Source of the DNA: Calditrichia bacterium
Lineage (GTDB): Bacteria; Calditrichota; Calditrichia; RBG-13-44-9; J075
Assembly: GCA_965227145.1 (NCBI GenBank)
Contig: OZ245730.1
Span: 2,916,646 to 2,980,645 of the forward strand
Reading direction: 5' to 3'
DNA length: 64,000 bases
In this document: piece after piece, positions 1 through 64,000 of the stretch
How positions within the stretch are numbered: the stretch's first letter is position 1
How the letters are laid out: every line of letters starts with the position of its first letter
Notes under the pieces: model-generated
What the model was told of the DNA's origin: nothing
Database searches by the model: none
Seen by the model: the letters and a program-made list of their open reading frames with translations, nothing else
Made by a program: the position numbers and the translations under genes

Positions 1-188
1 ACGCACGTTTTGTCTGCGGTGGTTGTTAGTGTGCAAATCGTTTTGTGCTGTTCTAACTGGCGGTTGTACCGGACGAAACCGCAGGGCTGGCAGTTTCTTT
101 CTAAAAAATATTCTGTGCAAATAAGTTTAATAAAATCAGCCGGTTGTGTGCAAGTGTTTCGCCGGTAAACCTTTTTGTTAGAAAAAAT

Positions 189-479
189 ATGAAGTTAAAA
201 GATCAATTATTGTTTCACCTTAAAAATCATATGCACAAACTAATTGATGATAACGATTTTGGTTTATTAGAGGATACAGCAAATTTATCGAACGCTTTGC
301 AAACTGGTAAATTGGAACAATTGCCATACGATGAACAAATATTTTGGCTTAATAAAGTTGATGGAATATATCGCTATTTTATTAGGGATGGAAATCCAAA
401 TTACTGTAACAACTCCGATATAAAAAAAATATTAGAAATTATTGGTTCAGAATTAAAATCTTTAAAAAAGAAGTTATAA
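189..479 (+). CDS. Cassette-borne hypothetical protein (96 aa)
   Basis: ATG 5 nt after R' of the first attC. The listed ORF extension back to 144 lies inside the attC. A near-identical truncated copy is at 29714. Confidence 0.75.
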   Translation: MKLKDQLLFHLKNHMHKLIDDNDFGLLEDTANLSNALQTGKLEQLPYDEQIFWLNKVDGIYRYFIRDGNPNYCNNSDIKKILEIIGSELKSLKKKL

Positions 480-778
480 CTAAACTTCAAGCCAAATAGA
501 AAGCCAATTTGAGGGATAAATATTTAAGAGTCGGTTTTCGTAAGTGAAAGGTTTTCAGTAGTTTATATTTTTGGTTGTTTGCAAGTTTGTAAGTTTTGTG
601 TGTTTTTTCTCTGTATTTTTTTCGTGGTAAAATTCAGTTTTTGCGGTTCTAACTTTCGGTTGTACCGGACGCAACCGCAGGGCTGTGCTTTCGTTCTAAA
701 TTTTAGTTTGTGCAAATGGGTTGTAAAACATCAGCAAATTCGGTGCAAGTGTTGCGCCGGTAAACCGTGTTGTTAGAT

Positions 779-1017
779 TCGGTTTTGTGTTTTCAGAAAA
801 GAAAAACTCCAAAAAATGGAGCAATTGCCAACGCCAAAATAATATTTAAAAAGATGTCCGTAAACGAAAGTGAAAGCTGATTTGACGAATAATATTTAAG
901 AGTCGGCTTTTCGTAAGTGAAAGGTTTTCAGTAGTTTATATTTTTGGTTGTTTGTAATTCAGTAAGTTTTGTGTGTTTTAGCGGCGTATTTTTTCGTGGT
1001 AAATTTAAGTGTTGCGG
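779..1017 (+). repeat. ORF-less cassette family A (11 copies, ~240 bp body)
   Basis: Bodies at 779-1017, 1851-2089, 3364-3603, 3736-3975, 4108-4348, 6582-6820, 9732-9971, 11817-12057, 12565-12806, 13932-14173, 14306-14545. Shared 5' half up to TATTTAAGAGTC, then the tail TTTTCGTAAGTGAAAGGTTTTCAG...TTCGTGGTAAA...TTGCGG. No conserved ORF. Confidence 0.88.
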
Positions 1018-1150
1018 TTCTAACTTTCGGTTGTACCGGACGCAACCGCAGGGCTGTGCTTTTGTTCTAAATTTTAGTTTGTGCAAAATGGGTTGTAAAA
1101 TATTAGCAAATTCGGTGCATGTGTTGCGCCGGTAAACCGTGTTGTTAGAT

Positions 1151-1394
1151 TCAGTTTTGTATTTTTCAAAAAAGAAAAGACTCCAGAAAACGGAGCAATT
1201 GCAAACGCAGAAATAATTTTTAAAGGACGTCCGCAAACCAAAGAGTAAGCCAATTTGCGGGATAAATATTTAAGAGTCCGCGCTTCAAAGAGTGTGGTTT
1301 TGGCAGGTTTTATTTTTACTTTTTTGATTTCTGTCAGTGTTTTGATCAGTCAAAATTTTTTTATTTTTCAGTGCAATGCAATTTAGTGTTGTGG
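1151..1394 (+). repeat. ORF-less cassette family B (2 copies)
   Basis: Bodies at 1151-1394 and 19632-19877. Same 5' half as A, different tail (GTGTGGTTTTGGCAGG...CTGTCAGTGTTTTG). Confidence 0.85.
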
Positions 1395-1526
1395 TTCTAA
1401 CTGTCGGTTGTACCGGACGCAACCGCAGGGCTGTGCTATCTTTCTAAATTTTAGTTTGTGCAAAATGGTTGTAAAATATTAGCAAATTCGGTGCAAGTGT
1501 TGCGCCGGTAAACCGTGTTGTTAGAT

Positions 1527-1718
1527 GGCAAAACGAAAAAGACGAAGAACATTTTGGGCTGTTGAGAAAACATAAACTCTTATCTGTTTTGGTTTACCAT
1601 TTAGTGGTGAACGTTCGTTTTTTGGTGCCAGTTTCTACATGTCGTTTGTTTGCGTCGTTGGTTGCCAACGCATATTTTTTCTGCGGTGGTTGTTTGTGCG
1701 CAAGTACGTTTTGTGCTG
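1527..1718 (+). repeat. ORF-less cassette family D (8 complete copies + 1 partial, ~190-203 bp body)
   Basis: Bodies at 1-50 (partial), 1527-1718, 7552-7742, 12939-13132, 13264-13466, 13599-13798, 14678-14870, 17230-17429, 20009-20209. Conserved hairpins GTTTACCA-N5-TGGTRAA and CGTTGG-NTG-CCAACG. Not alignable by eye to the A/B/C 5' half. Confidence 0.88.
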
Positions 1719-2220
1719 CTCTAACTGGCGGTTGTACCGGACGAAACCGCAGGGCTTGCGGTTTCTTTCTAAAAAATATTTGTGCAAATAAGTTGTATAA
1801 AATCAGCTAATTATGTGCCGGTGTTTCGCCGGTAAACCTTTTTGTTAGATTCAGTTTTGTATTTTCAGAAAAGAAAAACTCCAAAAAATGGAGCAATTGC
1901 CAACGCAAAAATAATATTTTAAAGATGTCCGCAAACCAAAGCGAAAGCTAATTTGATGAATAATATTTAAGAGTCGATTTTTCGTAAGTGAAAGGTTTTC
2001 AGTAGTTTATATTTTTGGTTGTTTGTAAATCTGTAAGTTTTGTGTGTTTTTCGCGGTGTATTTTTTCGTGGTAAAATTTAGTGTTGCGGTTCTAACTTTC
2101 GGTTGTACCGGACGCAACCGCAGGGCTGTGCTTTTGTTCTAAATTTAAGTTTGTGCAAACAGTTGTAAAATATCAGCAAATTCGGTGCATGTGTTGCGCC
2201 GGTAAACCGTGTTGTTAGAT

Positions 2221-2465
2221 TCAGTTTTGTATTTTTACAAAAAAGAAAAGACTCCGAAAAATGGAGCAAAAGCCAACGCAAAGTAAATATTTTAAAGACG
2301 TCCTCTTTTCGTAAGTGAAAGCCAGTTTGCGGGATAAATATTTAAGAGTCGGTTTAATTTAGTGCTGGGTTTTTGCAAGTTTATATTTTGGTTTTGTGGT
2401 CAACTGCGGGCTTCTGTAAAAATGTAAGTCAGTTGGCGGAGCTTTGTAAAAACAAAGTGTTGCGT
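2221..2465 (+). repeat. ORF-less cassette family C (4 copies)
   Basis: Bodies at 2221-2465, 6205-6449, 12189-12433, 19254-19499. Same 5' half as A, tail with CAACTGCGGGCTTCTGTAAAAATGTAAGTCAGTTGGCGGAGC. Confidence 0.87.
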
Positions 2466-2609
2466 TTCTAACTTTCGGTTGTACCGGACGCAACCGCAGG
2501 GCTGTGCTTTTGTTCTAAAAAATATTTGTGCAAATGGGTTGTAAAAATTCAGCAAATTGTGGCGTAGTGTTGCGCCGGTAAACCTTTTTGTTAGCCTAAA
2601 GGAGAATCG

Positions 2610-3218
2610 ATGCCAAGGTTTTCAATCTTCAGTGATGAAAAAAGACTTGAACAATCGATAAAAGATGTTCATTCAAAACTCAAAGATGGTTGTGACACTA
2701 AAGCGATACCAGAATCATTGGCAGATATTTACCAGGAAAAAGAGATTGAAAAATTGTTGCAAATAATAAAAAGCATAAATAATGAAAATCCAAATTCCTT
2801 AAAAAAAGCTATCTTTAAATCTGCTGCTTTTACCGCATTGCTGATAAATTTCTTAACTGTATATTTACTTTTTTATGATGGAATAAATCAAGATTGGAAT
2901 CAATCAATTCGGTTATTTTTATTGTTGTCAAGTAACATTATTGTAATAATTGGCATACTAAATAGATATACTTTTTTATATATTTTTGCAATCGCTTGTG
3001 GCATTTTAATGTTGTATCCTGAGGCTCAATTCAGACTTCTAACAAAATATTTATCAACAACATTGTCTATTTATATTATCGCGGTAACTGTTGTAATAGC
3101 ACTTGTGTTAATATTTTTTAGCTGGATTTTAAAACGTTCTAGCTCAATAGAATTGTATTCGGTAAGTAAAATTCTAAAACAAAATAGTTTAGACTTTGAA
3201 GAATTTTTAACAAAGTAA
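2610..3218 (+). CDS. Cassette-borne membrane protein (~4 TM helices)
   Basis: AAGGAG RBS before the ATG; four hydrophobic segments; fills the cassette between attC sites. Confidence 0.8.
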   Translation: MPRFSIFSDEKRLEQSIKDVHSKLKDGCDTKAIPESLADIYQEKEIEKLLQIIKSINNENPNSLKKAIFKSAAFTALLINFLTVYLLFYDGINQDWNQSIRLFLLLSSNIIVIIGILNRYTFLYIFAIACGILMLYPEAQFRLLTKYLSTTLSIYIIAVTVVIALVLIFFSWILKRSSSIELYSVSKILKQNSLDFEEFLTK

Positions 3219-4499
3219 GGTTAATATTTTTGGCTAACTGTCGGTTGTACCGGACGCAACAGCAGGGCTGTGCTTTTGTTCTAAATTTTAAGTTGTGCAA
3301 ATGGGTTGTAAAACATCTGCAAATTTGGTGCAAGTATTGCGCCGGTAAACCGTGTTGTTAGATTTAGTTTTGTGTTTTCAGAAAAGAAAAAACTCCAAAA
3401 AATGGAGCAATTGCCAACGCTGAAATAATATTTTAAAAGATGTCCGCAAACGAAAGTGAAAGCTGATTTGACGAATAATATTTAAGAGTCGGTTTTTCGT
3501 AAGTGAGAGGTTTTCAGTAGTTTATATTTTTGGTTGTTTGCAGTTTCGTAAGTTTTGTGTGTTTTTCGCTGTATTTTTTTCGTGGTAAATTTTAGTGTTG
3601 CGGTTCTAACTTTCGGTTGTACCGGACGCAACCGCAGGGCTGTGCTTTCGTTCTAAATTTTAGTTTGTGCAAATAAGTTTAATAAAATCAGCAAATTGTG
3701 GCGTAGTGTTGCGCCGGTAAACCGTGTTGTTAGATTCAGTTTTGTGAGTTTTTAAAAGAAAAGGCTCCAAAAAATGGAGCAATTGCCAACACAAAAATAA
3801 TATTTTAAAGATGTCCGCAAACCAAATCGAAAGCTAATTTGATGAATAATATTTAAGAGTCGGTTTTACGTAAGTGAAAGGTTTTCAGCAGTTTAATTTT
3901 TGATTGTTTGTAAATCTGTAAGTTTTGTGGGTTTTTCGCGGCGTATTTTTTCGTGGTAAAATTCAGTTTTTGCGGTTCTAACTTTCGGTTGTACCGGACG
4001 AAACCGCAGGGCTGGCAGTTTCTTTCTAAAAAATATCTGTGCAAATAAGTCAAATAAAATCAGCCGGTTGTGTGCAAGTGTTTCGCCGGTAAACCTTTTT
4101 GTTAGATTCAGTTTTGTATTTTCAGAAAAGAAAAACTCCAAAAAATGGAGCAATTGCCAACGCAGAAATAATATTTTAAAAGACGTCCGCTTTCCGTAAG
4201 TGAAAGCCAATTTGATGAATAATATTTAAGAGTCGGTTTTTCGTAAGTGAAAGGTTTTCAGTAGTTTATATTTTTGGTTGTTTGTAAAACCTTAAGTTTT
4301 GTGTGTTTTTCGCAGTTTATTTTTTCGTGGTAAAATTCAGTGTTGCGGTTCTAACTTTCGGTTGTACCGGACGCAACCGCAGGGCTGTGCTTTCGTTCTA
4401 ATAAATATTTTGTGCAAATAAGTAAAATAAAATCAACCGGTTGTGTGCAAGTGTTTCGCCGGTAAACCTTTTTGTTAGGACTAAAAAACTTGTAAAAAA

Positions 4500-4883
4500 A
4501 TGACAGAAATTATCTCAGAGTTAGAAAAAGAATATTACAAATACGGTAAAATCATAGAAGCTCCGAAAAAATTTTTACAATTTCATACGATACCGCAACA
4601 TGATGGAAGAGCACATATAGAATATGAAGGCAGCGACTTAATTTATGTGATTACTGAAAGAGGAATTAGATTTAATGAAAAAAGGACTACAAACCCGGAT
4701 GAATTATTATTCTGGTTAATAAGTGATCTAACATTTGAGATAGCAAACGAACTCAGTATAAATGAATGTAAAACAAATGAAGAATATAGAAAAAAACTAT
4801 TTTTAAGGCAGGAAGCACTAATAGGTCGCATAAACCAAGAATGGGAAAAACAATTAAAAAAATATCATGATAAACTATTGTAA
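4500..4883 (+). CDS. Imm63-family immunity protein (cassette-borne)
   Basis: Motifs DGRAHIE, YVITERG, DELLFWL, F.RQE.L...I...W resemble polymorphic-toxin immunity family Imm63. Confidence 0.7.
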   Translation: MTEIISELEKEYYKYGKIIEAPKKFLQFHTIPQHDGRAHIEYEGSDLIYVITERGIRFNEKRTTNPDELLFWLISDLTFEIANELSINECKTNEEYRKKLFLRQEALIGRINQEWEKQLKKYHDKLL

Positions 4884-5061
4884 ATCTTTGTATTACCTGC
4901 AACTGTCGTCCTAACTTCCGGTTGTACCGGACGCAACCGCAGGGCTGTGTTTTTGTTCTAAATTTTAGTTTGTGCAAAAGGGTTGTAAAATATCAGCAAA
5001 TTCGGTGCAAGTGTTGCGCCGGTAAACCGTGTTGTTAGACTTTATTAATAAATATTTTAAA

Positions 5062-5817
5062 ATGACAGATGCTCAGATAAAATATGGTACATGGAACATC
5101 AAGAAAGGATTTGTCCCTCCAAAGGACTCCGTGACCTTGTTTGACGAATACAGACCTTCTGACAAGCTCAGCTTGGTCGTCACACAAACGAATTTAACCT
5201 CATATCAACAACAAAAAAATATAGATGAGTGGTGTGACAAACTACCTGCATTGAGTGAAGTAAAGTTCCTTTGGATGCCTTCTAAAGTGAATCAGAAAAT
5301 TTTTGACGCAGTTTGTAAAATGTCAAACATTGAAGGTTTGTGGATAAAATGGAGTGGAATCAAAAAATTAGATCAATTAGCCCAACTTAAAAATCTAAAG
5401 TATTTTAAGCTTGGAAGTTCGTCACAAGTTGAAAGCATAGAAGCCCTTGAAAGCTTGACAAATCTTGAAACTTTGGAATTAGAGCAATTAAATAAAATAA
5501 CAAACTTCAATGTAATCGGGAGCTTAACTCAATTGCAAGGGCTAGGTCTTGATGGTAGTTTGTGGACAGCTCAAAAAATTGATTCTTTGGAACCAGTCAG
5601 CTATTTAGAGAAATTGAAATATTTAACTACAACCAATTCTCAAATCAAAGACAAATCATTTGACCCATTATTAGGATTGACTGAATTAGTGCGGTTTAAT
5701 TGTTCATGGAACTATCCTGAGTCAGAATTTGAAAAATTGAATTCATTGCCTAATCTAAAGTACGGGAATATTGAGACTTCCTGGAAAGAATTGAAAGCCA
5801 AAATGAGAATAGAATAA
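5062..5817 (+). CDS. Leucine-rich repeat protein (cassette-borne)
   Basis: Repeated LxxLxxLxxLxL units (LAQLKNLKYFKL, LESLTNLETLEL, IGSLTQLQGLGL). Start taken at the first ATG after the attC. Confidence 0.85.
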   Translation: MTDAQIKYGTWNIKKGFVPPKDSVTLFDEYRPSDKLSLVVTQTNLTSYQQQKNIDEWCDKLPALSEVKFLWMPSKVNQKIFDAVCKMSNIEGLWIKWSGIKKLDQLAQLKNLKYFKLGSSSQVESIEALESLTNLETLELEQLNKITNFNVIGSLTQLQGLGLDGSLWTAQKIDSLEPVSYLEKLKYLTTTNSQIKDKSFDPLLGLTELVRFNCSWNYPESEFEKLNSLPNLKYGNIETSWKELKAKMRIE

Positions 5818-6971
5818 AAAGTGTACCAAAAGAACAATAAGCAATAGCTTCCTTCGGGATGCTAATGCTCTCAGCCAAAAGAATTTTAACAAAACCAATA
5901 TTAAAAAAATTCCTTTTTTTAAATTGGTGATAAAGCAGATTTTGACAGTGATTCTTATCCGTAATTGTGGTTTATAACCACTGTAGTAAAATCGGGTCTT
6001 CTGTTATCTGTCAGTGTTTTTTGGTCATTCAACGTGTTGTAAATTGGTCTTGTGCAAACCGTAGCTCTGCTCGTCTAACTATCGGTTGTACCGGACGCAA
6101 CCGCAGGGCTGTGCTTTTGTTCTAAGTTTTAGTTTGTGCAAATGGGTTGTAAAATATCAGCAAATTGTGGCGTAGTATTGCGCCGGTAAACCGTGTTGTT
6201 AGATTTCGATTTTGTATTTTTTCAAAAAAGAAAGACTCCAAAAAATGGAGCAAAAGCCAACGCAAAGTAAATATTTTAAAGACGCCCTCTTTTCGTAAGT
6301 GAAAGCCAGTTTGCGGGATAAATATTTAAGAGTCGGTTTAATTTAGTGCTGGGTTTTTGCAAGTTTATATTTTGGTTTTGTGGTCAACTGCGGGCTTCTG
6401 TAAAAATGTAAGTCAGTTGGCGGAGCTTTGAAAAAACAACGTGTTGCGGTTCTAACTTTCGGTTGTACCGGACGCAACCGCAGGGCTGTGCTTTTGTTCT
6501 AAATTTTAGTTTGTGCAAATGGGTTGTAAAATATCAGCAAATTCGGTGCAAGTGTTGCGCCGGTAAACCTTTTTGTTAGATTCAGTTTTGTATTTTCAGA
6601 AAAGAAAAACTCCAAAAAATGGAGCAATTACCAACGCAAAGTAAATATTTTAAAGACGTCCGCTTTTCGTAAGTGAAAGCCAGTTTGCGGGATAAATATT
6701 TAAGAGTCGGTTTTCGTAAGTGAAAGGTTTTCAGTAGTTTATATTTTTGAGTGTTTGTAAATCTGTAAGTTTTGTGTGTTTTTCGCAGTTTGTGTTTCGT
6801 GGTAAAATTCAGTGTTGCGGTTCTAACTTTCGGTTGTACCGGACGCAACCGCAGGGCTGTGCTTTTGTTCTAAATTTTAGTTTGTGCAAATGGGTTGTAA
6901 AATATCAGCAAATTTCGGCGTAGTGTTGCGCCGGTAAACCGTGTTGTTAGAGCATCAGGGATAATAGAAGA

Positions 6972-7412
6972 ATGAATAAATGCTTGTATATGATGTTGAA
7001 GTTGATTCTGCTTATTCTATTTTTAATTCTTCCAACCAATATTTTTTCAAATAACGAAAAAAGTGAAAATTTTGATTATTTCATTATTGATTTTTTTGCA
7101 AATCAAGAATTCCAAAAAAGTAGAACGCTTTTTCCATTGGAGTATACTTATTATGATCCTGGGCTTGAAGTAGATAACGATATAATTACAGTATATTTAT
7201 CCGAGTCTGATTGGAAACCGATGACGGATACAAGCTATATTCAAAGTGAGTATTTCCATAGGATATATGACAATTTCGATGCAAAACTACGCGATACCGG
7301 AAAACGTGTATTTGCATACGAAGGGAGTGAGACTTGTCTCAAAATTTATCTATATTTTGAGCTTAGGGAAGAAAAGTGGTTCTTAATAAAAAAAGAGGAT
7401 TTCAGTTCGTAA
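6972..7412 (+). CDS. Secreted protein, DUF4348-like (cassette-borne)
   Basis: Signal peptide; ENFDYFI..F...EFQKSR..FPL motif and C-terminal YFE....KWFL. Confidence 0.6.
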   Translation: MNKCLYMMLKLILLILFLILPTNIFSNNEKSENFDYFIIDFFANQEFQKSRTLFPLEYTYYDPGLEVDNDIITVYLSESDWKPMTDTSYIQSEYFHRIYDNFDAKLRDTGKRVFAYEGSETCLKIYLYFELREEKWFLIKKEDFSS

Positions 7413-8287
7413 TCGGTTCCTCTAACTTTCGGTTGTACCGGACGCAACCGCAGGGCTGTGCTTTCGTTCTAAATTTTAGGTTGTGCAAATGGGTTGTAAA
7501 ATATCAGCTAATTCGGTGCAAGTGTTGCGCCGGTAAACCGTGTTGTTAGAATGCAAATTAAAAAAGACGAAAAACATTTTGGGTTGTTGGAAAAACATAA
7601 ACTATTATTTGTTTTGGTTTACCAGTTTGTGGTAAACGTTCGTTTTTTGGTACCAGTTTCTACATGACGTGTTTTTGCGTCGTTGGTTGCCAACTCGCGT
7701 TTTGTCTGCGGTGGTTGTTTGTGTGCAATTTATTGTGTGCTTTTCTAACTGGCGGTTGTACCGGACGCAACCGCAGGGCTGGCAGTTTCTTTCTAAATTT
7801 TACTTTGTGCAAATAAGTTGTATAAAATCAGCTAATTATGTGCCGGTGTTTCGCCGGTAAACCTTTTTGTTAGATTTTTAAAATCAAAGTTTATGAAGAA
7901 TATTATAATCATTATTCTATTTCTTGTACAATCAACGATAGCTCAATCATCCAAAGTTGAATATTGGGAGCACTTTTCCGAAAATGATAAACTAGAAATT
8001 CTTAAAGATTCTAGAGTAACAGAGACAATGAAAGCAATTTATAATAGTGTATCACCTGAAGAAATTGATTTTGAAGGGATAGAAACATTATTAGATACGA
8101 TATGTATATTTAATAACAAATTACAACCACTCTATTTCTTTTTATTTAACAACCTAATAATAATCGCGGACGGGTATCTTGCAGAATCAATGGGATATTA
8201 TTCATATAAAATTATAAATCAGGATGCTATTTATGTATTGAAATATCTACAGGAAAAGCCGGAAATCAGGGCTAAATACATAAGTTA

Positions 8288-9393
8288 TACTCACACTAAA
8301 TTGGTTTGGGAAAATCCCATCAATTGAATATCTTTATCCATGCTAGAATTAGATGACAACACCCGGCGCGAATTAAAGCTTTTGCAGAAGCGTCCGTCCA
8401 ACAAACGCATTTATATCAAAGTCACTGTATTGTTGATGCTGGACAAAGGTCTTTCTGTCCAGGTGATTGCCGATTTTTTAGGCATTGATGACAACACCGT
8501 CTACCGCTATCGTGACAGCTATCTCACCAACGGACTGAAAGATTATCTGGCATCCAATTATTTTCGATACAATGGCAAACTCACTGATGAAGAAAAAGCC
8601 CGGCTCGTTGCAGAACTGACTGAATACCTGTATCCAAGCAGCGCTGCTGTTGGTGAATTTATCGCGGCGACCTTCAACAAGCACTATTGTGAAAGTGCTG
8701 TTTCCACACTGCTGAACCGTTTGGGCTTTGTTTACAAAAAGACCAAATCCGTTCCTTCAAAAGCGGATTCGGCTGCCCAAAGACGGTTTGTTAAAAAGCT
8801 ACACAGATTGTTGAAAAAACAGGATGTTAATGCTATTTTCTATTTCAACGACGCAGCGCATCCCCAACACAATACCCGTCCGGCATATGGCTGGATACCA
8901 AAGGGTGAGGATGTTGGTATTCCCTCAAATACCGGTCGTAAACGCCTGAATATTAATGCTGCCATCAACGCCGAAGATGTTGGCGACATTGTTTTTCGTG
9001 AAGATGAACAGATCAATTCCCAATCAACCATCGCCCTTTGGGAAGCCCAGCATGCGAAACATCCGGGTAAAAAGATCTATAACATCTGTGACAACGCCAG
9101 ATACTACAAAAGTCACCTCATTCAGGAATGGTTAAAGAAGAATAAATGGTGCAAAGTGATATATTTACCGGCATATTCGCCAAACCTGAACATTATCGAA
9201 CGATTATGGAAGTATTTACGAAAATCGGTCATCGATTATTTTTACTATGAAAAGTATAGTGATTTCAAGGTTGCAATATTGACATTTTTTGAAACGATTG
9301 AGCAGCATAGGCAACCCTTAACTTCTTTGCTTACGCTTAATTTTCACATCCCATAAAAATGGTTATTTGTCCCTAACCAATTTCTTTTGGGTA
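8288..9393 (+). mobile_element. IS630-family insertion sequence
   Basis: Imperfect terminal inverted repeats TACTCACACTAAATTGGTTTGGGA / revcomp TACCCAAAAGAAATTGGTTAGGGA; TA target duplication at 8286-8287 and 9394-9395. Confidence 0.93.
8340..9356 (+). CDS. IS630-family transposase
   Basis: N-terminal HTH; DDE motifs FNDAAHP, ICDNARYY, LPAYSPNLNIIERLW. Confidence 0.95.
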   Translation: MLELDDNTRRELKLLQKRPSNKRIYIKVTVLLMLDKGLSVQVIADFLGIDDNTVYRYRDSYLTNGLKDYLASNYFRYNGKLTDEEKARLVAELTEYLYPSSAAVGEFIAATFNKHYCESAVSTLLNRLGFVYKKTKSVPSKADSAAQRRFVKKLHRLLKKQDVNAIFYFNDAAHPQHNTRPAYGWIPKGEDVGIPSNTGRKRLNINAAINAEDVGDIVFREDEQINSQSTIALWEAQHAKHPGKKIYNICDNARYYKSHLIQEWLKKNKWCKVIYLPAYSPNLNIIERLWKYLRKSVIDYFYYEKYSDFKVAILTFFETIEQHRQPLTSLLTLNFHIP

Positions 9394-10194
9394 TATTTAG
9401 GTTTTGAGTTTTATCATGCAGAAGATTCAAAATTTGAATTGGAGAAGTGGCAGTCAGAAATTATTAATAAGAACACTAAACATCTGGGGCAAGCTGATAT
9501 AAAAAGGATTGGGCAGTTTATAACTGCCTGTATTGCTGAAGCTGAACAAATAAAGATGGATGCTGACAAAAAAGATTGATGACAATAAAGAGAAAGCACA
9601 TCTAACTTTCGGTTGTACCGGACGCAACCGCAGGGCTGGCAGTTTCTTTCTAAAAAATATTTGTGCAAATAAGTAAAATAAAATCAGCCGGTTGTGTGCA
9701 AGTGTTTCGCCGGTAAACCTTTTTGTTAGAATGAAATTCCGGAAAAGTTGAAAAGAAAAAACACCAAAAAATGGAGTAATTGCCAACGCAAAGTTAATAT
9801 TTGAAAGACGTCCGCAAACGAAAGTGAAAGCTAATTTGACGAATAATATTTAAGAGTCGGTTTTACGTAAGTGAAAGGTTTTCAGTAGTTTATATTTTTG
9901 GTTGTTTGCAATTTTGTAAGTTGTTTGTGTTTTTCGCAGTTTGTGTTTCGTGGTAAAATTTAGTGTTGCGGTTCTAACTTTCGGTTGTACCGGACGCAAC
10001 CGCAGGGCTGTGCTTTTGTTCTAAATTTTAGGATGTGCAAATGAGTTGTAAAATATCAGCAAATTCGGTGCAAGTGTTGCGCCGGTAAACCGTGTTGTTA
10101 GGATGCCAAAATGTGACAATTTATGATTTTTTTTCGAATAATATAATTCTATCGGAATTCATTCAAACTCACTAATTCTTTTAAGGGGCAAATC

Positions 10195-10827
10195 ATGAAC
10201 TTATTGAAGCTCTGTTTTGTATTTTTCATCGGATTAACGGTTGTTATTAATGCTCAAAGCCATCCTGAAGATCTTACCACGACAAATAGTCTAAACCAGC
10301 CCATCACATTGATTGAAACCCAAACACAAAATATGACAACAAGCACCAGCACGCTAAGTTATGCTTTTAAGATCGGTGATGAAAAAAAAATAAGAAACGC
10401 AGGTTATTTCGGAAACGGGATTCGTCCCTTTGTTGAATCAAATCCCGAAGCTTTGGCAGAATGGAGTAAATTTAAGAAAAAGAGGGTTGTTAGTGTTATT
10501 GGCTATACAGGAACATTTGCATTTATGGGATTAGGTTTAGCGATCGGTTTAAATAAAGATACTGGCGAACAAGTATATGATCCCCGCGAAGGGAAAACAA
10601 TTAACAAAAAATCTCCAAAACCTTTGGGATTAACAATGATAGGGTTGTCAGTGGTTAGCTTAATTGTAGGCGGGTACAATTATTTTTCAGCCGGTAATCA
10701 TATGATTGAATCAGTACAAATTTATAATTCTAACTTAACGAGTGATAATTCATCAAAAATAGAATACAAACTACTACCCGAAATTAGGTCTGATAAAGCA
10801 CTAATAAGTCTCCATATTTCGTGGTAA
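10195..10827 (+). CDS. Cassette-borne exported/membrane protein
   Basis: Signal peptide plus two hydrophobic helices; AAGGGG RBS. Confidence 0.75.
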   Translation: MNLLKLCFVFFIGLTVVINAQSHPEDLTTTNSLNQPITLIETQTQNMTTSTSTLSYAFKIGDEKKIRNAGYFGNGIRPFVESNPEALAEWSKFKKKRVVSVIGYTGTFAFMGLGLAIGLNKDTGEQVYDPREGKTINKKSPKPLGLTMIGLSVVSLIVGGYNYFSAGNHMIESVQIYNSNLTSDNSSKIEYKLLPEIRSDKALISLHISW

Positions 10828-11104
10828 AGTGAAAATGAACCAATTTAAAGCAGAGCTATTTGTTTAGCTTTTGTAACTAATGTGTTAATTTCTGTATGGT
10901 CTGCAAACTTAAATTTGTTCTAATAATTTGATCTAAATTTAATGTTGCAATCCTAACTTTCGGTTGTACCGGACGCAACCGCAGGGCTGTGCTTTTGTTC
11001 TAAATTTTATTTTGTGCAAATGGGTTGTAAAACATCAGCAAATTTGGTGCAAGTGTTTCGCCGGTAAACCGTGTTGTTAGATTCAGTTAAGGAGAAAAAT
11101 TCAA

Positions 11105-11539
11105 ATGAGTAAGAATGTTAAAACAATTGTTTTTACGGTAATCGGACTTTTAATCGGTTATGTGGGATCGCAATTTCTTATTGATACAATTTTCAAGAAA
11201 CCTAATATTGAGGAAATTCTTGTGCAAGCAGCGCAAGAGATGAATAAATCTTGCCCAATAATTTTAGACCAAGATACAAGACTCGATACTACATTGGGTG
11301 GACCTGGGAAAAACTTTTCATATTTTTATACATTAGTAAACTATTCAAAAGAAGAAATTAATCAGGATACATTGATATCCTATTTAAAACCAAACATTAT
11401 TAATAATGTAAAAACCCATCCTCAAATGGCAATATTTAGAGAGAATGATATTACAATGAATTATAATTATAAAGACAAAGATGGAGTTTTTTTATTTATT
11501 ATTTCAGTCACACCGGAGGAATATAAAAATCAATTGTGA
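11105..11539 (+). CDS. Cassette-borne membrane-anchored hypothetical protein
   Basis: AAGGAG RBS; N-terminal TM helix; NKSCP...DQDTRLD motif. Confidence 0.75.
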   Translation: MSKNVKTIVFTVIGLLIGYVGSQFLIDTIFKKPNIEEILVQAAQEMNKSCPIILDQDTRLDTTLGGPGKNFSYFYTLVNYSKEEINQDTLISYLKPNIINNVKTHPQMAIFRENDITMNYNYKDKDGVFLFIISVTPEEYKNQL

Positions 11540-14500
11540 TGCAATCCTTCAAGATATAATCTAAAGAGTCCGTTTTTCGTAAGTAAAAGGTTTTCAGTAG
11601 TTTATATTTTGGTTGTTTGCAAATCCGTAAGTTTCGTGTGTTTTTTTGCAACGTATTTTTTCGTGGTAAAAGTCGGTTTGTGCGGTTCTAACTGTCGGTT
11701 GTACCGGACGCAACCGCAGGGCTGTGCTTCTGTTCTAAAAAATATCTGTGCAAATCAGTTTAATAAAATCAGCAAATTATGGCGTAGTGTTGCGCCGGTA
11801 AACCGTTTTGTTAGATTAAAATTCCGTTAATTTCAAAAAGAAAAACTCCAAAAAATGGAGTAATTGCCAACGCAGAAATAATATTTTAAAAGACATCCGC
11901 GAACGAAAGTGAAAGCCAATTTGATGAATAATATTTAAGAGTCGGTTTTACGTAAGTGAAAGGTTTTCAGTAGTTTATATTTTTGGTTGTTTGTAAAACC
12001 TTAAGTTTTGTGTGTTTTTCGCAGTTTATTTTTTCGTGGTAAAATTCAGTGTTGCGGTTCTAACTTTCGGTTGTACCGGACGCAACCGCAGGGCTGTGCT
12101 TTCGTTCTAAAAAATAATTGTGCAAATAAGTTTAATAAAATTAGCAAATTCGGTGCAAGTGTTGCGCCGGTAAACCGTGTTGTTAGATTCAGTTTTGTAT
12201 TTTTACAAAAAAGAAAAGACTCCGAAAAATGGAGCAAAAGCCAACGCAAAGTAAATATTTTAAAAACGTCCTCTTTTCGTAAGTGAAAGCCAGTTTGCGG
12301 GATAAATATTTAAGAGTCGGTTTAATTTAGTGCTGGGTTTTTGCAAGTTTATATTTTGGTTTTGTGGTCAACTGCGGGCTTCTGTAAAAATGTAAGTCAG
12401 TTGGCGGAGCTTTGTAAAAACAAAGTGTTGCGTTTCTAACTTTCGGTTGTACCGGACGCAACCGCAGGGCTGTGCTTTTGTTCTAAAAAATATTTGTGCA
12501 AATGGGTTGTAAAAATTCAGCAAATTGTGGCGTAGTGTTGCGCCGGTAAACCTTTTTGTTAGATTGAAAATTCCGTTAATTTCGAAAAGAAAAACTCCCA
12601 AAAATGGAGTGATTGCCAACGCAAAGTTAATATTTTAAAGACGTCCGCTTTTCGTAAGTGAAAGCCTATTTGCGGGATAAATATTTAAGAGTCCGTTTTT
12701 CGTAAGTGAAAGGTTTTCAGTCGTTTATATTTTGTTTGTTTGCATTTTCGTAGGTTTTGTGTGTTTTTCGCGGCGTATTTTTTCGTGGTAATTTTTAGTG
12801 TTGCGGTTCTAACTTTCGGTTGTACCGGACGCAACCGCAGGGCTGTGCTTTCGTTCTAAATTTTAGTTTGTGCAAATGGGTTGTAAAATATCAGCAAATT
12901 CGGTGCATGTGTTGCGCCGGTAAACCGTGTTGTTAGAAAGCAAAATGAAAAAAACAAAAACCGTTTCTGATTTTTGGGAAAACATAAGTTTGTATCTGTT
13001 TTGGTTTACCAGATTGTGGTGAAAGTTCGTTCTTTTTGGTGGCAACTTCTACATGTCGTGTGTTTGCGTCGCTGGTTGCCAACGCGCGTTTTGTCTGCGG
13101 TGGTTTTGTCTGTGCAAGTTCGTTTTGTGCATTTCTAACTTTCGGTTGTACCGGACGCAACCGCAGGGCTGTGCTTTCGTTCTAAAAATTATCTGAGCAA
13201 ATAAGCTTAATAAAATCAGCAAATTCGGTGCAAGTGTTGCGCCGGTAAACCGTGTTGTTAGAAGGCAAATTGAAAAAGGCTAAAAAGTCAAAAACCGATT
13301 TTGGCTGTTGGGAAAACATAAGTTTATATCTGTTTTGGTTTACCAGATTTTGGTGAAAGTTCATTCTTTTTGGTGGTCTTTTCTACGGGTCGTGTGTTTG
13401 CATCGTTGGTTGCCAACGCGCGTTTTGTCTGCGGTGGTTGTTTGTGTGCAAGTTCGTTTTGTGCGGTTCTAACTTTCGGTTGTACCGGACGCAACCGCAG
13501 GGCTGTGCTTTTGTTCTAAATTTTAGTTTGTGCAAAATGGTTGTAAAATATCAGCAAATTGTGGCGTAGTGTTGCGCCGGTAAACCGTGTTGTTAGAAGG
13601 CAAATCGAAAAAGGCTAAAAAGACAAAAACCGATTTTGGTTGTTGGAAAAACATAAACTCTTATTTGTTTTGGTTTACCAGTTTGTGGTGAACGTTCGTT
13701 TTTTGGTGCCAGTTTCTACATGTCGTGTGTTTGCGTCGTTGGGTGCCAACGCACGTTTTGTCTGTGGTGGTTGTTTGTGTGCAAATTGGTTTGTGCTGTT
13801 CTAACTGGCGGTTGTACCGGACGAAACCGCAGGGCTGGCAGTTTCTTTCTAAATTTTAAATTGTGCAAATAAGTTTAATAAAATCAGCCGGTTGTGTGCA
13901 AGTGTTTCGCCGGTAAACCTTTTTGTTAGATTCGGTTTTGTATTTTTTCAAAAAAGAAAGACTCCAAAAAATGGAGCAAAAGCCAACGCAAAGTAAATAT
14001 TTTAAAGACGTCCGCTTTTCGTAAGTGAAAGCCAGTTTGCGGGATAAATATTTAAGAGTCCGTTTTTCGTAAGTGAAAGGTTTTCAACAGTTTAAATTTT
14101 TGGTTGTTTGTAAATCTGTAAGTTTTGTGTGTTTTTCGCTGTATTTTTTTCGTGGTAAAATTTAGTGTTGCGGTTCTAACTTTCGGTTGTACCGGACGCA
14201 ACCGCAGGGCTGTGCTTTTGTTCTAAGTTTTAGTTTGTGCAAATGAGTTGTAAAATATCAGCAAATTGTGGCGTAGTGTTGCGCCGGTAAACCGTGTTGT
14301 TAGATTCAGTTTTGTATTTTCAGAAAAGAAAAACTCCAAAAAATGGAGCAATTGCCAACGCAGAAATATTATTTTAAAGACGTCCGCTTTTCGAAAGTGA
14401 AAGCCAGTTTGCGGGATAAATATTTAAGAGTCGGTTTTCGTAAGTGAAAGGTTTTCAGTAGTTTATATTTTTGAGTGTTTGTAAATCTGTAAGTTTTGTG

Positions 14501-15035
14501 TGTTTTTCGCGGTGTATTTTTTCGTGGTAAAATTTAGTGTTGCGGTTCTAACTTTCGGTTGTACCGGACGCAACCGCAGGACTGTGCTTTTGTTCTAAAT
14601 TTTAATTTGTGCAAATTGGTTGTAAATCATCTGCAAATAGTGGCGTAGTGTTGCGCCGGTAAACCGTGTTGTTAGAATGCAAATTAAAAAAGACGAAAAA
14701 CAATTTTGGGCTGTTGGGAAAACATAAATTTGTATCTGTTTTGGTTTACCATTTTGTGGTGAACGTTCGTTTTTTGGTGCCAGTTTCTACATGTCGTGTT
14801 TTTGCGTCGTTGGTTGCCAACGCGTGTTTTGTCTGCGGTGGTTGTTTGTGTGCAAGTTCGCTTTGTGCTGTTCTAACTGGCGGTTGTACCGGACGAAACC
14901 GCAGGGCTGGCAGTTTCTTTCTAAGTTATAGTTTGTGCAAATAAGTTTAATAAAATCAGCCGGTTGTGTGCAAGTGTTTCGCCGGTAAACCTTTTTGTTA
15001 GCCGTTACTATTATCTTTAAATAATTTCTTATGAA

Positions 15036-15707
15036 ATGAAAACTTTACTTCTTATTTACATTTTAACGTTTACCTGTTATCCGCAAATATCAACTTCTGA
15101 AATTGTTGGTATTTATAGCCAAAATAGCGGATTTACTCAACAGATTCTTGAATTAAATTCAGATAATACTTTCCAATATAGATATTTTTTTGATGTGGGT
15201 GGATGGAGGTTACCTATTCACGGTAACTGGAAAATAAAGAGTGATACAATATTTTTATTTTCTTCACCATTACCTGAGATACAAGAGGTTAAAGAATCAG
15301 AAAGCAGCGACAGTGTAATAACAATAACTGTCTATAACAGAGAAAGAGAAGAGGCTTTTTTATATCCTCAAATAAAACTAAATGGTTGGCATCCAGATTA
15401 TGACCCATCAATTCATGTTATCTCAACGGATTCTGTAAAATTTGGGCCATTTCTTGTTAGTAAAAATGAGTATAATTCGCCTATAAATAACATCAAACTA
15501 TATATTGGTAATTTTGTATTGTCATATATACCAAGCGATAAAAATTCAGACACTTTTGAATTAATTCTAAATTTAACCGAAGACGAAATTTTCAATGAAA
15601 TTTTTTTTGATAATGAGCCATATCTTTATCTAAATAACATGCTTTATCAACGGTTTAATGGAGAGTTTGTGACAGAATATCCATTAATAAAAGTCAAAAA
15701 ACAGTAG
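15036..15707 (+). CDS. Cassette-borne secreted hypothetical protein
   Basis: Signal peptide; beta-rich (LELNSDNTFQY, GNWKIKSDTIFL). Confidence 0.75.
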   Translation: MKTLLLIYILTFTCYPQISTSEIVGIYSQNSGFTQQILELNSDNTFQYRYFFDVGGWRLPIHGNWKIKSDTIFLFSSPLPEIQEVKESESSDSVITITVYNREREEAFLYPQIKLNGWHPDYDPSIHVISTDSVKFGPFLVSKNEYNSPINNIKLYIGNFVLSYIPSDKNSDTFELILNLTEDEIFNEIFFDNEPYLYLNNMLYQRFNGEFVTEYPLIKVKKQ

Positions 15708-15871
15708 TTGAAGTTTATTAAATATTATCAAAAACTCGGCTAACTTTCGGTTGTACCGGACGAAACCGCAGGGCTGGCAGTTTCTTTCTAAAAAATATTT
15801 GTGCAAATAAGTTTAATAAAATCAGCCGGTTGTGTGCATGTGTTTCGCCGGTAAACCTTTTTGTTAGAAAT

Positions 15872-16252
15872 ATGATTGTTGAATACAAAAACGGCCTAAA
15901 ATTTGAATTGTTTGACGATTTTGCAATAATTTATTTCCCAGAAGAATACTGGGTTGGTAGTTGGGGTTCAATGCTGGATTTGGTTAGACATAAGATAATA
16001 AGCCATGTTAAATATATTTTAATTGATTATTCAAATGTAAAGTTTATTGGTGATGGTAGCTTTGAGTCTGCAATTCTGAGAGAAGAATTCCAACAATTAG
16101 GCGGATCAGATGTTATTCATATATCCGTTCCTGAATGTATTAAAAATCTTTGGAAATTGGCAGATCCTAAAAATGAAGTAAAACCTTTTCCCGAATTTAT
16201 GAGTAAAGAAAACGCACTAAAATACATAACACTTAACCACAGAAAAAATTGA
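15872..16252 (+). CDS. Cassette-borne hypothetical protein, weakly STAS-like
   Basis: ATG 2 nt after the R' heptamer; ILIDYSNVKFI..S and a terminal 'ENAL' resemble anti-sigma-factor antagonist (STAS) domains. Confidence 0.6.
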   Translation: MIVEYKNGLKFELFDDFAIIYFPEEYWVGSWGSMLDLVRHKIISHVKYILIDYSNVKFIGDGSFESAILREEFQQLGGSDVIHISVPECIKNLWKLADPKNEVKPFPEFMSKENALKYITLNHRKN

Positions 16253-16476
16253 GATTACCTGAATAAAGTTAATTGATGCTTTTTAATGGTATAGTTTTTC
16301 CCAAAAAGCAAAATATTATTAAACTATTTCTAACTTTCGGTTGTACCGGACGAAACCGCAGGGCTGTGCTTTCGTTCTAAAAAATATTTGTGCAAATAAG
16401 TTTAATAAAATCAGCAGATTATGGCGTAGTGTTTCGCCGGTAAACCTTGTTGTTAGATTCGGGCAAAATTAAACAT

Positions 16477-16980
16477 ATGGAAATAAAGGTCAAAAAACCG
16501 ATAATGTTTTTATCAATATTCGTCATTGTCGTAGCTGTTGATGCAGCTTTTAGTGGAATAACTTTGGGTAGAGATTTGATACTCAGTTGGATAATAATCC
16601 TAGGAATTCCTCTTGAATTGGTTGCTATTCTGTTTCTTATGCCAACGCTTCGCTTGTATTTCTCTGAAAAAGGCTTAAGGAGATATTGGAAAATTGGGAT
16701 AGGTAAGTATATTCTTTGGGAGGATAACCGGTTCTCACTTCAATGGAACAATGTATCAAAAGTGTTTTCAGCTTTTCCACTTTGGGTCCCTTTAAGAATG
16801 ATCGGAATTGGAGGACGAACAAATCGTCGTTATTTAGTATTTTATGTTGGCTTTGTTACAACCCAAACAAAGGAATCGATATTGTACATAGCAACTCACG
16901 TGAAAAAAGAAGTGATAAGCAACGACGTTAAGAAACTAGTCAAAAAGTATAACCAAAAAAGAGACACTCTCAAAATGTAA
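16477..16980 (+). CDS. Cassette-borne membrane protein
   Basis: Two N-terminal TM segments; first ATG after the attC. Confidence 0.7.
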   Translation: MEIKVKKPIMFLSIFVIVVAVDAAFSGITLGRDLILSWIIILGIPLELVAILFLMPTLRLYFSEKGLRRYWKIGIGKYILWEDNRFSLQWNNVSKVFSAFPLWVPLRMIGIGGRTNRRYLVFYVGFVTTQTKESILYIATHVKKEVISNDVKKLVKKYNQKRDTLKM

Positions 16981-17586
16981 GTTTTGGCAAAGTTTATAAT
17001 TCGGTCTTTGTCAATTCTGCGCTGCGGGTTAAAAGTAAGTCAGGTGGCGGAGCTTTGTAAAAATTTAGTGTTGCGTTTCTAACTTCCGGTTGTACCGGAC
17101 GCAACCGCAGGGCTGTGCTTTCGTTCTAAATTTTATTTTGTGCAATTGGTTGTAAAATATCAGCAAATTCGGTGCATGTGTTGCGCCGGTCTCGAAGGGA
17201 TGCCTTCGGCATAAACCGTGTTGTTAGAAGGCAAATCGAAAAAGGCTAAAAAGACAAAAACCGTTTTGGGCTGTTGGAAAAACATAAACTCTTATCTGTT
17301 TTGGTTTACCATTTTGTGGTGAACATTCGTTTTTTGGTGCCAGTTTCTACATGTCGTGTTTTTGCGTCGTTGGTTGCCAACGCATATTTTTCTGCGGTAG
17401 TTGTTTCTGTGCAAATCGGTTTTGTGCAGTTCTAACTTTCGGTTGTACCGGACGCAACCACAGGGCTGTGCTTTTGTTCTAAAAAATAATTGTGCAAATA
17501 AGTTTAATAAAATCAGAAAATTGTGGCGTAGTGTTGCGCCGGTAAACCGTGTTGTTAGCGACAAGAAATGTGAAGTGGACTTTAAT

Positions 17587-18516
17587 ATGGGAATTCATAA
17601 CAATTGTATTTCAACTAAGAATTGTTTCAAGTATTGCAGGTTATTCAGTAAGCTTTTGTGTTGGTTCAGTTTTGGCATTTTTATATTAACAACTATGAAT
17701 AGTTACGCTCAAACGGACAATAATGGGAATCCAATATTTAATTCAATTTCGATAAATGAGCAACAATTTACCGAGTATAATCTAATATCAAACTATTACA
17801 CACTAATAAACAATATCGAGAATAAAAACTCGTCGGTTTATGTTTCAGATACACCAACGCTAAATGAAATTGAAACTTCAGCTATTAAACTTCCATCAGA
17901 TTTCTTTATTATTGCTAAGCTACAAAATGTATCTCACTTAATAATGTTGGTTAGTTCCCCTGAAAAGAAATTTCGAGTTATTAATATTGCAACAGAGAAT
18001 GAATTAGAGTTTGATTGTGATCTGAATGGTGATATCACAGAAAATCGGGCAAATGAAATAATCCAAGAAAAATTTGATCCAAAAGCAAAAATTGAAAGTG
18101 GAATTCTCCATTTTAATGGCAAAAAACTTAAGATTATACCCAATGAGTCAATTAACAATGCAGTTCTTTCATTGATTATGAAAGAAAAATTTTATGAATC
18201 ACAACCTTCTGAATTCAAAATTCCAACGAAAGACGAGCTAAAAGAAATTATTTTAAAAGAATCTACGGAAGGTGGTAAATTTGATTTTTTTTCTGAAATC
18301 AAAGAAAAAGAATATAACGGTGTTCAGATAAAACCCGGAGTATTTACAACATTAGAGTCGATAGCATTATACAAATGGGGACGTGCAAATTATGATTTAG
18401 GAATTAATACCATTGAAGACGCCTATGCTATATATGCTGAATTTCGAAATCGTGAGATTACAGATAAGGAAAAAGCTTATATCAAAAAAGGATTTGAAAA
18501 AGAATGGGAAAAATAA
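17587..18516 (+). CDS. Cassette-borne secreted hypothetical protein (start uncertain)
   Basis: Long ORF filling the cassette; hydrophobic stretch followed by SYA-QTD cleavage-like site. The listed extension to 17401 runs through an attC. Confidence 0.75.
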   Translation: MGIHNNCISTKNCFKYCRLFSKLLCWFSFGIFILTTMNSYAQTDNNGNPIFNSISINEQQFTEYNLISNYYTLINNIENKNSSVYVSDTPTLNEIETSAIKLPSDFFIIAKLQNVSHLIMLVSSPEKKFRVINIATENELEFDCDLNGDITENRANEIIQEKFDPKAKIESGILHFNGKKLKIIPNESINNAVLSLIMKEKFYESQPSEFKIPTKDELKEIILKESTEGGKFDFFSEIKEKEYNGVQIKPGVFTTLESIALYKWGRANYDLGINTIEDAYAIYAEFRNREITDKEKAYIKKGFEKEWEK

Positions 18517-18726
18517 ATTTTTCATGGTCGTTATATTCCTAACAATTTGCCTGATGGTCGCTAACTTCCGGTTGTACCGGACGCAACCGCAGGGCTGTGC
18601 TTTTGTTCTAAATTTTAGTTTGTGCAAATGGGTTGTAAAATATCAGCAAATTGTGGCGTAGTGTTGCGCCGGTAAACCGTGTTGTTAGATGGGTTCAATA
18701 TAAAACATTCAAAGTGAACACTAAAT

Positions 18727-19137
18727 ATGCTTTTATTTAAAATAATAATTTTAATATTAATATTATGTACATTCTTTTTTGGACAAGAAATTAATCAAAA
18801 CTTTCTAAATACAATTTGGATATGTGAAGTCACAAGCGAAGCCAATGATTCATTGTATCTCAATCTTGACTTGTCATTTATTAACTATAATTGTGAAATA
18901 GATGAGCACACCTATGGAACATTTAATATTTATAAAGACACTTTATATTTGTCTCAGGAATTTGGAGAGTTTGATTCTACATTTAAAGAAGGATCTATAC
19001 ATAGAAGAGGAAAAGCAATATATAAATATTTAATTTTAGACCAAGATAATATTAAACTAGTTTGTTACAAGGAAAATAATGCATTGCAAGGAATTTTAGA
19101 ATTTGATTGTGAAAATATTTTAAAAAAGGTAAAGTAA
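18727..19137 (+). CDS. Cassette-borne secreted hypothetical protein
   Basis: Signal peptide; beta-rich body. Confidence 0.7.
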   Translation: MLLFKIIILILILCTFFFGQEINQNFLNTIWICEVTSEANDSLYLNLDLSFINYNCEIDEHTYGTFNIYKDTLYLSQEFGEFDSTFKEGSIHRRGKAIYKYLILDQDNIKLVCYKENNALQGILEFDCENILKKVK

Positions 19138-19148
19138 ATAAATCACTT

Positions 19149-19253
19149 TTTTAACCCGTACTGTACGCGACACTTGCGTCGCGCGATGAATTTCGTGAAA
19201 GTCCTGGGCAACCGCCCTATTCCGGTGCGCATGTAAGTACTAAATCGTTAGAT
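19149..19253 (+). other. Foreign-type attC site
   Basis: TTTTAAC...GTACTGTACGCGACAC / GTGCGCATGTAAGTAC...GTTAGAT imperfect inverted repeat at the exact position an attC is expected, unrelated in sequence to the resident family. Confidence 0.7.
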
Positions 19254-20430
19254 TTAGTTTTGTATTTTTCAGAAAAAAAAAAAGACTCCGGAAAACGGAG
19301 CAATAGCCTACACAAAATTGATATTTAAAAGGAGCCCGTATTCGAAAGTGAAAGCCAAGTTGCAGGATTTGTTTTTAAGAGTCGGTTTACTTTAGTGCCA
19401 GTTTTTCGCAAGTTTATAATTTGGGTTTTGTATTCAACTGCGGGCTTCTGTAAAAATGTAAGTCAGTTGGCGGAGCTTTGAAAAAACAAAGTGTTGCGGT
19501 TCTAACTTTCGGTTGTACCGGACGCAACCGCAGGGCTGGCAATTTCTTTCTAAGTTTTAGTCTGTGCAAACAGTTGTAGAATATCAGCAAATTTGGTGCA
19601 AGTGTTGCGCCGGTAAACCGTGTTGTTAGATTCAGTTTTCCATTTTTTCAAAAAAGAAAAGGCTCCAAAAATGGAGTAATTGCCAACGCAAAGTTAATAT
19701 TTTAAAGACGTCCGCTTTCCATAAGTGAAAGCCAATTTTCAGGATAAATATTTAAGAGTCCGCGATTCAAAAAGTGTGGTTTTGGCAGGTTTTATTTTTA
19801 CTTTTTCTGTTTTCTGTCAGTGTTTTGGTCAGTCATAATTTTTTATTTTTCTGTGCAGTGCAAATCAGTTTTTGCGGTTCTAACTTTCGGTTGTACCGGA
19901 CGCAACCGCAGGGCTGTGCTTTCGTTCTAAGTTTAGTTTGTGCAAAATGGTTGTAAAACATCAGCAAATTTAGTGCATGTGTTGCGCCGGTAAACCGTGT
20001 TGTTAGAATGCAAATCGAAAAAGGCTAAAAAGACAAAAACCGATTTTGGCTGTTGGAAAAACATAAACTCTTATCTGTTTTGGTTTACCATTTTGTTGTA
20101 AATGTTCATTTTTTGGTGCCAGTTTCTACATGTCGTGTTTTTGCGTCGTTGGCTGCCAACGCGTGTTTTGTCTGCGGTGGTTGTTTGTGTGCAAGTTCGT
20201 TTTGTGCGGTTCTAACTTTCGGTTGTACCGGACGCAACCGCAGGGCTGTGCTTTCGTTCTAAATTTTAGTTTGTGCAAATGGGTTGTAAAACATCAGCAA
20301 ATTGTGGCGTAGTGTTGCGCCGGTCCCGATGGGATGCCTTCGGCATAAACCTTGTTGTTTTGCAAGCTGTACTTGAGTCAGTCACTAAAATATTACTTTA
20401 TTTATCTACGTTTAAATGGTTTTTCAATAC

Positions 20431-21429
20431 ATGGGAAAGATCACCACATTATTTGTCAGTAAAGTTTTTGGGGCTATTGAGTGTAATATCGATAGTAAAA
20501 ATGCCCTGGCCCAATCAATGGGGATTGAGTTAAACAAGCCGGTTTATATGATTTCGGATACACTGTATTATTCATTTTTTGAAAAGGCAGCCAAAATTGA
20601 CCGAAATGGCGCAACGCTGCCTCTGAGAACGGGTGCTAATATGCAGATCGATGACTATGGCGCTTTTGGGCTTGCCTGGAAATCGGCAACCACGCTTCGT
20701 GGGTCTTATAACCGTGCTGAACGGTATGCCCGGGTTCTAACCAGTGTTTCCACATATGAAGTGGAAACCACGAAAGATGGAGCGTTCATCCATTTGCACC
20801 GTTCCGGGGAAAGGCGTCTTGGTATGCGATTGTCGAACGAGGCTACCATTGCCAGCGTCTTAACGATCAGCAGGGAAGTGTCCACAGAAACAATTCATCC
20901 GATAGCCGTTTATTTCAAACACCCAGCACCGGAATCCATTGCAGGTCATGAAACCTTTTTTGGCTGTCCGGTGCATTTCGGCTCGGATAGAGACGCACTG
21001 CTCATCTCAAAGGAAAGTCTACATGCACCTAACAAGCTTGGTGATGAAAGTATTTCAAAATTCTTTCAATCACACCTTGAAACTGAACTGTCGAAACTTG
21101 AAGATGATACCGCCCTTGATGCGCAGGTTCGGCGTCATGTGACACAATCCCTGAGTGAGGGCGTGCCAATGATCTCTGATGTTGCCCTTCATCTTGGTAT
21201 GAGTGGGCGAACCCTGCAACGACGGTTATCGGCGTTGGGATACTCGTATCAAACCCTGGTTGATGAATCACGACGACAGTTAGCTGAGCGCCTGTTGCGA
21301 AAAACCGACTTTTCCCTGGTTGAAATTGCTTTTATGACTGGCTTTTCCGAACAAAGTGCATTTGCCCGCGCATTTAAGCGCTGGGCTGGGCATACCCCCC
21401 GAAATTTCCGCATTCGTCATCAAACATAA
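20431..21429 (+). CDS. AraC-family transcriptional regulator
   Basis: N-terminal ligand-binding domain plus C-terminal HTH (LGMSGRTLQRRL; IAFMTGFSEQSAFARAFKRW). Confidence 0.93.
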   Translation: MGKITTLFVSKVFGAIECNIDSKNALAQSMGIELNKPVYMISDTLYYSFFEKAAKIDRNGATLPLRTGANMQIDDYGAFGLAWKSATTLRGSYNRAERYARVLTSVSTYEVETTKDGAFIHLHRSGERRLGMRLSNEATIASVLTISREVSTETIHPIAVYFKHPAPESIAGHETFFGCPVHFGSDRDALLISKESLHAPNKLGDESISKFFQSHLETELSKLEDDTALDAQVRRHVTQSLSEGVPMISDVALHLGMSGRTLQRRLSALGYSYQTLVDESRRQLAERLLRKTDFSLVEIAFMTGFSEQSAFARAFKRWAGHTPRNFRIRHQT

Positions 21430-21442
21430 CCTCCAATTGCTG

Positions 21443-21484
21443 AAATTTGGCATCAGATGTCAAAAATTTGGCAGAGATCGTCAA
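21443..21484 (+). promoter_or_regulatory. Tandem 21-bp direct repeat, probable AraC operator
   Basis: AAATTTGGCATCAGATGTCAA / AAATTTGGCAGAGATCGTCAA between the AraC gene and the NmrA-like gene. Confidence 0.6.
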
Positions 21485-21623
21485 GAATTAAAATAACCCA
21501 ATTGTTATTTTTTGCTTGTTACTAAGAACGATATGTCATCGTCAAGGTTGCTTTTTATCAATGGCAGTACTGCACATTTGAAAAGTAATCTCATTTATTC
21601 ACTATTTTACTTAGGAGCAAGCT

Positions 21624-22472
21624 ATGACACATTTCAATCATAACAAAACGGCTGATTTTAACGGTCAGATTCTCGTTCTTGGCGGGACCGGAAAAACAGG
21701 CCGACGCATCGTCACTGGTCTTCAGGCGAAAGGGATTCCGGTTCGAATTGGTTCGCGTTCTGCATCCCCATCGTTTGACTGGAACAATGAGAAAAGCTGG
21801 GATGCCTGTTTAGCAGATGTTGAAGCGATATACATCTCTTATGCACCGGATTTGGCTATGCCTGGCGCAACGGATACTATTCAAGCTCTGGTTGACCGAG
21901 CAAAACAAAAAGGTGTCCGGCGCCTGGTATTGCTGTCCGGTCGGGGCGAAGCCGAGGCTCAAGCCTGTGAACGCATAGTTCAGGAAAGTGGCCTGGCATG
22001 GACAATTGTTCGAGCCAGCTGGTTTTACCAAAATTTTTCTGAAGGCGCTTTTGTTGATATGGTTTCTGCCGGACAAATAACATTGCCTGCAGGCGATACT
22101 CCCGAGCCATTTGTTGATGTTGAAGATATTGCGGATGTTGCTATTGTTGCATTAACGGAATCAGGACATTCCGGCGAAATCTATGAAGTGACCGGCCCGC
22201 GCCTGATGACATTTGCTGACATCGCTAAAGAAATATCAAAAGCGACACATCGAGACATAACATACGTTCAGGTCCCACATGAGGGTTTTGTAACTGAAGT
22301 TGCAAATTCAGGTGCCCCGAAGGAAGTTGTTTGGATGCTGGATTATCTTTTTTCTACAGTATTGGATGGGCGCAACGCCTACCTGACCGATGGGGTGCAG
22401 CGTGCCCTGGGTCGCCAGCCACGAGATTTCGCTGAGTATGCACGAACCGCAACCGCCGCTGGCGCATGGTAA
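21624..22472 (+). CDS. NmrA-family NAD(P)H-binding protein
   Basis: GGTGKTG Rossmann motif; FVDVEDIA; YEVTGP. Confidence 0.9.
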   Translation: MTHFNHNKTADFNGQILVLGGTGKTGRRIVTGLQAKGIPVRIGSRSASPSFDWNNEKSWDACLADVEAIYISYAPDLAMPGATDTIQALVDRAKQKGVRRLVLLSGRGEAEAQACERIVQESGLAWTIVRASWFYQNFSEGAFVDMVSAGQITLPAGDTPEPFVDVEDIADVAIVALTESGHSGEIYEVTGPRLMTFADIAKEISKATHRDITYVQVPHEGFVTEVANSGAPKEVVWMLDYLFSTVLDGRNAYLTDGVQRALGRQPRDFAEYARTATAAGAW

Positions 22473-22516
22473 AAATAAAGGAAATATCATTATCAAATCG
22501 ATAAAGGAGCAAACGT

Positions 22517-22768
22517 ATGCGATTTATGCTGAAAGCTACATGGAATCAACCGTTTGATGAAACAATGCAGGCCCTGTTGCCCGCAGAGGAAGCCAGAGCG
22601 GATGAGTTAGCCGAGCAAGGGATAATGGAAGCTTTGTATCTCCCGGCTGATCAATCGGGAGCGTGGTCAGTTTGGCGATGTAAATCGCACGACCAGGTCC
22701 GGGAAATCGCCCGGACGCTGCCGCTGTACAAGTTTCTGAACTTCGAAATAACGCCGTTGGAAGATTGA
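22517..22768 (+). CDS. Muconolactone isomerase-like small protein
   Basis: AAGGAG RBS; E.ARA.EL..QG and TLPLYKFL..EITPL motifs. Confidence 0.7.
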   Translation: MRFMLKATWNQPFDETMQALLPAEEARADELAEQGIMEALYLPADQSGAWSVWRCKSHDQVREIARTLPLYKFLNFEITPLED

Positions 22769-22788
22769 GAACAATTCGCTCAGCTATG

Positions 22789-22825
22789 ATTGACAAAGTC
22801 AAGTTAGCAACTCGGCTTTGTCAAT
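22789..22825 (+). terminator. Stem-loop after the NmrA/isomerase genes
   Basis: ATTGACAAAGTCAAGTT-AGC-AACTCGGCTTTGTCAAT imperfect inverted repeat ~20 nt after the stop codon; no immediate U-tract. Confidence 0.4.
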
Positions 22826-23044
22826 CCAGCCGAAGTATAACTGTAACCATTTTTTTATAGCAAAGTTACACACCTATGGGCAGTTGTTGAAAAAATAGTT
22901 TATAACCCAAATCCACTACCTGATCTAATGGATTCACGTTAAATCATCCATATCGGAATTTATGTTAAAAAAAAAGTGATTCGTGTTAGAGATTTTCTAC
23001 AAAAATGACTAATTTCGATAGTTACCAACAAAGAGAATCAGAAT

Positions 23045-23953
23045 ATGGATAATAAAACTATCAGACACAATTCCATTAGTCAACTTCATGAAACAATGGG
23101 ATTTAACAAGCCTACCCATCCGTTGATCACCATTATTGATGTATCCAAACTTGCATACGGTGAAGAACTCATTGGAACAAAATTTACATCTGACCTTTAT
23201 TGCATTGCCCTTAAGGACAAAAGCTGCGGGCTTGACTATGGAAGAACCCATTACGACTTTGATGAAGGCACCTTAATTTTTATGGCTCCCAATCAGGTGT
23301 TTTCGGTTAACAAAGCCCAGGCGCTAAATGAAGTCAAAGGTTGGATGCTTTACTTCCATCCGGACCTGATAAGAAATACTAAACTTGGCGACAGAATTGA
23401 TCATTATTCTTTTTTCTCCTATGCGGTACATGAAGCGCTGCATTTATCCGCTCAAGAAGAAGCAACCATTACCCAAATTATCCAGATGATACAGGCAGAA
23501 ATCAAAGAACGTATTGATAATCATAGCCAACGGGTTTTGGTCTCAGATATCGAATTATTATTGAATTATTGTACGCGATATTACGAACGCCAGTTTAATA
23601 CACGAACAGCACAAGGTCAGGATGTCGTATCAAAAGTAGAGTCGTTATTGAACGATTATTTCAAATCCGGGAATTTATTGGAATTTGGCCCCCCTACTGT
23701 TCAATACCTCGCCAAGGAATGTTTCCTGTCCCCGGGCTATTTGAGTGATCTTTTAAAAAAAGAAACAGATAAAACCGCAAAAGACCACATTAACCACTTT
23801 TTGGTCGAAAAAGCCAAAAATCTACTCCTTGGTTCCAATGAATCGATCAGCGGCATCGCTTATACGCTTGGCTTCAACTACCCGCATTATTTCAGCCGCC
23901 TTTTTAAAAGTAAAACCGGCATTACACCACAGGAATATCGACGCCAAAATTAA
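23045..23953 (+). CDS. AraC-family transcriptional regulator
   Basis: YGRTHYDFDEG N-terminal motif; IAYTLGFNYPHYFSRLFK HTH. Confidence 0.93.
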   Translation: MDNKTIRHNSISQLHETMGFNKPTHPLITIIDVSKLAYGEELIGTKFTSDLYCIALKDKSCGLDYGRTHYDFDEGTLIFMAPNQVFSVNKAQALNEVKGWMLYFHPDLIRNTKLGDRIDHYSFFSYAVHEALHLSAQEEATITQIIQMIQAEIKERIDNHSQRVLVSDIELLLNYCTRYYERQFNTRTAQGQDVVSKVESLLNDYFKSGNLLEFGPPTVQYLAKECFLSPGYLSDLLKKETDKTAKDHINHFLVEKAKNLLLGSNESISGIAYTLGFNYPHYFSRLFKSKTGITPQEYRRQN

Positions 23954-24103
23954 TTAAATGGTGATATTGCCCCACATTCTATAGCTTCTCGCCTAAAAAA
24001 TCCAAAAAATGTGTTCTTCTTTCCAGAATCTGTGTTAAGGATAGAATGCTCATGTGACTATTTTGTTTCTATCAATCTGTAACCAAATTGAAGGGACAAC
24101 ATA

Positions 24104-24982
24104 ATGAGCAGAAAAATTCTCATCACCGGTGCAAGTGGCGGCATTGGTAAACTCACAAGCATAGCCATTGCAAAAAAGGGAAGTCGGGTAGTTGGCTCCA
24201 TGCGTTCGCTAAAAGGTAAAAATGCAGATGTCACCGAAGAACTGAAAGCTGCAGGCGTCCAATTGGTTGAAATGGATGTAACGAACATAGCCAGTGTTAA
24301 TCAGGGTGTTGAAACAGCGATTCAATTACTGGGTGGATTAGATGTCGTCATAAACAATGCCGGTATCGGCACGATAGGAATACAAGAGTTTTTCACCGTT
24401 GAAGATATGCACAAGGTTTTCGATGTCAATGTTTATGGGGTTCAACGGGTCATGCGGGCAACGCTTCCACATCTTAGAAAACAATCGCAAAGTACCGTTA
24501 TTCATATCTCCAGTGGTATCGGCAGATTGACATTCCCGTTTTATGGAACTTACTGTGCTTCGAAATATGCGTTGGAAGCAATGGCGGAAAGCTACAGAGC
24601 CGAACTTGCGGGATTTGGCATCGAGTCATACATCGTTGAACCGGGTGCAATGCCGACAGAATTTTTGGATGTTATGCTCCAACTTCAACCAAAGGATGAA
24701 GAAAGAAGCATGACATATGGTGAAATGATCCACATACCAAAGGCAGGCATGGAAGGGCTACAGCAATTATTGCAAACCATTCCCGATCAGCATCCGCAAA
24801 AGGTCGCCGATGCCATTGTTGACCTGCTGGCAATGCCGTTCGGTAAAAAACCGTTCAGGACTGTGGTTGATTACACTTTCCTGAAAGAACCTGTTGAAGC
24901 GTACAACAAACTTTTGCATGACATCACCCGGCAACTTTATACTGCTAACGGGATGGAAGATATGTTGAAACTTAACAAATAA
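24104..24982 (+). CDS. Short-chain dehydrogenase/reductase
   Basis: TGASGGIG, NNAG, YCASK motifs. Confidence 0.93.
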   Translation: MSRKILITGASGGIGKLTSIAIAKKGSRVVGSMRSLKGKNADVTEELKAAGVQLVEMDVTNIASVNQGVETAIQLLGGLDVVINNAGIGTIGIQEFFTVEDMHKVFDVNVYGVQRVMRATLPHLRKQSQSTVIHISSGIGRLTFPFYGTYCASKYALEAMAESYRAELAGFGIESYIVEPGAMPTEFLDVMLQLQPKDEERSMTYGEMIHIPKAGMEGLQQLLQTIPDQHPQKVADAIVDLLAMPFGKKPFRTVVDYTFLKEPVEAYNKLLHDITRQLYTANGMEDMLKLNK

Positions 24983-24993
24983 GGAATTTGGAA

Positions 24994-25809
24994 ATGAATA
25001 AAACAGTTCTAATTACAGGAACCAGTAGCGGCATTGGTAAAGCCGCTGTCCACTTGTTTAATGAAAAAGGATGGAATATCATCGCAACGATGCGCGACCC
25101 CGAAAAAGAGAAAGAATTCCATAACCTGAAGAATGTTCTGCTCACCCGGTTAGATGTGCTGGATCTGCCATCAATTGATCAAGCTATCCGGGAAGGCATC
25201 GCCAGATTTGATAAAATTGACGTTCTGGTAAACAATGCCGGCTATGGCGCCTACGGGCCGTTGGAAGCTTTCCCGAGAGAAAATATCATCCGTCAATTTA
25301 ATACCAATGTCATTGGTTTGATTGATGTTACCAGGGCAGTTATCCCTCATTTCCGGCAGCATAAAAATGGGGTCATTGTTAATATTTCCTCTATCGGCGG
25401 GAAAATGACCTTTCCATTGGGTTCCCTCTACCATGGAACCAAGTTCGCCGTTGAAGGCATATCCGAAGCTCTAAGCTATGAAATGGCAAAGATTGGCGTA
25501 AAAGTAAAAATCGTAGAACCCGGGATGATAACTACCGATTTCGGCGGCCGTTCCTTTGACTTTCAAAATGATGAAAGTATGATCGAGTATCAGCAATTAA
25601 TTGCTGCTGTATTCAAAGGTTTTAAAAAATTCGGGAACAATGCCTCACCCGCCAAAATGGTAGCAGAAGTGATTTTTACAGCTGCAAACGATGAAACAAA
25701 CAAGCTACGGTATCGGGCTGGTGCTGATGCAGAATATCTACTGGGCAATCGCCGAGAGATGGACGAAGACGAATTTATTGCAATGATCAAAAGCCAGTTT
25801 GATTTGTAA
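24994..25809 (+). CDS. Short-chain dehydrogenase/reductase
   Basis: TGTSSGIG, NNAGYG, YHGTK motifs. Confidence 0.93.
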   Translation: MNKTVLITGTSSGIGKAAVHLFNEKGWNIIATMRDPEKEKEFHNLKNVLLTRLDVLDLPSIDQAIREGIARFDKIDVLVNNAGYGAYGPLEAFPRENIIRQFNTNVIGLIDVTRAVIPHFRQHKNGVIVNISSIGGKMTFPLGSLYHGTKFAVEGISEALSYEMAKIGVKVKIVEPGMITTDFGGRSFDFQNDESMIEYQQLIAAVFKGFKKFGNNASPAKMVAEVIFTAANDETNKLRYRAGADAEYLLGNRREMDEDEFIAMIKSQFDL

Positions 25810-26058
25810 AACAGCCTTGAAAATTTACGCATATAAAAGAGAGATTCATAACGCAAGCGGGCGCTAAAAATCTGCGCATCAGAGTGAGCCAAGGGCAGTT
25901 GGTTCTTCTTTGTGGTATGGGAATATTATAATTGTTGGAAAATTGTTTTAAGAAATGTGTTCAAGTGACCTTATCCCTTTATACTCAGACCGTTAGTAAG
26001 CATCGAATGCTAAGACTATTAAAGACAATTTTTTTTTGAAACAATATAATTTCGACCT

Positions 26059-26149
26059 ATCTAAAAAGCGGTTGTACCAGACACAAACGCAGGGTTGTGC
26101 TTTTGTTCTAAATTTTAGTTTGGCAATGGATGTAAAACATCAGCAAATT
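26059..26149 (+). repeat. Degenerate, truncated attC of the resident family
   Basis: ATCTAAAAAGCGGTTGTACCAGACACAAACGCAGGGTTGTGCTTTTGTTCTAAATTTTAGTTTGGCAA...CATCAGCAAATT; right arm missing. Confidence 0.8.
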
Positions 26150-26325
26150 ACGAATACGATTAACATTCAATATCTGCAGTTTTTTATCAAAGAAAAGTTT
26201 CTTTTGCAACTGTATTTATTTATCTTCTTATCGAAGAATCAAAAAAAAGACCATTTGTTAACAATGAATCTAACCTGCATTTTAATAATAAATAACGGAT
26301 CTCAGAATTTATTTAGAAGACTAAA

Positions 26326-27450
26326 TTGATAAAAAATAATTATTTGCCAAAAAGCAAATTCTGGAGATATATACCATTTAGAAGATATCTAATATTTGTT
26401 TCGGCGATATTCTTTCTATTTTCAGGAATTGGATTTATCATCGATCTACTTTCAAAAGGTTCATTTTCAGAACCGCTGCTTTTTATTAATGTGATTTATT
26501 CAGGGATTGTTGCAGTATTCTATGTTTATTCTTTTACAAGAAATCTTAAATTCCTACCGTTTACTATCATATTTCAAATTGTAGTTGGAATTAACATCTG
26601 GAAAGGAGCTAACCAATTACCGCTTTCCGAATTTCCCCAAAGAGCATCTTTGGATGCCTTTGGAATTTTAGTAACAATTGTTCTGGGATACATACTGCTT
26701 GTTATATTTATTAATAAGGAGGGATTAAGAAATTTTCGGCTTCAGGCTGAAATGGACCTTGCGCAGGAGCTTCATTCGAACCTTGTTCCAAAAATTGAAA
26801 TAGTTAATAACCGTTTTGAAATATTTGGAGTATCTAATCCTACTGATGAAGTCGGCGGCGATTTAATTGACTATTTCGAAAATGAGACTTCCCATACTTG
26901 TTATATTGCAGATGTATCGGGTCATGGAGTTGCGGCAGGTTCATTGATGGGGATGTTTAAGAGCACGATTCGAGTTTTATTAAATAAAGATGAACAGCTA
27001 AGTTCAATTTTAACTGAAACCAGCAAGACAATTTACAATTTAAAAAAGAAAACCATGTTTCTTACATGTGCATTTTTGAAATTTAATCCAAATTATACTG
27101 TGGAATATTCAACAGCAGGACATCTTCCGATTTTAAAACTTGCAAATGATTCGAACAATTTTGATGAATTGATAATAAAGCATCTTCCAATTGCAGCGAC
27201 AAAAGATTTTAATTATAGAACAAACAGCACAGTATGGAACAAGAATGATATATTCATATTATTAACTGATGGAATTACAGAGACGACAGATAATAAAGAT
27301 GAAGAATTTGGAATGGAAAAAGTAAAACAAATTGTTCTTAATAACAGACATGAGGAATTGTCGCATATTTATGAAAAAATAAGTAATAAGTTAGCTTCAT
27401 ACGGTAAACAAATTGATGATCAGTCAATTTTATTAATCAAATGTTTATAA
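26326..27450 (+). CDS. Membrane-bound PP2C/SpoIIE-family protein phosphatase
   Basis: N-terminal TM helices; VGGD, ADVSGHG, TDGITE, DDQS motifs. Confidence 0.92.
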   Translation: MIKNNYLPKSKFWRYIPFRRYLIFVSAIFFLFSGIGFIIDLLSKGSFSEPLLFINVIYSGIVAVFYVYSFTRNLKFLPFTIIFQIVVGINIWKGANQLPLSEFPQRASLDAFGILVTIVLGYILLVIFINKEGLRNFRLQAEMDLAQELHSNLVPKIEIVNNRFEIFGVSNPTDEVGGDLIDYFENETSHTCYIADVSGHGVAAGSLMGMFKSTIRVLLNKDEQLSSILTETSKTIYNLKKKTMFLTCAFLKFNPNYTVEYSTAGHLPILKLANDSNNFDELIIKHLPIAATKDFNYRTNSTVWNKNDIFILLTDGITETTDNKDEEFGMEKVKQIVLNNRHEELSHIYEKISNKLASYGKQIDDQSILLIKCL

Positions 27451-27528
27451 TTATCATTAGTTTTATTTTTTTTACTAAAATTATAAATTGAGTTTTGTCA
27501 TCTTGACGAAGTGAAAATCTAGACTTTT

Positions 27529-27978
27529 GGTAGTGCGACATTTTGATTGATACAATTCTTTATTTTCGTATATTTCACCAAAAAGAGGTGACTCATGATC
27601 ACAGAGAATTTCAAATGCAGAAAATGTCAGTCATCAAATGTCGTCAAAAATGGCTCAAATGCTTCCGGTAACCCGAAATTCAAATGCAATGACTGTGGGT
27701 TTACCGGTGTCATCAAATCCTTACGAAAATCCGATGAAGTGAAGGAGCAATTGATCAAGGCAGCCCAGGAACGCGTCTCCTCGCGGGGTCTTGGTCGAAT
27801 GTTTGGTGTTTCCTATAATACTGCCCTTCGTTGGATAAAAAAAAGCACCGGCACTGCCTGATATTTGTAAAACACTGATGCCTTATCGTAAAGGCGATAT
27901 GCTGGAACTAGACGAGTTATGGTCATTTGCCTGTCAAAAGTCCGACAAGAAATGGATTTGGTTCTCTTTATGCCACTG
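27529..27978 (+). mobile_element. Truncated IS1-family element (InsA plus partial InsB)
   Basis: Left end GGTAGTGCGACA; zinc-ribbon/HTH ORF 27595-27861; A-run slippery site at ~27837-27844; shifted frame reads LELDELWSF...KWIW then stops at ~27978. No right end seen. Confidence 0.82.
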
Positions 27979-28183
27979 AAATATCACAGATAATTATTCA
28001 ACCCTTTTTTTTGTTGCATTCGTAAGTCCTTCGGGTGCAAAAGCAGCAATTTCTGTTTTCCCCCTCTCCAGTCTTTTTAGAAATCCGTCGAGATATTTGT
28101 TGCCGATATTTTTTTTATGCACGATCCAAAATTTCAATTGAGAACGCAAATCTTCCTTTGTTGTTGCAAGTTGTTTTGTGCGA

Positions 28184-28337
28184 TCCTAACTTTCAGTTGT
28201 GCCGGACGCAACCGCAGGGCTGCTGTTTCTTTCTAAAAAATATATCTGTGCAAATTACTTTAATAAAATCAGCAAATTCGGTGCAAATGTTGCGCCGGTC
28301 CCAAAGGGATACTTTCGGTATAAACCGTTTTTTAGCG
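28184..28337 (+). repeat. Degenerate attC with 22-bp insertion and mutated R'
   Basis: TCCTAAC...GCCGGT[CCCAAAGGGATACTTTCGGTAT]AAACCGTTTTTTAGCG; the G of the GTT core is lost; preceded by a D-like tail. Confidence 0.82.
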
Positions 28338-28433
28338 CAGGCTCATTGCGGTTTAGGGGTAACCACCTGATAAATAACAAGCAGTTTATTACAAATTTCT
28401 ATACCCTTCATTAAAACGCAATGGCATTCTAAG

Positions 28434-29540
28434 ATGAAATCCGCACCTTTATTTTTTTCGTTTTTTCTTGTCATTTTTTCACTTCAGCTCTCAGCCAAAA
28501 GTGTTGCGATCCGGAAAATATTGGATAGCAATTTGTTTGAGATCGAAGGCGGGCAGAAAATTAAATTGGCTTATATTGACGTTCCTTCAGTCATGGATTC
28601 CAATCCCAAAAATCGCTCATTTGCACGCTTCGTACAGCGATATGCCAAGGCTAAATTACTAAATAAATCTGTTGAAATTGAATACATTGTATCAGTTGAG
28701 GACACAACGGACGTTCGCCGGGTTTGTATGTGGAAAAAATATCCTATGCAAACCGTTGATGTTATCAAAGAATATTTGGAAAACGGTTTTGGTAAACTGT
28801 TGCAACAAACCGGATTGCCCGTTGAAGAAGCTTACTTTGCTGCCGCACAAAAGGCAAAAAGCGGACATCGCGGCGTCTGGAATCCAAATTTTTACAATCT
28901 CGCTCCCCAAAATATTTATACCACTAACCTGATATTGGGCTACGGCAACGACAACGACGGTTCCCCATATAATGAAATATTGCTAAATACAAAGTTTTTT
29001 GCAAACGACAGTGAGTTTGGTATACAATTGTTAAGGATGTATGGGGAATACTCTTTAGAATACAGCAAACCACAAGATGGCGTACTTTACTATATCGTTA
29101 ATTTATATACGGGCTTTTATGGAAAAAACATTGGGTTTGAGCCGGGGTTTTTCTATATACATATCCCCTACGAACGACGTCACCGCAACTTTGCGTTGCC
29201 AAACGCCCGATTGAAAATCGGAGATTTGGAAAAAGCATATTTCAGTCTGGATTTTCTGACTGATTTATACTCCCCTTTTTCGATTGGGATAAATATTGTA
29301 TCTAATGACAACTGGTATTATAAAATTTGGTTTGGCATAACACCATTGTCCTTAATTACGAGTGAAGATAGATGGATGGCAGCCGTAAAGTCTGAATTTG
29401 CAATTTCAAAGAATTTGTTGTTTAATATACAGGGTATTATGGTTGACGATCGCTATGACCCAACACGATATGGTTTCCGGATAGGTATCGGCTTTCAGTT
29501 TCCCGTAAGTACTCGTAATCCTGATTTTAATCATAATTAG
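28434..29540 (+). CDS. Exported protein with degenerate thermonuclease (SNase) domain and beta-strand-rich C-terminus
   Basis: Signal peptide; IRKILDSN, IKLAYIDVP, YLENGFG, AQKAK...RGVW pattern; C-terminal alternating strands ending GFRIGIGFQF. Confidence 0.72.
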   Translation: MKSAPLFFSFFLVIFSLQLSAKSVAIRKILDSNLFEIEGGQKIKLAYIDVPSVMDSNPKNRSFARFVQRYAKAKLLNKSVEIEYIVSVEDTTDVRRVCMWKKYPMQTVDVIKEYLENGFGKLLQQTGLPVEEAYFAAAQKAKSGHRGVWNPNFYNLAPQNIYTTNLILGYGNDNDGSPYNEILLNTKFFANDSEFGIQLLRMYGEYSLEYSKPQDGVLYYIVNLYTGFYGKNIGFEPGFFYIHIPYERRHRNFALPNARLKIGDLEKAYFSLDFLTDLYSPFSIGINIVSNDNWYYKIWFGITPLSLITSEDRWMAAVKSEFAISKNLLFNIQGIMVDDRYDPTRYGFRIGIGFQFPVSTRNPDFNHN

Positions 29541-29564
29541 TCAAACATCCGGACACGAAATTTG

Positions 29565-29708
29565 GGTCGTACCGGATGCAACATCCAGGCTGGCAGTTTT
29601 GTACTTATTTATAATTTGTGCAAAAAAGTTTAATAACATCAGCAAATTATGGCGTAGTGTTGCGCCGGTTCGGAAGGGATGCATTCGGCATAAAACGTGT
29701 TGTTAGAA
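29565..29708 (+). repeat. Degenerate attC with 22-bp insertion, R'' lost
   Basis: GGTCGTACCGGATGCAAC...GCCGGT[TCGGAAGGGATGCATTCGGCAT]AAAACGTGTTGTTAGAA. Confidence 0.8.
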
Positions 29709-29713
29709 AAAAT

Positions 29714-29959
29714 ATGAAGTTAAAAGATCGACTATTGGTTCACATTAAAAATCATATGCACAAACTAATTAATGATAACGATTTTGGTTTATTAGAGGGT
29801 ACGGCAAATTTGTCGAACGCTTTGCAAACTGGTAAATTGGAACAATTGCCATACGATGAACAAATATTTTGGCTTAATAGAGTTGATGGAATGTATCGCT
29901 ATTTTATTAGGGATGGAAATCCAGATTACTGCAACAACCCCATTAAAAACTATCGATAA
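29714..29959 (+). pseudogene. 3'-truncated copy of the cassette gene at 189-479
   Basis: Near-identical protein to ...RDGNPDYCNN, then diverges and stops 1 nt before the MOSC gene. Confidence 0.8.
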
Positions 29960-29960
29960 T

Positions 29961-30758
29961 ATGACAACTATTGGAAATATTGAAAGTATATGGCGGTATC
30001 CCGTCAAAAGTATGGGTGGAGAAGAAATTGCCGAAGGCTTTATGGGCTTTTCCGGCTTTTACGGAGATCGATGCTACGCCTTTAGAAATTCTTTTGCACG
30101 TAAAGGCTTTCCTTATTTGAATGCAACGGCGAATCCGCAAATGCTACGTTATCGTCCAAGGTTTCGTTATGCAGAGAAAGCTACCAAGCCACCAAATCTA
30201 ATGGAAGCGATGCGCATCGAACCAGGTGTTAATCCTGCCAATCCAGATCCCAATGACTTACTTTTAGATGTTGCAACACCGTCGGGCGACCTCGTGTCGA
30301 TTGATGATCCTGCATTGATAAAAATGCTTAGCGAAGGGTTGTCCGGTGAAAACCATATAACGCTGGTGCGTTCGGATCGCGCCTTAACCGATTGCCGCCC
30401 GGTTTCATTAATCAGCCTGCAAACCATCCGCCAGATAGAAACGGAATCAGGAATAGCATTGAATAAACAACGCTTTCGTGCAAATATTTACATCAATCTG
30501 TCATCGGAAAAAGGTTTTGCCGAAGATGAATTTGTCGGGCGACGATTGCGAATTGGTGAACGGGCGGAGATGATGGTTTTAGAACGCGATCCTCGTTGCA
30601 AAATGATATCGCTCGATCCGGTTACCGGAGAACATAACCCAGATATTTTACGTCATGTTGCAAAAACGCACGCGAATTTGGCTGGTGTTTATTGCGCTGT
30701 TTTGGTTGAAGGTATTTTGAAAAAAGGTGATTCAATAGAACTATTAGAAAATGTATAA
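29961..30758 (+). CDS. MOSC domain protein
   Basis: IWRYPVKSMGGE, GDR, RFRANI, PRCKMI, GVYC motifs. Confidence 0.92.
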   Translation: MTTIGNIESIWRYPVKSMGGEEIAEGFMGFSGFYGDRCYAFRNSFARKGFPYLNATANPQMLRYRPRFRYAEKATKPPNLMEAMRIEPGVNPANPDPNDLLLDVATPSGDLVSIDDPALIKMLSEGLSGENHITLVRSDRALTDCRPVSLISLQTIRQIETESGIALNKQRFRANIYINLSSEKGFAEDEFVGRRLRIGERAEMMVLERDPRCKMISLDPVTGEHNPDILRHVAKTHANLAGVYCAVLVEGILKKGDSIELLENV

Positions 30759-31185
30759 ACCCGGGAATAATTTCCAACAACACTGCAGCAACGAAAGGGA
30801 CCTTCATTTGGAAAGCAACAATGTAGATGAATTTATGGATAGCCTGAACCATCCATTCAAAGATGGCATTGAGTTGTTACGACAAATCATAAAACAATGT
30901 AATGAAAATATCGTCGAAGAAATAAAATGGAATGCCCCAAGCTATCGAATAACTGAACATTTTGCAACATTCAAACTATATCCCCCCAAACATATTCAAA
31001 TTGTATTACATACAGGTGCAACGAAAAAAGAACTTCCACAGAAATTCCATTTGGATGACCCCCTCAAGTTAATAAAATGGGCAGCGCCGGATCGATGCAC
31101 AATTACGATTAAATCGAATGATGCAGCAAAAAAAAACGGTGAAGAAATCTCAACCATCATAAAAAGTTGGATTAAACAACTGTAA
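30751..31185 (+). CDS. DUF1801 (YdhG-like) protein
   Basis: LRQII, EEIKWNAPSY, LHTGA motifs; start uncertain. Confidence 0.85.
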   Translation: MYKPGNNFQQHCSNERDLHLESNNVDEFMDSLNHPFKDGIELLRQIIKQCNENIVEEIKWNAPSYRITEHFATFKLYPPKHIQIVLHTGATKKELPQKFHLDDPLKLIKWAAPDRCTITIKSNDAAKKNGEEISTIIKSWIKQL

Positions 31186-31391
31186 TATGACTGATATCCC
31201 TTTCTGAGCAACACCACCTTCAGATTTGGTTGAATTGATTTTCCATTCTCCCACATTTTCGAATATTTTTTGGGTGTCAATCATCAGTTGCATCTTTTCC
31301 CATTTATTTTTATCATTGGTTGGTTTGAAATTCAACCGCAAATGAGCAGTAAAAAAATGTTCTGTGCAATATAATAACGGGTAGATACACT

Positions 31392-32597
31392 ATGGTAAAG
31401 CTGATTAAGGCTATTCTTTTAATACTAATTTCAACTGAAATGATTTTTGGCCAGTCTGAACCCACAATCCTCACCGACAATATCAGACCGAATTTGACAA
31501 CCAGTGATTCAATCATATATTTGAATATTCCTGATCGTCCGGCAAATGCGTTAGAAGGCTCGGCGTTTGTCAATCAGGTGAAAAATTTGAGCATCATCGA
31601 TCGAGAAATAGCGGTCGTCAGTGAAATTTTATCGGGCAATGTCCCTTCTTTCTCTCGAAAATTAAAAGCCATAACAATCAATCAATCGATTAGCGGGAAC
31701 AGCTATGCGTTGAGTTTTTATACGCTGTGCGATTATATGGCGATTGGATCTGACGAGGATTATTTTTACATACCGATGACCCCATCGACGGCACAATACC
31801 TCGCGGACAGTTTGAATTGCATACTGCCAACCAAAAAAATGGTGGATATCATATATAACAATGCAGAATTTAAGCTGCAGCCTCAACCCATTCCGCCATC
31901 GGATACAATGACAACCGTCCCGGTTTTTTGGCTACACACGGGTTTAGTCAAACAACAATTTAATCAATTGGGATTTGACAGATCCGCAAACAACATCGTT
32001 GGTGGCACTAAAAAAGATATCATCATCTCAAATAAAATTTACAGTCTGGACAGAAATTATGAACGGGTGGTCATTTATGGCTGGCATTTGGGCGTGAATA
32101 ATCCCATTCAACCGGTGTATAACGGACATATTGCCATGTATGCGGATTATTCGCACGGCGTGCGCTTGATATCCAATTTAGCATTCCTCAATGGCGATTC
32201 TGTTCAGGTTGAAGACATCATAACCCAACAAAGTTTGTGGATTTTATTGAGCAATGAAGGTATCATCCCGCAACCCTATTACCCCGATAGTGATTATTTA
32301 ACTGCGCTAAATGACCATTTCGAAAACGCGCCAATCGATTTTCAATTAAGCCAAAATTATCCCAACCCCTTTAACCCGACGACAACCATAAATTATCAAC
32401 TGTCAAAAAAATCTGTTGTTGAACTGAGTATTTTTAACATGCTCGGTCAAAAAATGATTACGTTGGTTGCCGGTGAACAACCGGCCGGAGATTATGAAAT
32501 TAGTTGGGATGCATATTCATTCGCGAGCGGTATTTACATTTACAAGCTGAAGGCTGGCTCTTTTGAGCAAAGCCGTAAAATGATACTTTTGCGCTAA
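31392..32597 (+). CDS. Secreted protein with C-terminal sorting (T9SS type A-like) domain
   Basis: Signal peptide; C-terminal LSQNYPNPFNPTTTI...SGIYIYKL...KMILLR. Confidence 0.85.
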   Translation: MVKLIKAILLILISTEMIFGQSEPTILTDNIRPNLTTSDSIIYLNIPDRPANALEGSAFVNQVKNLSIIDREIAVVSEILSGNVPSFSRKLKAITINQSISGNSYALSFYTLCDYMAIGSDEDYFYIPMTPSTAQYLADSLNCILPTKKMVDIIYNNAEFKLQPQPIPPSDTMTTVPVFWLHTGLVKQQFNQLGFDRSANNIVGGTKKDIIISNKIYSLDRNYERVVIYGWHLGVNNPIQPVYNGHIAMYADYSHGVRLISNLAFLNGDSVQVEDIITQQSLWILLSNEGIIPQPYYPDSDYLTALNDHFENAPIDFQLSQNYPNPFNPTTTINYQLSKKSVVELSIFNMLGQKMITLVAGEQPAGDYEISWDAYSFASGIYIYKLKAGSFEQSRKMILLR

Positions 32598-32620
32598 GCT
32601 TTTTTATTCTATGATTTAAC

Positions 32621-32695
32621 GGACACAGCTACAGGCTTGTTGTTGTGTCCGAATGATGTAATTGTGCAAACCGGAATATTAATCCATCAGCAATT
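32621..32695 (+). repeat. Highly eroded attC fossil
   Basis: GGACACAGCTACAGGCTTGTTG...TTGTGCAAA...CATCAGCAATT matches the attC consensus at 32 of 50 ungapped positions by manual alignment, plus the downstream CATCAGCAA block. Confidence 0.55.
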
Positions 32696-32747
32696 AACGG
32701 CAGCGAGCTCTTATCCTCTGCCGAATAAATACCCAAAAGGGAAATAA

Positions 32748-33917
32748 ATGAGAACAATCGTTGGATTTCTGATTTCCGCTTTTATGTTTTGTAGCTGTCA
32801 AAAAAAGGATGAATTAGTCATCTCCAAAAAGGATGGGATTGTTATTATCCACAACCCGGAAAAACCGTTACGGGAGGATATTCAATATCTTCAGTTTAGC
32901 GAAATTTTCCGCATTGGAGATAATTCCGATAAAGTGAACGAATTTTTTCATTTGATAACAGACATAAGTGTTGACAAAAACCACAATATTTATATTGCAG
33001 TACAGGGCAATAATAGTGTTCAAAAATTTGATCAAAATGGAAATTTTATAAAAATAATTGGCTCAAATGGCAGCGGTCCCGGAGAATACACGTCTCCCGG
33101 GCTTATTTTAAACGGCGCCCAAAACGAAACAATAATTTTTGACAGAGCCATAGATAAATTAATACATTTTGATCCAGATGGAACCTTTCTGAAAGAGCGT
33201 TGGATTTCAGACAAAACACAGAATCATCTTCTATCGCCTCTATTTCTTGATAGCCATACACTGTTAATGTTAACGAAACTGAATAACCGTGATCCGAAAA
33301 GTTTAATAAATGTCAATGAAATTGTGTCGTATAATCTTGAGAATCGGGAAATCAGAAAATTATTAACATTCAATGTTGACCGGCAGGTTCTCACAGGAGA
33401 AAGCGGTGCTTTTATGACAAGAAGTAAATGGGAAACCAATTTTGCCATTTCGCCGCAACGGGAAATTTTTGTCTCAAACAGCATGGATTATGAGCTATTT
33501 GTTTATGCAGAAAATGGAAATAAAATTAAAGAGATTCGTCGGGCGTATAAAAAAGTGCCTTTGTCCAATAAAGAGAAAGCATCCATAAAAGGTCCTACAT
33601 TGGGCAATGGTAAAACATTCTCCCCACCCGACTGCCATTCAGATATTTTGGCGTTCTACTTTGTTGTTCCAAATGAGCTTTGGGTTATAACTTCAAATGT
33701 AATTAACGAGCAAAATGTCATTGATGTTTTTGATAATGAAGGACAATTCATAAGACAGATATCTGTTAACATACCTTTAAATCTGAAACGTAGTTACAGC
33801 AATTATTTGCATGAACTCATCTTTGACGAAACTACAAATTCACTACATTTATTTCAGGTTGAGCGAAATGCGGATGATGTTGAGATCGTTGTTTGTTATA
33901 AAGCTAAATATCAATAG
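32748..33917 (+). CDS. Lipoprotein with NHL/6-bladed beta-propeller
   Basis: Lipobox-like FCSC; KFDQNGNFIKIIGSNGSGPGEY repeat motif. Confidence 0.85.
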   Translation: MRTIVGFLISAFMFCSCQKKDELVISKKDGIVIIHNPEKPLREDIQYLQFSEIFRIGDNSDKVNEFFHLITDISVDKNHNIYIAVQGNNSVQKFDQNGNFIKIIGSNGSGPGEYTSPGLILNGAQNETIIFDRAIDKLIHFDPDGTFLKERWISDKTQNHLLSPLFLDSHTLLMLTKLNNRDPKSLINVNEIVSYNLENREIRKLLTFNVDRQVLTGESGAFMTRSKWETNFAISPQREIFVSNSMDYELFVYAENGNKIKEIRRAYKKVPLSNKEKASIKGPTLGNGKTFSPPDCHSDILAFYFVVPNELWVITSNVINEQNVIDVFDNEGQFIRQISVNIPLNLKRSYSNYLHELIFDETTNSLHLFQVERNADDVEIVVCYKAKYQ

Positions 33918-34006
33918 AATAACCACTTATGTGATTTATTTTGATACAAAAATGAATATACACAACCTTACATTTCATTCGGTAATTGAAACGAGTTGAT
34001 CAATAG

Positions 34007-34384
34007 ATGACCCTTCGATTTTCGCTACCCGCTTTTTTGATATTTTGCTCTATTTTTGCGATAGAAATAATCATTGCCCTATTTATCCGGGATACATTTA
34101 TTCGCCCATTTGTTGGTGATGTTCTCGTCGTAATACTGATTTTCTATTTCATCCGTTCCTTTTGCAAATGCTCACCGATTAAACTTGCTGTTGGCGTATT
34201 ACTTTTTTCAACAAGCATCGAAATTTCACAATACTTTGATTTAGTAAATATTTTGGGGATAGATGATTACGAGATTGCGCATATCATTCTTGGCTCAACC
34301 TTTGATTGGATGGATATTCTTGCGTATCTGTTAGGAACCGCCGGCGCATATTTTTTTGAAAAGTTTTATCACTTTAGCAATTGA
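34007..34384 (+). CDS. DUF2809 membrane protein
   Basis: IRPFVGDVLVV, IEISQY, LGSTFDWMDILAY motifs. Confidence 0.85.
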   Translation: MTLRFSLPAFLIFCSIFAIEIIIALFIRDTFIRPFVGDVLVVILIFYFIRSFCKCSPIKLAVGVLLFSTSIEISQYFDLVNILGIDDYEIAHIILGSTFDWMDILAYLLGTAGAYFFEKFYHFSN

Positions 34385-34561
34385 TCAACACAGTATTTAC
34401 TAATTCTTGATAAGGTTAAGCAATTGAGCATCCTGTAGATAATGATCATAATTTCACTGTCATTATCTTCGGGATGCTTTTTTTGTTTGTAAAAATGCAA
34501 AAAATCATTACAATAGCCTACGAGAAATCCATTGAAAACCTCACTCGCCGGAGAAAACCTG

Positions 34562-35272
34562 ATGAAGAATACGCTTGCCGAAATGCCTTATCGCACAATC
34601 GCGCGAATTACCGGAATTTTGTATCTGATAATTATTGTTTGTGCCGGTTTCAGCGAAGGATTTGTTCGTGGCAATTTGATTGTTCACGGTGACGCAACGG
34701 CAACGGCCAATAATATTGTGGCTTCCGAATTTCTGTTCCGAATCGGATTCGCCAGCGATTTGATCGCATTTTTGTGCGATGCGGTTGTGTCTATTCTGTT
34801 CTATGTGTTGCTCAAACCGGTCAGCAAAACGCTATCGCTGATTGCCGCGACGTTGCGGATATTGGCGCATCCCGCAATTGCAAGTGTCAATATGTTGAAT
34901 CATTTTATTTCGCTGGAGTTGCTGAGCGGTGCGGATTATCTGAATACTTTCGGGGCGGATCAAATCAATAGTTTAGTGCTGCTATTTTTGGAAATGCACA
35001 GCATCGGTTATCTGATTGCCGGCGCTTTTTTTGGCATTCACTGTGTTATACTCGGCTACCTCATTTTCAAATCGAACCTTTTTCCGGGTGTTTTGGGGAT
35101 TTTTTTAATGATCGCTGCCGTTGGCTATCTGTTGAACAGTTTTGGCATATTCCTCTTTCCGGCACATGAGACATTTTTTGCAAATATTGTTGTTTTACCA
35201 GCCGTTATCGCGGAGCTTTCGGTTTGCATTTGGCTGTTGGTAAAAGGTGTAAAAGAACAGCAGATTGCCTGA
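34562..35272 (+). CDS. DUF4386 membrane protein
   Basis: ARITGILYL, TANNI, FRIG, ELSVCIWLLVKG motifs; multiple TMs. Confidence 0.85.
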   Translation: MKNTLAEMPYRTIARITGILYLIIIVCAGFSEGFVRGNLIVHGDATATANNIVASEFLFRIGFASDLIAFLCDAVVSILFYVLLKPVSKTLSLIAATLRILAHPAIASVNMLNHFISLELLSGADYLNTFGADQINSLVLLFLEMHSIGYLIAGAFFGIHCVILGYLIFKSNLFPGVLGIFLMIAAVGYLLNSFGIFLFPAHETFFANIVVLPAVIAELSVCIWLLVKGVKEQQIA

Positions 35273-35328
35273 TTTGTTGATGCTTTTTCAAAATTATTTT
35301 GGTAGTGGTAAATTGATTTGCCGGTAGC

Positions 35329-35787
35329 CTAATGATACAAATTTCGGCTTTCGGGTGCGGATAAGCCATCCGGTGTAAAATCACCGTTGCTTTTGCACCA
35401 TTGAATTCGCTGAATTGCCGAACCGGTCCAGGTGGTTTGGACAATCGTGCCGTATTCATTTTTGGCAGTATTTTGGATTGTATTCTCATTCAAATCGAGC
35501 AAAAAATAATTATCCGCATCGCCAGTCCGATACTGCAGGGCAATTTTCTTGATTTCGGGATGAAATTGCATAGCTTTTTCCAATTCAAGCGCAGCAGCTT
35601 TTAGCGAAAATTCCTGTCCGGTGTTTTCTACCGGAATAATGAAAAAATCCTGTGGCGGGGCAATAATAACGCCCGAAAGATCATCGCGGGTGCTGTCCGA
35701 ATTTCCGGAAAAAGCAGCGTAAACCATCAGTCCAAAAAACAAAACAAATACTGCGGCAACCACTTTTTTTATATCAAATTGCATCAT
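35329..35787 (-). CDS. Hypothetical membrane-anchored protein
   Basis: AAGGA RBS before MMQFDIKK; N-terminal hydrophobic helix. Confidence 0.65.
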   Translation of the reverse strand: MMQFDIKKVVAAVFVLFFGLMVYAAFSGNSDSTRDDLSGVIIAPPQDFFIIPVENTGQEFSLKAAALELEKAMQFHPEIKKIALQYRTGDADNYFLLDLNENTIQNTAKNEYGTIVQTTWTGSAIQRIQWCKSNGDFTPDGLSAPESRNLYH

Positions 35788-35930
35788 TTTATTTCCTTTT
35801 TGGATTGAATATATCGAATTTATCAGGTGAAACAAGCTGAATCGCGATTGTTAAAATTAATTAAAATCCCGGTTAAAATAAACATCTTCCAATAAATTGA
35901 TTCAACATTATAACAGCAGAATCACTACAA

Positions 35931-36968
35931 ATGAAAAACCTTTGGATACTCCTCATCCTCATTTCGATTCAGCATATCGCATTGTCGCAGGAATACAAGA
36001 CTATCGAAATTGTTAACATAATTGACACAAACCTGTTCCTTTCAAAAAACGGACAATTTGTCAAATTAGCCAATGTGGAAACGGTTCCGATTTCTGCGGA
36101 CGACAGCGGTTTTTCAAAAAAGATCATCAAATATGCTGAAAAAATGTTGAAAAATCAGCCGCTTAAATACATCGAAACGCAACAGGAATTCCCCGGCGAT
36201 ACGCTGTTTGTCCATTTGTATCAGCGTTTTTTTGTGCCCAACAAATGCTTTAACATCGAATATTTGAAAGCGGGATTCGGCAAATATGCCAACACCGGCG
36301 ATGCCAAAGATATCGAAACATACGTTGCGGCCGAACAATACGCAAAATCCCGCAATAGAGGGATTTGGAAAAATCATTTGGTTACCGGCATTCCCAATCC
36401 TGATGACGCATACAGCATCCACTTCCGCTATTCAAATTCGATGAGAGAAAGAGGCGGTGACCGACCGTTCCGGGTGTTCAATTTGAACTACGATGATTTT
36501 TCGGGGAAGAACAGATTGCGGTTGAATTTTTCGAGTATTTTCAATCGCCACACCACAAATTCGGTGGACGATGTTATTGTTTCAGCCAGATTTTACAACC
36601 GCAGAAAAGGCGCTGCAGTTGACTTTGGATTGGTTTACGCCCATCAGTTTACCGGTGAAGCCAGGGGAAAAATCCTGTTTCCTGTGGTGGGTTTTGAATA
36701 TGGCGACCTCGATCAAATGTTTGCATCTTTTCACATTATCGATGAAATTTTGTTGACAGGATTAACTTTGGGAATGAATTTCCGGTTCAACAATCCGCTT
36801 GGCGTTCTGACCGTTGGGCAATCTTTTGGAACGGATAAATGGATGCCCTTTGCCAAATTGAAATTCAGTCTGGCAGATGTGATGGTCATTGATTTTCAGG
36901 GAAAATATCATTTTGGGGAAAAATACGGAAGTTTCACCTTCGGATTTGGCACTATTTTAAATCACTAA
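35931..36968 (+). CDS. Exported protein with degenerate SNase domain and beta-strand-rich C-terminus (paralog of 28434-29540)
   Basis: IVNIIDTN, VKLANVET, EYLKAGFGK, AEQYAK..NRGIW; C-terminal FTFGFG. Confidence 0.72.
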   Translation: MKNLWILLILISIQHIALSQEYKTIEIVNIIDTNLFLSKNGQFVKLANVETVPISADDSGFSKKIIKYAEKMLKNQPLKYIETQQEFPGDTLFVHLYQRFFVPNKCFNIEYLKAGFGKYANTGDAKDIETYVAAEQYAKSRNRGIWKNHLVTGIPNPDDAYSIHFRYSNSMRERGGDRPFRVFNLNYDDFSGKNRLRLNFSSIFNRHTTNSVDDVIVSARFYNRRKGAAVDFGLVYAHQFTGEARGKILFPVVGFEYGDLDQMFASFHIIDEILLTGLTLGMNFRFNNPLGVLTVGQSFGTDKWMPFAKLKFSLADVMVIDFQGKYHFGEKYGSFTFGFGTILNH

Positions 36969-36979
36969 ACGGAGAAAAT

Positions 36980-37366
36980 ATGGCACAAAATACAGTACTG
37001 AACAAACAAAATGCGATGGCGTTTTACGATCTGATGTTCAACCAATGCGAACCGGAAGCCGCAATTGAGCAATTTGCCGGTGATGCGTATATCCAGCACA
37101 ATCCCCATGTTGGCGATGGAAAAGCGGCGTTCATCGACTATTTTCGCCGGATGGCGAAGGAATATCCCGGCAAAAAAGTGCACTTCAAACGCGCGATCGC
37201 CGAAAACGATTTGGTGGTTTTGCACTGTTTTCAGGAATGGCCGAATGATCACAATTATGCCGGCATCGACATTTTCCGGTTCGATGAAAACGGAAAAATT
37301 GTTGAGCATTGGGATGTGCTGCAAATAATTCCCGATACTTTTGCCCATGAGAACGGGATGTTTTAA
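36980..37366 (+). CDS. SnoaL-like/NTF2-family protein
   Basis: YIQHNPHVGDG and DIFRFDENGKIVEHWD motifs. Confidence 0.9.
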   Translation: MAQNTVLNKQNAMAFYDLMFNQCEPEAAIEQFAGDAYIQHNPHVGDGKAAFIDYFRRMAKEYPGKKVHFKRAIAENDLVVLHCFQEWPNDHNYAGIDIFRFDENGKIVEHWDVLQIIPDTFAHENGMF

Positions 37367-37459
37367 ACCGCCAATTAATTTACAGGTTGTCACAAAGAAT
37401 AATTTCTGGCTTGGTTTCCGCCGCGTTTTATCATTTCTTGATAATATCGATACTCTAAA

Positions 37460-38404
37460 ATGCGGTCAAACAGAATATTTGTGATGAAATTTCAAACGAT
37501 ACATTCCAAACACCATCATTTTAAATGGGATAATTCCCGAAAACCGGTGTTGACGGTTGCGCCGGGCGACACCGTCGATTTCGAAATATTGGAAGCATCC
37601 GGCGGGCGCATTCGTCCGGATTCGACAGCAGCAGATATCCTCAATCTCGATTCGGACGTTGCCAATCCGGTAACCGGTCCGGTGTTTATCGACAGCGCAG
37701 AACCGGGCGATACGCTGGTTGTGGACGTCATCGATTGCCAAATCAGCCAATGGGGCTGGACGGGCATCATCCCCGGATTTGGTTTGCTGGCAAAAGATTT
37801 TAGCGAACCTTATCTGCATCACTCCCGCTATTCATCTGATTTTATTGAATTTACACCGGAGATAAACATCCCCACCCGACCGTTTCCGGGCACCATCGGG
37901 ATTGCGCCGGCTGCTCCCGGCGAATTTTCGACCATCCCGCCGTTGCCTATCGGCGGCAACATCGATTGCCGGGATTTGACGATCGGCGCCAGATTATATT
38001 TGCCTGTTCAAACACCGGGCGCGCTTTTTTCCGTTGGCGATACGCACGCAGCGCAGGGCGATGGCGAGGTTTGCGGCACCGCCATCGAATCGCCGATGAC
38101 GATTCGCCTCAGGTTTTCGCTGATCAAACAGCAGCAATCGCGTTTTCCGCGACTGTTGGTGAACGCAGAACCGGCACATTCATCCCAAAAAAATGCTGTA
38201 ACGCTCGGCATCGCAGATTCGCTGATGAACGCGGCAACCGAAGCCATCCGCGAGATGATCGATCATCTCATGAAAACATACGGCTTGAGTGCAGAACTCG
38301 CGTATTGTTTGTGCAGCGTTGCGGTTCACCTGAAAATCACCGAAGTGGTGAACGCCCCAAACTGGGTTGTCGGTGCGTATTTGCCAACGGCTATTTTCAA
38401 ATAA
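37460..38404 (+). CDS. Acetamidase/formamidase family protein
   Basis: TGPVFI..AEPGD, GGNID, GDTHAAQGDGEVCGTAIE motifs; start may be at 37484. Confidence 0.92.
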   Translation: MRSNRIFVMKFQTIHSKHHHFKWDNSRKPVLTVAPGDTVDFEILEASGGRIRPDSTAADILNLDSDVANPVTGPVFIDSAEPGDTLVVDVIDCQISQWGWTGIIPGFGLLAKDFSEPYLHHSRYSSDFIEFTPEINIPTRPFPGTIGIAPAAPGEFSTIPPLPIGGNIDCRDLTIGARLYLPVQTPGALFSVGDTHAAQGDGEVCGTAIESPMTIRLRFSLIKQQQSRFPRLLVNAEPAHSSQKNAVTLGIADSLMNAATEAIREMIDHLMKTYGLSAELAYCLCSVAVHLKITEVVNAPNWVVGAYLPTAIFK

Positions 38405-38455
38405 CACTATTCGGATACTTACAAATTTTCAACACAAAAAAGGAAACAACGCATC

Positions 38456-39715
38456 ATGGCGAAATTATACAGTATCAATCTCCAACGGGTTGAAAACGAT
38501 TTATACGAACTGGCCAAAATCGGCTATAATCCGGAAGACAAAGGCATTTATCGTCCCGGTTTAACCGAAGCGGACATGGAAGGGCGCAGATGGCTGATGA
38601 AAAAATGTCGTGAAAACGGCATGACAGCGCGGATGGACGGTGCCGGAAATGTCATCGCCCGATTGGGCGACCCGGATAAACCTGCAGTGGTCATCGGATC
38701 GCACACGGATTCCGTGCCCAGCGGTGGTATGTTCGACGGAACGTTGGGCGTCATTGGCGGGTTGGAATGTGTTCGCATCATCAACGAGCAAAATATTGCG
38801 CTAAAACATCCCATCGAAGTGATCGCAACGAGCGAAGAAGAGGGACGTTTTGGCGGCATGTTCGGCGCGCAGGCCATCGTCGGCGATCTCACACCGTCGT
38901 GGATCGAAACCGCCCGTTCCGCCGATGGCGAATATCTGATCGACGCATTGCGAAATTTCGATTTGCACCCGCACGACGCGCTGCATGCCCGCCGGGAACC
39001 GGCATCGATGTTGACGTATCTGGAATTGCACATCGAACAGGGTCCGGTTCTCGATTTGGAAAAAACACCCATCGGCGTTGTGGAAGGCATTTCCGGTGTG
39101 TTCAAATGGATGGTCCGGTTGATCGGAAAAGCGGATCACGCCGGAACCGCGCCGATGCACATGCGCAGCGATGCCTTTATGGGGCTCGCGGATTTCGGGC
39201 ACGAAATTTACCGGATCATCGATGAAGAAGGCTCCGACAAAAGCCGGTTGACCGTCGGGAAAGTGGATTTAAAACCCGGATTTGCCCACACTATTCCCGG
39301 CGAAGTCGATTTTACGCTGGTTGGCCGGGATATCGACGAAGACGTGATGCGCCAGCTTGCCTCTGCCTGTCGCCGGGTATTATCCGCCATCGCCCGCAAA
39401 CACCGGCTGATGTTTGAATACGAAGAACGCAGCTGGCTATCGCCGCAGGATTGCCATCCGGATGTAATTTCCGCATTTGAAACATCCACAAAAAAACTGG
39501 GCTACGATTACAAAAGAATGCCCAGCGGTGCCGGACATGATGTCCAGTTTTTCGCAAAAATTACCCCGTCAGGAATGATTTTTGTGCCCAGCGTTGGCGG
39601 CATCAGTCACGCGCCGGACGAATGGACCCATTGGCAGGATGTCGAAAAAGGAATAAATGTGCTGCTGAACACGGCAGTAGACATCGCGCAACAGGAAAAA
39701 CCGTTTCATTCGTAA
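38456..39715 (+). CDS. Zn-dependent hydantoinase/carbamoylase-family amidohydrolase (M20)
   Basis: GSHTDSV..GG.FDG, EEEGRF, ELHIEQGP, HAGT.PM, SGAGHD motifs. Confidence 0.93.
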   Translation: MAKLYSINLQRVENDLYELAKIGYNPEDKGIYRPGLTEADMEGRRWLMKKCRENGMTARMDGAGNVIARLGDPDKPAVVIGSHTDSVPSGGMFDGTLGVIGGLECVRIINEQNIALKHPIEVIATSEEEGRFGGMFGAQAIVGDLTPSWIETARSADGEYLIDALRNFDLHPHDALHARREPASMLTYLELHIEQGPVLDLEKTPIGVVEGISGVFKWMVRLIGKADHAGTAPMHMRSDAFMGLADFGHEIYRIIDEEGSDKSRLTVGKVDLKPGFAHTIPGEVDFTLVGRDIDEDVMRQLASACRRVLSAIARKHRLMFEYEERSWLSPQDCHPDVISAFETSTKKLGYDYKRMPSGAGHDVQFFAKITPSGMIFVPSVGGISHAPDEWTHWQDVEKGINVLLNTAVDIAQQEKPFHS

Positions 39716-39762
39716 CGCCAAATTTTCTGCCGCCCTCTCCCCCACTTTTTATCTCCGCAATT

Positions 39763-39801
39763 ATTCTCAAAATGAAATCATTTCTATTTCATTTTGAGAA
39801 T
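39763..39801. promoter_or_regulatory. Inverted repeat, candidate enhancer (UAS) for the NtrC-type regulator
   Basis: Perfect 16-bp arms ATTCTCAAAATGAAAT-N7-ATTTCATTTTGAGAAT, ~50 bp upstream of a sigma54 motif. Confidence 0.6.
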
Positions 39802-39850
39802 TTCCCACGCCCAAACTCAATAAAAACAAGCTAAATCCACTATTTTTCTT

Positions 39851-39867
39851 TTGGCACAAATCTTGAA
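39851..39867 (+). promoter_or_regulatory. Predicted sigma54 (-24/-12) promoter
   Basis: TTGGCAC-AAATC-TTGAA. Confidence 0.65.
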
Positions 39868-39902
39868 GTATTATAGACTAAAAACCAAAAGGAGGTGATA
39901 CG

Positions 39903-40004
39903 ATGCCCTGTGGCCGAAAACGAAAACGCAAAAAAATCTCAAACCACAAACGAAAAAAACGTATGCGGAGAAATCGCCATAAGAAAAATGGCAAATGGGA
40001 TTAA
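39903..40004 (+). CDS. Small basic protein, bS22/mS38 (AURKAIP1/COX24)-like ribosomal protein family
   Basis: Not in the ORF track. Strong RBS AAGGAGGT; translation MPCGRKRKRKKISNHKRKKRMRRNRHKKNGKWD. Confidence 0.82.
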   Translation: MPCGRKRKRKKISNHKRKKRMRRNRHKKNGKWD

Positions 40005-40161
40005 TTGATTTGTGCCAATAAAAAACGGCACTGATAACCGGTGGTTATTGCCGGAGCAAACGATTGATTTGCTCCGCTACCCGCCCCGGTTTTTCAAATC
40101 ACGGAAAAATTACAATACACCAAAGCATTCAACAGAAGAAATACCAAACACGTTTTGAACT

Positions 40162-40878
40162 ATGAATCCATCGACCATTAAAAAATCAGGCAACGGCAAA
40201 ACATCAAATCGCCAACAAACACCGCAAGTTTCGATCGCATTTAACGATATGAAAAAGTTTAACTTACAAACAGAAAATGGCGATGCGGGATTGATCCACG
40301 ATTTGTATTTTGACGATAGTTCGTGGGCGATAAAATATCTGGTTATCGATTCCGGCGGCTGGTTTCCCGGTAAACAGCTGATTTTGCCGGTGTCGGAAAT
40401 TGGTGATGCAGTAGAAGCTTTGCAGATTATCCGCGTCAATTTTCGGCGGGAGGATATCGAAAACGGACCCGGAATTGACGAAGTAAAACCGGTTTCCCGG
40501 CAAATTGTGCGCACGCTGATCAGCCATCACAAAGTGCTGATCTTGCTGCCAACGGATAATCATTATTTGCCAAACTGGCTCATCAAAATCCTGAAAGCCG
40601 TTTCGTCCCAAACCGAAAAAATGCCGGCGCCGGCCGCCGGTCATCACCAACTCCGCAGCGCCCGGGAAATTGTTGGCTACAACGTTATTTATAATGATGA
40701 AAAAATCGGTTTTCTGAGCGATTTGATTGTGGACACGGTTGACTGGACGATTCAATCGATCGTTGCAAAACAGCGCAAACCGCTGATGGAAAAATCGGTT
40801 CTCATGCTCTCCCCGGAGCATGTGGACACCTTTTATTGGGCTGGTCACCAGATCGAACTATCTGACCCGCCGGTTTAA
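40162..40878 (+). CDS. PRC-barrel domain protein
   Basis: Two PRC-barrel motifs (G.IHDLYFDD..WAIKYLVID; IG.LSDLIVD..DW.I). Confidence 0.8.
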   Translation: MNPSTIKKSGNGKTSNRQQTPQVSIAFNDMKKFNLQTENGDAGLIHDLYFDDSSWAIKYLVIDSGGWFPGKQLILPVSEIGDAVEALQIIRVNFRREDIENGPGIDEVKPVSRQIVRTLISHHKVLILLPTDNHYLPNWLIKILKAVSSQTEKMPAPAAGHHQLRSAREIVGYNVIYNDEKIGFLSDLIVDTVDWTIQSIVAKQRKPLMEKSVLMLSPEHVDTFYWAGHQIELSDPPV

Positions 40879-40913
40879 GCGATCGCTAAAATAAATCAGC
40901 AAAGGAATACGAT

Positions 40914-41633
40914 ATGTTAAGAAGTATGAACAAACTGCTCGCAACCCACATCGCGGCAACGGATGGAAATATCGGGACATTGTTCGATGTTTATCTGGAC
41001 GATGTTTTTTGGAAAATCCGCTATTTTGTTGTGGATACGGGCAACTGGCTGCCCGGAAAACGGGTGCTCATCGCGCCGCAATCCATTCTGGAAATGCCGG
41101 ACAATCCGCCGAAAGTTATCCCGCTGAACCTCACCTGCCAACAGGTGGAAGACAGCCCGTCGTATAACACCGAAAAGCCGATCTCGCGGCAATACGAAAT
41201 TTCGTTGCACCAATATTATCAGTGGAGCGGATATTGGCTGCTCGGCAATCCGTACGGCATTTTGACGCCCTATCACAATATTCCCGATCCGGAAAAAGCG
41301 GCAGACGAAGAATTATCAACTGCGCCGGAACACACCAACGAACACCTGCGGAGCGGGGTGGAAATTATGCGTTATTATGTGGATGCCAGCAACGGCAATA
41401 TCGGGCATGTGGAGGATTTTTTGATCGAAGATGAGGACTGGCGCATCAATTACCTGATTCTGGACACCCGGAACTGGTGGCCGGGCGGAAAAAAAATGGC
41501 AATCGCGCAGCACTGGATCGAAAATGTGGACTGGAACAGCTCGCTGATAAAAGTGGAATTGAGCAAAGAAGTAGTGAAAAACAGCCCGGAATTTTCGTAT
41601 GAAAATGTCAACCAGAAAGAAATCAAAGTTTAA
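40914..41633 (+). CDS. PRC-barrel domain protein
   Basis: IAATDGNIG, WKIRYFVVDTGNWLPGKRVLI, IGHVEDFLIEDEDWRI motifs. Confidence 0.9.
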   Translation: MLRSMNKLLATHIAATDGNIGTLFDVYLDDVFWKIRYFVVDTGNWLPGKRVLIAPQSILEMPDNPPKVIPLNLTCQQVEDSPSYNTEKPISRQYEISLHQYYQWSGYWLLGNPYGILTPYHNIPDPEKAADEELSTAPEHTNEHLRSGVEIMRYYVDASNGNIGHVEDFLIEDEDWRINYLILDTRNWWPGGKKMAIAQHWIENVDWNSSLIKVELSKEVVKNSPEFSYENVNQKEIKV

Positions 41634-41741
41634 CGGATTGCAAACCGGCCAATCGGTAATTCCGGTTTAAGGTATGATTTTTGGGCAATATGCATTAAAT
41701 TATGCAAAACAAAAATCGAAAACCCAAAACCTGATTGATCG

Positions 41742-43091
41742 ATGAAAAAAGGTCGTTTGCTAATAATAGATGACGAACCCGAGCTGCGAAAGCTGATGAA
41801 ACGGCTGTTCCGGCTCGAACATTACGATGTGTGGGACGTTGCGACAGAGCGTGAAGGCTGTGACATTCTCGCGGATGAGGATATTCACGTCATCCTTTGC
41901 GATGTGATGCTCGGCAACGTCAACGGCATTGAGCTTCTCCCCAAATTCAAAGAAATCAACCCTTTATGCGAAGTTGTAATGATGACCGCATTTGGCTCCA
42001 TCGAAGACGGAGTGCAGGCTATCAAAACCGGCGCGTTCGATTACATCACCAAAGGCGATGACGACAACAAGGTGCTGCCCGTTGTTGAGCGGGCAATGAG
42101 CCGTGCGAAAATGGCGTACAAACTTGCCCGGCTGGAAGCGCAACTGGATCAGCGATTCGGTTTCGAAAACCTGATCGGCGAATCCCAACCGCTGCACGAT
42201 GCCATCGATATTGCCAAAAAAGTAGCCGAAACCGACACTCCGGTGCTGCTGGTTGGCGAAACCGGCACCGGAAAAGAGCTGTTTGCACAGGCGATTCATT
42301 ATTCCGGCGAGCGAGCGTCCAAACCGTTTGTTGCGGTTAATTGCAGCGCATTTGCCAAAGATTTGCTGGAATCGGAAATGTTCGGCTACAAAGCCGGCGC
42401 ATTCACCGGTGCCAACAAAAACAAAAAAGGATTGTTCGAAGAAGCGGACGAAGGCACCATTTTTCTGGATGAAATTGGTGAAATGGATGTAAAATTGCAG
42501 GCAAAACTGCTGCGCGTTTTGGAGAGCCAATCCTTTATAAAACAAGGGGATACGAAACAAACAAAAGTGGATGTCCGCATCGTCGCCGCAACCAATCTCA
42601 ATCTTGAAAAAGAGATCAGCATCGGTAATTTCAGGGATGATTTGTATTACCGCATCAGCGTGATGAAAATCCGCATTCCGCCGCTTCGCGAACGCCCCGC
42701 CGATATTCCCGCGCTCACGCGGTTTTTTGTCGATTATTTTGCCCGGAAAATGAATCGCAATATCACAGCAATCGAGCCGAAATTTTTTGAAAAATTGCAG
42801 CAATATAAATTTCCCGGTAACATTCGCGAACTGCGAAACGTGATCGAACGCTGCGTCATTCTCAACGAAGGGCAAACGCTGAAAGCATCCGGATTGCCGG
42901 CGGAATTTCACAATATGAATTTCACACCCAAAAAAACCGGCGAAACCACCGCAATTTCGCTCAGCGAAATGGAAAAACAGCACATTCAGCACGTGCTCGA
43001 AATGTGCGACGGCAACAAAACCCGCGCCGCAAAAATGCTGGGTATCGGCACTGCAACCCTCTATCGTAAAATAGACAGTTACGGCATTTAA
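41742..43091 (+). CDS. Sigma54-dependent response regulator (NtrC family)
   Basis: REC domain, GETGTGKE Walker A, GAFTGA loop, C-terminal Fis-type HTH. Confidence 0.95.
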   Translation: MKKGRLLIIDDEPELRKLMKRLFRLEHYDVWDVATEREGCDILADEDIHVILCDVMLGNVNGIELLPKFKEINPLCEVVMMTAFGSIEDGVQAIKTGAFDYITKGDDDNKVLPVVERAMSRAKMAYKLARLEAQLDQRFGFENLIGESQPLHDAIDIAKKVAETDTPVLLVGETGTGKELFAQAIHYSGERASKPFVAVNCSAFAKDLLESEMFGYKAGAFTGANKNKKGLFEEADEGTIFLDEIGEMDVKLQAKLLRVLESQSFIKQGDTKQTKVDVRIVAATNLNLEKEISIGNFRDDLYYRISVMKIRIPPLRERPADIPALTRFFVDYFARKMNRNITAIEPKFFEKLQQYKFPGNIRELRNVIERCVILNEGQTLKASGLPAEFHNMNFTPKKTGETTAISLSEMEKQHIQHVLEMCDGNKTRAAKMLGIGTATLYRKIDSYGI

Positions 43092-43115
43092 CGCTTCTCC
43101 CCTCCCCTTTTTTGA

Positions 43116-43150
43116 TCTATCAATATGAAATTCAGTTTCATTCTGATAGA
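43116..43150. promoter_or_regulatory. Second candidate enhancer palindrome
   Basis: TCTATCAATATGAAA-TTCAG-TTTCATTCTGATAGA, similar to 39763-39801. Confidence 0.55.
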
Positions 43151-43227
43151 ATTTCCAATATCCCACCGCGATTCAATTTATCCCCTAAGCTCAATATTTA
43201 CAGCAGCTTTGCCAGCTTTTTTCCCTT

Positions 43228-43244
43228 CTGGCATGTTTGTTGAA
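43228..43244 (+). promoter_or_regulatory. Predicted sigma54 (-24/-12) promoter
   Basis: CTGGCAT-GTTTG-TTGAA upstream of the GlsB/YeaQ/YmgE gene. Confidence 0.6.
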
Positions 43245-43297
43245 TTATTCTGTCGTAAGTTCAGAAAATATATCCATTTACTGAAACGGAGAAAATA

Positions 43298-43576
43298 ATG
43301 ACACTTATCGATTTTTTATTGTTACTGCTCATCGCGGGTATTTGCGGCGCCATCGGAAAAATGTTTGGCGGTTACGCTCGCGGCGGTTTTTTGTTTTCAA
43401 TCGGCGTGGGATTTTTGGGTGCCGTCATCGGTTCGTGGCTGGCACGACAGCTAACCCTGCCAAAAATATTTGTTCTGGAAGTCGGCAACTCAACTTTTCC
43501 GGTAGCCTGGGCAATTATCGGCTCAATTTTGCTGGTCGCGTTACTCGGCGCCATTTTCCGCAGCCGCCGCGTTTGA
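43298..43576 (+). CDS. GlsB/YeaQ/YmgE-family stress response membrane protein
   Basis: Small Gly-rich TM protein (GFLGAVIGSWL, AIIGSILLV). Confidence 0.85.
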   Translation: MTLIDFLLLLLIAGICGAIGKMFGGYARGGFLFSIGVGFLGAVIGSWLARQLTLPKIFVLEVGNSTFPVAWAIIGSILLVALLGAIFRSRRV

Positions 43577-43633
43577 TAATTTATGCTAAAATTGTGGCAA
43601 CCGGTTTATTCCGGTTGCCTTTTTAATTGATAA

Positions 43634-45037
43634 TTGAACAAGCAAATGATTTCGATAAAATCCAAAATGATCCGGTTTTTCGGGGCGATATTATTTTTGT
43701 TGTTGCTGATCGCAGGTTACGCTGCGTATCTGATTCACGAAATCGATCAAAAGAACGATGATATCCGACGCACCAACGAAAAAGCAGCCAAAACCATTCA
43801 GTCAATGATCCATTCGTTGAACGAACTGCAACATCAACAAATCCAATTTCTTTTTCTTTCCACCCGCGAACCCGATATTCGCCAGCATTTCGCCAACCAA
43901 TCGCGGGCATTGCGATCCCGTTTTTGGCAGGATTTTTCGGTTGCCGAACACAATCTCCGCGCTGCGAAAGATCACCAATTAATCGATCAACTCAGGATTG
44001 TGTTCCGGAATTATGGCGCCCGAACAGACAGTTTATTGATGATCACAAACGTGGACGCTACAACTGCATACCACAGGTCGCAAGAGTATTTTCAGGCGTC
44101 AAACGCTTTATTAACATCACTTTACGAAAGCGATAATTTGTTTGCCAAAAGCACTTTTTTGTCTGCACATCAATCGTTCAAACGGTTGCTGCTGATGTTT
44201 GGCGGCGTCAGTATTTTGGGCATATTTCTATCGATAATTTTTTCGGTGCATCTGCGCCGGTTGCTCATCCACCCGTTTACAGAATTGACCCACAAAATCA
44301 ACTCTTTTTCCGAACGAAATTACGATTTGCTGGCATCCGAAAAAATGCCAGCAGAGTTTCATCCGTTGATGTCCGCTTTTAACGAAATGGCGGGGCGTTT
44401 GAAAAAATATGAAAATACCACGCTGTCAAAACTATCGAGCGAAAAGCACCGACTGGAAGGATTGATCAATCATTTGCACGATGTTATCGTGTTGCTGGAT
44501 CAGGACAAACGGATTCTGACGATGAACCGCCTCGCTGAAAAGCTGTTCCAAATTCCGAAAAAACAATTGGTTGGGGAATATATTTCGGATGTGGCGATTC
44601 ACAACAACATCATGCTGGAAACGATTCGGCGATTGATTCCGGCAAAAGATCAACCGAAATCCCCGCTCCCGATGACCATCAGCATCGAAAATGCACAGGA
44701 AACGATTTCGTTTCTGCCGGAACTGATCTCGATTTATCCCGAAAACGCGAATTCAGATACGCCGGAATTGATCGGTTATCTCATTTTTCTGAAAGATATT
44801 ACGGAAATTCAACAATCGAATAATGAGAAAAAACGCTTCATTTCGTATCTTTCGCATGAAATTAAAACGCCGGTATCGTCCATCAACATCAGCACCAAAT
44901 TGCTGAACGATGCGCGACTCGGCAACCTCACAAACGAGCAGTGTGAGCTGGTTGAAACCATCGAAAAACAGTCGCAGCGACTGCTCAACCTCGCCAACGA
45001 AATCACCACATTTGAGTCGAAATTCAAATCGAATTAA
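43634..45037 (+). CDS. Sensor histidine kinase-like protein (TM-HAMP-PAS-HisKA) lacking the ATPase domain
   Basis: Two TMs, HAMP (AFNEMAGRL), PAS, H-box SHEIKTP; stops right after the dimerisation helices. Confidence 0.82.
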   Translation: MNKQMISIKSKMIRFFGAILFLLLLIAGYAAYLIHEIDQKNDDIRRTNEKAAKTIQSMIHSLNELQHQQIQFLFLSTREPDIRQHFANQSRALRSRFWQDFSVAEHNLRAAKDHQLIDQLRIVFRNYGARTDSLLMITNVDATTAYHRSQEYFQASNALLTSLYESDNLFAKSTFLSAHQSFKRLLLMFGGVSILGIFLSIIFSVHLRRLLIHPFTELTHKINSFSERNYDLLASEKMPAEFHPLMSAFNEMAGRLKKYENTTLSKLSSEKHRLEGLINHLHDVIVLLDQDKRILTMNRLAEKLFQIPKKQLVGEYISDVAIHNNIMLETIRRLIPAKDQPKSPLPMTISIENAQETISFLPELISIYPENANSDTPELIGYLIFLKDITEIQQSNNEKKRFISYLSHEIKTPVSSINISTKLLNDARLGNLTNEQCELVETIEKQSQRLLNLANEITTFESKFKSN

Positions 45038-45055
45038 CTATTGTTTTTATTTGAC

Positions 45056-46087
45056 TTATCGTTCAACACGACCTGAGCCGGAACCTTTGGCGAGCTTCTC
45101 GACTTCATCCACAGAAACGAGGTTGAAATCGCCGGGAATGGTCTGTTTGAGGCAGGATGCCGCGACCGCAAATTCCAGTGCATCTTTGCTGTTCGATTTG
45201 TTGAGCAAGCCGTAAATCAAACCGCTGGCAAAGGAATCGCCGCCGCCAACGCGATCGACAATCTGGATATCGTATCGTTTGGAGCGATAGGGCTCGCTGC
45301 AATCTTTTTCATCGAGCAGCATGGCGCTCCAACCGTTTCGCGATGCGGAAAAACTTTCCCGCAACGTGATCGCCACTGCCGAAAATCCAAATGTCGATTT
45401 CAACTCCCGGGCAACCTCAAAATATGAGGCTTCGTTCAGCTCGGCAGATTCGACATCGGTGTGTTTCGGCTTCAAACCGAGGCTTTTTTCGGCATCTTCT
45501 TCGTTGGCAATGCACACATCGACAAAGTCCATCAGCGGGCGCATGGTAGCCTGCGCCTCGGATTCGCTCCACAATTTCTGGCGAAAATTGAGATCGCAGC
45601 TCACCGTGGCACCGGCAGCTTTTGCAGCTTTGCAGGCTTCAATTACCGCGGCGCGCGGCTTTTCTCCCAACGCCGGCGTGATGCCTGTCCAGTGAAACCA
45701 TTTGGCGTCGTTAAACACTTGTTTCCAATCGACTTCGCCCGGTTCGATTTCCGCAATTGCGGCATGTGCCCGATCGTAAACAACTTTCGAAGCGCGTTGG
45801 CTGGCGCCGGTTTCCAGAAAATAAATGCCCACGCGATTGCCTTTCCGCACGATGAAATCGTCCTTCACGCCGAATCGCCGGAGGTGATTGACCGCAGCCT
45901 GCCCGATTTCGTGTTTTGGCAAACGGCTGACGAAATAGCTCTCCAACCCGTAATTGGACAGCGCCACCGCAACGTTGGCTTCGCCGCCGCCGTATGTGAC
46001 GTCAAATTGTTGTGCCTGCACAAACCGGCTGAATCCGGGCGTGGACAGCCGCAGCATAATTTCCCCGAAGGTTACCACTTTTGACAT
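45056..46087 (-). CDS. kdgK: 2-keto-3-deoxygluconate kinase (PfkB family)
   Basis: FGEIMLRLS, GGGEANVA, DRVGGGDSF motifs; hexuronate cluster context. Confidence 0.9.
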   Translation of the reverse strand: MSKVVTFGEIMLRLSTPGFSRFVQAQQFDVTYGGGEANVAVALSNYGLESYFVSRLPKHEIGQAAVNHLRRFGVKDDFIVRKGNRVGIYFLETGASQRASKVVYDRAHAAIAEIEPGEVDWKQVFNDAKWFHWTGITPALGEKPRAAVIEACKAAKAAGATVSCDLNFRQKLWSESEAQATMRPLMDFVDVCIANEEDAEKSLGLKPKHTDVESAELNEASYFEVARELKSTFGFSAVAITLRESFSASRNGWSAMLLDEKDCSEPYRSKRYDIQIVDRVGGGDSFASGLIYGLLNKSNSKDALEFAVAASCLKQTIPGDFNLVSVDEVEKLAKGSGSGRVER

Positions 46088-46142
46088 TTTTATAACTCCT
46101 GTAAAATCTTATATTTAGGCTTTATGGCATATATCATGTTTC

Positions 46143-46170
46143 AGATTCCTGCCTTCGCAGGGGTGACAAA
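46143..46170. repeat. REP-like palindromic element
   Basis: AGATTCCTGCCTTCGCAGGGGTGACAAA, related to 58648-58715. Confidence 0.55.
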
Positions 46171-46177
46171 AAAGCAG

Positions 46178-46822
46178 TTAGTCCCGCACAGCGTCGATGC
46201 TCTGTTTCAGAATTCTGGCGTTTTCCGTGAGACGGGCAAAATTGCCGCTGTCGATGGCTGTTTTGTCCAGCAATGCGCCGCCGACGCCAACAGCGCACGC
46301 TCCGGCTTTCAGCCATTCGCCTGCGTTGGTCAGCGAAACACCGCCGGTGGGCATCAGATTGAGATGTGGCATCGGCGCTTTGATCGCTTTGAAAAATGGC
46401 ATCCCAACCACATCCGCGGGAAAAACCTTGACGATATCTGCGCCAAGCTCGTGCGCAGTCAAAATTTCTGTGGGCGTGAAACAGCCGGGCATCACCGGCA
46501 AATTGTAGCGATGCGCCGTTTGCACAACCTCCGGTTTGAACACCGGACTAACCACATATTTCGCTCCAGCGTTGATCGCCAGCCGCGCCGTTTCCGAATC
46601 GAGCACCGAACCGACGCCGATGAGCACCTCTTTCGGCAGTGTCCGCGATGCTTCTTCGATCACTTTCAGCGCGTTGGGCGTGGTCATCGTAATTTCCAGC
46701 GCAAAAATACCGCCTTCCAACAGCGCTTCGGCAACGCGCATTAATTTTTGGGAATCGCTCATTCGGATGACCGCCACTGCGCCGCCATTGATGATTTTTT
46801 GAACAATTTCAAATCGGGTCAT
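46178..46822 (-). CDS. eda: KDPG/KHG aldolase
   Basis: LEITMTTP, GVGSVLD, VKVFPA, MPTGGV motifs. Confidence 0.92.
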   Translation of the reverse strand: MTRFEIVQKIINGGAVAVIRMSDSQKLMRVAEALLEGGIFALEITMTTPNALKVIEEASRTLPKEVLIGVGSVLDSETARLAINAGAKYVVSPVFKPEVVQTAHRYNLPVMPGCFTPTEILTAHELGADIVKVFPADVVGMPFFKAIKAPMPHLNLMPTGGVSLTNAGEWLKAGACAVGVGGALLDKTAIDSGNFARLTENARILKQSIDAVRD

Positions 46823-46858
46823 ATTTTCTCCAAATGCACACAAATTATTGTTTTTGCT

Positions 46859-48412
46859 TTATTTATGTTCTTCCAAAACAGTTGCCAGCGTGGCTTCGGG
46901 ACCGTCGCGAAGAATGGCATCGAGACACTTCGAAACCTGTTGGATGAACGTTTTGCCATTGTCGATATTATCCGGCCAAATGAAGCGGTTGTGGCAAATT
47001 TCGCTGACCAGCGCTTCTGTGTTCGCGATTTCGCCCGCATCGAACGCCTGCCACTGTTCCATAAAATAGCTCGCGGCGGCATCGTTGACGGGGTAGCGCG
47101 CGCCGTTGATTTCACCGAAAAAATGATTGCCGTCCTGTGTTGCCGCTTTCATAAATCGCAAATACGCAGCGTAACCGAGGCAAATCAATTTGGGAAAATC
47201 GCCGGATTTTTGGTGATATCGTGTGATCAACTGCAGCACGCGGTTGCGCATTTTCATGGTCGATTGCACAGTGATATCCAGCAGCGCATGTTTGAGATAT
47301 GGGTTGCGGAATCGCTGCAACACATCATCGATATATTTGTTGACGATTTGCGAATCCATTTCGAGACACGGGCCGATTTCCCGGCGCATCACGGTTTCCA
47401 CAAATTTGGAAATTTTTGGGTCGCTCATCATTTCGATGACATATTCGAAGCCGCTCAAATACGCTAACGGCACGCTGATGGTGTGGCTGGCGTTGAGCAA
47501 GCGCAGCTTTCGTTCGCGATAATCAGCGATATTTTCCCGCACGATAATTGAGGGATTGCTGTCGCAAAATGACAATTTTTCCTGCAAACCCGAACCTCCT
47601 TCGATGGCAAACAAACTGTAACATTCCGAGCACGTCAGCATTTCGTCGCGAAAACCCAGTTGCGCGCTGAGTTGTTCCATCCGCGCTGCGTCCGGTTTTC
47701 CCGGCACAATCCGGTCCACCAGCGTGTTGCAAAAACGGTTGGCGCCGATCACCCAATCTTTGAATCCGCCACCCAACTGCCACATATCCGCAAGTTGCAG
47801 CACAATACCGCGCAAAACGGTGCCGTTGTTTTCCAGCAATTCGCAGGGCAAAATGATCAGCCCGCGCGATTCATTGCCGCGAAAAGCGAGATATCGCCGG
47901 TACAGCACGGCGGTCAATTTTCCGGGAAATGAGGTCGGCGGATCGCGGTCGATGCGATCGGTTTCATCGAAAACAACGCCCGCTTCGGTGGTGTTGGACA
48001 CGATGATTTCCAGATCCGGGCTTTCCGCGACGCTCAGCACGCTCTGCCAATCGTCATTCGCGACAATCGCTCGGCTGATCGACGAGCAGACCGTGAACGA
48101 TTCCTGCGGCTCGCCGTTCGTCAAACCCATCGCGCAAAGCGTGTATAATCCGTCCTGATTTTCGAGAATTTCCGACCGTTTCCCGCCGGTCGATTGTGCC
48201 ACCACAATCCGTCCGTTAAAGCGGTTTTGCTGATTGGCAGTGTGAATAAAATAATCGAAAAAACCGCGCAAAAATGCGCCGGAGCCGAACTGCAAAATTT
48301 TTTCAGGCAAGTGAAATGTCGCCGGATCAGGATAACTGATTGATGTATCTAACGTATTTTTTTGGTTAAATTTATCGACAGCAAGCTGCTGATTTAACTG
48401 AGGATAGCTCAC
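46859..48412 (-). CDS. uxaB: Tagaturonate reductase (altronate oxidoreductase)
   Basis: ILQFGSGAFLRGF, SNTTEAG, SFPGKLT, NTLVDRIVPG; GTG start overlapping the uxaA stop. Confidence 0.9.
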   Translation of the reverse strand: MSYPQLNQQLAVDKFNQKNTLDTSISYPDPATFHLPEKILQFGSGAFLRGFFDYFIHTANQQNRFNGRIVVAQSTGGKRSEILENQDGLYTLCAMGLTNGEPQESFTVCSSISRAIVANDDWQSVLSVAESPDLEIIVSNTTEAGVVFDETDRIDRDPPTSFPGKLTAVLYRRYLAFRGNESRGLIILPCELLENNGTVLRGIVLQLADMWQLGGGFKDWVIGANRFCNTLVDRIVPGKPDAARMEQLSAQLGFRDEMLTCSECYSLFAIEGGSGLQEKLSFCDSNPSIIVRENIADYRERKLRLLNASHTISVPLAYLSGFEYVIEMMSDPKISKFVETVMRREIGPCLEMDSQIVNKYIDDVLQRFRNPYLKHALLDITVQSTMKMRNRVLQLITRYHQKSGDFPKLICLGYAAYLRFMKAATQDGNHFFGEINGARYPVNDAAASYFMEQWQAFDAGEIANTEALVSEICHNRFIWPDNIDNGKTFIQQVSKCLDAILRDGPEATLATVLEEHK

Positions 48413-49929
48413 AAAGTTACGCCCTCCTTCCAAATGGCGATTTCGCGATAATCGTTGATTTCATTTTTTGCCAGCCGTTTGCCGGATGCCACTTCGAGAA
48501 TGAAATTGAAAAAAGTCTGCGCCAGCGCATCGAGCGTAGTGTTACCTTCCAGCAACTCACCGGCGTTGAAATCGATCCAGTGCGGCTTTTGCTGATAAAT
48601 AGCCGAATTGGACGAAATTTTGAGTGTCGGCACGGGTGTGCCCAACGGCGTGCCGCGACCGGTGGTGAACAGCACGATTGTTGCACCGGCGGCAACTTCC
48701 GCAGTTGTGGAAACGCCATCGTTGCCCGGCGCGGTGAGCAGCGCCAAACCGCCCAATTGAGGTGTTGCGGCTTCGCCATATCCGAGCACCTGCGCGACCG
48801 GCGCGCTGCCGCCTTTTTGGGTAGCGCCCAGCGATTTGTCCTCCAGCGTGGTCAGTCCGCCCGCTTTGTTGCCCGGCGAGGGATTTTCGTAAACCGGCTG
48901 TCCGTGGCGGATAAAGTATTGTTTGAAATCGTTGATCATCGCGACAACGCGGGAAAACACCGCCTCGTTGACCGCGCGATTCATCAGCTGTTGCTCTGCG
49001 CCGAACATTTCCGGCACCTCCGTGAGCAGCGGTGTGCCGCCGAAATCGCTGAGCATATCGGCAATTTTGCCGAGCAGCGGATTGGCGGTGATGCCCGAAA
49101 AGCCATCCGAACCGCCGCATTTCAGCCCGATCACCAGATCGGACGCCGGGCATTCGCTGCGCCGGTCATTTTTTGCGATCTCGAACAAATCCGCAATGGC
49201 TTCCGCGCCGGTTTCAATTTCGTCGATCACCGATTGCGAATAAAAATAGCGCAACCGTGATGGGTCGATATCGCCGGCGAGTTTCAGCAATCCGTCCATT
49301 TGGTTGTTTTCGCAGCCGAGACCGATCACCAAAACGCCGCCGGTATTTGGGTGGCGCATCAGTCCCGCCAGAATTTTGCGGGTGTTGCCGAGATCGTCAC
49401 CCAACTGGCTGCAGCCGTAGGGATGCACAAATGTGTGCACGCCGTCGATGCCTTTCCCGGCAAAGCGCTCGTTGCAGATCCGCGCGATTTTTTCGGCGGA
49501 GCGATTGACGCAGCCGACGGTGTTGACGATCCAGATATCGTTGCGTGTGCCAACGCGCCCGTTCGCCCGGCGATAACCCCAAAAAGTGGGAATTTGCAAC
49601 GGTTTCCGTGATTCGGCTTTTTGATTTGGCTGATAACTATAATTCAATTCACCGCTCAAATCCGTTGCCAGATTGTGCGAATGCACCCACTCGCCCACCG
49701 CGATGGGCTGTGTCGCGTGTCCGATGACGTGCCCGTATTTCACGATTTTCCCGTTTTCCGGTACGTCGCGCAGCGCGATTTTGTGACCAGCGGGCAGATC
49801 CGTTTTCAGTAAAATTTGTTGGTTATCCACCGTGATTGCATGCCCTTTTTCGAGCGCTTTCACCGCGACAACCACGTTATCTGCTTTATGTATTTTTACG
49901 ATATCCAATGCAATCGTGTTGTTTGCCAT
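48409..49929 (-). CDS. uxaA: Altronate dehydratase
   Basis: SAF domain, HPYGCSQLGDD, KCGGSDGFSGITANP, ENPSPGNKAGG. Confidence 0.93.
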   Translation of the reverse strand: MANNTIALDIVKIHKADNVVVAVKALEKGHAITVDNQQILLKTDLPAGHKIALRDVPENGKIVKYGHVIGHATQPIAVGEWVHSHNLATDLSGELNYSYQPNQKAESRKPLQIPTFWGYRRANGRVGTRNDIWIVNTVGCVNRSAEKIARICNERFAGKGIDGVHTFVHPYGCSQLGDDLGNTRKILAGLMRHPNTGGVLVIGLGCENNQMDGLLKLAGDIDPSRLRYFYSQSVIDEIETGAEAIADLFEIAKNDRRSECPASDLVIGLKCGGSDGFSGITANPLLGKIADMLSDFGGTPLLTEVPEMFGAEQQLMNRAVNEAVFSRVVAMINDFKQYFIRHGQPVYENPSPGNKAGGLTTLEDKSLGATQKGGSAPVAQVLGYGEAATPQLGGLALLTAPGNDGVSTTAEVAAGATIVLFTTGRGTPLGTPVPTLKISSNSAIYQQKPHWIDFNAGELLEGNTTLDALAQTFFNFILEVASGKRLAKNEINDYREIAIWKEGVTL

Positions 49930-49960
49930 TATTTCTCCCGCCGGAAACTCCGGCAGTCAA

Positions 49961-51373
49961 TTAAAGATTATACGACGATTTGACCAAATCGTAAGTCAAC
50001 GCCCTGCTCATCGCCACAGCGTCATCCAAATCAATGATGTGCCGGGCAACCAGTCCCGCCAGAAAATTGCAATCCATTCGCCGGGCAACATCGTGCCGCG
50101 CAGGGATGGACGGAAACGCCCGCGTATCATCGTTGAAGCCGACGGTGTTGTAAATCCCCGCCGTTTCGGTGACCATTTGCCGGAAGCGAATCATCCCCTC
50201 GATGCTATCGTGAAACCACCACGGCGGACCGAGGCGCATCGCCGGATAATGTCCGGCCAATGGCGCTAACTCTCGCGAATACGTTGTTTCGTCCAATGTA
50301 AACACGATCACGCGGAACGCGGGATTATTGCCGTATGTGTTCAGCAGCGCATGCAAATTTCGGGTGTATTCGGTTTGGGTGGGAATGTCCGCGCCTTTGT
50401 CCAGCCCGTATCGGGAAAAAATTGCGGCGTTGTGATTGCGCATCGAACCAGCGTGAATTTGCATCACCAAACCGTCGTCGCAGCTCATCCAGGCCATTTC
50501 CATCAGCATGTGCGCGGTAAATGCGGTTGCATCGTTGGCTGATGCGTCGCCTGCCAGCGCGCGACTGAAAATGCGTTCGGCTTCGGTTGCGGTCAACGCC
50601 TGCGTGAACGGCGTTTCCACGCCGTGATCCGTCGCAACCGCGCCCATCGATTTGAAAAATGCCCGTTGCTTTTCCAGCGCACGGATAAAATCGCGATACG
50701 AATGGATCGCAATGCCGGAAACATCGCTGAGCGCGTTGAGATTGGCGCGCCAATCCGGTCGCCGCAAATCCGTCACGCCATCGGGGCGAAACGTCGGCAC
50801 AATCCTGCCGCGCCATCCCGATTCCCGGATTTTTTGGTGATGCGCCAGATCCGATTCCGCAGCGTCCGTCGTTGACAGCACCTCGATATTGAAGCGATCG
50901 AACAGCGCGCGCGGACGAAATTCCGGCGACTGCAATTTTTCGGCGATCTGGTCGTAAATGCGCTGCGCCGATTGGCTGTCCAACTTTTCGGAGACACCAA
51001 AAACCTCCGAAAATTCATGCGCCAGCCAAATGCCCGTCGGTGTTCCGGCATACAAATAAAAATGATCTGCGAAAATTTGCCAGATTTTCCGGTGATCGGT
51101 TTCCACCGGCGTGCCGTCGCGGGTGGGAATGCCGAGATTTTCCAGCGGGATTCCCTGCGAATAGAGCATCCGGAAAATGTAGTGATCGGGAATGAGAATC
51201 AACCCGGTTGGATCGGGAAAAGCGGCGTTTTCGCTGAACCATGCGGGTTCGGTGTGCCCGTGCGGACTGACAATCGGCAGATGTTTGATGCCCTCAAACA
51301 ATTCCCGGGCGATATCCCGAATTGCCGGATTCGCATCAAAAAAGCGATCCGGGTGTAATTTTAACGGTTTCAC
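49961..51373 (-). CDS. uxaC: Uronate isomerase
   Basis: SPHGH, DHYIFRM, WWFHDS, GFNDDTRAF motifs. Confidence 0.95.
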   Translation of the reverse strand: MKPLKLHPDRFFDANPAIRDIARELFEGIKHLPIVSPHGHTEPAWFSENAAFPDPTGLILIPDHYIFRMLYSQGIPLENLGIPTRDGTPVETDHRKIWQIFADHFYLYAGTPTGIWLAHEFSEVFGVSEKLDSQSAQRIYDQIAEKLQSPEFRPRALFDRFNIEVLSTTDAAESDLAHHQKIRESGWRGRIVPTFRPDGVTDLRRPDWRANLNALSDVSGIAIHSYRDFIRALEKQRAFFKSMGAVATDHGVETPFTQALTATEAERIFSRALAGDASANDATAFTAHMLMEMAWMSCDDGLVMQIHAGSMRNHNAAIFSRYGLDKGADIPTQTEYTRNLHALLNTYGNNPAFRVIVFTLDETTYSRELAPLAGHYPAMRLGPPWWFHDSIEGMIRFRQMVTETAGIYNTVGFNDDTRAFPSIPARHDVARRMDCNFLAGLVARHIIDLDDAVAMSRALTYDLVKSSYNL

Positions 51374-51478
51374 AACTCCCTCTGATTTTTTTTTAAACTG
51401 ACAGAAAAATTCGGCAGCAGCCGGTGGTTTCTTCGAAGCGAACCCATCTTGCCATATGCCAGAATCCAGAATTCAGCA

Positions 51479-52774
51479 TCAAAACCCGAACCACTGCGGC
51501 ACAGCCATGGTTAATACCGGGAAATAGGTAACGATAAACAGCACCACAATCATCGCGGCAAAAAAGGGCAGCAGCGGTTTTATCACCTGCGTGACGGTCG
51601 TTTTGGCGATGCCACAGCCGACAAACAGGCAGGTGCCAACCGGCGGCGTGCAAATCCCGATGCACAAATTCATGATCATCACAATGCCAAAGTGAATCGG
51701 GTGAACGCCGAGACTTTCCATAATCGGGAGGAAAATCGGCGTGAAAATCAGGATTGCCGGGGTCATATCCATAAACGTGCCGACGACCAGCAAAAAGATG
51801 TTGATGATCAATAAAATCATAAACTTATCATTGGTTAAACTGAGCAACCCCGAGCTGATATCCTGCGGGATATTTTCATACGCCATCGCCCAGGACATCG
51901 CCATCGATGTGCCGATGAGCAACATCACCACTGCGGTTGTAATGCCGCAGTCGAGCAAAATTTGGGGAATTTCGCTGAGCTTAACTTCTCTGTAAACGAA
52001 TACCGAGAGAATGAACGCATACACAACGGCGATGGCCGCAGCTTCGGTTGCGGTGAAAAATCCGGCAAGAATTCCGCCCAACACCAGCACCACCAAAAAC
52101 AGCGGCGGCAGCGCCACCAGAAATTTTTGCACGCTTTCCCGCAGCCCGAAAGTGACCCCTTTTCCGTAATTGCGTTTGATGGAAATGACACCGCTGACAA
52201 TCATCAACCCGATGCCCATCAAAATGCCGGGAATAAATCCGGCGAGAAAAATTGCCGCAATGGACACAGCGCCGCCGGTCGCCAGCGAATACACGATCAT
52301 CACGTTGCTCGGCGGAATGAGCAGCCCGGTTGTCGCCGCGGTGATGGTCACCGATGCGTTAAAATCGCGATCGTAGCCCTCTTTGTTCATCAGCGGAATC
52401 ATGAATCCGCCGACGCTGGAAACCGCCGCAACTGCTGAGCCGGAAATCGCGCCAAACAGCATGCAGGTCATCACGTTCACATACGACAGCCCGCCGCGAA
52501 ATCGCCCGAAAATCACGTTCGCGAAATCGATCAATCGCTGCGCGATGCCGCCGCGCCCCATCAGCAACCCGGCGAGAATGAAAAACGGGATCGCCAGCAG
52601 CGCAAAACTGTCGATGCCGGTTGCCATCGTGTGTGCCACAATTTTCAGCGCGGGCAGCCCGCCGATCGTGAGGATCGTGAACAGCGTGGATAAACCGATC
52701 GCAAAAGCGATGGGCACATTGAGCATCAGCAACACCGCAAAACTGGATACCAGAATAATCGTTGGCCAATTCAT
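51479..52774 (-). CDS. TRAP transporter large permease (DctM family)
   Basis: AIPFFILAG, FGAISGS, IPPS, TPPVG motifs. Confidence 0.95.
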   Translation of the reverse strand: MNWPTIILVSSFAVLLMLNVPIAFAIGLSTLFTILTIGGLPALKIVAHTMATGIDSFALLAIPFFILAGLLMGRGGIAQRLIDFANVIFGRFRGGLSYVNVMTCMLFGAISGSAVAAVSSVGGFMIPLMNKEGYDRDFNASVTITAATTGLLIPPSNVMIVYSLATGGAVSIAAIFLAGFIPGILMGIGLMIVSGVISIKRNYGKGVTFGLRESVQKFLVALPPLFLVVLVLGGILAGFFTATEAAAIAVVYAFILSVFVYREVKLSEIPQILLDCGITTAVVMLLIGTSMAMSWAMAYENIPQDISSGLLSLTNDKFMILLIINIFLLVVGTFMDMTPAILIFTPIFLPIMESLGVHPIHFGIVMIMNLCIGICTPPVGTCLFVGCGIAKTTVTQVIKPLLPFFAAMIVVLFIVTYFPVLTMAVPQWFGF

Positions 52775-52783
52775 ATTTGCTTC

Positions 52784-53287
52784 CTAACCCGTTTTTTTCA
52801 ATTGATTGAATTTGGTGATTGCTTCGGCGAGAATTTCGAGCCCGTACATCACGATAAAAAATCCCGAAATCGGCACCGCGAGATAGACATATCCCAATTT
52901 GATGCCGGTTGCCGGCGCGGTTTGCCCAAGTTTAAAAGTCAGTGAAACCAGTTGGATACCGCCGATCAGCAGCACCGCAACCGCAAATCCGGTGACAAAC
53001 AGCGCCGCAATTATCGCGGAAATGAGCTGCGATTTTGGGTCGAGCCGCAGCACAAAATAATCGATCCCGAGATGCGCCCGCCGCCGCAGCGCAACGCCCG
53101 CGCCGAGCAAACCCACCCAAATCAGCAGATACGTCGCCAGTTCTTCGGTCCAGTTGCTCGGATTTTTCAGCACAAAACGGGTGATCACCTGCCACACGAC
53201 ATCGAGCACCAGCAGCCCCATCACCAACGCTGTAACCGCTTCCAAACCTGTGTCCAAACTTTTTTTCAATTGTTTTAGCATGATCAC
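52784..53287 (-). CDS. TRAP transporter small permease (DctQ family)
   Basis: QVITRF, WTEEL, HLGID; four TMs. Confidence 0.93.
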   Translation of the reverse strand: MIMLKQLKKSLDTGLEAVTALVMGLLVLDVVWQVITRFVLKNPSNWTEELATYLLIWVGLLGAGVALRRRAHLGIDYFVLRLDPKSQLISAIIAALFVTGFAVAVLLIGGIQLVSLTFKLGQTAPATGIKLGYVYLAVPISGFFIVMYGLEILAEAITKFNQLKKTG

Positions 53288-54309
53288 TCCACCGCCTGAA
53301 TATCGTTTGCCAGATTGCCGATTACCGTGCCGTCAAATTCGCGCCACAGCGATTTCACGCGCTCCTGAAACGGCTGTTTATCCGGCGTGAACACCTGCAA
53401 ACCGTTTTCGGTCATTTTGCGCATGCTTTCTTCTTCAAAATCCCGCCACAGTTTCCGCTGATATTCCACCGACGCATCCGCCGCCGCGGACAGCACTTTT
53501 TTGTGCGATTCGCTCAGCCCGTTCCACATATCTGTGTTGATCAAAATGACATCCGGCACGCTCGTGTGCTCGTCCAGACTGTAAAATTTGCAAACCTCGT
53601 AATGGTTGGAAGTGAACAAACTCGGCGGATTATTTTCCGCACCATCCACAACACCCTGTTGCAGCGAGGTGTACAGTTCGCCCCAGGAAATCGGGGTTGC
53701 CGATCCGCCCAGCGCATCGATGAGCTTGATAGCCATCGGGCTTTGCTGGGTGCGAATTTTTAATCCGGTGAGATCGTCCGGTGATAAAATCGGTTTGGCG
53801 GTACTGTAAAAACTGCGCGAACCGGCGTCGTAATACGCCAGACCCTTGAGCATCAAATGCTCGCCGGAAGCCAGAATCGATTTGCCGATGTCGCCGTTGA
53901 GAATTTGCCAGCGATGGTCGTAATCGCGGAACAGATACGGCAGCGCAAAAACCTTGTATTCGTCGAGAAACGTTTCCAGCATGCTGGTGGAAACCTTGGT
54001 CATCGCGATGGCGCCGAACTGCAATTTTTCGATGGATTCTTTTTCGTTGCCCAATTGTTCGTTGGGATAAATCTCAATTTTCAGCGTCGAATCGGACATT
54101 TCCCACGCTTTTTTCGCCATAAATTCCATCGCCAGATGCACCGGATGATTCGTCGCCAAACCGTGCGCCATTTTCAATTTGACCACATTGCTTTGCTCAC
54201 CGCAACCGCTCAACATCAGAAAAAACAGCAGGTTGGAAAGCAACAGCCATCGCACCGGAAAAACCGTTTGTTGAATCGAAGCCATCGGTTGAACCTCTGT
54301 TTTGTTCAT
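53284..54309 (-). CDS. TRAP transporter substrate-binding protein (DctP family)
   Basis: YPNEQLG, GLKIR, ELYTSLQQGVVDGAEN; ATG overlaps the kduI stop (start uncertain). Confidence 0.93.
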   Translation of the reverse strand: MNKTEVQPMASIQQTVFPVRWLLLSNLLFFLMLSGCGEQSNVVKLKMAHGLATNHPVHLAMEFMAKKAWEMSDSTLKIEIYPNEQLGNEKESIEKLQFGAIAMTKVSTSMLETFLDEYKVFALPYLFRDYDHRWQILNGDIGKSILASGEHLMLKGLAYYDAGSRSFYSTAKPILSPDDLTGLKIRTQQSPMAIKLIDALGGSATPISWGELYTSLQQGVVDGAENNPPSLFTSNHYEVCKFYSLDEHTSVPDVILINTDMWNGLSESHKKVLSAAADASVEYQRKLWRDFEEESMRKMTENGLQVFTPDKQPFQERVKSLWREFDGTVIGNLANDIQAVE

Positions 54310-55136
54310 CGCAGATCGCCCAGTTCGATAAAATCCATATCGGTGAACGCCTGATTTTCGCCGCCCATGCACCAAATGAACGAATAGTTGCGCGTGCCCG
54401 CACCGGAGTGGATCGACCAGCTGGGCGAAATCACCGCATCGCCGTTGCGCAGCACGAGATGCCGCGTTTCGTCCGGTTCGCCCATAAAATGGAACACGCG
54501 GGCGGATTCCTCAACATCGAAATAGAGATACACTTCCGAACGGCGTTCGTGAGTATGCGGCGGCATGGTGTTCCAAACGTTGCCCTCCGCCAACTCTGTG
54601 ATACCCATGACAATCTGGCAACTGTCCGCAACGCCGGGGCAAATCATCTGATACAACGTGCGTTTATTGGCGTCGCTGTCGCTGCCGAGTTCAACAATGT
54701 TCGCATCTTTTTTGGTAATTTTTCGGGTGGGATACGCCGCATGCGCGGGATAACTCATCACATAAAATTTTGCCGGATTTGCGGGATCATCACTGACAAA
54801 TTGGATGGATTTGCTACCGCGCCCGATGTACAGGCAATCTTTGTTCGCCAGCGAAAAATCTGCCGAATCAACCGTAATTTTACCGCTGCCGCCAATGTTG
54901 ATCACACCGATTTCCCGCCGTTCGGCGAAATAATCCGCCCGCAACTCCGCAGCGCTGGTCAGCGACAGCGTATCACCGGCCGGCACCACCGATCCGACAA
55001 TCGTGCGATCCACATCGACGTAATGCAGCACAATTTTTCCCGGCGCAAACAAATCGTCCACGAAATACGATGCGCGAAGCTCCGCCGTGGTCATTTTTTT
55101 ACAACTGTTTTTATCCCCCAAATAGCGAATGTTCAT
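54306..55136 (-). CDS. kduI: 5-dehydro-4-deoxy-D-glucuronate isomerase
   Basis: RREIGVINIGG, WNTMPPHTHERRSEVY, SPSWSIHSG, GGENQ motifs. Confidence 0.95.
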   Translation of the reverse strand: MNIRYLGDKNSCKKMTTAELRASYFVDDLFAPGKIVLHYVDVDRTIVGSVVPAGDTLSLTSAAELRADYFAERREIGVINIGGSGKITVDSADFSLANKDCLYIGRGSKSIQFVSDDPANPAKFYVMSYPAHAAYPTRKITKKDANIVELGSDSDANKRTLYQMICPGVADSCQIVMGITELAEGNVWNTMPPHTHERRSEVYLYFDVEESARVFHFMGEPDETRHLVLRNGDAVISPSWSIHSGAGTRNYSFIWCMGGENQAFTDMDFIELGDLR

Positions 55137-55476
55137 AAAATTGCCCTTCGTTTATTGTCGCGAAAATGATTTCCATCCGTTCATTCATGTTTGTACCCGA
55201 ATTGTTCAGTCGAAGGCATATTACACGGAAATTATATCAAAATAAAGTTTTTAACTGTTAATAACTGTTAATTTTCTGCAAAACAATATCCGTAATTGTC
55301 AATTGCGTATCACTTTAAAAGCGTAGCTGTAATTACAAAATTTGTATCGCATTGCGGATTCATCCTTGCGATAAATATAAACTTTTGATAAAATCATCTG
55401 AATTGGTATATTTTCTGGCTAATTTTAAATCAATAAACTGTCTTCAACTATCAATTGGTCGTCCAGTAACTACATT

Positions 55477-56715
55477 ATGATTGATCCTCAGATTCATCAA
55501 AAATATCTCGACAAGGTTGTCAACAGCAAAGAATTTTCGAACTCGTCCATTTATCAAAATTACCTGAAATATCTGTTTGAGTCCGCCGTTCAGGAAAAGG
55601 CTTTGAAAGAAACGACCATCGCCATCGAGTTTTTCGAAAAACGCTCTGATTTTAATCCCGCATTTGATACCACTGTTCGATCGCACACCTACAAGCTGCG
55701 CAAAAAGCTGGAAACCTATTATCTCAAAGAAGGTCAGGATGACAAATTCCGGCTGCGCGTTCCCAAAGGGCATTACAAATTGACGGTTATTCCGCACAGC
55801 GAAGCCGATATTGAGAGTGAAAGCCAGCTCATCGACAAATTATTGCAGAACAAATATTACATCCTCGGGTTTGCGGCGTTGCTGCTGCTGTCGGGATTTC
55901 TGTTGTATCGCAATTCTGTGATTGAAAACAAGCTCGCGGTTTATGAAACACCCGTTGACCCGCAAAATATTTGGCACAATTATCTCAGCTCAGATTTACC
56001 GACGCTGATCGTCATCGGCGATCATTTTTTCTTTCAGGAAGAAACCGAACGATATCCGCAACTGCTGGCTATTCGTGATGGAAAAATCAACTCAAATGAG
56101 GATTTGGAGCGCTTTAAATTGCAACACCCGGAACTCAGGTTGAAACCGGCTGATGAACCTTATTTTCCATTTCACAGTGTTTGGAGCCTGCCGCCGCTGC
56201 TGTCCATGCTTCAGCAAAAAAGTAAAAAAATTGTGCTGCGCAAATCGTCATCGCTGGGCACACAGGTTTTGGATGAATACAATATTATTTATCTCGGGAG
56301 CATAAAAACGCTGTATATTTTGAACCACATGCTCATGAACACCCACATACAATACGAAATATCGCCACATAAGGTTATCCATTCACAGCCGGACACTTCC
56401 TCCGCAGAACAAATTTTTAAAACCAGCGAACACTCGCCGGGACCAAATGACGATCTTGTTATCGCGCTAAAAATTCCCGGTCCGGCAAAAAATCCGGTAT
56501 TTATTGTTGCATCGTATCATTCATTGGGAACGCCGGAAATTGCCAATTATTTGACCAATCCGGTGACGCGGCGGGAATTGGAGAAAAAATTTATCGAGAA
56601 ATTTGGCGAAGTACCGGACTTTTTCGAACTGGTTTTCCGCGTTACCGGCATCGACAAAACAGCTTATTCCACAGAGTTGCTTATTTTAGACAAACTTACC
56701 CCACCAGTTGATTAA
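55477..56715 (+). CDS. Putative membrane-anchored transcriptional regulator
   Basis: N-terminal winged-helix-like segment (KETTIAIEFF...DTTVRSHTYKLRKKLETYY...VPKGHY), one TM, extracytoplasmic domain; divergent from kduI. Confidence 0.65.
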   Translation: MIDPQIHQKYLDKVVNSKEFSNSSIYQNYLKYLFESAVQEKALKETTIAIEFFEKRSDFNPAFDTTVRSHTYKLRKKLETYYLKEGQDDKFRLRVPKGHYKLTVIPHSEADIESESQLIDKLLQNKYYILGFAALLLLSGFLLYRNSVIENKLAVYETPVDPQNIWHNYLSSDLPTLIVIGDHFFFQEETERYPQLLAIRDGKINSNEDLERFKLQHPELRLKPADEPYFPFHSVWSLPPLLSMLQQKSKKIVLRKSSSLGTQVLDEYNIIYLGSIKTLYILNHMLMNTHIQYEISPHKVIHSQPDTSSAEQIFKTSEHSPGPNDDLVIALKIPGPAKNPVFIVASYHSLGTPEIANYLTNPVTRRELEKKFIEKFGEVPDFFELVFRVTGIDKTAYSTELLILDKLTPPVD

Positions 56716-56814
56716 TCCGGTTGGACAACCGGAAATTCGCAGAGCTGATAGATCCATCGCTTGCAGCGGGTGCACTGCCAGTCGTGCAATCCATGGTAAT
56801 TGTTGAATTTTACG

Positions 56815-57591
56815 TTATCGCGCCATCCAACCGCCATCAACCAGCAAAATATGACCGTTCACATAATTGGACGCATCAGATGCGAGAAATACTGCTGCGC
56901 CTTTCAATTCATCCGGCGTGCCCCATTTTCCGGTGGGAATTCGTGCGCTGATTTCCGCGTTCCGGGTTTCATTTGCGCGCAGCGCGGCTGTGTTGTCTGT
57001 GGCAAAATATCCCGGCGCAATCGCGTTGATTTGCACATTGTATCTCGCCCATTCGTTAGCGAGCGCTTTGGTGAGTTGGGCAACGCCGCCTTTGCTGGCA
57101 GCATACGCCGGCACGGTAATCCCACCGGAAAAGCTGAGCAGCGAGGCAATATTGATAATTTTTCCGCGCTGTTTTTCAACCATAACTTTGCCGGCTTCGC
57201 GGCAGAAACGGAACAGCCCGTTTAAATTGGTATTGATTACGGTATCCCAATCCTCATCGGAATACTCAACAGCCGGTGCGCGACGAATGGTTCCGGCGTT
57301 GTTCACCAGAATATCGATGGTCCCGAATGCCGCCATCGTTGCGGCGATTGCCGATTTGATATCGCCAACATCCGCGACGTCGCATGTCAGCGGCAGCACT
57401 TTTTTGCCAAGATGTTGAACTGCTGTCACCGTTTCGTCGAGATTTTTCAAATTTGTGCTGACGGCGACGATATCTGCACCTGCTTCCGCCAAACCGATGG
57501 CCATCCCCTGCCCGAGCCCGCGGCTCGCGCCGGTGACGATGGCCACTTTGCCATCCAGCCGAAATAAATCGATAATATTTTTTTGAGTCAT
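56815..57591 (-). CDS. kduD: 2-dehydro-3-deoxy-D-gluconate 5-dehydrogenase
   Basis: TGASRGLG, NNAGTIRR, GGITVPAYAASK, TKALANEW, APGYFATDNT. Confidence 0.9.
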   Translation of the reverse strand: MTQKNIIDLFRLDGKVAIVTGASRGLGQGMAIGLAEAGADIVAVSTNLKNLDETVTAVQHLGKKVLPLTCDVADVGDIKSAIAATMAAFGTIDILVNNAGTIRRAPAVEYSDEDWDTVINTNLNGLFRFCREAGKVMVEKQRGKIINIASLLSFSGGITVPAYAASKGGVAQLTKALANEWARYNVQINAIAPGYFATDNTAALRANETRNAEISARIPTGKWGTPDELKGAAVFLASDASNYVNGHILLVDGGWMAR

Positions 57592-57635
57592 TTTTATATT
57601 CCGTTAATTTGTTATTGTTAAAATTGAGTTTCGAA

Positions 57636-58625
57636 TCATTTGTTTTTAATGGGTTTATCCAAAAAATCACTGATAATTTCAACCGTTTGGGAAAACCACG
57701 GATGAAACAGCCAGAACGGATGCGGCGTGTCCGGAAGGGTGTGCACTTCGCTGTAAATGCCGAGCAAATCGAGTTGGGCAATCATCTCGTCGCGTCCCGC
57801 GTGAAAGCGCGGAATGGCGCTGTTCACAAACAAAATCGGCGGCGACGATGCGCTGACGTATTGTAGTGGTGAGGCTTCCGTCCACAATTCCGTTTTTTCG
57901 AGATAACGTCCGCCGAACCACGCGCCCGCGGCAGAGGGATTTTTGCGCGGATCGTCCTCAAATTGACGCACGTATTCGGATGTGAAATCCACGATGCCAT
58001 CGATGTTGACCACCGCCTGCACCGCTGCGGAAAACTCCCGGTTTTCGCCGTTGCCATCGAAAATTACAATTCCGTTGGTGAAACCAACCAGCGTGGCAAG
58101 TTGCGCACCGGACGAGCAACCCAAAATGGCAATTTTTTCCGGATCGATATTTTGGTCTTTCGCGTTCGCGCGCAGCCAGCGAATTGCTGCTTTCAAATCG
58201 TGAACGGCGGCGGGATATTTCGCCTCCGGCGAGAGCCGGTATTCGACCGTTGCGGCAACAAATCCGCACGCGGCGAGTTGCTGCGCCATCGGAACGAGGT
58301 GCGATTTATCGCCGGATCGCCAGCCGCCGCCGTGCACCAGCAGAATTGCCGGATGCAGCGATTTTTCGCTTTTCGCCGGGAAAAACATGTCGAGATGCAA
58401 TTCGCGGTCACCAATGCTTCGATACACCACATCCCGTTTTTCGGCGATATTTTCCGGCAGCGAGTCCTGCACAATTTTGATGAACGGATATCGTTTTCGT
58501 TCTTTTTCGAACGCGTTGCGAACGGTGAATGAGGTATCGCGTGGCACGGAAAATCGCGTTTGGGCAGCCAATCCGCCGATCAAAAATGGCGCAACCAACA
58601 GACTGTATTTTATCAACTTGAGCAT
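57636..58625 (-). CDS. Alpha/beta hydrolase (candidate pectin acetylesterase)
   Basis: HGGGW and GCSSG motifs; signal peptide; pectin cluster context. Confidence 0.8.
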   Translation of the reverse strand: MLKLIKYSLLVAPFLIGGLAAQTRFSVPRDTSFTVRNAFEKERKRYPFIKIVQDSLPENIAEKRDVVYRSIGDRELHLDMFFPAKSEKSLHPAILLVHGGGWRSGDKSHLVPMAQQLAACGFVAATVEYRLSPEAKYPAAVHDLKAAIRWLRANAKDQNIDPEKIAILGCSSGAQLATLVGFTNGIVIFDGNGENREFSAAVQAVVNIDGIVDFTSEYVRQFEDDPRKNPSAAGAWFGGRYLEKTELWTEASPLQYVSASSPPILFVNSAIPRFHAGRDEMIAQLDLLGIYSEVHTLPDTPHPFWLFHPWFSQTVEIISDFLDKPIKNK

Positions 58626-58647
58626 AAAATTAATTGAATAGTTGTTT

Positions 58648-58715
58648 GAGATTCCGGCCTTCGCAGGAATGACAAATACATATTTTTTTGACACATCTGC
58701 GAATGCAGGTGTCTC
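58648..58715. repeat. Inverted pair of REP-like palindromes
   Basis: GAGATTCCGGCCTTCGCAGGAATGACAAA ... TTTGACACATCTGCGAATGCAGGTGTCTC. Confidence 0.55.
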
Positions 58716-58756
58716 CCGGCTCGTTTCACTTTACTTGACAAATCCATTAGCTTTTT

Positions 58757-60025
58757 TTAAAATTTCACCGTCACCGGTTGATTCAGTTTTTCCACCAGCT
58801 CATCGAGATATTTCATGAATTCTGATTCCGTGCGAATGCCATCCGGCTCCAGCTCCCACGCTGCCAGAAAATAATATTGCAGCTTCCCGCTTTTTGGTTT
58901 GAGCACCACAACTTCGCTGTGATCGTCGCTTTCAAACGACAGAAAATCCGCCTGCCGGAAGAGCACCGCCATCCCCAATTTGTCCGCGTTCAAACTTTGT
59001 TTTCCGAAAGTGGCGAGGTAGCCCCAACCGCCGGCATTCACGGATTTGTTGAGCAACCGCGTTTCGGGATGTTTGACGATGCCCGTGCACAGATTTTCCG
59101 GATTACCGGAAATGTGCACATCGTGACGGGTGAGCCGGCTGCCCGCGGTGATCGACAAATCGGATATCAGATCGTATGTTTTCCCGGCGATTTCCCAGCC
59201 GGAATACACCGTGCGAATTTGCGAATAAATCGCGCCGTTGGCGAGCACATCGCTGCGAAGGCTGTCGGTTTTCGCCACGCGATGCGCTTTGCCATCGTGC
59301 CACATGCCGATCGAACCGATGCCCAGCGATTCGCCAACTTTGAGGATGTCCATCCCCCAATCGCTCATTTCGTGATACGAATCGAAGCCGTCCAGCCCGA
59401 CGTTTTGCAGCACCATTTCCGGTGTTGTTTTGCCAAAAATGTCGGAGGCGTTGCGCCAGTCGAGATAAAAGCGATAGCCGACTTTATCCGATTCCCAGCC
59501 CGGACCCTCGTATCGGATGAAAAATGAGTGATCGGTGTGCTCCGGCGGGACGCGCAGCGATTGCACATTGCGAAATTCCCCGCCGATATATTTGCGGTTT
59601 TCGAAATGTCCGCCAAATTTATGGGCAATTTCCGCCTGCGTTCGTTTGGGATAATCGCGCATTTTTGCGCCTTTTTCCGCGAAAAACAGGGTGAGCTGAT
59701 GGCGCTGGTTTGCGGTAAAATCCGCCAGCACGGCGATTGTTTCAGGATTGCCATCGCCATCCGCATCGATTGCCTGACCGGGCAGCTCGGTTTTTCCGGC
59801 GAAAACCACAAATGCGCCGGGATTGAATGTCGGCTGCGCAGCCTTGATTTCCGCGATATCCAGATAAATCAACTCGTCCTGACGGGAAATCGCAGCGGGA
59901 TTTTCCAACGCAATGTTCACCGATCCGGGATATTCCGATCGGATTTCCGCCGTACCGGCGGATTCGCTATTGCAGCCCCAAAACAGCACCGGCAGCAGCG
60001 CAAACAGGAGTGACAACTTTTTCAT
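58757..60025 (-). CDS. DUF4861-family lipoprotein
   Basis: Lipobox WGC; EGPGWESDKVGYRFY, DIFGK, DILKVG.SLG.G motifs typical of pectin-locus DUF4861 proteins. Confidence 0.8.
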   Translation of the reverse strand: MKKLSLLFALLPVLFWGCNSESAGTAEIRSEYPGSVNIALENPAAISRQDELIYLDIAEIKAAQPTFNPGAFVVFAGKTELPGQAIDADGDGNPETIAVLADFTANQRHQLTLFFAEKGAKMRDYPKRTQAEIAHKFGGHFENRKYIGGEFRNVQSLRVPPEHTDHSFFIRYEGPGWESDKVGYRFYLDWRNASDIFGKTTPEMVLQNVGLDGFDSYHEMSDWGMDILKVGESLGIGSIGMWHDGKAHRVAKTDSLRSDVLANGAIYSQIRTVYSGWEIAGKTYDLISDLSITAGSRLTRHDVHISGNPENLCTGIVKHPETRLLNKSVNAGGWGYLATFGKQSLNADKLGMAVLFRQADFLSFESDDHSEVVVLKPKSGKLQYYFLAAWELEPDGIRTESEFMKYLDELVEKLNQPVTVKF

Positions 60026-60049
60026 AATAAATATCCTTTTATGTGGGCG

Positions 60050-61330
60050 TTATTGTTCAACTTTTGGAATAACGAACGATGCGCTAATGGAACGTTCCGT
60101 AATATATGCTGTGGATGCGATGACATCGCCGGAAACCAGCGCCATTTCTCCGGCGAGATCAGCCGGTAAAATGGCTTCCGCAGAAACAAACGTTAATCTG
60201 TTGATATCCAGAAATCGCTGTTGAAAAATGCGAAACGGCTTTCCGGCGGCATTCTCGAAAACCGGCGTGCCGCGAACACTGATGATTTCATCGAAAGTGA
60301 GAATCAGCGACGTACCGCGAATTTCCGCAGCCACAATGGTGATCGGCGCGCGGTTTTCCGGGTCCCATTTTCCGGCAAACGTCCACGCCGCTGTGATCAT
60401 CTCCGGCGACGGACTGTCCGCTGCGGCGTGCAGATTATCCGCCAGCCAGCCAAATGGTTCACCGGATTTTTGGCTGTTGTAAAAATAATTCCTGTCCGTA
60501 AAAAACGCCGGATTGTTGCGCAGCGTGTCCTCGGGATAGGTTTTTCGGAAAATCGGCTGATCCGCCATGTTTTCCGAAAAGCGGCAATCGAGCAAATAAA
60601 ACTGGGCGTCGTAATGGTGCCGCCCCAACTGAAATCCCGGCACGCCGTCAAAATCGGAATTGCGGATCACCAATTTCTGTCCGGGATCGTAACCGCCGGC
60701 GTGCCAGAGCGCTGCCGTGGCTTTCACTTCGTAAAATTGCGAATCGCGGATAAAACACCAGCCGCGCGGACAGACAAAATCCACCGCGCCCTCAAACCGG
60801 CAATTGGCGTGATAATACATCCCGTTTTTGTATTCCCACAGCGAAACCGTATCTGCACCTTTGCTGAGCACATTGCAATTTATGATGATGGTTCGCGTGC
60901 CTTTCCCGTACACCGCGAATGCGTGCGGACCGATTTCCGGCTGCGAATTTTCGATGGTGAGATTATCCAGCACCACGTCATCGCCGTGAATGTTCACGAC
61001 CGCCGGACCGATGCAATCCGTTTTCGCGTCCCAATCCGAACGCAACTGGCTGAAACGGATAATTGTGCTGTCCCGGCTTTCGCCGCGCAACGTGATATAA
61101 TTTTGGGAGATGCGGATTTTCTCCGGATACACCCCGTTTTTCACAAAAATGACCACCCGCGGATAGGAAAATGCAGCGACTTTCGTCAGCGCTTCGGTAA
61201 TCGTGCGCACATCGCCGTTGCCGGCGGCATCCACAACGAGATCCGCATGCCCGTTCGCCAGCAGCGGAATCGAAGTGAGCAAATTGAGTAAAAACAAAAA
61301 ATTACGAAAGCGGCTTTTCATAGTTTTCAT
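60050..61330 (-). CDS. Pectinesterase (CE8) family protein
   Basis: GNGDVRTITEA, GVYPEK, GADT, EGAVDFV, LGR motifs. Confidence 0.88.
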   Translation of the reverse strand: MKTMKSRFRNFLFLLNLLTSIPLLANGHADLVVDAAGNGDVRTITEALTKVAAFSYPRVVIFVKNGVYPEKIRISQNYITLRGESRDSTIIRFSQLRSDWDAKTDCIGPAVVNIHGDDVVLDNLTIENSQPEIGPHAFAVYGKGTRTIIINCNVLSKGADTVSLWEYKNGMYYHANCRFEGAVDFVCPRGWCFIRDSQFYEVKATAALWHAGGYDPGQKLVIRNSDFDGVPGFQLGRHHYDAQFYLLDCRFSENMADQPIFRKTYPEDTLRNNPAFFTDRNYFYNSQKSGEPFGWLADNLHAAADSPSPEMITAAWTFAGKWDPENRAPITIVAAEIRGTSLILTFDEIISVRGTPVFENAAGKPFRIFQQRFLDINRLTFVSAEAILPADLAGEMALVSGDVIASTAYITERSISASFVIPKVEQ

Positions 61331-61348
61331 CGCGACTGATTTTTTGTG

Positions 61349-61383
61349 AAAAAACCATACGCCCGTCGGAAACAGGCGTATGG
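61349..61383 (-). terminator. Rho-independent terminator after the pectate lyase gene
   Basis: CCATACGCC/GGCGTATGG stem followed on the minus strand by TTTTTT. Confidence 0.7.
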
Positions 61384-61413
61384 CTGTGTGAAAAATATTT
61401 TCTCAGGTTAATT

Positions 61414-64000
61414 CTATTTCATGAACATCATTTTTTTCGTTTGGGAAAAATCGCAGGTTTGGAGGCGATAAAAATAAATGCCCGAAGCAAATTCCCCGGT
61501 TTTGAAAACTACGCTGTGGCGTCCGGCGGGCAGTTGGTTGTCCACCAGCGTTGCGACAAGCTGACCCAACATGTTGAAAATTTGCAAGGTTGCGTGCCCG
61601 GATTTAGGCATCTGGAATGCGATGGTCGTGCTCGGGTTGAACGGATTCGGGTAATTCTGCGAGAGCGCGTAAGTTGTTGGCAGAGCTTGATTTGAATCGT
61701 CGTCATCGATGCTCAAAACCGGCTCATCGACAAACAAGCTATCCGGGATGATGCTTTCGCCGGGCGCGTAAACGCCGGTTGTATCGTAAATAAACCAGTC
61801 GAGATAGAAGCCGTAAGTGTTGCCATCGCTGCCATCGCCCCAGCGAATATCACTGGTGGAATTGAGCGAAGTTGTCGTTCCGCTGAGCAGCGGCGCAGGA
61901 TGCTCGTCCACATACACCGTCGAAACCCCGTTTTGGTAGGTGATGCGATAGGTGTGCCAGCCATCCGCGTTATTTGGCAACGTTGCGGTGACGTCCGCGC
62001 GATCCAGTTCAACAACGCCGCCGGGCAGCACGAACAGCCGTTCGCGCAAAATACCGTCGCGATATTCCACTTCGATGGTGCGTTGGTAAAGGGTCGCGTC
62101 AATCGGTTTCATGCGGAACGCGATGGTTGCGCCCTGATCCGGCTTGATGCCCCAATCGTTGCCAAACATGATCCGGTTCGCATCCGGCGTGATAAACTGC
62201 AGCAGTTTGTTCCCGGCGATATCAGGGTCATCGATCACCCAAACGGTGGTATCGGGCGGATTCACTTCGTTTTCCGGCAGATAGGCGGGATCGTTTTCCT
62301 GCGGCAAAACGCCGGCATCGTAAACCATCCATTTGTCGGCTGCGGGCGGCGGATCGTCCACAAACAGACCTTCGGGAATATCCTTTTCGCCGGGCGCGTA
62401 AACGCCGGAAGTGTCAAAAATGAACCAGTCGAGATAAAATCCATAGGTGTTCCCGTCGCTGCCATCGCCCCAACGCAGATCGTTGGTGGAATTGGCGGAG
62501 GCGGTCACACCGCTCAAAAACGGCACCGGCTGCTCATCGAGATAAACGGTTGATGACCCGTTTTGGAAGGTGATGCGGTAAGTGTGCCAGCCATCTGTGC
62601 GATACGCCAGTGGCGCGGAAACGTCCGCACGATCGAGTTCAACCTGACCGTCGGGCAGAACGAAGAGCCGTTCGCGGAGCACGTTATGGCGATATTCGAC
62701 CTCGAAAACGCGATCGTAAACGGTTGCATCAACAGGCTTTACGCGAAATGCCATCGTTGCGCCTTTTTCCGCAGCCATCGCCCAATCGATGCCATACATG
62801 ATGCGGTTTGCTCCCGGCGTGATAAATTCGAGCAGTTTGTTGCCGGGAATTTCCGGATCATCGACCACTCGCGCGGTGGTGTCCGGCGGCGTCACGGTAT
62901 TTTCTTCGAGAAACGGCGGATCATTTTCTGCCGGCAGCACGCTGGCATCGTAAATTGCCCATGGCGCGGGCTGCGGCGGCACGCGATCGACATGCAGCCC
63001 GTCGGGAATATTGCTTTCGCCGGGCGAATATGTGCCGGTCGTGTCAAACACAATCCAGTCGAGATAAAATCCGTAGGTGTTACCGTCGCTGCCGTCGCCG
63101 AAACGCAGATCGTTGGTGCTGTTTGCCGAGGCAGTTATTCCGCTCAAAAACGGCACGGGTTCTTCGTCCACATAAACGGTCGATGTCCCGTTTTGATAGG
63201 TGATGCGATAGGTGTGCCAACCATCGGTTTCGGATGGCAACTGCGCAGTGACGTCCGCGCGATCGAGTTCCACAACGCCGCCGGGCAGCAGGAACAGCCG
63301 TTCACGGAGCGCGCCGTCGCGATATTCTACCTCAAATATGCGATCGTAAGCCATTGGATCGATTGGCTTTACGCGAAATGCAACGGTCGCGCCGTCCACC
63401 GGATTCATGTTCCAGTCGAGCCCGTACATGATCCGGTTCGCGCCGGGCGTTTTGAATTCGAGCAATTTGTTGCCGGGAATTTCCGGGTCATCGACCACCC
63501 AAACGGTTGTGTCCGGCGGCGTGACCACATTATCTTCGAGATACGGCGGAAGGTTGTCAGCAGGCAACACACTGGCATCGTACACCTGCCATTGCTGCCC
63601 GGGACTGACAAATCCGGCTCTGCCCGCGCCAGCCTGGACAATTGCGGGCACATCGGCGGTTGCATCCGGCGTGAACGCATACGGCGGTTCGGGCACATCG
63701 CCGCGGGTTTCCGGCGCGTTGACGCAGTTGTCAAAAATATTGTTGCGTTCCGCCAAATCGCCCTGCGCAGAAACGCCGACATTCACTAACGTCGGGTTAT
63801 CGACGTTCAAAAAGTAGTTGCTTTCCACCAGCACATTGGCGTCCATCGTGGAGCCGACGCCATAATTATTGCCAACATAATAATTGTTGTAAATATGCGC
63901 CAACGCCGAAAATCGCACTCGCGGGTGACGCTGAACCGTGTCATTGAACCAATTGTGATGATAGGTCACATGGAATTTCCCGGAATCCTGCGCGGCGTTG
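61414..64000 (-). CDS. Secreted PL1 pectate lyase (5' end outside window) with three 210-aa repeats and a C-terminal sorting domain
   Basis: VTYHHNWF...QRHPRVRF...HIYNNYY PL1 motifs; three tandem repeats with a 630-nt period; QNYPNPFNP C-terminal domain. Confidence 0.88.
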   Translation of the reverse strand, partial: NAAQDSGKFHVTYHHNWFNDTVQRHPRVRFSALAHIYNNYYVGNNYGVGSTMDANVLVESNYFLNVDNPTLVNVGVSAQGDLAERNNIFDNCVNAPETRGDVPEPPYAFTPDATADVPAIVQAGAGRAGFVSPGQQWQVYDASVLPADNLPPYLEDNVVTPPDTTVWVVDDPEIPGNKLLEFKTPGANRIMYGLDWNMNPVDGATVAFRVKPIDPMAYDRIFEVEYRDGALRERLFLLPGGVVELDRADVTAQLPSETDGWHTYRITYQNGTSTVYVDEEPVPFLSGITASANSTNDLRFGDGSDGNTYGFYLDWIVFDTTGTYSPGESNIPDGLHVDRVPPQPAPWAIYDASVLPAENDPPFLEENTVTPPDTTARVVDDPEIPGNKLLEFITPGANRIMYGIDWAMAAEKGATMAFRVKPVDATVYDRVFEVEYRHNVLRERLFVLPDGQVELDRADVSAPLAYRTDGWHTYRITFQNGSSTVYLDEQPVPFLSGVTASANSTNDLRWGDGSDGNTYGFYLDWFIFDTSGVYAPGEKDIPEGLFVDDPPPAADKWMVYDAGVLPQENDPAYLPENEVNPPDTTVWVIDDPDIAGNKLLQFITPDANRIMFGNDWGIKPDQGATIAFRMKPIDATLYQRTIEVEYRDGILRERLFVLPGGVVELDRADVTATLPNNADGWHTYRITYQNGVSTVYVDEHPAPLLSGTTTSLNSTSDIRWGDGSDGNTYGFYLDWFIYDTTGVYAPGESIIPDSLFVDEPVLSIDDDDSNQALPTTYALSQNYPNPFNPSTTIAFQMPKSGHATLQIFNMLGQLVATLVDNQLPAGRHSVVFKTGEFASGIYFYRLQTCDFSQTKKMMFMK

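Follow-up and report, generated by a model that had tools for sequence, protein, structure and literature searches.

Gene-less cassettes of two modular superfamilies in a large chromosomal integron of a Calditrichia bacterium

In the integron of Vibrio vulnificus CMCP6, 107 of the 219 cassettes were counted as non-coding, with one paralogous family of 45 members; a cassette qualified when it lacked both an ORF longer than 150 bp and any BLASTX match, and two explanations were proposed, the same as those considered here, namely that such cassettes are selfish or that they act in regulation or as RNA (Boucher et al. 2006, PMC1382264). Table 1 of the same paper lists the large Vibrio arrays at 125–151 kb and 173–219 cassettes. 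Blanco et al. (2024, PMC11014356) set the limit for gene-less cassettes at ORFs under 70 aa, and promoter-bearing gene-less cassettes are reported both there and by Tansirichaiya et al. (2019, PMC6557892). A further non-coding function is reported for the sRNA-Xcc1 cassette of Xanthomonas integrons, which is of low copy number and also carries symE (PMC12444791).

Here, we examined a 64,000-nt stretch of a Calditrichia bacterium genome (the window), whose positions 1–20354 form the distal portion of a chromosomal integron of approximately 137 kb. The genome is a single 6.28 Mb contig without N; its RpoB is 1258 aa long, and a single SusD-like match occurs in it, features that, together with the TAnnTTTG −7 box of its tRNA promoters, would point to the Bacteroidota/Chlorobi/Ignavibacteria group. 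The preliminary description of the window had proposed searching the whole contig for the integrase gene and attI, and this search located intI 117.5 kb upstream of the window portion, on the minus strand and divergent from the attC array. The IntI protein scored 471.9 bits against TIGR02249 (cut-off 265), with positions 1–313 of 315 covered; its ORF encodes 322 aa within a stop-free open frame of 334 aa, and the nearest IntI in the genome collection was only 65% identical. An attC site is defined by inverted cores (RYYYAAC...GTTRRRY) around an imperfect palindrome, the bottom strand of which folds. When an nhmmer attC model trained on 22 copies from the window was run against the whole 6.28 Mb genome, 239 sites were found, all of them on the plus strand and spread over genome positions 2800340–2937004, the first 1.2 kb from intI; three degenerate sites lay beyond the main array (window positions ~26059, 28177, and 29556), and there were none elsewhere in the genome. 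Both the CTAAC and GTTAG cores were present in 234 of the 242 attC matches, and the sites were nearly uniform in length at about 128 nt (127–129 nt in 229 of the 239 measured). Folded as DNA, the bottom strand formed a long stem, and consensus folds recovered the same stem. A GTTAGA junction immediately before the first cassette, which is a B-type gene-less cassette, is the candidate attI. In total, the array holds at least 244 cassettes, at least 147 of which (60%) are gene-less. The locus is thus a complete sedentary chromosomal integron, with IntI and a co-oriented, divergent attC array; the IntegronFinder 2.0 description places sedentary integrons above about 10–19 attC sites. The uniform attC repeats and the size of the array are comparable to those of the Vibrio cholerae-type superintegron as described, although the host is not a Vibrio.

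Cutting at G|TTAG gave 37 cassettes within 178–20354, and because the interval 18685–19625 actually contains two, the window holds 38 complete cassettes. Their boundaries and those of the distal end are as follows.

1–177, plus strand: D-type gene-less cassette (cassette 201), 3' part and attC
773–1144, 1845–2214, 3358–3729, 3730–4101, 4102–4474, 6576–6946, plus strand: A-type long gene-less cassettes (11 in all)
9726–10097, 11811–12182, 12559–12932, 13926–14299, 14300–14671, plus strand: remaining A-type copies
2215–2590, 6199–6575, 12183–12558, 19248–19625, plus strand: B-type long gene-less cassettes (4)
1145–1520, 19626–20002, plus strand: C-type long gene-less cassettes (2)
1521–1844, 7546–7869, 12933–13257, 13258–13592, plus strand: D-type short gene-less cassettes (8 in all)
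13593–13925, 14672–14997, 17224–17554, 20003–20354, plus strand: remaining D-type copies
178–772, 2591–3357, 4475–5034 (Imm63), 5035–6198 (LRR), 6947–7545 (DUF4348), plus strand: gene cassettes
7870–9725 (with a DDE_3 transposase), 10098–11076, 11077–11810, 14998–15863, plus strand: gene cassettes
15864–16452, 16453–17223, 17555–18684, 18685–19247, plus strand: gene cassettes
3604–3729, plus strand: example attC, CTAAC core to GTTAG core; the bottom strand is a long imperfect hairpin
19150–19247, plus strand: foreign (non-family) attC at the end of gene cassette 18685–19247, missed by the nhmmer attC model
20363–28175, unstranded: block separating the last family cassette from the fossil cassettes
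28177–29945, plus strand: fossil distal array end, with degenerate attCs at 28177–28299 and 29556–29709

The 25 gene-less and 13 gene cassettes agree with the preliminary count (A, B, C, and D given there as 11, 2, 4, and 8), except that the labels B and C were swapped; the body lengths given there were about 5 nt shorter because the boundaries had been drawn differently. An A copy consists of a body of ~246 nt and an attC of ~126 nt, and a partial A-type 3' module terminates the gene cassettes at 178–772 and 11077–11810. The array had also been described as spanning 1–20363; its cassettes do run to 20354, but its end lies farther on. The block at 20363–28175 encodes AraC-type regulators, NmrA/SDR enzymes, a muconolactone isomerase, a SpoIIE-type phosphatase, and an InsA-like ORF, includes a degenerate attC at 26059–26152, and has no counterpart at the corresponding place in the sister species G001. 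It is followed by the fossil cassettes, which hold a truncated paralogue of cassette 178–772, and the conserved chromosome begins near 29942. The degenerate attCs and the synteny with the sister species place the fossil array end near 29945.

The gene-less cassettes of the whole array fall into two superfamilies, a long one (~247 bp) and a short one, D (~200 bp). Long cassettes combine a common 5' module with an A-, B-, or C-type 3' module, such that B differs from A and C in its 3' module but not in its 5' module. All-against-all BLAST yielded clusters of 85 and 56 family members, far above chance, and the copy numbers in the whole array are at least 88 (long) and at least 59 (D). As the preliminary description had stated, the copies are diverged and yet tight in length: mean pairwise identity is 85–88%, and body lengths are 244–253 (long) and 196–209 (D), with every value within these ranges occupied. 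The C/G ratio of the sense strand is 0.54–0.66 in the gene-less families versus 0.82 in gene cassettes (antisense, 1.52–1.85), an asymmetry common to unrelated gene-less families. Neither superfamily occurs outside the array in this genome.

No ORF is common to the copies of either superfamily, as length variants shift the frame, and none of ten chance ORFs from gene-less cassettes gave a Pfam match above the cut-off. Single copies do contain chance frames longer than 50 aa, the longest of them 105 aa, and individually not every copy falls within the strict length limits. As first described, each unit is a genuine cassette bounded by attC, and the copies have no conserved ORF; they are non-coding (gene-less) cassettes. 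They resemble the paralogous non-coding cassettes reported from Vibrio in being attC-bounded, ORF-less, similar over their full length, and highly paralogous within one array; they differ in host group, in the gene-less share (60% here versus 49% in the published count), and in forming two superfamilies built from modular 5' and 3' halves. In sequence, the families are presumably unrelated to those of Vibrio. Paralogous non-coding cassette families were already known from V. vulnificus, and the kind itself is not new; the family of 45 in the CMCP6 array gives no support to the earlier label of an undescribed system, and the CMCP6 count gives none to the accompanying statement that ORF-less cassettes usually form a minority.

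The sister species carries the same family, whereas a search of plasmids, a metagenome pattern scan, and 85 genomes of the class gave no further matches, which answers the preliminary proposal to look for the families in related genomes. Like the Vibrio non-coding families as reported, these are restricted to a single lineage and show conservation across species. The C-type cassette at 19626–20002 has a homologue at the matching distal array position in the sister species; a single indel separates the two over the final ~140 nt of the body, compared with some 20 differences across the initial ~116 nt, and four-fold sites of six flanking syntenic genes, the neutral yardstick, are 79.6% identical (739 sites). 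From this comparison, the C-type 3' module beside the attC appears to be conserved far above the neutral level, although the test consists of one orthologous pair, and a gene-conversion tract or module-limited transfer is possible. Among copies, per-column diversity is 0.11–0.14 in bodies, no higher than in attC (0.09–0.15), and body diversity is clustered along the sequence (p<0.0005).

When near-identical copies were compared, 33 of the 54 gene-less pairs with at least 98.5% full-length identity had different neighbours on both sides, as did 20 of the 33 gene-cassette pairs, which shows that gene-less cassettes move singly, as cassettes of their own. All 24 cassettes in the attI-proximal tenth of the array (17/17 gene-less, 7/7 genic) have a twin of at least 99.5% identity elsewhere; in tenths 2 to 10 from attI, the share is 67, 42, 29, 38, 25, 29, 33, 17, and 26%, so that it stays at 17–33% in the five attI-distal tenths. 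This gradient reads as a clean genomic footprint, left in a natural array by cassettes that are duplicated and put back at attI. Among the newest insertions, the gene-less share exceeds the overall one only slightly (17/24 versus 59%), and a special drive is therefore not evident; similarly, gene-less and genic cassettes have the same attC types, and hence no recombination advantage is visible. Cassette order is close to random, with no transition among long, D, and gene cassettes enriched.

Candidate transcription signals in the gene-less cassettes include the following.

3392–3408, minus strand: terminator-like hairpin and T run in the common 5' module of the long family
3525–3532, plus strand: match to the −7 box (TAnnTTTG), ~165 nt into A and B cassettes
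13673–13693 and 13737–13751, plus strand: two D-body hairpins, each followed by a T-rich run, candidate terminators

Within 1–20000, there are 34 terminator-like sites versus 16.2 ± 3.9 in shuffles, most of them in gene-less cassettes; a consensus scan called the minus-strand hairpin in all but one of the 17 long cassettes and each plus-strand D hairpin in 5 of 7 D cassettes. Of the 57 A cassettes, 48 carry the −7 box at one conserved position on the sense strand, as do 15 of the 16 B cassettes, but no good −35 element lies upstream of it, and C and D cassettes lack a box at a conserved place. With a host promoter matrix derived from 21 tRNA promoters of this organism, none of 141 gene-less cassettes reached 10 bits on either strand (maximum 9.0), whereas all 21 training promoters scored 10.3–27.1 in a leave-one-out control; this negative result weighs little because, according to Blanco et al., such promoters are unpredictable in silico. 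Like the promoter-bearing gene-less cassettes reported to date (PMC11014356, PMC6557892), those described here lie inside a long array, beyond the service of a single Pc promoter, and the A and B types carry a host-type −7 box on the sense strand; the matrix found no full promoter, however, and the C and D types have no such box.

Several explanations of the families carry little weight. Highly repeated units of 320–380 nt are difficult to assemble, and yet an assembly artefact or plain tandem amplification has a negligible probability, given the gapless contig, the divergence of the copies, their interspersion among 68 kinds of cassette bodies, the proper attC bounding each unit, contigs from independent public runs that match pieces at ≥99%, and the family in the sister species. 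That the units encode small peptides, for example, hydrophobic ones like type I toxins, is highly improbable. The T-rich sense strands do yield open frames of 40–90 codons rich in Phe, Leu, Val, and Cys, such as an ATG frame in D and a GTG frame at 19774–19956, but the D frame varies from 37 to 68 codons between copies, about one quarter of 36 distinct D copies have 1-nt indels inside it (alignment read by eye), its most variable columns are first and second codon positions, C-type copies differ by 1-nt indels, and there is no Pfam match. Small RNA genes, acting in trans or as cis-antisense in the manner of sRNA-Xcc1, are quite unlikely, even though one module is conserved between species, the minus-strand hairpin and T run could end a minus-strand RNA, and metatranscriptome contigs from one library, which are of low depth, strandless, and possibly DNA carry-over, span parts of gene-less cassettes (13422–13555, 14275–14383, and 17221–17357). 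Rfam 15 gave no match at E≤1 in window positions 1–24000 on either strand; fold z-scores against shuffles were −0.07 and +0.33 (A, plus and minus strands), +0.50 and −0.63 (C), and −1.71 and +0.66 (D), the D sense value being the only negative trend; no compensatory pairs were found among 17 and 13 tested pairs in 36 D copies, the same as in shuffle controls; neither strand has a host-type promoter; and about 147 copies of one sRNA gene would be unusual. The resemblance to sRNA-Xcc1, as that cassette is reported, extends to being non-coding, with no structure, promoter, or Rfam match found here. Structured RNA, one of the forms proposed earlier for a maintained functional class, is not supported. 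In unrelated gene cassettes, too, 3' modules of the A, B, C, and D types follow the stop codon and precede the attC; cassettes 50/129/186, 99, 202, and 221 match the families partially in this way, and more tails are visible by eye. This might suggest that the gene-less units are remnants of, or raw material for, the making of cassettes: the attC-side module would be a standard 3' end joined to genes, and the units empty or gutted versions. This too has only a slim chance of being right. Five apparent fusions of a gene with a whole gene-less unit are two cassettes each, split by a foreign attC; partial tails are explained as easily by deletions fusing a gene cassette to the gene-less one behind it, which are to be expected because 60% of neighbours are gene-less; and no gene remnants were seen in the bodies, nor is there a known mechanism.

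Two further ideas in the preliminary description, selfish cassette parasites and promoter or spacer units, are both live. The units may punctuate transcription, which is possible but on balance improbable: sense transcripts would end in D cassettes and antisense transcripts at the 5' hairpin of long cassettes, A and B would start sense transcription anew from the −7 box, and in this way mobile units would divide the array of 137 kb into separate transcription units. Rho would be drawn to the antisense RNA, which is rich in C, and would spare the untranslated, C-poor sense RNA. The excess of terminator-like sites, the D hairpins (kept, with 92.3% of cells paired, alongside the negative D sense z-score), the fixed −7 box, the skewed C/G ratios, the constraint on the 3' module, and the sense promoter activity reported in most of the gene-less Vibrio cassettes tested (Blanco et al. 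2024, PMC11014356) are consistent with this. Against it stand the matrix result and the lack of a −35 element or, in C and D, of a box; hairpin stems of only 5–9 pairs with 3–4 G-C, T runs 3–5 nt off the stem in D, and no covariation; and the fact that gene cassettes do not preferentially follow long or precede D cassettes (long-to-gene transitions, 28 observed versus 34.8 expected), while the Rho argument is drawn from composition only. A dedicated mobile cis-regulatory class shuffled with genes, in which the constrained 3' module works with the attC as a transcription signal or as a recombination enhancer lengthening the functional cassette end, is a doubtful proposition; if true, regulatory DNA and not genes would be the majority cargo of the integron. 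We favour, tentatively and at somewhat less than an even chance, self-copying non-coding cassettes under cis constraint. A cassette would be excised at its own attC and a copy re-inserted at attI by integron recombination, and this duplicative re-insertion would multiply cassettes and stack recent copies at the integrase end. Short, harmless cassettes would build up under such excision and re-insertion, leading to two non-coding superfamilies that make up about 60% of the array. The gene-less units would then be selfish or commensal DNA at the cassette level, with purifying selection holding at least the 3' module that adjoins the attC, most likely in cis on DNA or transcription. Both the nature of this constraint and proliferation, rather than host benefit, as the cause of the abundance are what we infer. 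Conservation of the C-type 3' module, tight lengths, and strand asymmetry fit host function equally well or better, and only the two superfamilies expanded, although gene cassettes were also copied.

The purpose of gene-less cassettes is a question that dates from the Vibrio array counts of 2006, and the array described here, with at least 244 cassettes in ~137 kb, equals the big Vibrio superintegrons, as tabulated, in size. It provides a second, independent natural system for gene-less cassettes outside Vibrio. To our knowledge, only a few dozen single gene-less cassettes have been assayed so far, for promoter activity. With two large modular families, one module that appears constrained, and a visibly active integron, the selfish and regulatory explanations should be separable in this system.

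The genome, a single contig of 6.28 Mb, encodes one full IntI, which scored 471.9 bits against a cut-off of 265 in a genome search with an integron-integrase model. From 1.2 kb beyond its gene to window position 20359, nhmmer found 239 copies of a repeated unit of about 130 nt, all on the plus strand, and elsewhere in the genome it found no copies beyond three degenerate ones. The inverted cores CTAAC...GTTAG are present in 234 of 242 units, the length is uniform (127–129 nt in 229 of 239), and folding of the bottom strand gives a single long, imperfect hairpin. These units are attC sites, and the part of the array in the window is the distal fifth of a sedentary chromosomal integron of approximately 137 kb, with a G+C content of 34–39% compared with 47.8% for the genome. 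Complete integrons are already recorded for the Bacteroidetes/Chlorobi group in the work on IntegronFinder 2.0.

Features of the integron, its cassettes, and its distal end (window coordinates)
117.5 kb left of the window, minus strand: intI, found with the integron-integrase model
4500–4883: match to the polymorphic-toxin immunity protein Imm63
5029–5817: leucine-rich-repeat protein
About 26059, 28177, and 29556: three degenerate attC copies, found with nhmmer
Ordinary-gene block near the distal end: two AraC-type regulators, an NmrA-like protein, two SDRs, a muconolactone isomerase, a SpoIIE-type phosphatase, and an InsA-like ORF

When the array was cut at G|TTAG, 238 cassettes and the attI-proximal one were obtained, and clustering of their bodies (the part before attC) gave 68 groups. 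Two of these are very large, the long group with 85 members (bodies of 244–312 nt) and the D group with 56 (196–209 nt). The long group has a common 5′ module of about 110 nt, followed by a 3′ module of type A (57 copies), B (16), or C (4), with an insertion in 8 further copies; a B unit occupies the attI-proximal position. Five “gene cassettes” ending in a whole gene-less unit each turned out to contain two cassettes with a foreign attC between them, which the nhmmer attC model had missed. The whole array has at least 244 cassettes, of which at least 147 (60%) lack a gene; these are lower bounds because long cassettes may hide more foreign attC sites. The repeated gene-less families noticed in the preliminary description were confirmed by this cutting and clustering, and its 25 gene-less among 38 complete cassettes in the window is the total obtained here (11 A, 4 B, 2 C, and 8 D, with the labels B and C exchanged).

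A minority of attC sites, at window 19150–19247 and in cassettes 40, 64, 78, and 177 of the array, are of other, unrelated types, and cassettes carrying such sites were probably acquired from other integrons. The visible cassettes of the sister species in the same genus (G001) have mixed attC types as well. Between intI and attI (positions 2550–2706 of the intI locus) a 7-nt unit is repeated in a long tandem run, before which stand a few copies of a second 7-nt unit, and an ORF of 121 aa with no Pfam family stands between intI and the attI junction. The cassette genes are mostly orphan. The cassette at 7870–9725 holds a DDE_3/HTH transposase (ORF 8340–9356), an IS inside a cassette, and cassette 71, further up the array, also has a body of 1730 nt with the same start and end sequences. 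At the distal end, the array does not stop at 20363, the limit given in the preliminary description, and continues to two fossil cassettes whose attC sites are degenerate; judging from synteny with G001, chromosomal sequence begins again near 29942. Within this stretch (20363–29945), a block of ordinary genes separates the last family cassette from the fossil cassettes. In the attC sites at 20203–20359, 28177–28299, and 29556–29709, the last core is preceded by an additional GC-rich insert.

Gene-less cassettes that were at least 98.5% identical over their whole length formed 54 pairs, 33 of which had unrelated neighbours on both sides; only 2 lay in a duplicated block with both neighbours in common. 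Pairs of like gene cassettes had different neighbours on both sides in 20 of 33 cases. In the attI-proximal tenth of the array, all 24 cassettes (7 of 7 genic and 17 of 17 gene-less) had a twin of at least 99.5% identity elsewhere in the array, and in the later tenths this share was 67, 42, 29, 38, 25, 29, 33, 17, and 26%. The gradient concerns the whole array (genome positions 2800098–2937004), outside as well as inside the window. In established integron biology, cassettes insert at attI, and copying of cassettes from the array followed by re-insertion at that site would be expected to leave such a gradient; the duplication is a step that we infer. The integron is active, and its gene-less cassettes move one by one. 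In a transition test, long, D, and gene cassettes followed one another in close to random order, and no positional logic placing gene-less units before or after genes was found.

The sister species, whose flanks are 92–93% identical, allowed one orthologous comparison. Its intI lies at the end of a contig, and the assembly lacks most of its array; the distal array end is present, syntenic with window 28175–45046, with a C-type unit directly before the shared fossil cassette. Comparison of this unit with window 19626–20002 shows about 20 differences in the first ~116 nt of the body, a single indel in its last ~140 nt, and renewed divergence in the attC loop. Identity at 739 four-fold degenerate sites in six syntenic genes of the flanks is 79.6%, and by this comparison the 3′ module next to attC is far more conserved than neutral DNA. 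The only alternative to constraint that we propose is a conversion or transfer tract restricted to the 3′ module. In an alignment inspected by eye, a stretch of the 5′ module of the G001 unit was nearly the same as in other copies of the present genome, and the 5′ half of the unit has the look of an exchange between paralogues. Within the present genome, diversity per column was no higher in the bodies (0.11–0.14) than in the attC sites (0.09–0.15), and body diversity was clustered in conserved and variable blocks (p < 0.0005, column permutation), to which mosaic recombination may contribute. Three isolated attC-like sites of the same family occur far from intI in G001 (about 2347061–2363901 of its main contig, C1) and may represent an attC cluster without an integrase.

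A product of the gene-less units was sought at both the protein and the RNA level. Body lengths occupy every value within each family range, so the copies are out of frame with one another, and no ORF common to the copies was found in either family, including a conserved small ORF, a possibility raised in the preliminary description. An ATG frame in D varies from 37 to 68 codons, and in some copies 1-nt indels disrupt it; the variable columns show no three-base rhythm, and ten chance ORFs gave no Pfam family above cut-off. A coding role was rejected on the missing common ORF, the frame-breaking indels, and the lack of Pfam matches, and we regard a peptide-coding role as very improbable. Structured RNA, another suggestion of that description, also failed to gain support. 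The gene-less units had no Rfam match at E ≤ 1, and consensus folds on both strands contained only the attC stem and three short hairpins. The A, C, and D bodies folded no better than dinucleotide shuffles on either strand (z-scores −0.07, +0.33, +0.50, −0.63, −1.71, and +0.66). The three short hairpins are kept, with 92% of cells paired in D; 36 distinct D copies showed no compensatory change, every measure equalling the shuffle control. That the units are sRNA genes is therefore unlikely. Leftovers of cassette formation are an equally unlikely reading. In a cassette circle, the module before attC showed no pairing with the beginning of the cassette on inspection. The long and D families have a 10-mer in common, for which about 0.05 is expected by chance, by estimate.

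The main rival explanation is transcription punctuation, in which D units would be sense terminators and long units would combine an antisense terminator with a weak sense promoter. A consensus scan of 1–20000 gave 34 terminator-like sites compared with 16.2 ± 3.9 in shuffles. Of 17 long cassettes, 16 have a minus-strand hairpin with a T run in the 5′ module; in D there are two plus-strand hairpins followed by T-rich tails, each of them in 5 of 7 cassettes, and all these hairpins are weak (5–9 pairs). On the sense strand, the four families are C-poor and G/T-rich (C/G of 0.54–0.66 vs 0.82 in gene cassettes); a relation of this C-poverty to Rho is speculation. Strong host promoters, recognised at 21 of 45 tRNA genes, read TTGACA-17-TAnnTTTG, followed by a G+C-rich stretch, a form that combines the classical −35 with the −7 box of Bacteroidetes. 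An exact −7 box stands at one sense-strand place in 48 of 57 A and 15 of 16 B units, with no −35 element. Punctuation agrees with the hairpins, the −7 box, the constraint, the strand asymmetry, and experiments in Vibrio; it fails the positional test and also the host-specific promoter matrix, built from the 21 tRNA promoters (10.3–27.1 for the training set in leave-one-out), with which none of 141 gene-less cassettes reached 10 bits on either strand. A scan for E. coli-type promoters flagged TTTACA-16-TAAAAT on the minus strand within many attC sites, and a regular expression for TTTACA-16/18-TAAAAT matched 131 of 238 of them (e.g., window 700–727), in genic and gene-less cassettes alike; this site was set aside as irrelevant here because it does not match the host promoter. 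On balance, punctuation is a possible but rather doubtful explanation.

Neither family was found outside the array in this genome, and among other genomes only G001 had them, in the form of a complete C unit and the decayed tail of an A unit. Neither was found in 80 IntI-based loci of other phyla, nor was the D body in any of 40 relatives, and a search for the A body in 85 other genomes of the class found it in G001 only, apart from one 27-nt match at E 5.6e−4; a plasmid collection had no match to an A or a D cassette, and a metagenome pattern scan gave 7 stretches, none with attC or a family match. All these negatives are limited by the fragmentation of many searched genomes, in which repeats may be unassembled. 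In public runs, 20 rows in 9 studies contain part of window 1–10000. Four runs gave only short contigs, whose uncovered parts and depth are uninformative. Where these contigs join distant cassettes, the sides of the joint are short and repeats or mosaic copies may be the cause, so that such joints do not count here as evidence of rearrangement. At ≥99% identity, pieces of window 1–20000 are matched by contigs from three runs, labelled soil, activated sludge, and marine sediment. One metatranscriptome library had low-depth contigs over genic and gene-less cassettes, a presence that alone is no proof of transcription. We consider it extremely improbable that the families are an artefact.

As to anatomy and dynamics, the conclusion is firm: the units are cassettes without genes that move individually and are duplicated by the integron. 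Their dominance we tentatively attribute to selfish or commensal spread at the cassette level, with cis constraint on the module beside attC, and this reading is the favoured one because of the visible copying, the random placement, the lack of a supported trans-acting product, and the like copying of genic cassettes. Cassettes would be copied from the array and put back at attI, and the gene-less units would spread thereby. The earlier interpretation is partly supported: attC-bounded gene-less cassettes and constraint are upheld, the promoter and selfish readings stay plausible, and structured RNA is not supported. Nor is an undescribed kind of system, such families being known from Vibrio. 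Non-coding cassettes make up 6–49% of Vibrio arrays, including a 45-member paralogous family in V. vulnificus CMCP6, and such families are lineage-restricted and conserved between species; “selfish” and “promoter/RNA” explanations were proposed in the same report (Boucher et al. 2006, PMC1382264). Most of 29 gene-less Vibrio cassettes are reported to have sense promoter activity that is not predictable in silico (Blanco et al. 2024, PMC11014356). A limited literature search found no papers on such families outside Vibrio. Gene-less paralogous cassettes are therefore a kind already known from Vibrio, with whose families the present ones were compared by description. What is new is the lineage, the 60% share, the two unrelated families with a modular build, the twin gradient from attI, and the quantified constraint on the module next to attC.

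Follow-up and report, generated by a model that had tools for sequence, protein, structure and literature searches.

Several described systems stand close to the locus considered here. Fused cassettes arising through loss of an attC site are already described in the accessible text of PMC4670013. Paralogous non-coding cassettes are known from Vibrio, where they make up as much as 49% of an array and a single family can number 45 (Boucher et al. 2006, PMC1382264, accessible text). De novo formation of cassettes is called 'largely unknown' in the accessible text of Loot et al. 2017 (PMC5371416). It is an open question how the cassettes of large chromosomal integrons come by an attC specific to the host. 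One model of cassette formation, reportedly that of Leon and Roy in 2009, invokes a group IIC-attC intron and reverse transcription.

The window, i.e. the whole stretch of 64,000 nucleotides of Calditrichia bacterium that was analysed, holds in its first 20 kb the distal end of a chromosomal integron of about 146 kb, with the following general features:

G000:C1:2800360-2946210, plus strand: whole cassette array.
2798175-2799143, minus strand: intI, adjoining the array and divergent from it.
1..20345, plus strand: distal array end, in which 38 native attC and 36 parsed cassettes (c202-c237) are followed by the first part of the terminal blank (gene-less) cassette.

The integrase is an integron-type tyrosine recombinase (TIGR02249, 472 bits against a cut-off of 265). 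A core search of the genome gave about 242 attC of one type, in one cluster and all on the plus strand, and 237 cassettes were parsed in the array. The 38 exact attC cores of the window, on the plus strand between 62 and 20221, and the folding of the attC bottom strand into an imperfect hairpin with R'/R'' paired and with bulged bases (z = -3.9), bear out the integron cassette array that had been claimed in the earlier note. With an integrase and co-oriented, folding attCs of the same type both present, the locus is a sedentary chromosomal integron. The relatives of the integrase, at no more than 65% identity, are spread over many phyla; a single SusD match was also found.

Gene-less cassettes account for 140 of the 237 parsed (59%) and fall into two superfamilies, fam0/2 with 85 copies and fam1 with 55; in fam1 the reading frames are broken and a conserved ORF is absent. 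Matches to the blanks were found in two of the 41 genomes searched, the own genome and that of one congener. Having many conserved copies, no conserved frame and a lineage-restricted distribution, the blanks are a non-coding paralogous cassette family, represented in the window by:

773..1144, plus strand: fam0 gene-less cassette c203, as an example (boundary parsing, family clustering).
1145, 1845, 2215, 3358, 3730, 4102, 6199, 6576, 9726, 11811, 12183, 12559, 13926, 14300, 19248, 19626: starts of further fam0 blanks.
1521..1844, plus strand: fam1 gene-less cassette c205, as an example, without conserved ORF.
7546, 12933, 13258, 13593, 14672, 17224: starts of further fam1 blanks.

Some ten gene cassettes of the integron carry part of a blank, together with its attC, at their 3' end. 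Genome-wide, such tails, which match blanks over 56-155 nt with 76-96% identity, were recognised in 9 of the 51 gene families whose 3' UTR could be tested, and decayed traces of a tail in two further families. The hybrids of the window and the cassette with the clearer trace are:

178..772, plus strand: hybrid cassette c202 (boundaries between G and TT; tail by alignment).
189..479, plus strand: c202 gene, 96 aa, without Pfam family.
499..646, plus strand: c202 tail, matching the last 155 nt at the 3' end of a fam0 blank, with R'' (647-653) as part of the match.
647..772, plus strand: native attC of c202, type Tt (core, subtype, fold).
11077..11810, plus strand: hybrid cassette c221 (boundaries, tail alignment, bridging in 4 runs).
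11105..11539, plus strand: c221 gene, 144 aa, full length relative to its homologues.
11563..11685, plus strand: c221 tail of the fam0 main type, whose homology may begin about 10 nt earlier.
11686..11810, plus strand: native attC of c221.
16453..17223, plus strand: hybrid cassette c233, from a gene family with 6 copies in two subfamilies.
16477..16980, plus strand: c233 gene, 167 aa, without Pfam family, a predicted membrane protein (by eye).
16981..17076, plus strand: c233 tail, fam2 type.
17077..17223, plus strand: attC of c233, with a hairpin insert of about 21 nt near its 3' end.
5035..6198, plus strand: cassette c213, with an LRR protein gene ending at 5817 and a decayed tail trace at 5998-6027.

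Alignment places the tails of c202, c221 and c233 between the stop codon and the attC, at the positions given in the earlier note. The c202 tail matches blank c51 over 155 nt at 96.2% identity and is sister to b51 in the tree; that of c221 matches a gene-less cassette over 129-131 nt at 88.5%, and that of c233 the fam2 ('C') blanks over 103-105 nt at 79%. Of the two weaker traces proposed, the one at 5998-6027 was upheld (22 nt, 95%, E = 7e-5), and lies in a cassette whose R'' is complementary to its own head, whereas that at 10934-10950 was not (19 of 23 matches, right-anchored, without a match in the blastn-short search). Close homologues found elsewhere reach 82% to the c221 protein (P0003), 87% to that of c233 (P0010) and 79% to that of c99 (P0013).

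When a tree was built from the last 110 nt, each of the nine hybrid tails tested fell within blank clades, which belong to at least three tail types; this shows that the tail sequence is derived from blanks. The nesting of gene-bearing tails looked for in the earlier note is therefore present, and it is also expected under fusion. Aligned locally against attC, the tails of every type stayed above p = 0.1 on both strands, and their identification as decayed attC copies was rejected. The tails of c233 and of the c21 subfamily share derived characters, pointing to one old event. All donors belong to fam0/2, none to fam1 or to other gene cassettes. Left junctions lie mostly 0-25 nt past the stop codon, and in c99 the last codons and the stop of the ORF are supplied by the tail, the protein being nearly full length. 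The right-hand junction is variable, 19-155 nt of blank being retained; the hybrids keep at most 155 of about 250 blank bases, and no part of the native attC is left at the joint. The conserved 5' core of the blanks is not retained, apart from its last 35 nt or so in the tails of c202 and c50. Normal R' crossover points mark both ends of the hybrids. All nine copies of the two multi-copy hybrid families have different neighbours, so that the hybrids probably move as units. They consist of two cassette-derived segments joined without a functional attC between them.

The ends of the hybrids resemble those of blanks, as had been claimed, in their poor R'/R'' complementarity. Only 6 complementary end bases are present in 83 of the 85 fam0/2 blanks; among plain gene-cassette families the median is 7, with 7 or more in 32 of 44, and the long-tail chimeras have a median of 6, significantly poorer than the plain ones (Mann-Whitney p = 0.025). 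The attC subtype typical of fam0/2 blanks was found in all nine hybrid families, compared with 34 of 57 plain families, and the type of the tail is linked to the subtype of the attC.

On balance the hybrids are probably secondary, fused or 3'-replaced cassettes, and not snapshots of cassette genesis. The chimeras of the earlier note are real, recurrent and made with blank material, and what is not supported is the direction favoured there, gene capture into a blank; its fallback, that blanks overwrite the 3' ends of gene cassettes, fits better. Three results suggest an earlier cassette life of the gene parts: a fossil paralog of the c202 gene, the likely foreign attC remnants in two chimeras and the differing neighbours of the chimera copies. 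The features concerned in the window, with one example of a precursor-like layout, are:

29545..29941, plus strand: fossil at the array end, made up of decayed attC sequence, GTTAGAAAAAATATG as the head and a c202-gene paralog that is truncated by a chromosomal gene.
474..493, plus strand: possible left-hand remnant of a foreign attC in c202, TAAC-N5-TTCAAGCC, in the register of a c40a-type attC.
18685..19247, plus strand: c236a, a gene on an attC of foreign type, with a complete fam2 blank (19248-19625) immediately downstream.

The fossil paralog (29714-29941, 88% over 76 aa) has the same cassette head as c202 and stands behind a decayed attC, from which it follows that the c202 gene had been in a cassette for a long time when the tail, 96% identical to a blank, was added. 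The string TAAC-N5-TTCAAGCC in c202 is short and overlaps the stop codon (shuffle p = 0.023), and c177 has a similar string in a different register; it is suggestive of the first bases of a foreign-type attC kept behind the gene. For c76 the same is probable: it contains AAGCCGACGGC after CTAAC (shuffle p = 0.007), and of the seven occurrences of AAGCCGACGGC in the genome four are in the array, the other three array copies lying in c40a-type attCs. No attC remnant was seen at the joint in the other seven of the nine hybrid families. A precursor-like layout of gene, foreign attC and whole blank occurs five times in the array (c40, c64, c78, c177, c236). The unfused form of a hybrid, with the same gene on its own attC ahead of a blank, which the earlier note had regarded as the mark of a simple deletion, was looked for and not found in the genome or in the parts of the congener examined.

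In such a course of events a pre-existing gene cassette would lose its own 3' end and attC, and would gain in their place the 3' 19-155 nt of a fam0/2 blank with its native attC, presumably by illegitimate recombination. The joint could be made by a deletion from just past the stop codon, through the attC of the gene cassette and into the next, blank, cassette, or by conversion or template switching that starts from an anchor in the near-identical attC and runs on into the flank, where homology is lacking. A gene whose lost attC was of a foreign type would in effect have undergone an attC swap and would now sit on the recombination site native to the array; the tail would probably be a passenger, given that no other portion of the blanks is less conserved. 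Against fusion, besides the missing unfused form and the seven families without an attC remnant, the left junctions are tighter than random deletion ends within an attC of 90-130 nt would give. The downstream neighbour is a fam1 blank for 22 gene cassettes and a fam0/2 blank for 30, and the chance of zero fam1 tails is then (30/52)^9, about 0.007. The absence of fam1, the exclusion of the core and the tight left junctions call for selection or for a mechanism more specific than plain deletion. It is possible, if rather doubtful, that fusion to a blank tail and attC moves foreign cassettes, and perhaps attC-less genes, onto the host recombination site by a dedicated mechanism rather than by chance deletions, which would explain the restriction to one superfamily and the exclusion of the core.

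The tail with its attC could instead be a selected and exchanged 3' module, with a role as extended recombination site, promoter or transcript end, the blanks then being the module plus a conserved non-coding core. This is unlikely, although it would account for the fam0/2 tails being the only ones carried by genes, for the linkage of tail type and attC subtype and for the persistence of the c233-family tail through about 20% divergence, and although promoter activity of Vibrio gene-less cassettes is reported in the accessible text of PMC11014356. Low conservation of the tail within the blanks speaks against a module, as do the retained lengths, which lack a common minimal piece, the zero Rfam matches at E <= 1 in window positions 1-20500 and a consensus fold of 17 blanks without covariation support (covariation term -0.26).

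Gene capture, the direction favoured in the earlier note, takes the blanks as acceptors in which an outside gene replaces the 5' part, so that the hybrids would be new-born cassettes. The nesting of the tails within blank clades agrees with it, the junctions around the ORF are as tight as in ordinary cassettes, and, among 77 testable metagenome loci with c221-gene homologues, just 2 have an attC-like site behind the gene, by a heuristic that recovers 59 of 94 known cassettes (63% sensitivity) and is positive at 2 of 100 random sites. Sharing of blank heads would also favour it, with 13 nt in common in c221 and 10-12 nt in the c233 family. However, the plain cassette c162 likewise shares 13 nt, and positions 10-12 of the head vary among otherwise near-identical copies of the c233 family. 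The longest exact prefixes common with any blank head were 5, 6, 7, 8, 8, 8, 10 and 13 nt in eight chimera families and 5 to 13 nt in 44 plain families (one-sided p = 0.084), and a blastn-short comparison of the 5' UTRs with the blanks gave matches in 3 of 30, which is the level of shuffled sequences (1-4). The blank-like heads described in the earlier note do not, therefore, rise above this background. By these two tests the hybrids retain no blank head beyond the R' box 5' of the gene, yet the right junctions span 130 nt. Together with the fossil paralog, by which c202 was already a cassette before the gain of its tail, and with the foreign attC remnants, probable in c76 and suggestive in c202, this makes gene capture with replacement of the 5' half quite unlikely.

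That the genealogy runs in reverse, the blanks being tail-bearing gene cassettes after loss of the gene, is very unlikely. Midpoint rooting leaves the direction unfixed for the fam2-type and c237-type tails, but the hybrid tails are single twigs in large blank clades, the main tail type is found on six unrelated genes with differing break points, and the tails of c202 and c50 hold the end of the conserved blank core. A repeat-driven assembly artefact, which a highly repetitive array might suggest, is scarcely credible, since four public runs, each from a different study, have contigs that bridge the gene-tail junction of c221 (11077-11603/11610), one contig being from a relative with 33 differences and one run possibly being the source sample, and since hybrid families show the same junction in 3-6 copies.

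The array offers at least nine independent joints of a gene and a host-type attC with a traceable spacer, two of which appear to show a replaced attC, and in this sense attC exchange becomes observable. If blanks do serve as attC donors by such a dedicated mechanism, they would provide a concrete route to the species-specific attC uniformity of large chromosomal integrons and one step of cassette genesis. Caution is needed in reading hybrids as genesis, because the evidence points to reworked existing cassettes.

The hybrids are like the fused cassettes in the accessible text of PMC4670013 in having two parts without a working attC between them, which are mobilised as one and may keep a truncated attC. 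They differ in that the partner is non-coding and contributes its 3' part only, giving one gene on a new attC and not a two-gene operon, and in that a single array shows at least nine such events, every one of them with a blank of one and the same superfamily. The blanks themselves are, like the Vibrio non-coding cassettes of PMC1382264, gene-less and conserved, restricted to a lineage and repeated dozens of times; the host and the attC are different here, the gene-less share is 140 of 237 (59%), and gene cassettes with non-coding pieces are not reported in the accessible text of that paper. The promoter-bearing gene-less cassettes of Blanco et al. 2024 (PMC11014356) suggest a candidate function for blanks, and hence for tails; promoters are described there and are a candidate here, and fusion, chimeric cassettes or genesis are not mentioned in its main text. 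Gene/gene-less hybrid cassettes or attC replacement were not described in the literature searched, which covered few subscription journals. With the models of de novo formation the hybrids share the question of how a gene comes to be joined, almost without spacer, to an attC of the host type, but an intron or reverse transcriptase plays no part here and the gene parts look like pre-existing cassettes. In homology-facilitated illegitimate recombination during natural transformation, one end is anchored by homology and the other joint is non-homologous. The hybrids may resemble its products, the anchor here being the attC of about 127 bp, and anchoring of this kind would favour left junctions in the short 3' UTR and donors of the same attC subtype.

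The 14-base core of one attC type was found in 38 copies, all on the plus strand, at positions 62..20221 of the window (G000:C1:2916646-2980645, G000 being the source genome and C1 its contig). Genome-wide, with up to two mismatches, 242 cores form one cluster (2,800,360-2,946,210), upstream of which lies, in divergent orientation, a 322-aa gene matching TIGR02249 (integron integrase, 472 bits versus a cut-off of 265). Folding of the attC bottom strand gives an imperfect hairpin that contains bulged bases and in which R' pairs with R'' (z = -3.9). The array belongs to a sedentary chromosomal integron of very large size, with the finding located at its distal end. Its size is unusual, ~146 kb with 242 native-type attC cores and at least eight foreign-type attCs. 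Past the last intact attC, decayed attCs and fossil cassettes occupy window 28180-29941, and the last is truncated where it meets a chromosomal gene. A hairpin insert of ~21 nt between CGCCGGT and AAACC is carried by some attCs, namely those of cassettes c233 and c197, the terminal and fossil ones and solitary attC-like sites of a congener (G001). Inside many attCs a sigma-70-like motif (TTTACA, 16-17 nt, TAAAAT) is directed, on the minus strand, back into the cassette.

Integron and attC features
G000:C1:2798175-2946210, ~146 kb: whole integron, its end being window 1-29941
Window 700-727, 1071-1099, 1448-1475, 3285-3312, minus strand: examples of the sigma-70-like motif inside attC sites
Window 17077-17223, 20199-20345, 28180-28335, 29545-29702, and loci L179-L181 of G001: attCs with the hairpin insert

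Cutting at G|TT of every R' box yielded 237 cassettes (c1-c237), which were clustered by all-against-all blastn with single linkage and 80% mutual coverage. Gene-less cassettes, or blanks, make up 140 of the 237 (59%) and fall into three clusters; the remaining 97 form 66 clusters. Pfam matches among the cassette genes include an Imm63 immunity protein, a leucine-rich-repeat protein and DUF4348 (window 4500-4883, 5062-5817, 6972-7412). A DDE_3 transposase (IS630-like by Pfam; window 8340-9356) is inserted in the cassette at 7870-9725, and four near-identical copies occur in four array cassettes (c71, c97, c139, c218).

Blank families
fam0: 69 copies, body 244-312 nt, gene-less
fam2: 16 copies, body 249-252 nt, gene-less
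fam1: 55 copies, body 196-209 nt, gene-less

The families fam0 and fam2 constitute one superfamily: they have in common a 5' core (~135 nt) of strong conservation, and behind it a tail that is more divergent and comes in three types; fam1 is unrelated to them and has no conserved reading frame. The core hairpin of all fam0/2 blanks (CTCCA..TGGAG; example window 773-1024) reads as a minus-strand intrinsic terminator, and a simple terminator scan of window 170-4500 flagged seven minus-strand terminator-like sites. Two plus-strand terminator-like hairpins are present in fam1 blanks (e.g. 1592-1612 and 1656-1670 in the blank at 1521-1844), whose attC subtype is mostly other than that of fam0/2. 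A second, foreign-type attC is hidden in eight long 'cassettes' (c40, c64, c74, c78, c98, c115, c177, c236; parts are marked a and b), and in five of the eight (c40, c64, c78, c177, c236) a complete blank follows it directly.

It was found that nine gene families end in blank tails of 56-155 nt, that is, in a piece of a blank together with its attC. Among these hybrids are the three cassettes to which the earlier note had ascribed such tails (genes 189-479, 11105-11539 and 16477-16980); the tails are present at the positions given there (79-96.2% identity), and the three genes match no Pfam family.

Hybrid cassettes
c202, window 178-772: tail of 155 nt, 96.2% identical to blank c51
c221, window 11077-11810: tail of 129-131 nt, 88.5%
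c233, window 16453-17223: tail of 103-105 nt, 79% to fam2
All nine families: c21/69/108 with c147/182/233; c50/129/186; c76; c83; c99; c109; c115b; c202; c221

Among the 51 families whose 3' UTR reaches 20 nt or more, a sensitive tail search revealed short decayed traces in two further ones: c93/c213 (22 nt, 95%, E = 7e-5), which is the trace that the earlier note had placed at 5998-6027, and c25 (30 nt, E = 0.003). With shuffled queries 1-6 matches were obtained, all close to the E = 0.05 limit. Where different gene families had 3' sequence in common, it was always a blank tail, an IS copy or an IS-disrupted copy of one cassette. Four public runs, each from a different study, have contigs that contain the c221 junction, and one of these runs may be the genome's own source; three show 0-2 differences, and the other, a relative, has 33 over 515 nt.

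In a FastTree analysis of the last 110 nt of distinct fam0/2 blanks and the nine hybrid tails, a comparison proposed in the earlier note and based on a short alignment and on branching order, all nine tails fell inside blank clades. The c202 tail was sister to blank c51, those of c221 and c50 lay within the main type with c99 at its base, c83 and c115b lay within the c237 type, and c21/c147/c233 formed one long branch within fam2. The c202 and c50 tails also extend into the conserved core of the blanks, of which they keep the final ~35 nt; together with the tree this argues that blanks were the donors of the hybrid tails. The c233 gene exists in two subfamilies with 68% amino-acid identity and derived tail characters in common, which points to one old event, the tail having presumably diverged together with the gene.

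The claim that hybrids also begin like blanks was not borne out, no significant excess over plain cassettes being found. For eight hybrid families, the longest exact prefix common with any blank head measured 5, 6, 7, 8, 8, 8, 10 and 13 nt; the range over 44 plain families was 5-13 nt (one-sided Mann-Whitney p = 0.084). Short head sharing is not limited to hybrids, since the first 13 nt of the plain gene cassette c162 (G000, 2897696-2898388) are identical to fam1 blank heads. Matches of 5' UTRs to blanks in blastn-short stayed at shuffle level (3 of 30, all in an A/T-rich stretch; shuffles 1-4). The match of c233 to GTTAGATTCGG is uninformative because head positions 10-12 vary (ATA, AAG, AGG or GGG) among otherwise nearly identical copies of its family. 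Between this cassette (head 16453-16475) and its copies c147 and c182 the gene is unchanged, the differences lying in the head (positions 10-12 and 20) and in the tail; change near attCs may, to judge from this one family, be faster. The further statement that blanks and hybrids share weaker end pairing than most gene cassettes was approximately correct: end pairing is limited to 6 nt in 83 of 85 fam0/2 blanks, and its median is 7 nt in plain families (at least 7 in 32 of 44) and 6 nt in hybrids (p = 0.025).

A paralog of the c202 gene (window 29714-29941, 88% identity over 76 residues) lies behind a decayed attC, and a chromosomal gene truncates it at the true array end. Since this fossil has the same head, GTTAGAAAAAATATG, the head of c202 is old; its tail, by contrast, is 96% identical to a living blank, and the gene was in a cassette before the tail was gained. 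Directly after the stop codon of c76 stands CTAAC and then AAGCCGACGGC, which has seven copies genome-wide and four in the array, the three array copies besides that of c76 lying in c40a-type attCs (shuffle p = 0.007); the string is likely a foreign attC remnant. In c202, TAAC-N5-TTCAAGCC overlaps the stop codon in the c40a attC register (shuffle p = 0.023), and because the remnant probe matched best in c177, where the register is different, the same origin is only suggested here. The hybrid genes are whole: the c221 protein end coincides with that of 42-45%-identical homologues, and the c99 protein is short by a few residues at most, its last codons and stop lying within the tail. Metagenomes commonly contain homologues of the c221 gene (128 relatives found, 80 kept); a heuristic whose sensitivity is 63% and whose false-positive rate is 2% detected an attC-like element downstream in only 2 of 77 testable loci.

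All nine copies of the two multi-copy hybrid families have different neighbours on both sides, so hybrids would move as units. The attC subtype 'Tt' occurs in nine of nine hybrid families, 72 of 85 fam0/2 blanks, 15 of 55 fam1 blanks and 34 of 57 plain families; its presence in all nine, with a chance of 0.6^9 ~ 0.01 by our own arithmetic, fits a joint arrival of tail and attC. Among 41 genomes searched with blank plus attC, matches occurred only in the source genome and one congener. The draft of the latter has one blank, of c237 type, at its array end, and past that end a fossil (L181 reverse complement 5127-5260, G001:C18) in which a gene is followed by ~135 nt of blank tail and a truncated attC; tail-bearing gene cassettes thus occur in both species.

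Taken together, the hybrids are probably secondary fusions or attC swaps, in which an existing gene cassette would have had its 3' end exchanged for the tail and attC of a fam0/2 blank. A deletion could have run from behind the stop codon to a point within the following cassette, removing the gene's own attC, or recombination could have been anchored in a near-identical attC and ended illegitimately in the flank; the two routes give an identical product and are indistinguishable here. Such a fusion leaves unexplained that left junctions lie 0-25 nt from the stop codon in most families, a tighter spread than random end points in an attC. It likewise leaves unexplained that the conserved core is always lost, since no hybrid keeps more than 155 of ~250 blank bases (chance 0.62^9 ~ 0.01, our own arithmetic), and that no hybrid has a fam1 tail, though the downstream neighbour is fam1 for 22 gene cassettes versus fam0/2 for 30 (chance (30/52)^9 ~ 0.007, likewise calculated). 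These biases could each have come from a more specific mechanism, from a choice of donor according to attC subtype or from selection against the core, and they keep alive the reading of blanks as attC donors. That the hybrids are newly formed cassettes, genes having been captured into blanks by replacement of the 5' half as the earlier note proposed, would accord with tails that are real and recurrent, and with heads that show no significant likeness we regard it as unlikely.

Paralogous families of non-coding cassettes are large in Vibrio, up to 49% of an array (PMC1382264), and how cassettes form de novo is described as largely unknown (PMC5371416; PMC8352920). No description of gene cassettes with parts of non-coding cassettes was found in the literature searched, the coverage of which was incomplete. 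In class 1 integrons, attC loss is known to produce fused cassettes that excise as a single unit (PMC4670013). The fusion preferred here is alike in the loss of an attC and differs in its partner, a gene-less cassette, by which the outcome would be an attC swap.

What the first reader, a model, noticed from the sequence alone, without database searches (positions are those of the whole stretch)
779..19877. Modular blank cassettes switch tails at a fixed TAAGAGTC junction
Seen: families A, B and C share the same ~120-bp 5' module ending in the near-invariant AATATTTAAGAGTC (e.g. 891-904), then continue into three different tails of nearly equal length. The gene/tail junction at 11564 (AAGAGTC) falls at the same motif. 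Within the 5' module, alternative blocks (CGCAAACSAAAG vs CGCTTTTCGTAAG; AATTTGAYGAATAAT vs AGTTTGCGGGATAAAT) assort in a patchwork between copies. Inference: the motif may be a second recombination, nicking or processing site inside cassettes, or a boundary between a constant scaffold and a variable module.
Basis: partly seen in the sequence, partly recalled or inferred. Interest (0 to 1): 0.72.

Follow-up and report, generated by a model that had tools for sequence, protein, structure and literature searches.

The report
Patchwork gene-less integron cassettes
These gene-less cassettes of a large bacterial integron share a front half and carry different back halves, but their swap points are spread along the whole cassette, so the TAAGAGTC motif likely marks only where shared sequence ends among copies shuffled by ordinary homologous exchange, not a new cutting site.

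Summary
The window is the distal end of a ~240-cassette chromosomal integron; 142 of 239 parsed cassettes are gene-less. The shared ~130-bp head, the near-invariant motif, the three tails and the patchwork are real. The 'fixed site' reading fails. Tails A, B and C are alignable over their first 45 and last 20 bp. Linkage decays smoothly with no dip at the motif, and only 6.6 of 75 inferred switches fall there. Chimeras switch at other conserved islands, and an 8-copy family uses tail C without the motif. Family D and the attC sites, which lack the motif, are just as mosaic. At 11564 decayed head sequence runs on upstream to 11536, and gene/tail junctions scatter from -36 to +85. Best reading: a homology boundary in paralogues shuffled by short-tract homologous exchange. 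One oddity remains: about ten gene cassettes end in H-type blank tails joined near the stop codon, none keeps the head's first 100 bp and none uses family D. That leaves a small chance that these blanks are templates for making gene cassettes.

The parts
773..904 (+). Shared head of an H-type gene-less cassette (family A example); begins at the TT after the attC crossover point
891..904 (+). AATATTTAAGAGTC motif: last block shared by A, B and C. Other exact window copies start at 519, 1265, 1962, 2337, 3477, 3848, 4221, 6321, 6695, 9845, 11930, 12305, 12680, 14047, 14419, 19747
870..876 (+). GTGAAAG island about 30 bp upstream of the motif end: family E leaves the head here, and three gene/tail joins (c202, c50, c221) fall here
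905..1019 (+). Tail A (11 full A cassettes in the window: 773, 1845, 3358, 3730, 4102, 6576, 9726, 11811, 12559, 13926, 14300)
933..947 (+). Second conserved island (AGTTTATATTTTTGG type) inside the tails, where A1-B2, C1-F2 and C1-B2 chimeras switch
1020..1144 (+). attC site (example; ~124 bp to the G of GTT). The bottom strand of another copy (12805-12940) folds into a long hairpin, z -4.4
1145..1396 (+). Family C cassette (motif 1265-1278, tail C 1279-1396); second copy 19626-19879
2215..2467 (+). Family B cassette (motif 2337-2350, tail B 2351-2467); others at 6199, 12183 and, behind a foreign-type attC, 19248-19501
1521..1720 (+). Family D gene-less cassette (no motif; 8 in the window): control family, equally mosaic
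12629..12712 (+). Internal tandem duplication in H cassettes: 12629-12664 is an out-of-register copy of the motif plus the start of tail A (12680-12712); the CGCTTTTCGTAAG head allele equals the start of tail A
   Evidence: p 0.0003; AAA-type copy p 0.003
11077..11687 (+). Gene cassette c221: 12 bp matching the H head start, ORF 11105-11539 (144 aa, no Pfam hit), decayed head end 11536-11563, then AAGAGTC and tail A
   Evidence: 11059-11603 is one contig in runs X1, X2, X8 and 11074-11603 in X4
178..648 (+). Gene cassette c202: ORF 189-479, then blank-derived sequence from about 499 (34 bp upstream of the motif end), with motif and tail A
16453..17078 (+). Gene cassette c233: ORF 16477-16980 whose last codons overlap a C/E-type tail start, followed by a diverged B-type tail end
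806..822 (-). Terminator-like 5-bp hairpin with U run on the minus strand of the head; function untested
892..921 (-). Weak antisense promoter candidate in family A only (TTCACT-17-TAAATAT, -10 inside the motif); 4.2 bits, within the shuffle range

Best explanation
These are paralogous gene-less integron cassettes whose swap points are spread along the whole cassette, and TAAGAGTC likely marks only the end of the sequence that three anciently diverged tail types still share. Shown: the integrase platform is intact, cassette bodies are duplicated together with their own attC, and heads, tails, family D and attC sites are all mosaics at a 10-20 bp scale. Inferred: RecA-type homologous exchange or short-tract gene conversion among about 86 H copies and 240 attC sites keeps the heads in one pool. 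Tails about 35% diverged would be too different to exchange internally, so a swap between families can only resolve in the head or in short shared islands, and the tail appears to 'switch' at the last shared block. Equal tail length follows from common descent. The cassettes' own function is not shown; most likely they are selfish or weakly regulatory passengers copied by IntI.
For: IntI 322 aa, TIGR02249 472 bits, at G000:C1:2798175-2799143, with 240 attC cores on one strand. In 42 distinct A cassettes r2 falls from 0.26 (<=10 bp) to 0.04 (>150 bp), four-gamete pairs rise from 17% to 73%, rho -0.33, p 0.001; residual linkage across the motif -0.004 and 0.0. Mosaic parse of 60 cassettes: motif window holds 6.6 of 75 switches (8.7%, length share 6.2%), rank 65 of 255; 2 of 22 cross-family switch intervals touch it. 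Linkage of head blocks to tail family fades upstream: p 0.003, 0.014, 0.35. Same decay in family D (rho -0.32) and attC (rho -0.19), which lack the motif. Of 90 identical-body pairs 70 share their own attC and 19 the upstream one; most of the others differ by block swaps inside attC, also on gene cassettes, which a crossover at G|TT cannot make; c45 and c211 differ only in a 7-bp patch. Chimeras at other islands: c58, c9/161/89, c21/233. RecA and MutS present. Boucher et al. proposed gene conversion for paralogous non-coding cassettes and 59-be sites (PMC1382264, passages).
Against: The motif is the most conserved block across families and is intact in the one blank cassette found in congener G001, which could mean selection; within family A the start of tail A is as conserved (0.988). 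Family E joins tail C in the same register (at GTC|CGC) without TAAGA, and one near-identical pair (c189 versus c136/c191) breaks at +2. Homogenisation is lopsided (130 bp of head, 20 bp of tail end), which exchange seeded from attC does not explain. A 10-20 bp mosaic scale is finer than usual RecA tracts (recalled), and high r2 at <=10 bp partly reflects multi-base block alleles. Copies are not independent, so the p values overstate. The non-random gene/tail joins are not explained.
Confidence: 0.72

Rival explanations
1. H-type blank cassettes are attC-bearing templates for making new gene cassettes. Synthesis would start at attC, copy the tail and switch to an incoming gene at or near its stop codon, mostly in a zone from -36 to +7 around the motif; the fine patchwork would be a by-product of template switching.
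For: Among 75 distinct non-blank bodies about 10 independent genes end in a partial H-type tail. Joins lie at about -36, -34, -32, -27, -20, +3, +6, +56, +64, +85, and -17 in G001. None keeps the head's first 100 bp (p about 0.003 if uniform) and none uses a partial D tail (p about 0.007) (windows chosen after seeing the data). No attC left-end remnant lies between gene and tail. Stop codons overlap blank-derived sequence in c99, c221, c83 and c233; c99 ends within a few residues of its homologues' ends. c221 and the c182/233 family also start with 9-12 bases of H head.
Against: Most gene cassettes carry no blank tail. No reverse transcriptase in the genome (0 matches). One-sided homology at attC plus a microhomology join, or deletion between neighbours, would give the same products. 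c76 and c25 are doubtful cases, and decay shifts apparent joins. Two of 53 untailed cassettes also share 9 bases with the head.
Confidence: 0.15
2. The motif is kept because it is the -10 element of an antisense promoter (with -35 in tail A) for a ~90-nt RNA ending at the head hairpin; tails would be promoter alleles.
For: With a promoter model trained on 26 of 35 tRNA upstream regions of this genome, the best minus-strand site in 38 of 43 A cassettes has its -10 in the motif; spacing is fixed in 38 of 42. A minus-strand terminator-like hairpin lies in the head. Gene-less Vibrio cassettes often have promoter activity (PMC11014356).
Against: Score 4.2 bits against 9.6-18.2 for the training promoters and a shuffle 95th percentile of 8.8; B, C and E do not give this site as their best. 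No Rfam match; one whole A cassette folds no better than shuffles (z 0.37).
Confidence: 0.07
3. TAAGAGTC is a dedicated second recombination or nicking site (secondary IntI site or HUH target) at which tails are exchanged.
For: Near invariance and confinement to the array; a Y1 HUH transposase lies about 6 kb upstream of intI, one of 4 in the genome.
Against: No breakpoint excess; the adjacent block is linked to tail family; TAAGAGTC holds no GWT on either strand, the attG consensus (10.1101/2022.09.11.507474, passages); the HUH gene is flanked by its own unrelated repeats; blank bodies have only 3 short weak hits outside the array; family E lacks the motif.
Confidence: 0.04

Closest known systems
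Paralogous non-coding cassettes of Vibrio superintegrons (Boucher et al. 2006, PMC1382264; passages read)
   Same: Large share of the array (59% here; up to 49% there), highly paralogous, limited to close relatives (1 of 30 related genomes); gene conversion among cassettes and attC was proposed there.
   Different: There homologues are described as similar over their whole length. Here one head pool carries interchangeable tail blocks, chimeras exist, and gene cassettes carry partial blank tails; conversion is supported by linkage and block-swap data.
Gene-less promoter cassettes of Vibrionaceae (Blanco et al. 2024, PMC11014356; abstract, introduction, start of methods and passages read) and Treponema (PMC6557892; search listing only)
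   Same: Gene-less cassettes interspersed among gene cassettes in a large chromosomal array.
   Different: No host-type promoter above shuffle level in H, E or D bodies; activity untested.
attG secondary integrase sites (bioRxiv 10.1101/2022.09.11.507474; passages read)
   Same: Would be an IntI-used site other than attI and attC.
   Different: Needs a GWT core, absent from TAAGAGTC; no inserted-cassette products and no breakpoint excess at the motif.
Group IIC-attC intron model of cassette formation (Leon and Roy 2009; seen only as a reference title in PMC8946536, content recalled)
   Same: Joins a gene to an attC-bearing sequence near its 3' end.
   Different: No reverse transcriptase found in this genome; the trailers here come from blank cassettes.

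Membership tests
Sedentary chromosomal integron | Integron integrase gene | tested here: met
   TIGR02249 472 bits, over cut-off, no stops; 322-aa ORF
Sedentary chromosomal integron | attI with a GTT crossover next to intI, and a same-strand attC array | tested here: met
   First cassette starts at a GTTAGA about 950 bp from intI (attI identity inferred from position); 240 attC cores on +, 0 on -
Sedentary chromosomal integron | attC folds as a bottom-strand hairpin | tested here: met
   One site folded: z -4.38, 0 of 200 shuffles as good
Sedentary chromosomal integron | Cassette body moves with its own attC | tested here: met
   70 of 90 identical-body pairs share their own attC, 19 the upstream one
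Gene-less (non-coding) cassettes | No ORF over 150 bp between attC sites | tested here: met
   Longest ATG ORF 38 aa or less in the rows shown (output was cut in the middle); BLASTX not run
Gene-less (non-coding) cassettes | Paralogous and confined to close relatives | tested here: met
   142 of 239 cassettes in 5 groups; match in 1 of 30 relatives; 5 genome contigs motif hits have no flanking likeness; 0 metagenome hits
Gene-less promoter cassettes | Promoter activity | not testable with these tools
   No raw RNA reads; in-silico scores within shuffle range
Site-specific recombination site (attG-like) | GWT core at the crossover | tested here: not met
   TAAGAGTC has no GWT on either strand (sequence; consensus); a GTT follows in B and some A copies only
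Site-specific recombination site (attG-like) | Breakpoints concentrated at the site | tested here: not met
HUH (TnpA/RAYT) nick site | Motif tied to the hairpin repeats of a cognate HUH gene | tested here: not met
   Flanks of the TnpA near intI (1 of 4 examined) carry other repeats; no exact motif outside the array
HUH (TnpA/RAYT) nick site | Cleavage at the motif in vitro | not testable with these tools
   needs purified protein

The most novel reading that the evidence does not exclude
H-type blank cassettes are the templates on which new gene cassettes are built: attC and tail are copied and joined to an incoming gene at its stop codon in the zone around GTGAAAG...TAAGAGTC, and the 10-20 bp patchwork records template switching in that synthesis. 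The array would hold about ten snapshots of cassette birth.
Probability: 0.15. Interest if true: 0.85.

Novelty: new variant of a known kind. Interest (0 to 1): 0.32.

Why it matters
As it most likely stands, this is a well-resolved case of gene-less integron cassettes and attC sites being shuffled at a 10-20 bp scale by exchange that the integrase alone cannot perform. It gives data for the gene-conversion idea of Boucher et al. and shows that a sharp 'junction' in a repeat family can be only a homology boundary. It does not reveal a new recombination site. If the gene/tail joins are primary, the array would bear on how cassettes are made, a long-standing open question (recalled), and would name a testable template.

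Tried and rejected
Rfam scan of the window: 0 matches. Folding of one A cassette as minus-strand RNA: z 0.37. Generic sigma-70 scan of 700-4500: 10 sites versus 9.3 in shuffles. Host-trained promoter model: nothing above shuffles in blank bodies. Reverse transcriptase: 0 in own genome. HUH link: own repeats, unrelated. Blank bodies outside the array: 3 hits of 25-32 bp at E about 7e-4, taken as chance. Motif scans of public collections: 5 chance hits in genome contigs, 0 in metagenomes; an attC pattern gave 1 short contig. G002: one 1-mismatch motif without flanking likeness. The integrases of G001 and G002 lie near contig ends and their main arrays were not found in the five stretches fetched, so modularity could not be compared across species. 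GARD and RDP were not available; linkage, four-gamete and a copying-model parse were used instead. Rows dropped: identical bodies were collapsed before all statistics; chimera c58 was left out of the tail comparisons and the A-only linkage test; the 8 E copies were left out. Whole blank cassettes behind foreign-type attC sites (c40, c64, c78, c177, c236) and the weak c93/213 hit were not counted as gene/tail joins. One search stopped on a script error and was rerun. Paper searches listed no description of head/tail mosaic blank cassettes; the library lacks most subscription papers and no supplements were read.
Full report
Setting. The window is G000:C1:2916646-2980645 of a 6.28-Mb single-contig genome. 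An attC core pattern gives 240 matches, all on the + strand: 239 between window positions -116,286 and 20,220, and one at 28,194. An intact integron integrase lies just upstream of the array on the minus strand. One attC folds as a bottom-strand hairpin, z -4.4. Of 239 parsed cassettes 142 are gene-less: 58 of family A, 16 B, 4 C, 8 E (same head, no motif) and 56 D (another family). Positions below are relative to the first base after AAGAGTC; c-numbers count cassettes from attI.

Observation. The motif is real and specific: 69 exact copies, all in the array, none outside, identical in 52 of 60 distinct A/B/C bodies. Heads form one pool (identity 0.84-0.87 within and between families) while tails are family-specific (0.89-0.96 within, 0.63-0.67 between). 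Contigs from four public runs carry the gene-plus-tail stretch around 11564, so it is not an assembly error; one of them may be the source of this genome. A head-plus-tail-C cassette with an intact motif is also in congener G001, 1 of 30 relatives searched.

Are the tails unrelated? Only in part. The first 45 bp and last 20 bp align better than dinucleotide shuffles; the middle ~55 bp does not. The tails are collinear relatives, which explains their equal length. The truly unalignable module starts about 45 bp after the motif, behind a second island.

Is the motif a swap point? No excess was found. In 42 distinct A cassettes linkage decays smoothly (r2 0.26, 0.14, 0.10, 0.08, 0.06, 0.04 with distance; p 0.001) and shows no dip across the motif. 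A copying-model parse of 60 cassettes places 6.6 of 75 switches in the 17-column motif window, rank 65 of 255 (at a higher switch cost 4.7 of 50, rank 46). Cross-family switches lie from -114 to 0 and at +37 to +46 and +115; 2 of 22 touch the motif. The head block next to the motif is linked to tail family (16 of 43 A, 0 of 17 B+C), and the link fades upstream (p 0.003, 0.014, 0.35); free swapping at the motif would erase it. Direct chimeras switch elsewhere. c58 (G000:C1:2829243-2829496) has the start of tail A and the end of tail B. Family E leaves the head at GTGAAAG, lacks the motif, and rejoins tail C; c9, c161 and c89 then leave tail C at the second island. The c21/c233 trailers are C-start, B-end. 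Family D and the attC sites, with no motif, show the same decay. Identical bodies, gene cassettes among them, carry attC sites that differ by block swaps. The CGCTTTTCGTAAG head allele equals the start of tail A within an internal ~45-bp duplication, so it likely arose by out-of-register conversion or is the ancestral duplicate. Caveat: copies are related, so p values overstate.

The gene/tail junction. At 11564 high identity starts at AAGAGTC, but the 28 bases before it still match the head end (p 0.0025), so the join is at the stop codon (11537-11539), about -36. Among 75 distinct non-blank bodies about ten independent genes carry partial H-type trailers, joined at about -36, -34, -32, -27, -20, +3, +6, +56, +64 and +85 (the -27 and -20 cases in the E frame; the last two doubtful); a decayed case in G001 joins at -17 or further up. 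None is at 0. They are not random either: none keeps the head's first 100 bp, none is a partial D tail (p about 0.003 and 0.007, windows chosen afterwards), no attC left end lies between gene and tail, and four stop codons overlap blank-derived sequence. For c99 the tail supplies the last codons within a few residues of its homologues' ends.

Enzymes. RecA and MutS are present. No reverse transcriptase was found. A HUH transposase 6 kb from intI is flanked by its own repeats. TAAGAGTC lacks the GWT core of secondary integrase sites.

Function. A promoter model trained on this genome's tRNA leaders (TTGAYW-17-TAWATTT, 26 of 35 leaders) finds nothing above shuffles in blank bodies. The best minus-strand site in 38 of 43 A cassettes puts its -10 in the motif, at 4.2 bits, upstream of a small minus-strand hairpin. 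This is a lead only; no RNA reads exist.

Mechanism. Shown: integrase-type duplication of body with own attC (70 of 90 pairs) and dispersed fine-scale exchange. Inferred: the exchange is homologous recombination or gene conversion; diverged tails restrict cross-family swaps to the head and to short islands, so the motif looks like a junction. Not explained: the lopsided homogenisation, the very fine scale and the bias of gene/tail joins. These keep a template-for-cassette-birth model alive at about 15%.

Known relatives. Paralogous non-coding cassettes and proposed gene conversion: PMC1382264 (passages). Promoter-bearing gene-less cassettes: PMC11014356 (first of eight parts plus passages). 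attG sites: 10.1101/2022.09.11.507474 (passages). PMC8618304 and PMC8946536 (passages) added nothing on mosaic blanks. Seven searches listed no account of head/tail modular blank cassettes; the library is incomplete and no supplements were read.

Verdict. Observation partly confirmed; dedicated-site reading not supported; homology-boundary reading supported. New variant of a known kind, interest 0.32.

Noticed in passing
window 17191-17212, 20325-20346, 28299-28320, 29670-29691; G000:C1:2914878 and 2646022; L008: A ~22-bp hairpin (CCGAAGGGATGCCTTCGGCA type) is inserted at the same base of several attC sites, also in one upstream attC, in one attC-like end far outside the array and in G001; related hairpins occur elsewhere in the genome.
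   Followed up: partly
window 26061-26150, 28186-28330, 29558-29940: Decaying attC sites beyond the array end among ordinary genes; 29700-29940 is a partial copy of gene cassette c202. G001 has the matching region with other cassettes.
   Followed up: partly
attC loops, e.g. window 1071-1099 (-): Many attC sites carry a minus-strand promoter-like pair TTTACA-16/17-TAAAAT; host-model score 4.3 bits versus shuffle median -3.2 and 95th percentile 5.1.
   Followed up: partly
window 8340-9356: IS630-like transposase (DDE_3 plus HTH) inside cassette c218; a cassette of the same length and ends occurs at c71.
   Followed up: no
G000:C1:2799560-2799850: A 96-aa ORF lies between intI and the first cassette, divergent from intI.
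   Followed up: no
G000:C1:2791959-2792423: Y1 HUH transposase flanked by direct copies of a ~130-bp repeat and five tandem ~50-bp units with small palindromes.
   Followed up: partly
G000:C1:2818295-2818601 (family E): The E-specific block holds a GGGAGT...ACTCCC hairpin followed by a T run, terminator-like on the sense strand (read; not scanned).
   Followed up: no
window 4500-4883 and 5062-5817: Cassette genes with Imm63 and leucine-rich-repeat domains; 9 of the 14 array proteins scanned have no Pfam hit.
   Followed up: no
window 19140-19250; G000 c40, c64, c78, c177: Gene cassettes with foreign-type attC sites sit among the native ones, each followed by a whole blank cassette.
   Followed up: partly
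window 61726-63285: Three ~630-bp-spaced repeats inside a large minus-strand ORF.
   Followed up: no

Follow-up and report, generated by a model that had tools for sequence, protein, structure and literature searches.

Positions 1..29708 of the window, the 64,000-nt stretch of a Calditrichia bacterium chromosome analysed here, form the distal 30 kb of the cassette array of a sedentary chromosomal integron. In total, this array contains 242 attC sites and has an intact IntI, encoded on the minus strand at genome 2798178-2799143, which scores 472 bits against TIGR02249 (cut-off 265) and precedes the first cassette, starting near genome 2800095, by about 950 bp. Matches to a 5' anchor of attC numbered 241, all on the + strand, from genome 2800350 to 2944830. 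The attC array adjoins the integron integrase and attI, which are located ~116 kb to the left of the window, and the assignment of these sites to the distal part of the array in the initial annotation was therefore correct. The features of this region, with the top strand as +, are as follows.

1..29708, +, distal 30 kb of the integron cassette array (whole array 146 kb, genome 2800095 to 2946353)
17078..17229, +, attC #1, with R'' (TCTAAC), L' (AAACC) and R' (GTTAGAA) all intact; insert present
17191..17212, +, insert copy 1, CTCGAAGGGATGCCTTCGGCAT
20211..20363, +, attC #2, with R' damaged (GTTTTG); insert present
20325..20346, +, insert copy 2, CCCGATGGGATGCCTTCGGCAT
26061..26150, +, half attC, 5' half only; the sister species G001 has a complete, degenerate ortholog that lacks the insert
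28185..28338, +, attC #3, with R'' CCTAAC and a damaged R'; insert present
28300..28321, +, insert copy 3, CCCAAAGGGATACTTTCGGTAT, whose second mini-hairpin has a compensatory change from G:C to A:T
29580..29708, +, attC #4, the final site of the array, with a degenerate 5' half, L' AAAAC and an intact R' (GTTAGAA)
29670..29691, +, insert copy 4, TCGGAAGGGATGCATTCGGCAT; its ortholog in the sister species is the family consensus, CCCGAAGGGATGCCTTCGGCAT

Downstream of attC #2 are ~5.7 kb with genes for an AraC-type regulator and an SDR oxidoreductase. The half site at 26061..26150 was excluded from the attC counts. Sites were judged as attC by an inverse core R'' (RYYYAAC) pairing with a core R' (GTTRRRY), by L'' and L' boxes and by an unpaired central spacer; read directly, the host sites have pairing R''/R' boxes (TCTAAC...GTTAGAT) and L''/L' boxes of the form GGTT[G]T/AAACC. 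On the top strand the 5' arm, GGTT[G]TACCGG[A]CGCAAC, pairs against GTTGCG-CCGGTA-AACC, and two extrahelical bases are present, arranged on the bottom strand as T-N6-C. When an insert-free bottom strand was folded as DNA, the R and L boxes were paired as in a canonical attC.

A 22-nt insert at one base of attC

Direct reading of the window confirmed the coordinates and sequences given in the initial annotation for four 22-nt inserts, each splitting CCGGT^AAACC at the same base and all on the + strand. The sites read ...GTTGCGCCGGT[22 nt]AAACC... in three cases, with AAAAC in the fourth. Compared with the insert-free attC reference (...GCGCCGGTAAACCGTGTTGTTAG), the extra DNA amounts to exactly 22 nt, in keeping with the claim of an insertion relative to a canonical site, and the junction is uncertain by one T (CCGGT^AAACC or CCGG^TAAACC). 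The insert is without an ORF; it belongs to the 3' arm, with the end of R' following 17 nt further on. With two or fewer mismatches allowed, the pattern GGGATRCNTTCGGYAT matched the window four times (at 17197, 20331, 28306 and 29676, all +), against a mean of 0.39 in shuffled windows; none of 100 shuffles reached four. A fifth attC with the insert lies 1.8 kb to the left of the window (genome 2914882, window -1763), and a sixth copy occupies a degenerate attC-like 3' end, a relic, 270 kb away at genome 2646026. The insert is lacking from 236 of the 241 aligned attCs.

The sister species G001 shares about 91% DNA identity with this genome and has filled orthologs of #3, #4 and the relic: the ortholog of attC #3 is an attC with a diverged insert and that of attC #4 an attC bearing the insert. 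The junction is identical at all eight distinct carrier loci in the two species, and the orientation of the insert relative to the attC top strand is constant. Genome-wide lists of near-matches placed every copy of the module in both genomes within an attC or an attC relic. Contigs from other public runs carry the insert at attC #2 (three runs, with no 22-nt gap) and at attC #3 (four runs), and a 22-nt deletion at #2 or #3 was absent from the contigs of four public runs. Contigs of two public runs end exactly at the #4 junction, which we attribute to assembly repeat branching and regard as neutral evidence. At the junctions, loose contig ends with the sequence AAACCGTGTTGTTAG most probably derive from the 236 insert-free attCs.

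Two of the carrier cassettes have close insert-free paralogs in the array, some of them near attI. The body of cassette #1 is 99.2% and that of cassette #2 98.5% identical to such paralogs. For cassette #2, the insert-free paralogs are 96% identical over cassette plus attC, and the attC is identical up to the insertion point; for cassette #1, the 3' half of the attC has clustered differences from the paralogs despite the near-identity of the body. Given these near-identical insert-free paralogs, carriers #1 and #2 are recent or recently exchanged rather than long frozen.

Position in the attC fold and in the array

The insert interrupts the 6-bp helix that separates the two extrahelical bases, and both these bases and their N6 spacing are important for excision according to PMC3053210. 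The fold predicted for a filled site retains the R box, L box and stem and gains a branch between the L box and the stem; a folded insert-bearing attC is thus predicted to have a three-way junction adjoining the L box.

Within the array the five carriers rank 198, 234, 239, 241 and 242 of 242. The probability of all five falling within the last 45 sites is 1.8e-4 and none of 200,000 random draws reached the observed rank sum, for a clustering that had been spotted before its statistical test. The insert is present in the final three complete attCs of the array and in the last two on the contig of the sister species. As initially described, three carriers in the window have a damaged R' or R'' (R' GTTTTG in #2, TTTAG for GTTAG in #3, and #4 without a 5' half and with L' AAAAC). 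Boxes are intact in two of five carriers as against 232 of 236 insert-free attCs (Fisher p = 1.5e-4), a comparison in which the attC set, gathered with a 5' anchor, is biased toward intact sites and the three carriers with damaged boxes are also the three most distal sites. From this geometry and correlation, it is plausible that the insert disables the attC sites it occupies.

A probable pair of adjacent mini-hairpins

The 21-nt core of the insert is CCCRAAGGGATGCCTTYGGCA, and the module consensus can be written as two adjacent 11-nt mini-hairpins, (T/C)CCC-RAA-GGG-A-TGCC-TTY-GGCA. The single hairpin of the initial annotation, CCGAAGG-GATG-CCTTCGG, is indeed the minimum-free-energy fold of the consensus; the variation from copy to copy, however, lends it no support. 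One-mismatch variants are concentrated in the two 3-nt loops (for example AAC, GAT, TTT and TGC), and the two variable loop positions do not covary, with G/C in 27, G/T in 20, A/T in 18 and A/C in 16 of the 81 matches listed. Compensating stem pairs are found in copy 3 (ATACT/GGTAT), in its ortholog (ATGCC-CTG-GGCAT) and in variants from elsewhere in this genome (CTCC/GGAG, CCAC/GTGG and TTCC/GGAA). Variation in two loops together with compensating changes in the stems is a better fit to two 11-nt mini-hairpins than to one hairpin.

Related modules in other taxa

A search for the 22-mer outside attCs, proposed in the initial annotation, gave nothing in this genome beyond the attC relic. The core is present in many other taxa. 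It occurs outside attC in nine of 16 genomes of the same family, representing five of 11 genera. A scan of one genome per species found at least 121 core loci; 80 loci with 81 matches were examined among those listed, and these come from Bacteroidota, Ignavibacteria, Calditrichota, Balneolaceae, Chlorobiota and others, with no common flanks. Copy number is six in this genome and 2-18 in other genomes, one Pedobacter having 18 copies where a congener has two. On viral contigs the core was present at only two loci, and we therefore see no sign of carriage by phage.

Two further insertion sites could be compared with empty counterparts. In another genome, an intact tRNA-Ser(UGA) gene has next to it a partial copy whose anticodon loop is longer by exactly 22 nt; the target there, CCGGTCTTG^AAAACCGG, is similar to the one in attC, CCGG^TAAACCG. 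At an intergenic site in Pedobacter, a 93-nt insertion contains the core and the site is empty in four congeners. As the filled and empty Pedobacter sites differ by 93 nt and not 22, the 22-mer may at times travel within larger units. A genome designated G010 has filled and empty hairpin units 64-71 nt apart within one larger repeat; these units are not orthologous sites, and the pair is only suggestive.

The idea that the module always sits at hairpin tips was reduced to a tendency, as only eight of the 79 pan-phylum copies among the matches listed were flanked by a perfectly paired stem of 5 bp or more, against 3.0 expected with permuted partners. A match in G002, of the same genus, had been read as an attC and is actually an SRM-like hairpin whose loop contains the module. 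Three metagenomic loci matching the right junction of attC and insert, CCTTYGGCATAAACYGTGTTG, were all chance matches in coding sequence. Rfam 15 gave no matches in the window at gathering scores and, for twenty loci from other taxa, only two weak, chance-level matches at E <= 1; a weak 'tmRNA' match at locus L125 was the T-arm of the tRNA-Ser copy. Full-text searches with 14-15-mers of the core returned no description of the module in the literature, and there was none in Rfam. Judged by its sequence, the insert is a member of a dispersed family of micro-hairpin modules that spans phyla of the FCB group and is without attC specificity, and 'micro-element', as it was first called, is an apt term.

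Discussion

Sedentary integrons hold hundreds of cassettes and, to our knowledge, the route by which some of these become permanent genes is not understood. An insertion that jams the attC fold would, if true, be a simple natural route to cassette fixation. We lean towards an explanation in which a 22-nt double mini-hairpin module, widespread in the FCB group, entered an attC, reached other attCs at the homologous nucleotide, weakens the use of these sites by IntI and so fixes their cassettes. At least one entry into an attC of this integron would have preceded the split from the sister species, with a landing point in the 3' arm at CCGG^TAAACC, within the 6-bp helix between the extrahelical bases. 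Spread to other attCs, which are roughly 95% identical, may have occurred by further targeted insertions or by short-tract homologous exchange. In the folded single strand the module is predicted to form a third arm, giving a three-way junction near the L box, and published work on attC suggests that use of a filled site by IntI would be weakened or abolished. Cassettes with filled sites would then stop moving and pile up in the most distal part of the array, and drift would remove their R boxes. As to how the module is copied, our leading guess is a mechanism that works on single-stranded DNA in its folded form. The initial proposal that the insert inactivates attC and locks cassettes in place fits its position in the helix, the distal clustering, the decay of R boxes and the retention at orthologous sites in the sister species.

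How many times the module entered attC bears on this explanation. A serious possibility, to which we give rather less than even weight, is that several independent and highly site-specific insertions took place, the folded attC being recognised and the same nucleotide hit at least twice in the lineage. The carriers fall into two 3'-arm classes (..TCGGTGCAWGTG.. and ..TRTGGCGTAGTG..), and in the 3' half alone the nearest insert-free attC is 2-5 differences away for four of the five carriers (12 for #3), and the other carriers, ranking 36th to 235th, are 7-22 differences away. The junction shared by the eight loci in two species and the resemblance of the tRNA-Ser target to that of attC point the same way. 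The attC tree suggested in the initial annotation as a means of separating single from independent origins was built from the four alignable carriers, #4 being left out as its 5' half could not be aligned; it needs four changes of state, and yet a single clade is not rejected (AU p = 0.46). Furthermore, gene conversion between attCs, which are short and some 95% identical, can wipe out their ancestry, and attC #1 is visibly mosaic, with its 99.2% identical body and clustered differences in the 3' half. No source copy exists outside attC contexts in this genome or in the sister species, nor was the activity of a general invader seen there. With every copy in the two genomes in an attC or a relic, a single entry, with later homology-driven copying from attC to attC, suits the data equally well.

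It is also conceivable, and in our judgement unlikely, that the insert is a selected functional part of an attC subclass, serving as a boundary or stop site, a transcript-stabilising or terminator-like hairpin, or a variant IntI site. Its constant orientation in all carriers, its presence in the last three complete attCs here and the last two on the sister contig, and the compensatory changes that keep the second mini-hairpin paired in #3 and its ortholog would all suit such a role. The oldest copies nevertheless drift, #3 and #4 having changed at 3-4 of 22 positions and the G001 ortholog being a 23-nt variant, which outpaces the roughly 9% divergence of the flanks; there is no T-run after the insert, the R boxes of carriers decay and the module is found in unrelated places such as the anticodon loop of a tRNA copy. 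We find it very improbable that a larger attC-targeting element (IS1111-attC, a group IIC-attC intron or an IS91-type element) once occupied the site and, on leaving, left the insert as its footprint. Such elements do target attC, as described in the accessible portion of PMC3001079, which also has them entering near the 5' end in antisense, and the insert is in the 3' arm. Moreover, the 22-mer stands alone at unrelated sites in other phyla (at least 121 loci), and no larger element with such ends is present among all the near-matches listed for this genome.

Beyond integrons, an unrecognised process that copies small hairpins is suggested by the conservation of a 22-nt module in taxa ranging from Pedobacter to Calditrichia, the settings being a recombination site, the loops of other repeats and a tRNA-gene copy. 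The 22-mer might even be a free-standing propagating unit, among the smallest in bacteria, that a trans-acting enzyme copies between folded single-stranded sites (attC, SRM hairpins and the loops of tRNA-gene copies) across FCB phyla and that serves as a natural 'cassette lock' in integrons; this we put forward tentatively and consider doubtful.

The module shares features with several known systems. Like REP, REPIN and BIME palindromic repeats, which RAYT (Y1 HUH) transposases mobilise, it is short, non-coding, hairpin-forming, dispersed and probably handled as single-stranded DNA, and its copy number varies between congeners (18 versus two). It differs in being 22 nt composed of two 11-nt hairpins at about 2 to 18 copies per genome, whereas REP and REPIN sequences are species-specific and reach tens to hundreds of copies; the 21-mer is common to several phyla. 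An association with the ends of Y1 (IS200/IS605 or RAYT-type) transposase loci, as suggested in the initial annotation, was not borne out in this genome, as the 22-mer is absent from the flanks of all four Y1 (PF01797) genes. These flanks carry other hairpins (GAACATCTACGATGTTC, TTCCAGGCTCCGCCTGGAA and GGAATGGGCTAAAGCCCATTCC). The criteria for a MITE, terminal inverted repeats matching an IS and a target-site duplication, do not describe the module either, the filled and empty pairs at attC and tRNA-Ser showing a clean gain of 22 nt with at most one ambiguous T duplicated. IS1111-attC elements and group IIC-attC introns similarly target attC in a single orientation and can prevent cassettes from moving or being expressed, but are kilobase-sized and encode a DEDD transposase or a reverse transcriptase, while the insert is geneless and, as first noted, far smaller at 22 nt. 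They are placed in antisense near the attC 5' end in the part of PMC3001079 available, unlike the insert, which lies between the L box and the stem.

The NTS/SRM hairpins of Ssn GIY-YIG nucleases are likewise hairpin repeats that cross phyla and act as single-stranded DNA, and loop identity is not essential for Ssn cleavage, according to extracts of Chenal et al. 2025 (PMC11893778). This genome holds SRM-like hairpins (GTCATTCCTGC...GCAGGAATC) whose loops contain a variant double mini-hairpin, and SRM-like flanks surround nine of the 79 pan-phylum copies among the matches listed. The GTC-hairpin signature of the SRM/NTS motif, HGTCWY...hairpin...RNCYNB, is absent from both the 22-mer and the attC flanks. 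The module appears to be a passenger in SRM loops and not an SRM.

Mitochondria of Allomyces contain double-hairpin elements. Fungal and sponge mitochondrial double-hairpin elements, repetitive hairpin-forming elements and GC clusters resemble the module in consisting of only one or two hairpins and occur in intergenic DNA and structured RNA genes, as far as the partial texts of PMC2800124 and PMC4478555 describe them; they are organellar and specific to an AT/GC context, whereas the module is bacterial, chromosomal, multi-phylum and, here, within a recombination site. The exact GNA loop of the extraordinarily stable DNA mini-hairpins GCGNAGC is not required, since AAA and other loops are equally common among the natural copies listed. 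By comparison with the excerpt of PMC13037366 in which those hairpins are described, the first mini-hairpin (CCC-GAA-GGG) contains C-GAA-G and the second reads GCC-GAA-GGC on the other strand, so that each strand has one triloop of the C-GNA-G type.

The insert at attC sites

Four 22-nt inserts in attC sites of the window (#1 to #4) were placed correctly in the initial annotation, as borne out by direct reading and by a pattern search of the window for the core of the insert (21 nt in full). A 16-nt core pattern matched the window four times against a mean of 0.39 in shuffled sequence, with none of 100 shuffles reaching four. Where an insert-free attC reads ...GTGTTGCGCCGGTAAACCGTGTTGTTAGAT, a carrier reads ...GCGCCGGT followed by the 22 nt and AAACC..., the junction being ambiguous by one T. 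A non-canonical tail was present in four of the 240 attCs having both anchors and all four tails were the insert; no insertion of any other kind was found at this position in the 240 sites. The array has five carriers, namely a site at window -1763, #1, #2, #3 and the degenerate #4, and a sixth copy lies at genome position 2646026, within the 3' end of an attC-like sequence (the relic). Contigs from further public runs also have inserts #2 and #3.

The window corresponds to genome 2916646-2980645. The insert sites occupy the distal end of a sedentary integron of 146 kb, given the positions of its integrase, first cassette and attCs:

Genome 2798178-2799143, minus strand: integron integrase IntI (TIGR02249, 472 bits; cut-off 265)
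Near genome 2800095: start of the first cassette
Genome 2800350 to 2944830, all plus strand: 241 attCs from a 5'-anchor search

The total of 242 attCs used here is these 241 anchor matches plus the degenerate last site. The attCs are canonical (R'' TCTAAC, R' GTTAGAT, L'' GGTT[G]T, L' AAACC), with a stem of ACCGG[A]CGCAAC against GTTGCG-CCGGT and, on the bottom strand, an extrahelical T and C at a spacing of six nucleotides. The integron (window 1-29708 and genome 2800095-2916645) is very large, with 242 attCs, and highly repetitive. At an identity threshold of 90%, 184 of 241 cassette bodies have a paralog, and at 95%, 155 of 241 do; recurring runs of spacings such as 782-333-600-326 hint that whole blocks were duplicated, as opposed to single cassettes moving. 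About 5.7 kb of ordinary-looking genes (window 20416-25809) separate attC #2 from a truncated attC, encoding two AraC-type regulators, an NAD(P)-binding protein and two SDR oxidoreductases.

The insert enters the 6-bp helix that separates the two extrahelical bases, on the arm facing them. According to PMC3053210, excision depends on these bases and on their N6 spacing; because the insert lies inside this helix, it is plausible, and a reasonable reading of the structure, that it would inactivate the attC, as the cassette lock first proposed would entail. A DNA fold with the insert retains the R box, L box and stem, with an extra branch between the L box and stem. Carriers rank 198, 234, 239, 241 and 242 of 242 along the array (P = 1.8e-4) and have intact boxes in two of five cases (#1 and the site at window -1763), compared with 232 of 236 for attCs lacking the insert (p = 1.5e-4), both associations being confounded with position and with how the sites were collected.

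Two probable mini-hairpins rather than one hairpin

The single 7-bp hairpin originally proposed is the minimum-free-energy fold of the consensus, but natural variation fits it poorly. Positions that would pair at its centre vary independently (A/C in 16 of the 81 matches listed) and the variants AAC, GAT, TGC and TTT fall where the centre of the stem would be. If the sequence instead forms two mini-hairpins, (T)CCC-nnn-GGG(A) and TGCC-nnn-GGCA, every one of these positions and variants falls in a 3-nt loop. Relatives within the same genome have this architecture with compensating stems (CTCC/GGAG, CCAC/GTGG, TTCC/GGAA and CCGC/GCGG).

The module in other genomes

Within the family, 9 of 16 genomes and 5 of 11 genera contain the core, in several unrelated repeat contexts. 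A species-level genome collection has at least 121 core loci, of which 80 were listed and gave the 81 matches read; those listed come from Bacteroidota, Ignavibacteria, Calditrichota, Balneolaceae, Chlorobiota, Marinimicrobia and one Patescibacteria record. Among these 81 the flank consensus is weak (upstream GGATT[C/G]T, downstream nAA), with T in 65 and C in 16 at position -1. Again among the matches listed, 8 of 79 copies are flanked by a stem of 5 bp or longer, with 3.0 expected, and 9 of 79 have SRM-like flanks. Copy number differs between two Pedobacter genomes, 18 in one and two in the other. In other FCB genomes (loci L051, L074, L087 and L088) several modules and variants follow one another in tandem, as in CCCAAAGGGATGCCTTCGGCA-T-CCCGAAGGGACTCCTTCG..., which suggests local amplification.

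Filled and empty sites were also found outside integrons. A Cyclobacteriaceae genome (L174, G032:C1:23300-25300) has an intact tRNA-Ser(UGA) and, downstream, a partial copy with an anticodon loop of CTTG, the 22 nt and AAAACCGG; an inverted variant (TGGC/GCCA stem) is at the edge of homology of this duplicate. A tRNA-Ser-like sequence in a second genome, that of a relative, has modules in the D-loop and anticodon loop, and probably a further one in the variable arm. In Pedobacter G033 (L200 on contig C2, compared with L201-L205), 93 nt with the core, a unit larger than 22 nt, separate a histidine-kinase stop from a response-regulator start; in four congeners this stop and start overlap. To the right of this core are 35 nt that themselves form a repeat dispersed through the genus.

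Known elements offer partial likenesses. IS1111-attC elements and group IIC-attC introns differ from the insert in being kilobase-sized, antisense and near the attC 5' end (PMC3001079). A REP/RAYT identity does not fit, as the flanks of the four Y1 transposases of this genome contain other repeats. Two Y1 (RAYT-like) transposase genes (L185, genome 2790564-2793908; L187, genome 2667545-2670781) are flanked by their own short-palindrome arrays, one consisting of five GAACATCTACGATGTTC spaced 52 nt apart, some 6 kb upstream of intI, and the other of TTCCAGGCTCCGCCTGGAA and CGTTCCAAGCGGAGCTTGGAACG. SRM/NTS-like hairpins (PMC11893778) are present in this genome, and their loops contain variant modules. 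Outside the window there are about ten copies of GTCATTCCTGC-[TCCGAAGGAGCGCCTTCGGCGCGAAG]-GCAGGAATCTCC, each with an outer hairpin (GTCATTCCTGC/GCAGGAATCTCC) resembling the NTS/SRM motif of Ssn GIY-YIG nucleases and an enlarged loop that is a variant double mini-hairpin:

Genome 898715, 1616722, 1642074, 1865596, 2019843, 2566045, 4237258, 5549451, 5628479 and 5856607: SRM-like hairpin copies

The nearest analogues in concept are mitochondrial hairpin elements. A full-text literature search with 14-15-mers of the core found no mention of it.

One insertion or several

At least one insertion event occurred; later copies may stem either from fresh insertions or from the exchange of short tracts among the attCs. 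Over its body, cassette #2 shares 98.5% identity with paralogs, and with the attC included it shares 96% with three insert-free copies; up to the junction attC #2 has the same sequence as theirs. The body of cassette #1 has 99.2% identity with insert-free paralogs while differences cluster in the 3' half of its attC, so attC #1 is a mosaic. The nearest attCs of each carrier are insert-free, with two to five differences in the 3' half but 12 for #3, and other carriers rank 36th to 235th in 3'-half similarity to a given carrier. On the question of a single or independent origin raised in the initial annotation, the attC tree needs four changes and one clade is not rejected (AU p = 0.46). In this genome and in G001, a sister species of the same genus, all copies of this module lie in attCs or an attC relic.

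The insert is present in four of five attC-like matches of G001. Since window 28175-29705 aligns with G001 contig C18 at 91% identity, sites #3 and #4 are orthologous and filled in both species, and the relic is likewise orthologous. The #4 copy has the family consensus in G001 and three changes in the present genome. The #3 copies are strongly different with the second hairpin paired in both (ATACT-TTC-GGTAT here, ATGCC-CTG-GGCAT in G001). The intI of G001 is 97% identical and at a contig end, so that the main array is unassembled and carriers there are not countable. The counterpart of window 22952-25927 lies elsewhere in G001, on contig C1, adjoining a complete but degenerate attC. After the truncated attC, window 26167-27529 holds a PP2C/SpoIIE-like phosphatase gene (374 aa) with an ortholog in G001 (C13:371060-372472, 90.6% identical) directly upstream of the insert-bearing relic; these placements amount to a rearrangement that connects the end of the array with the relic locus.
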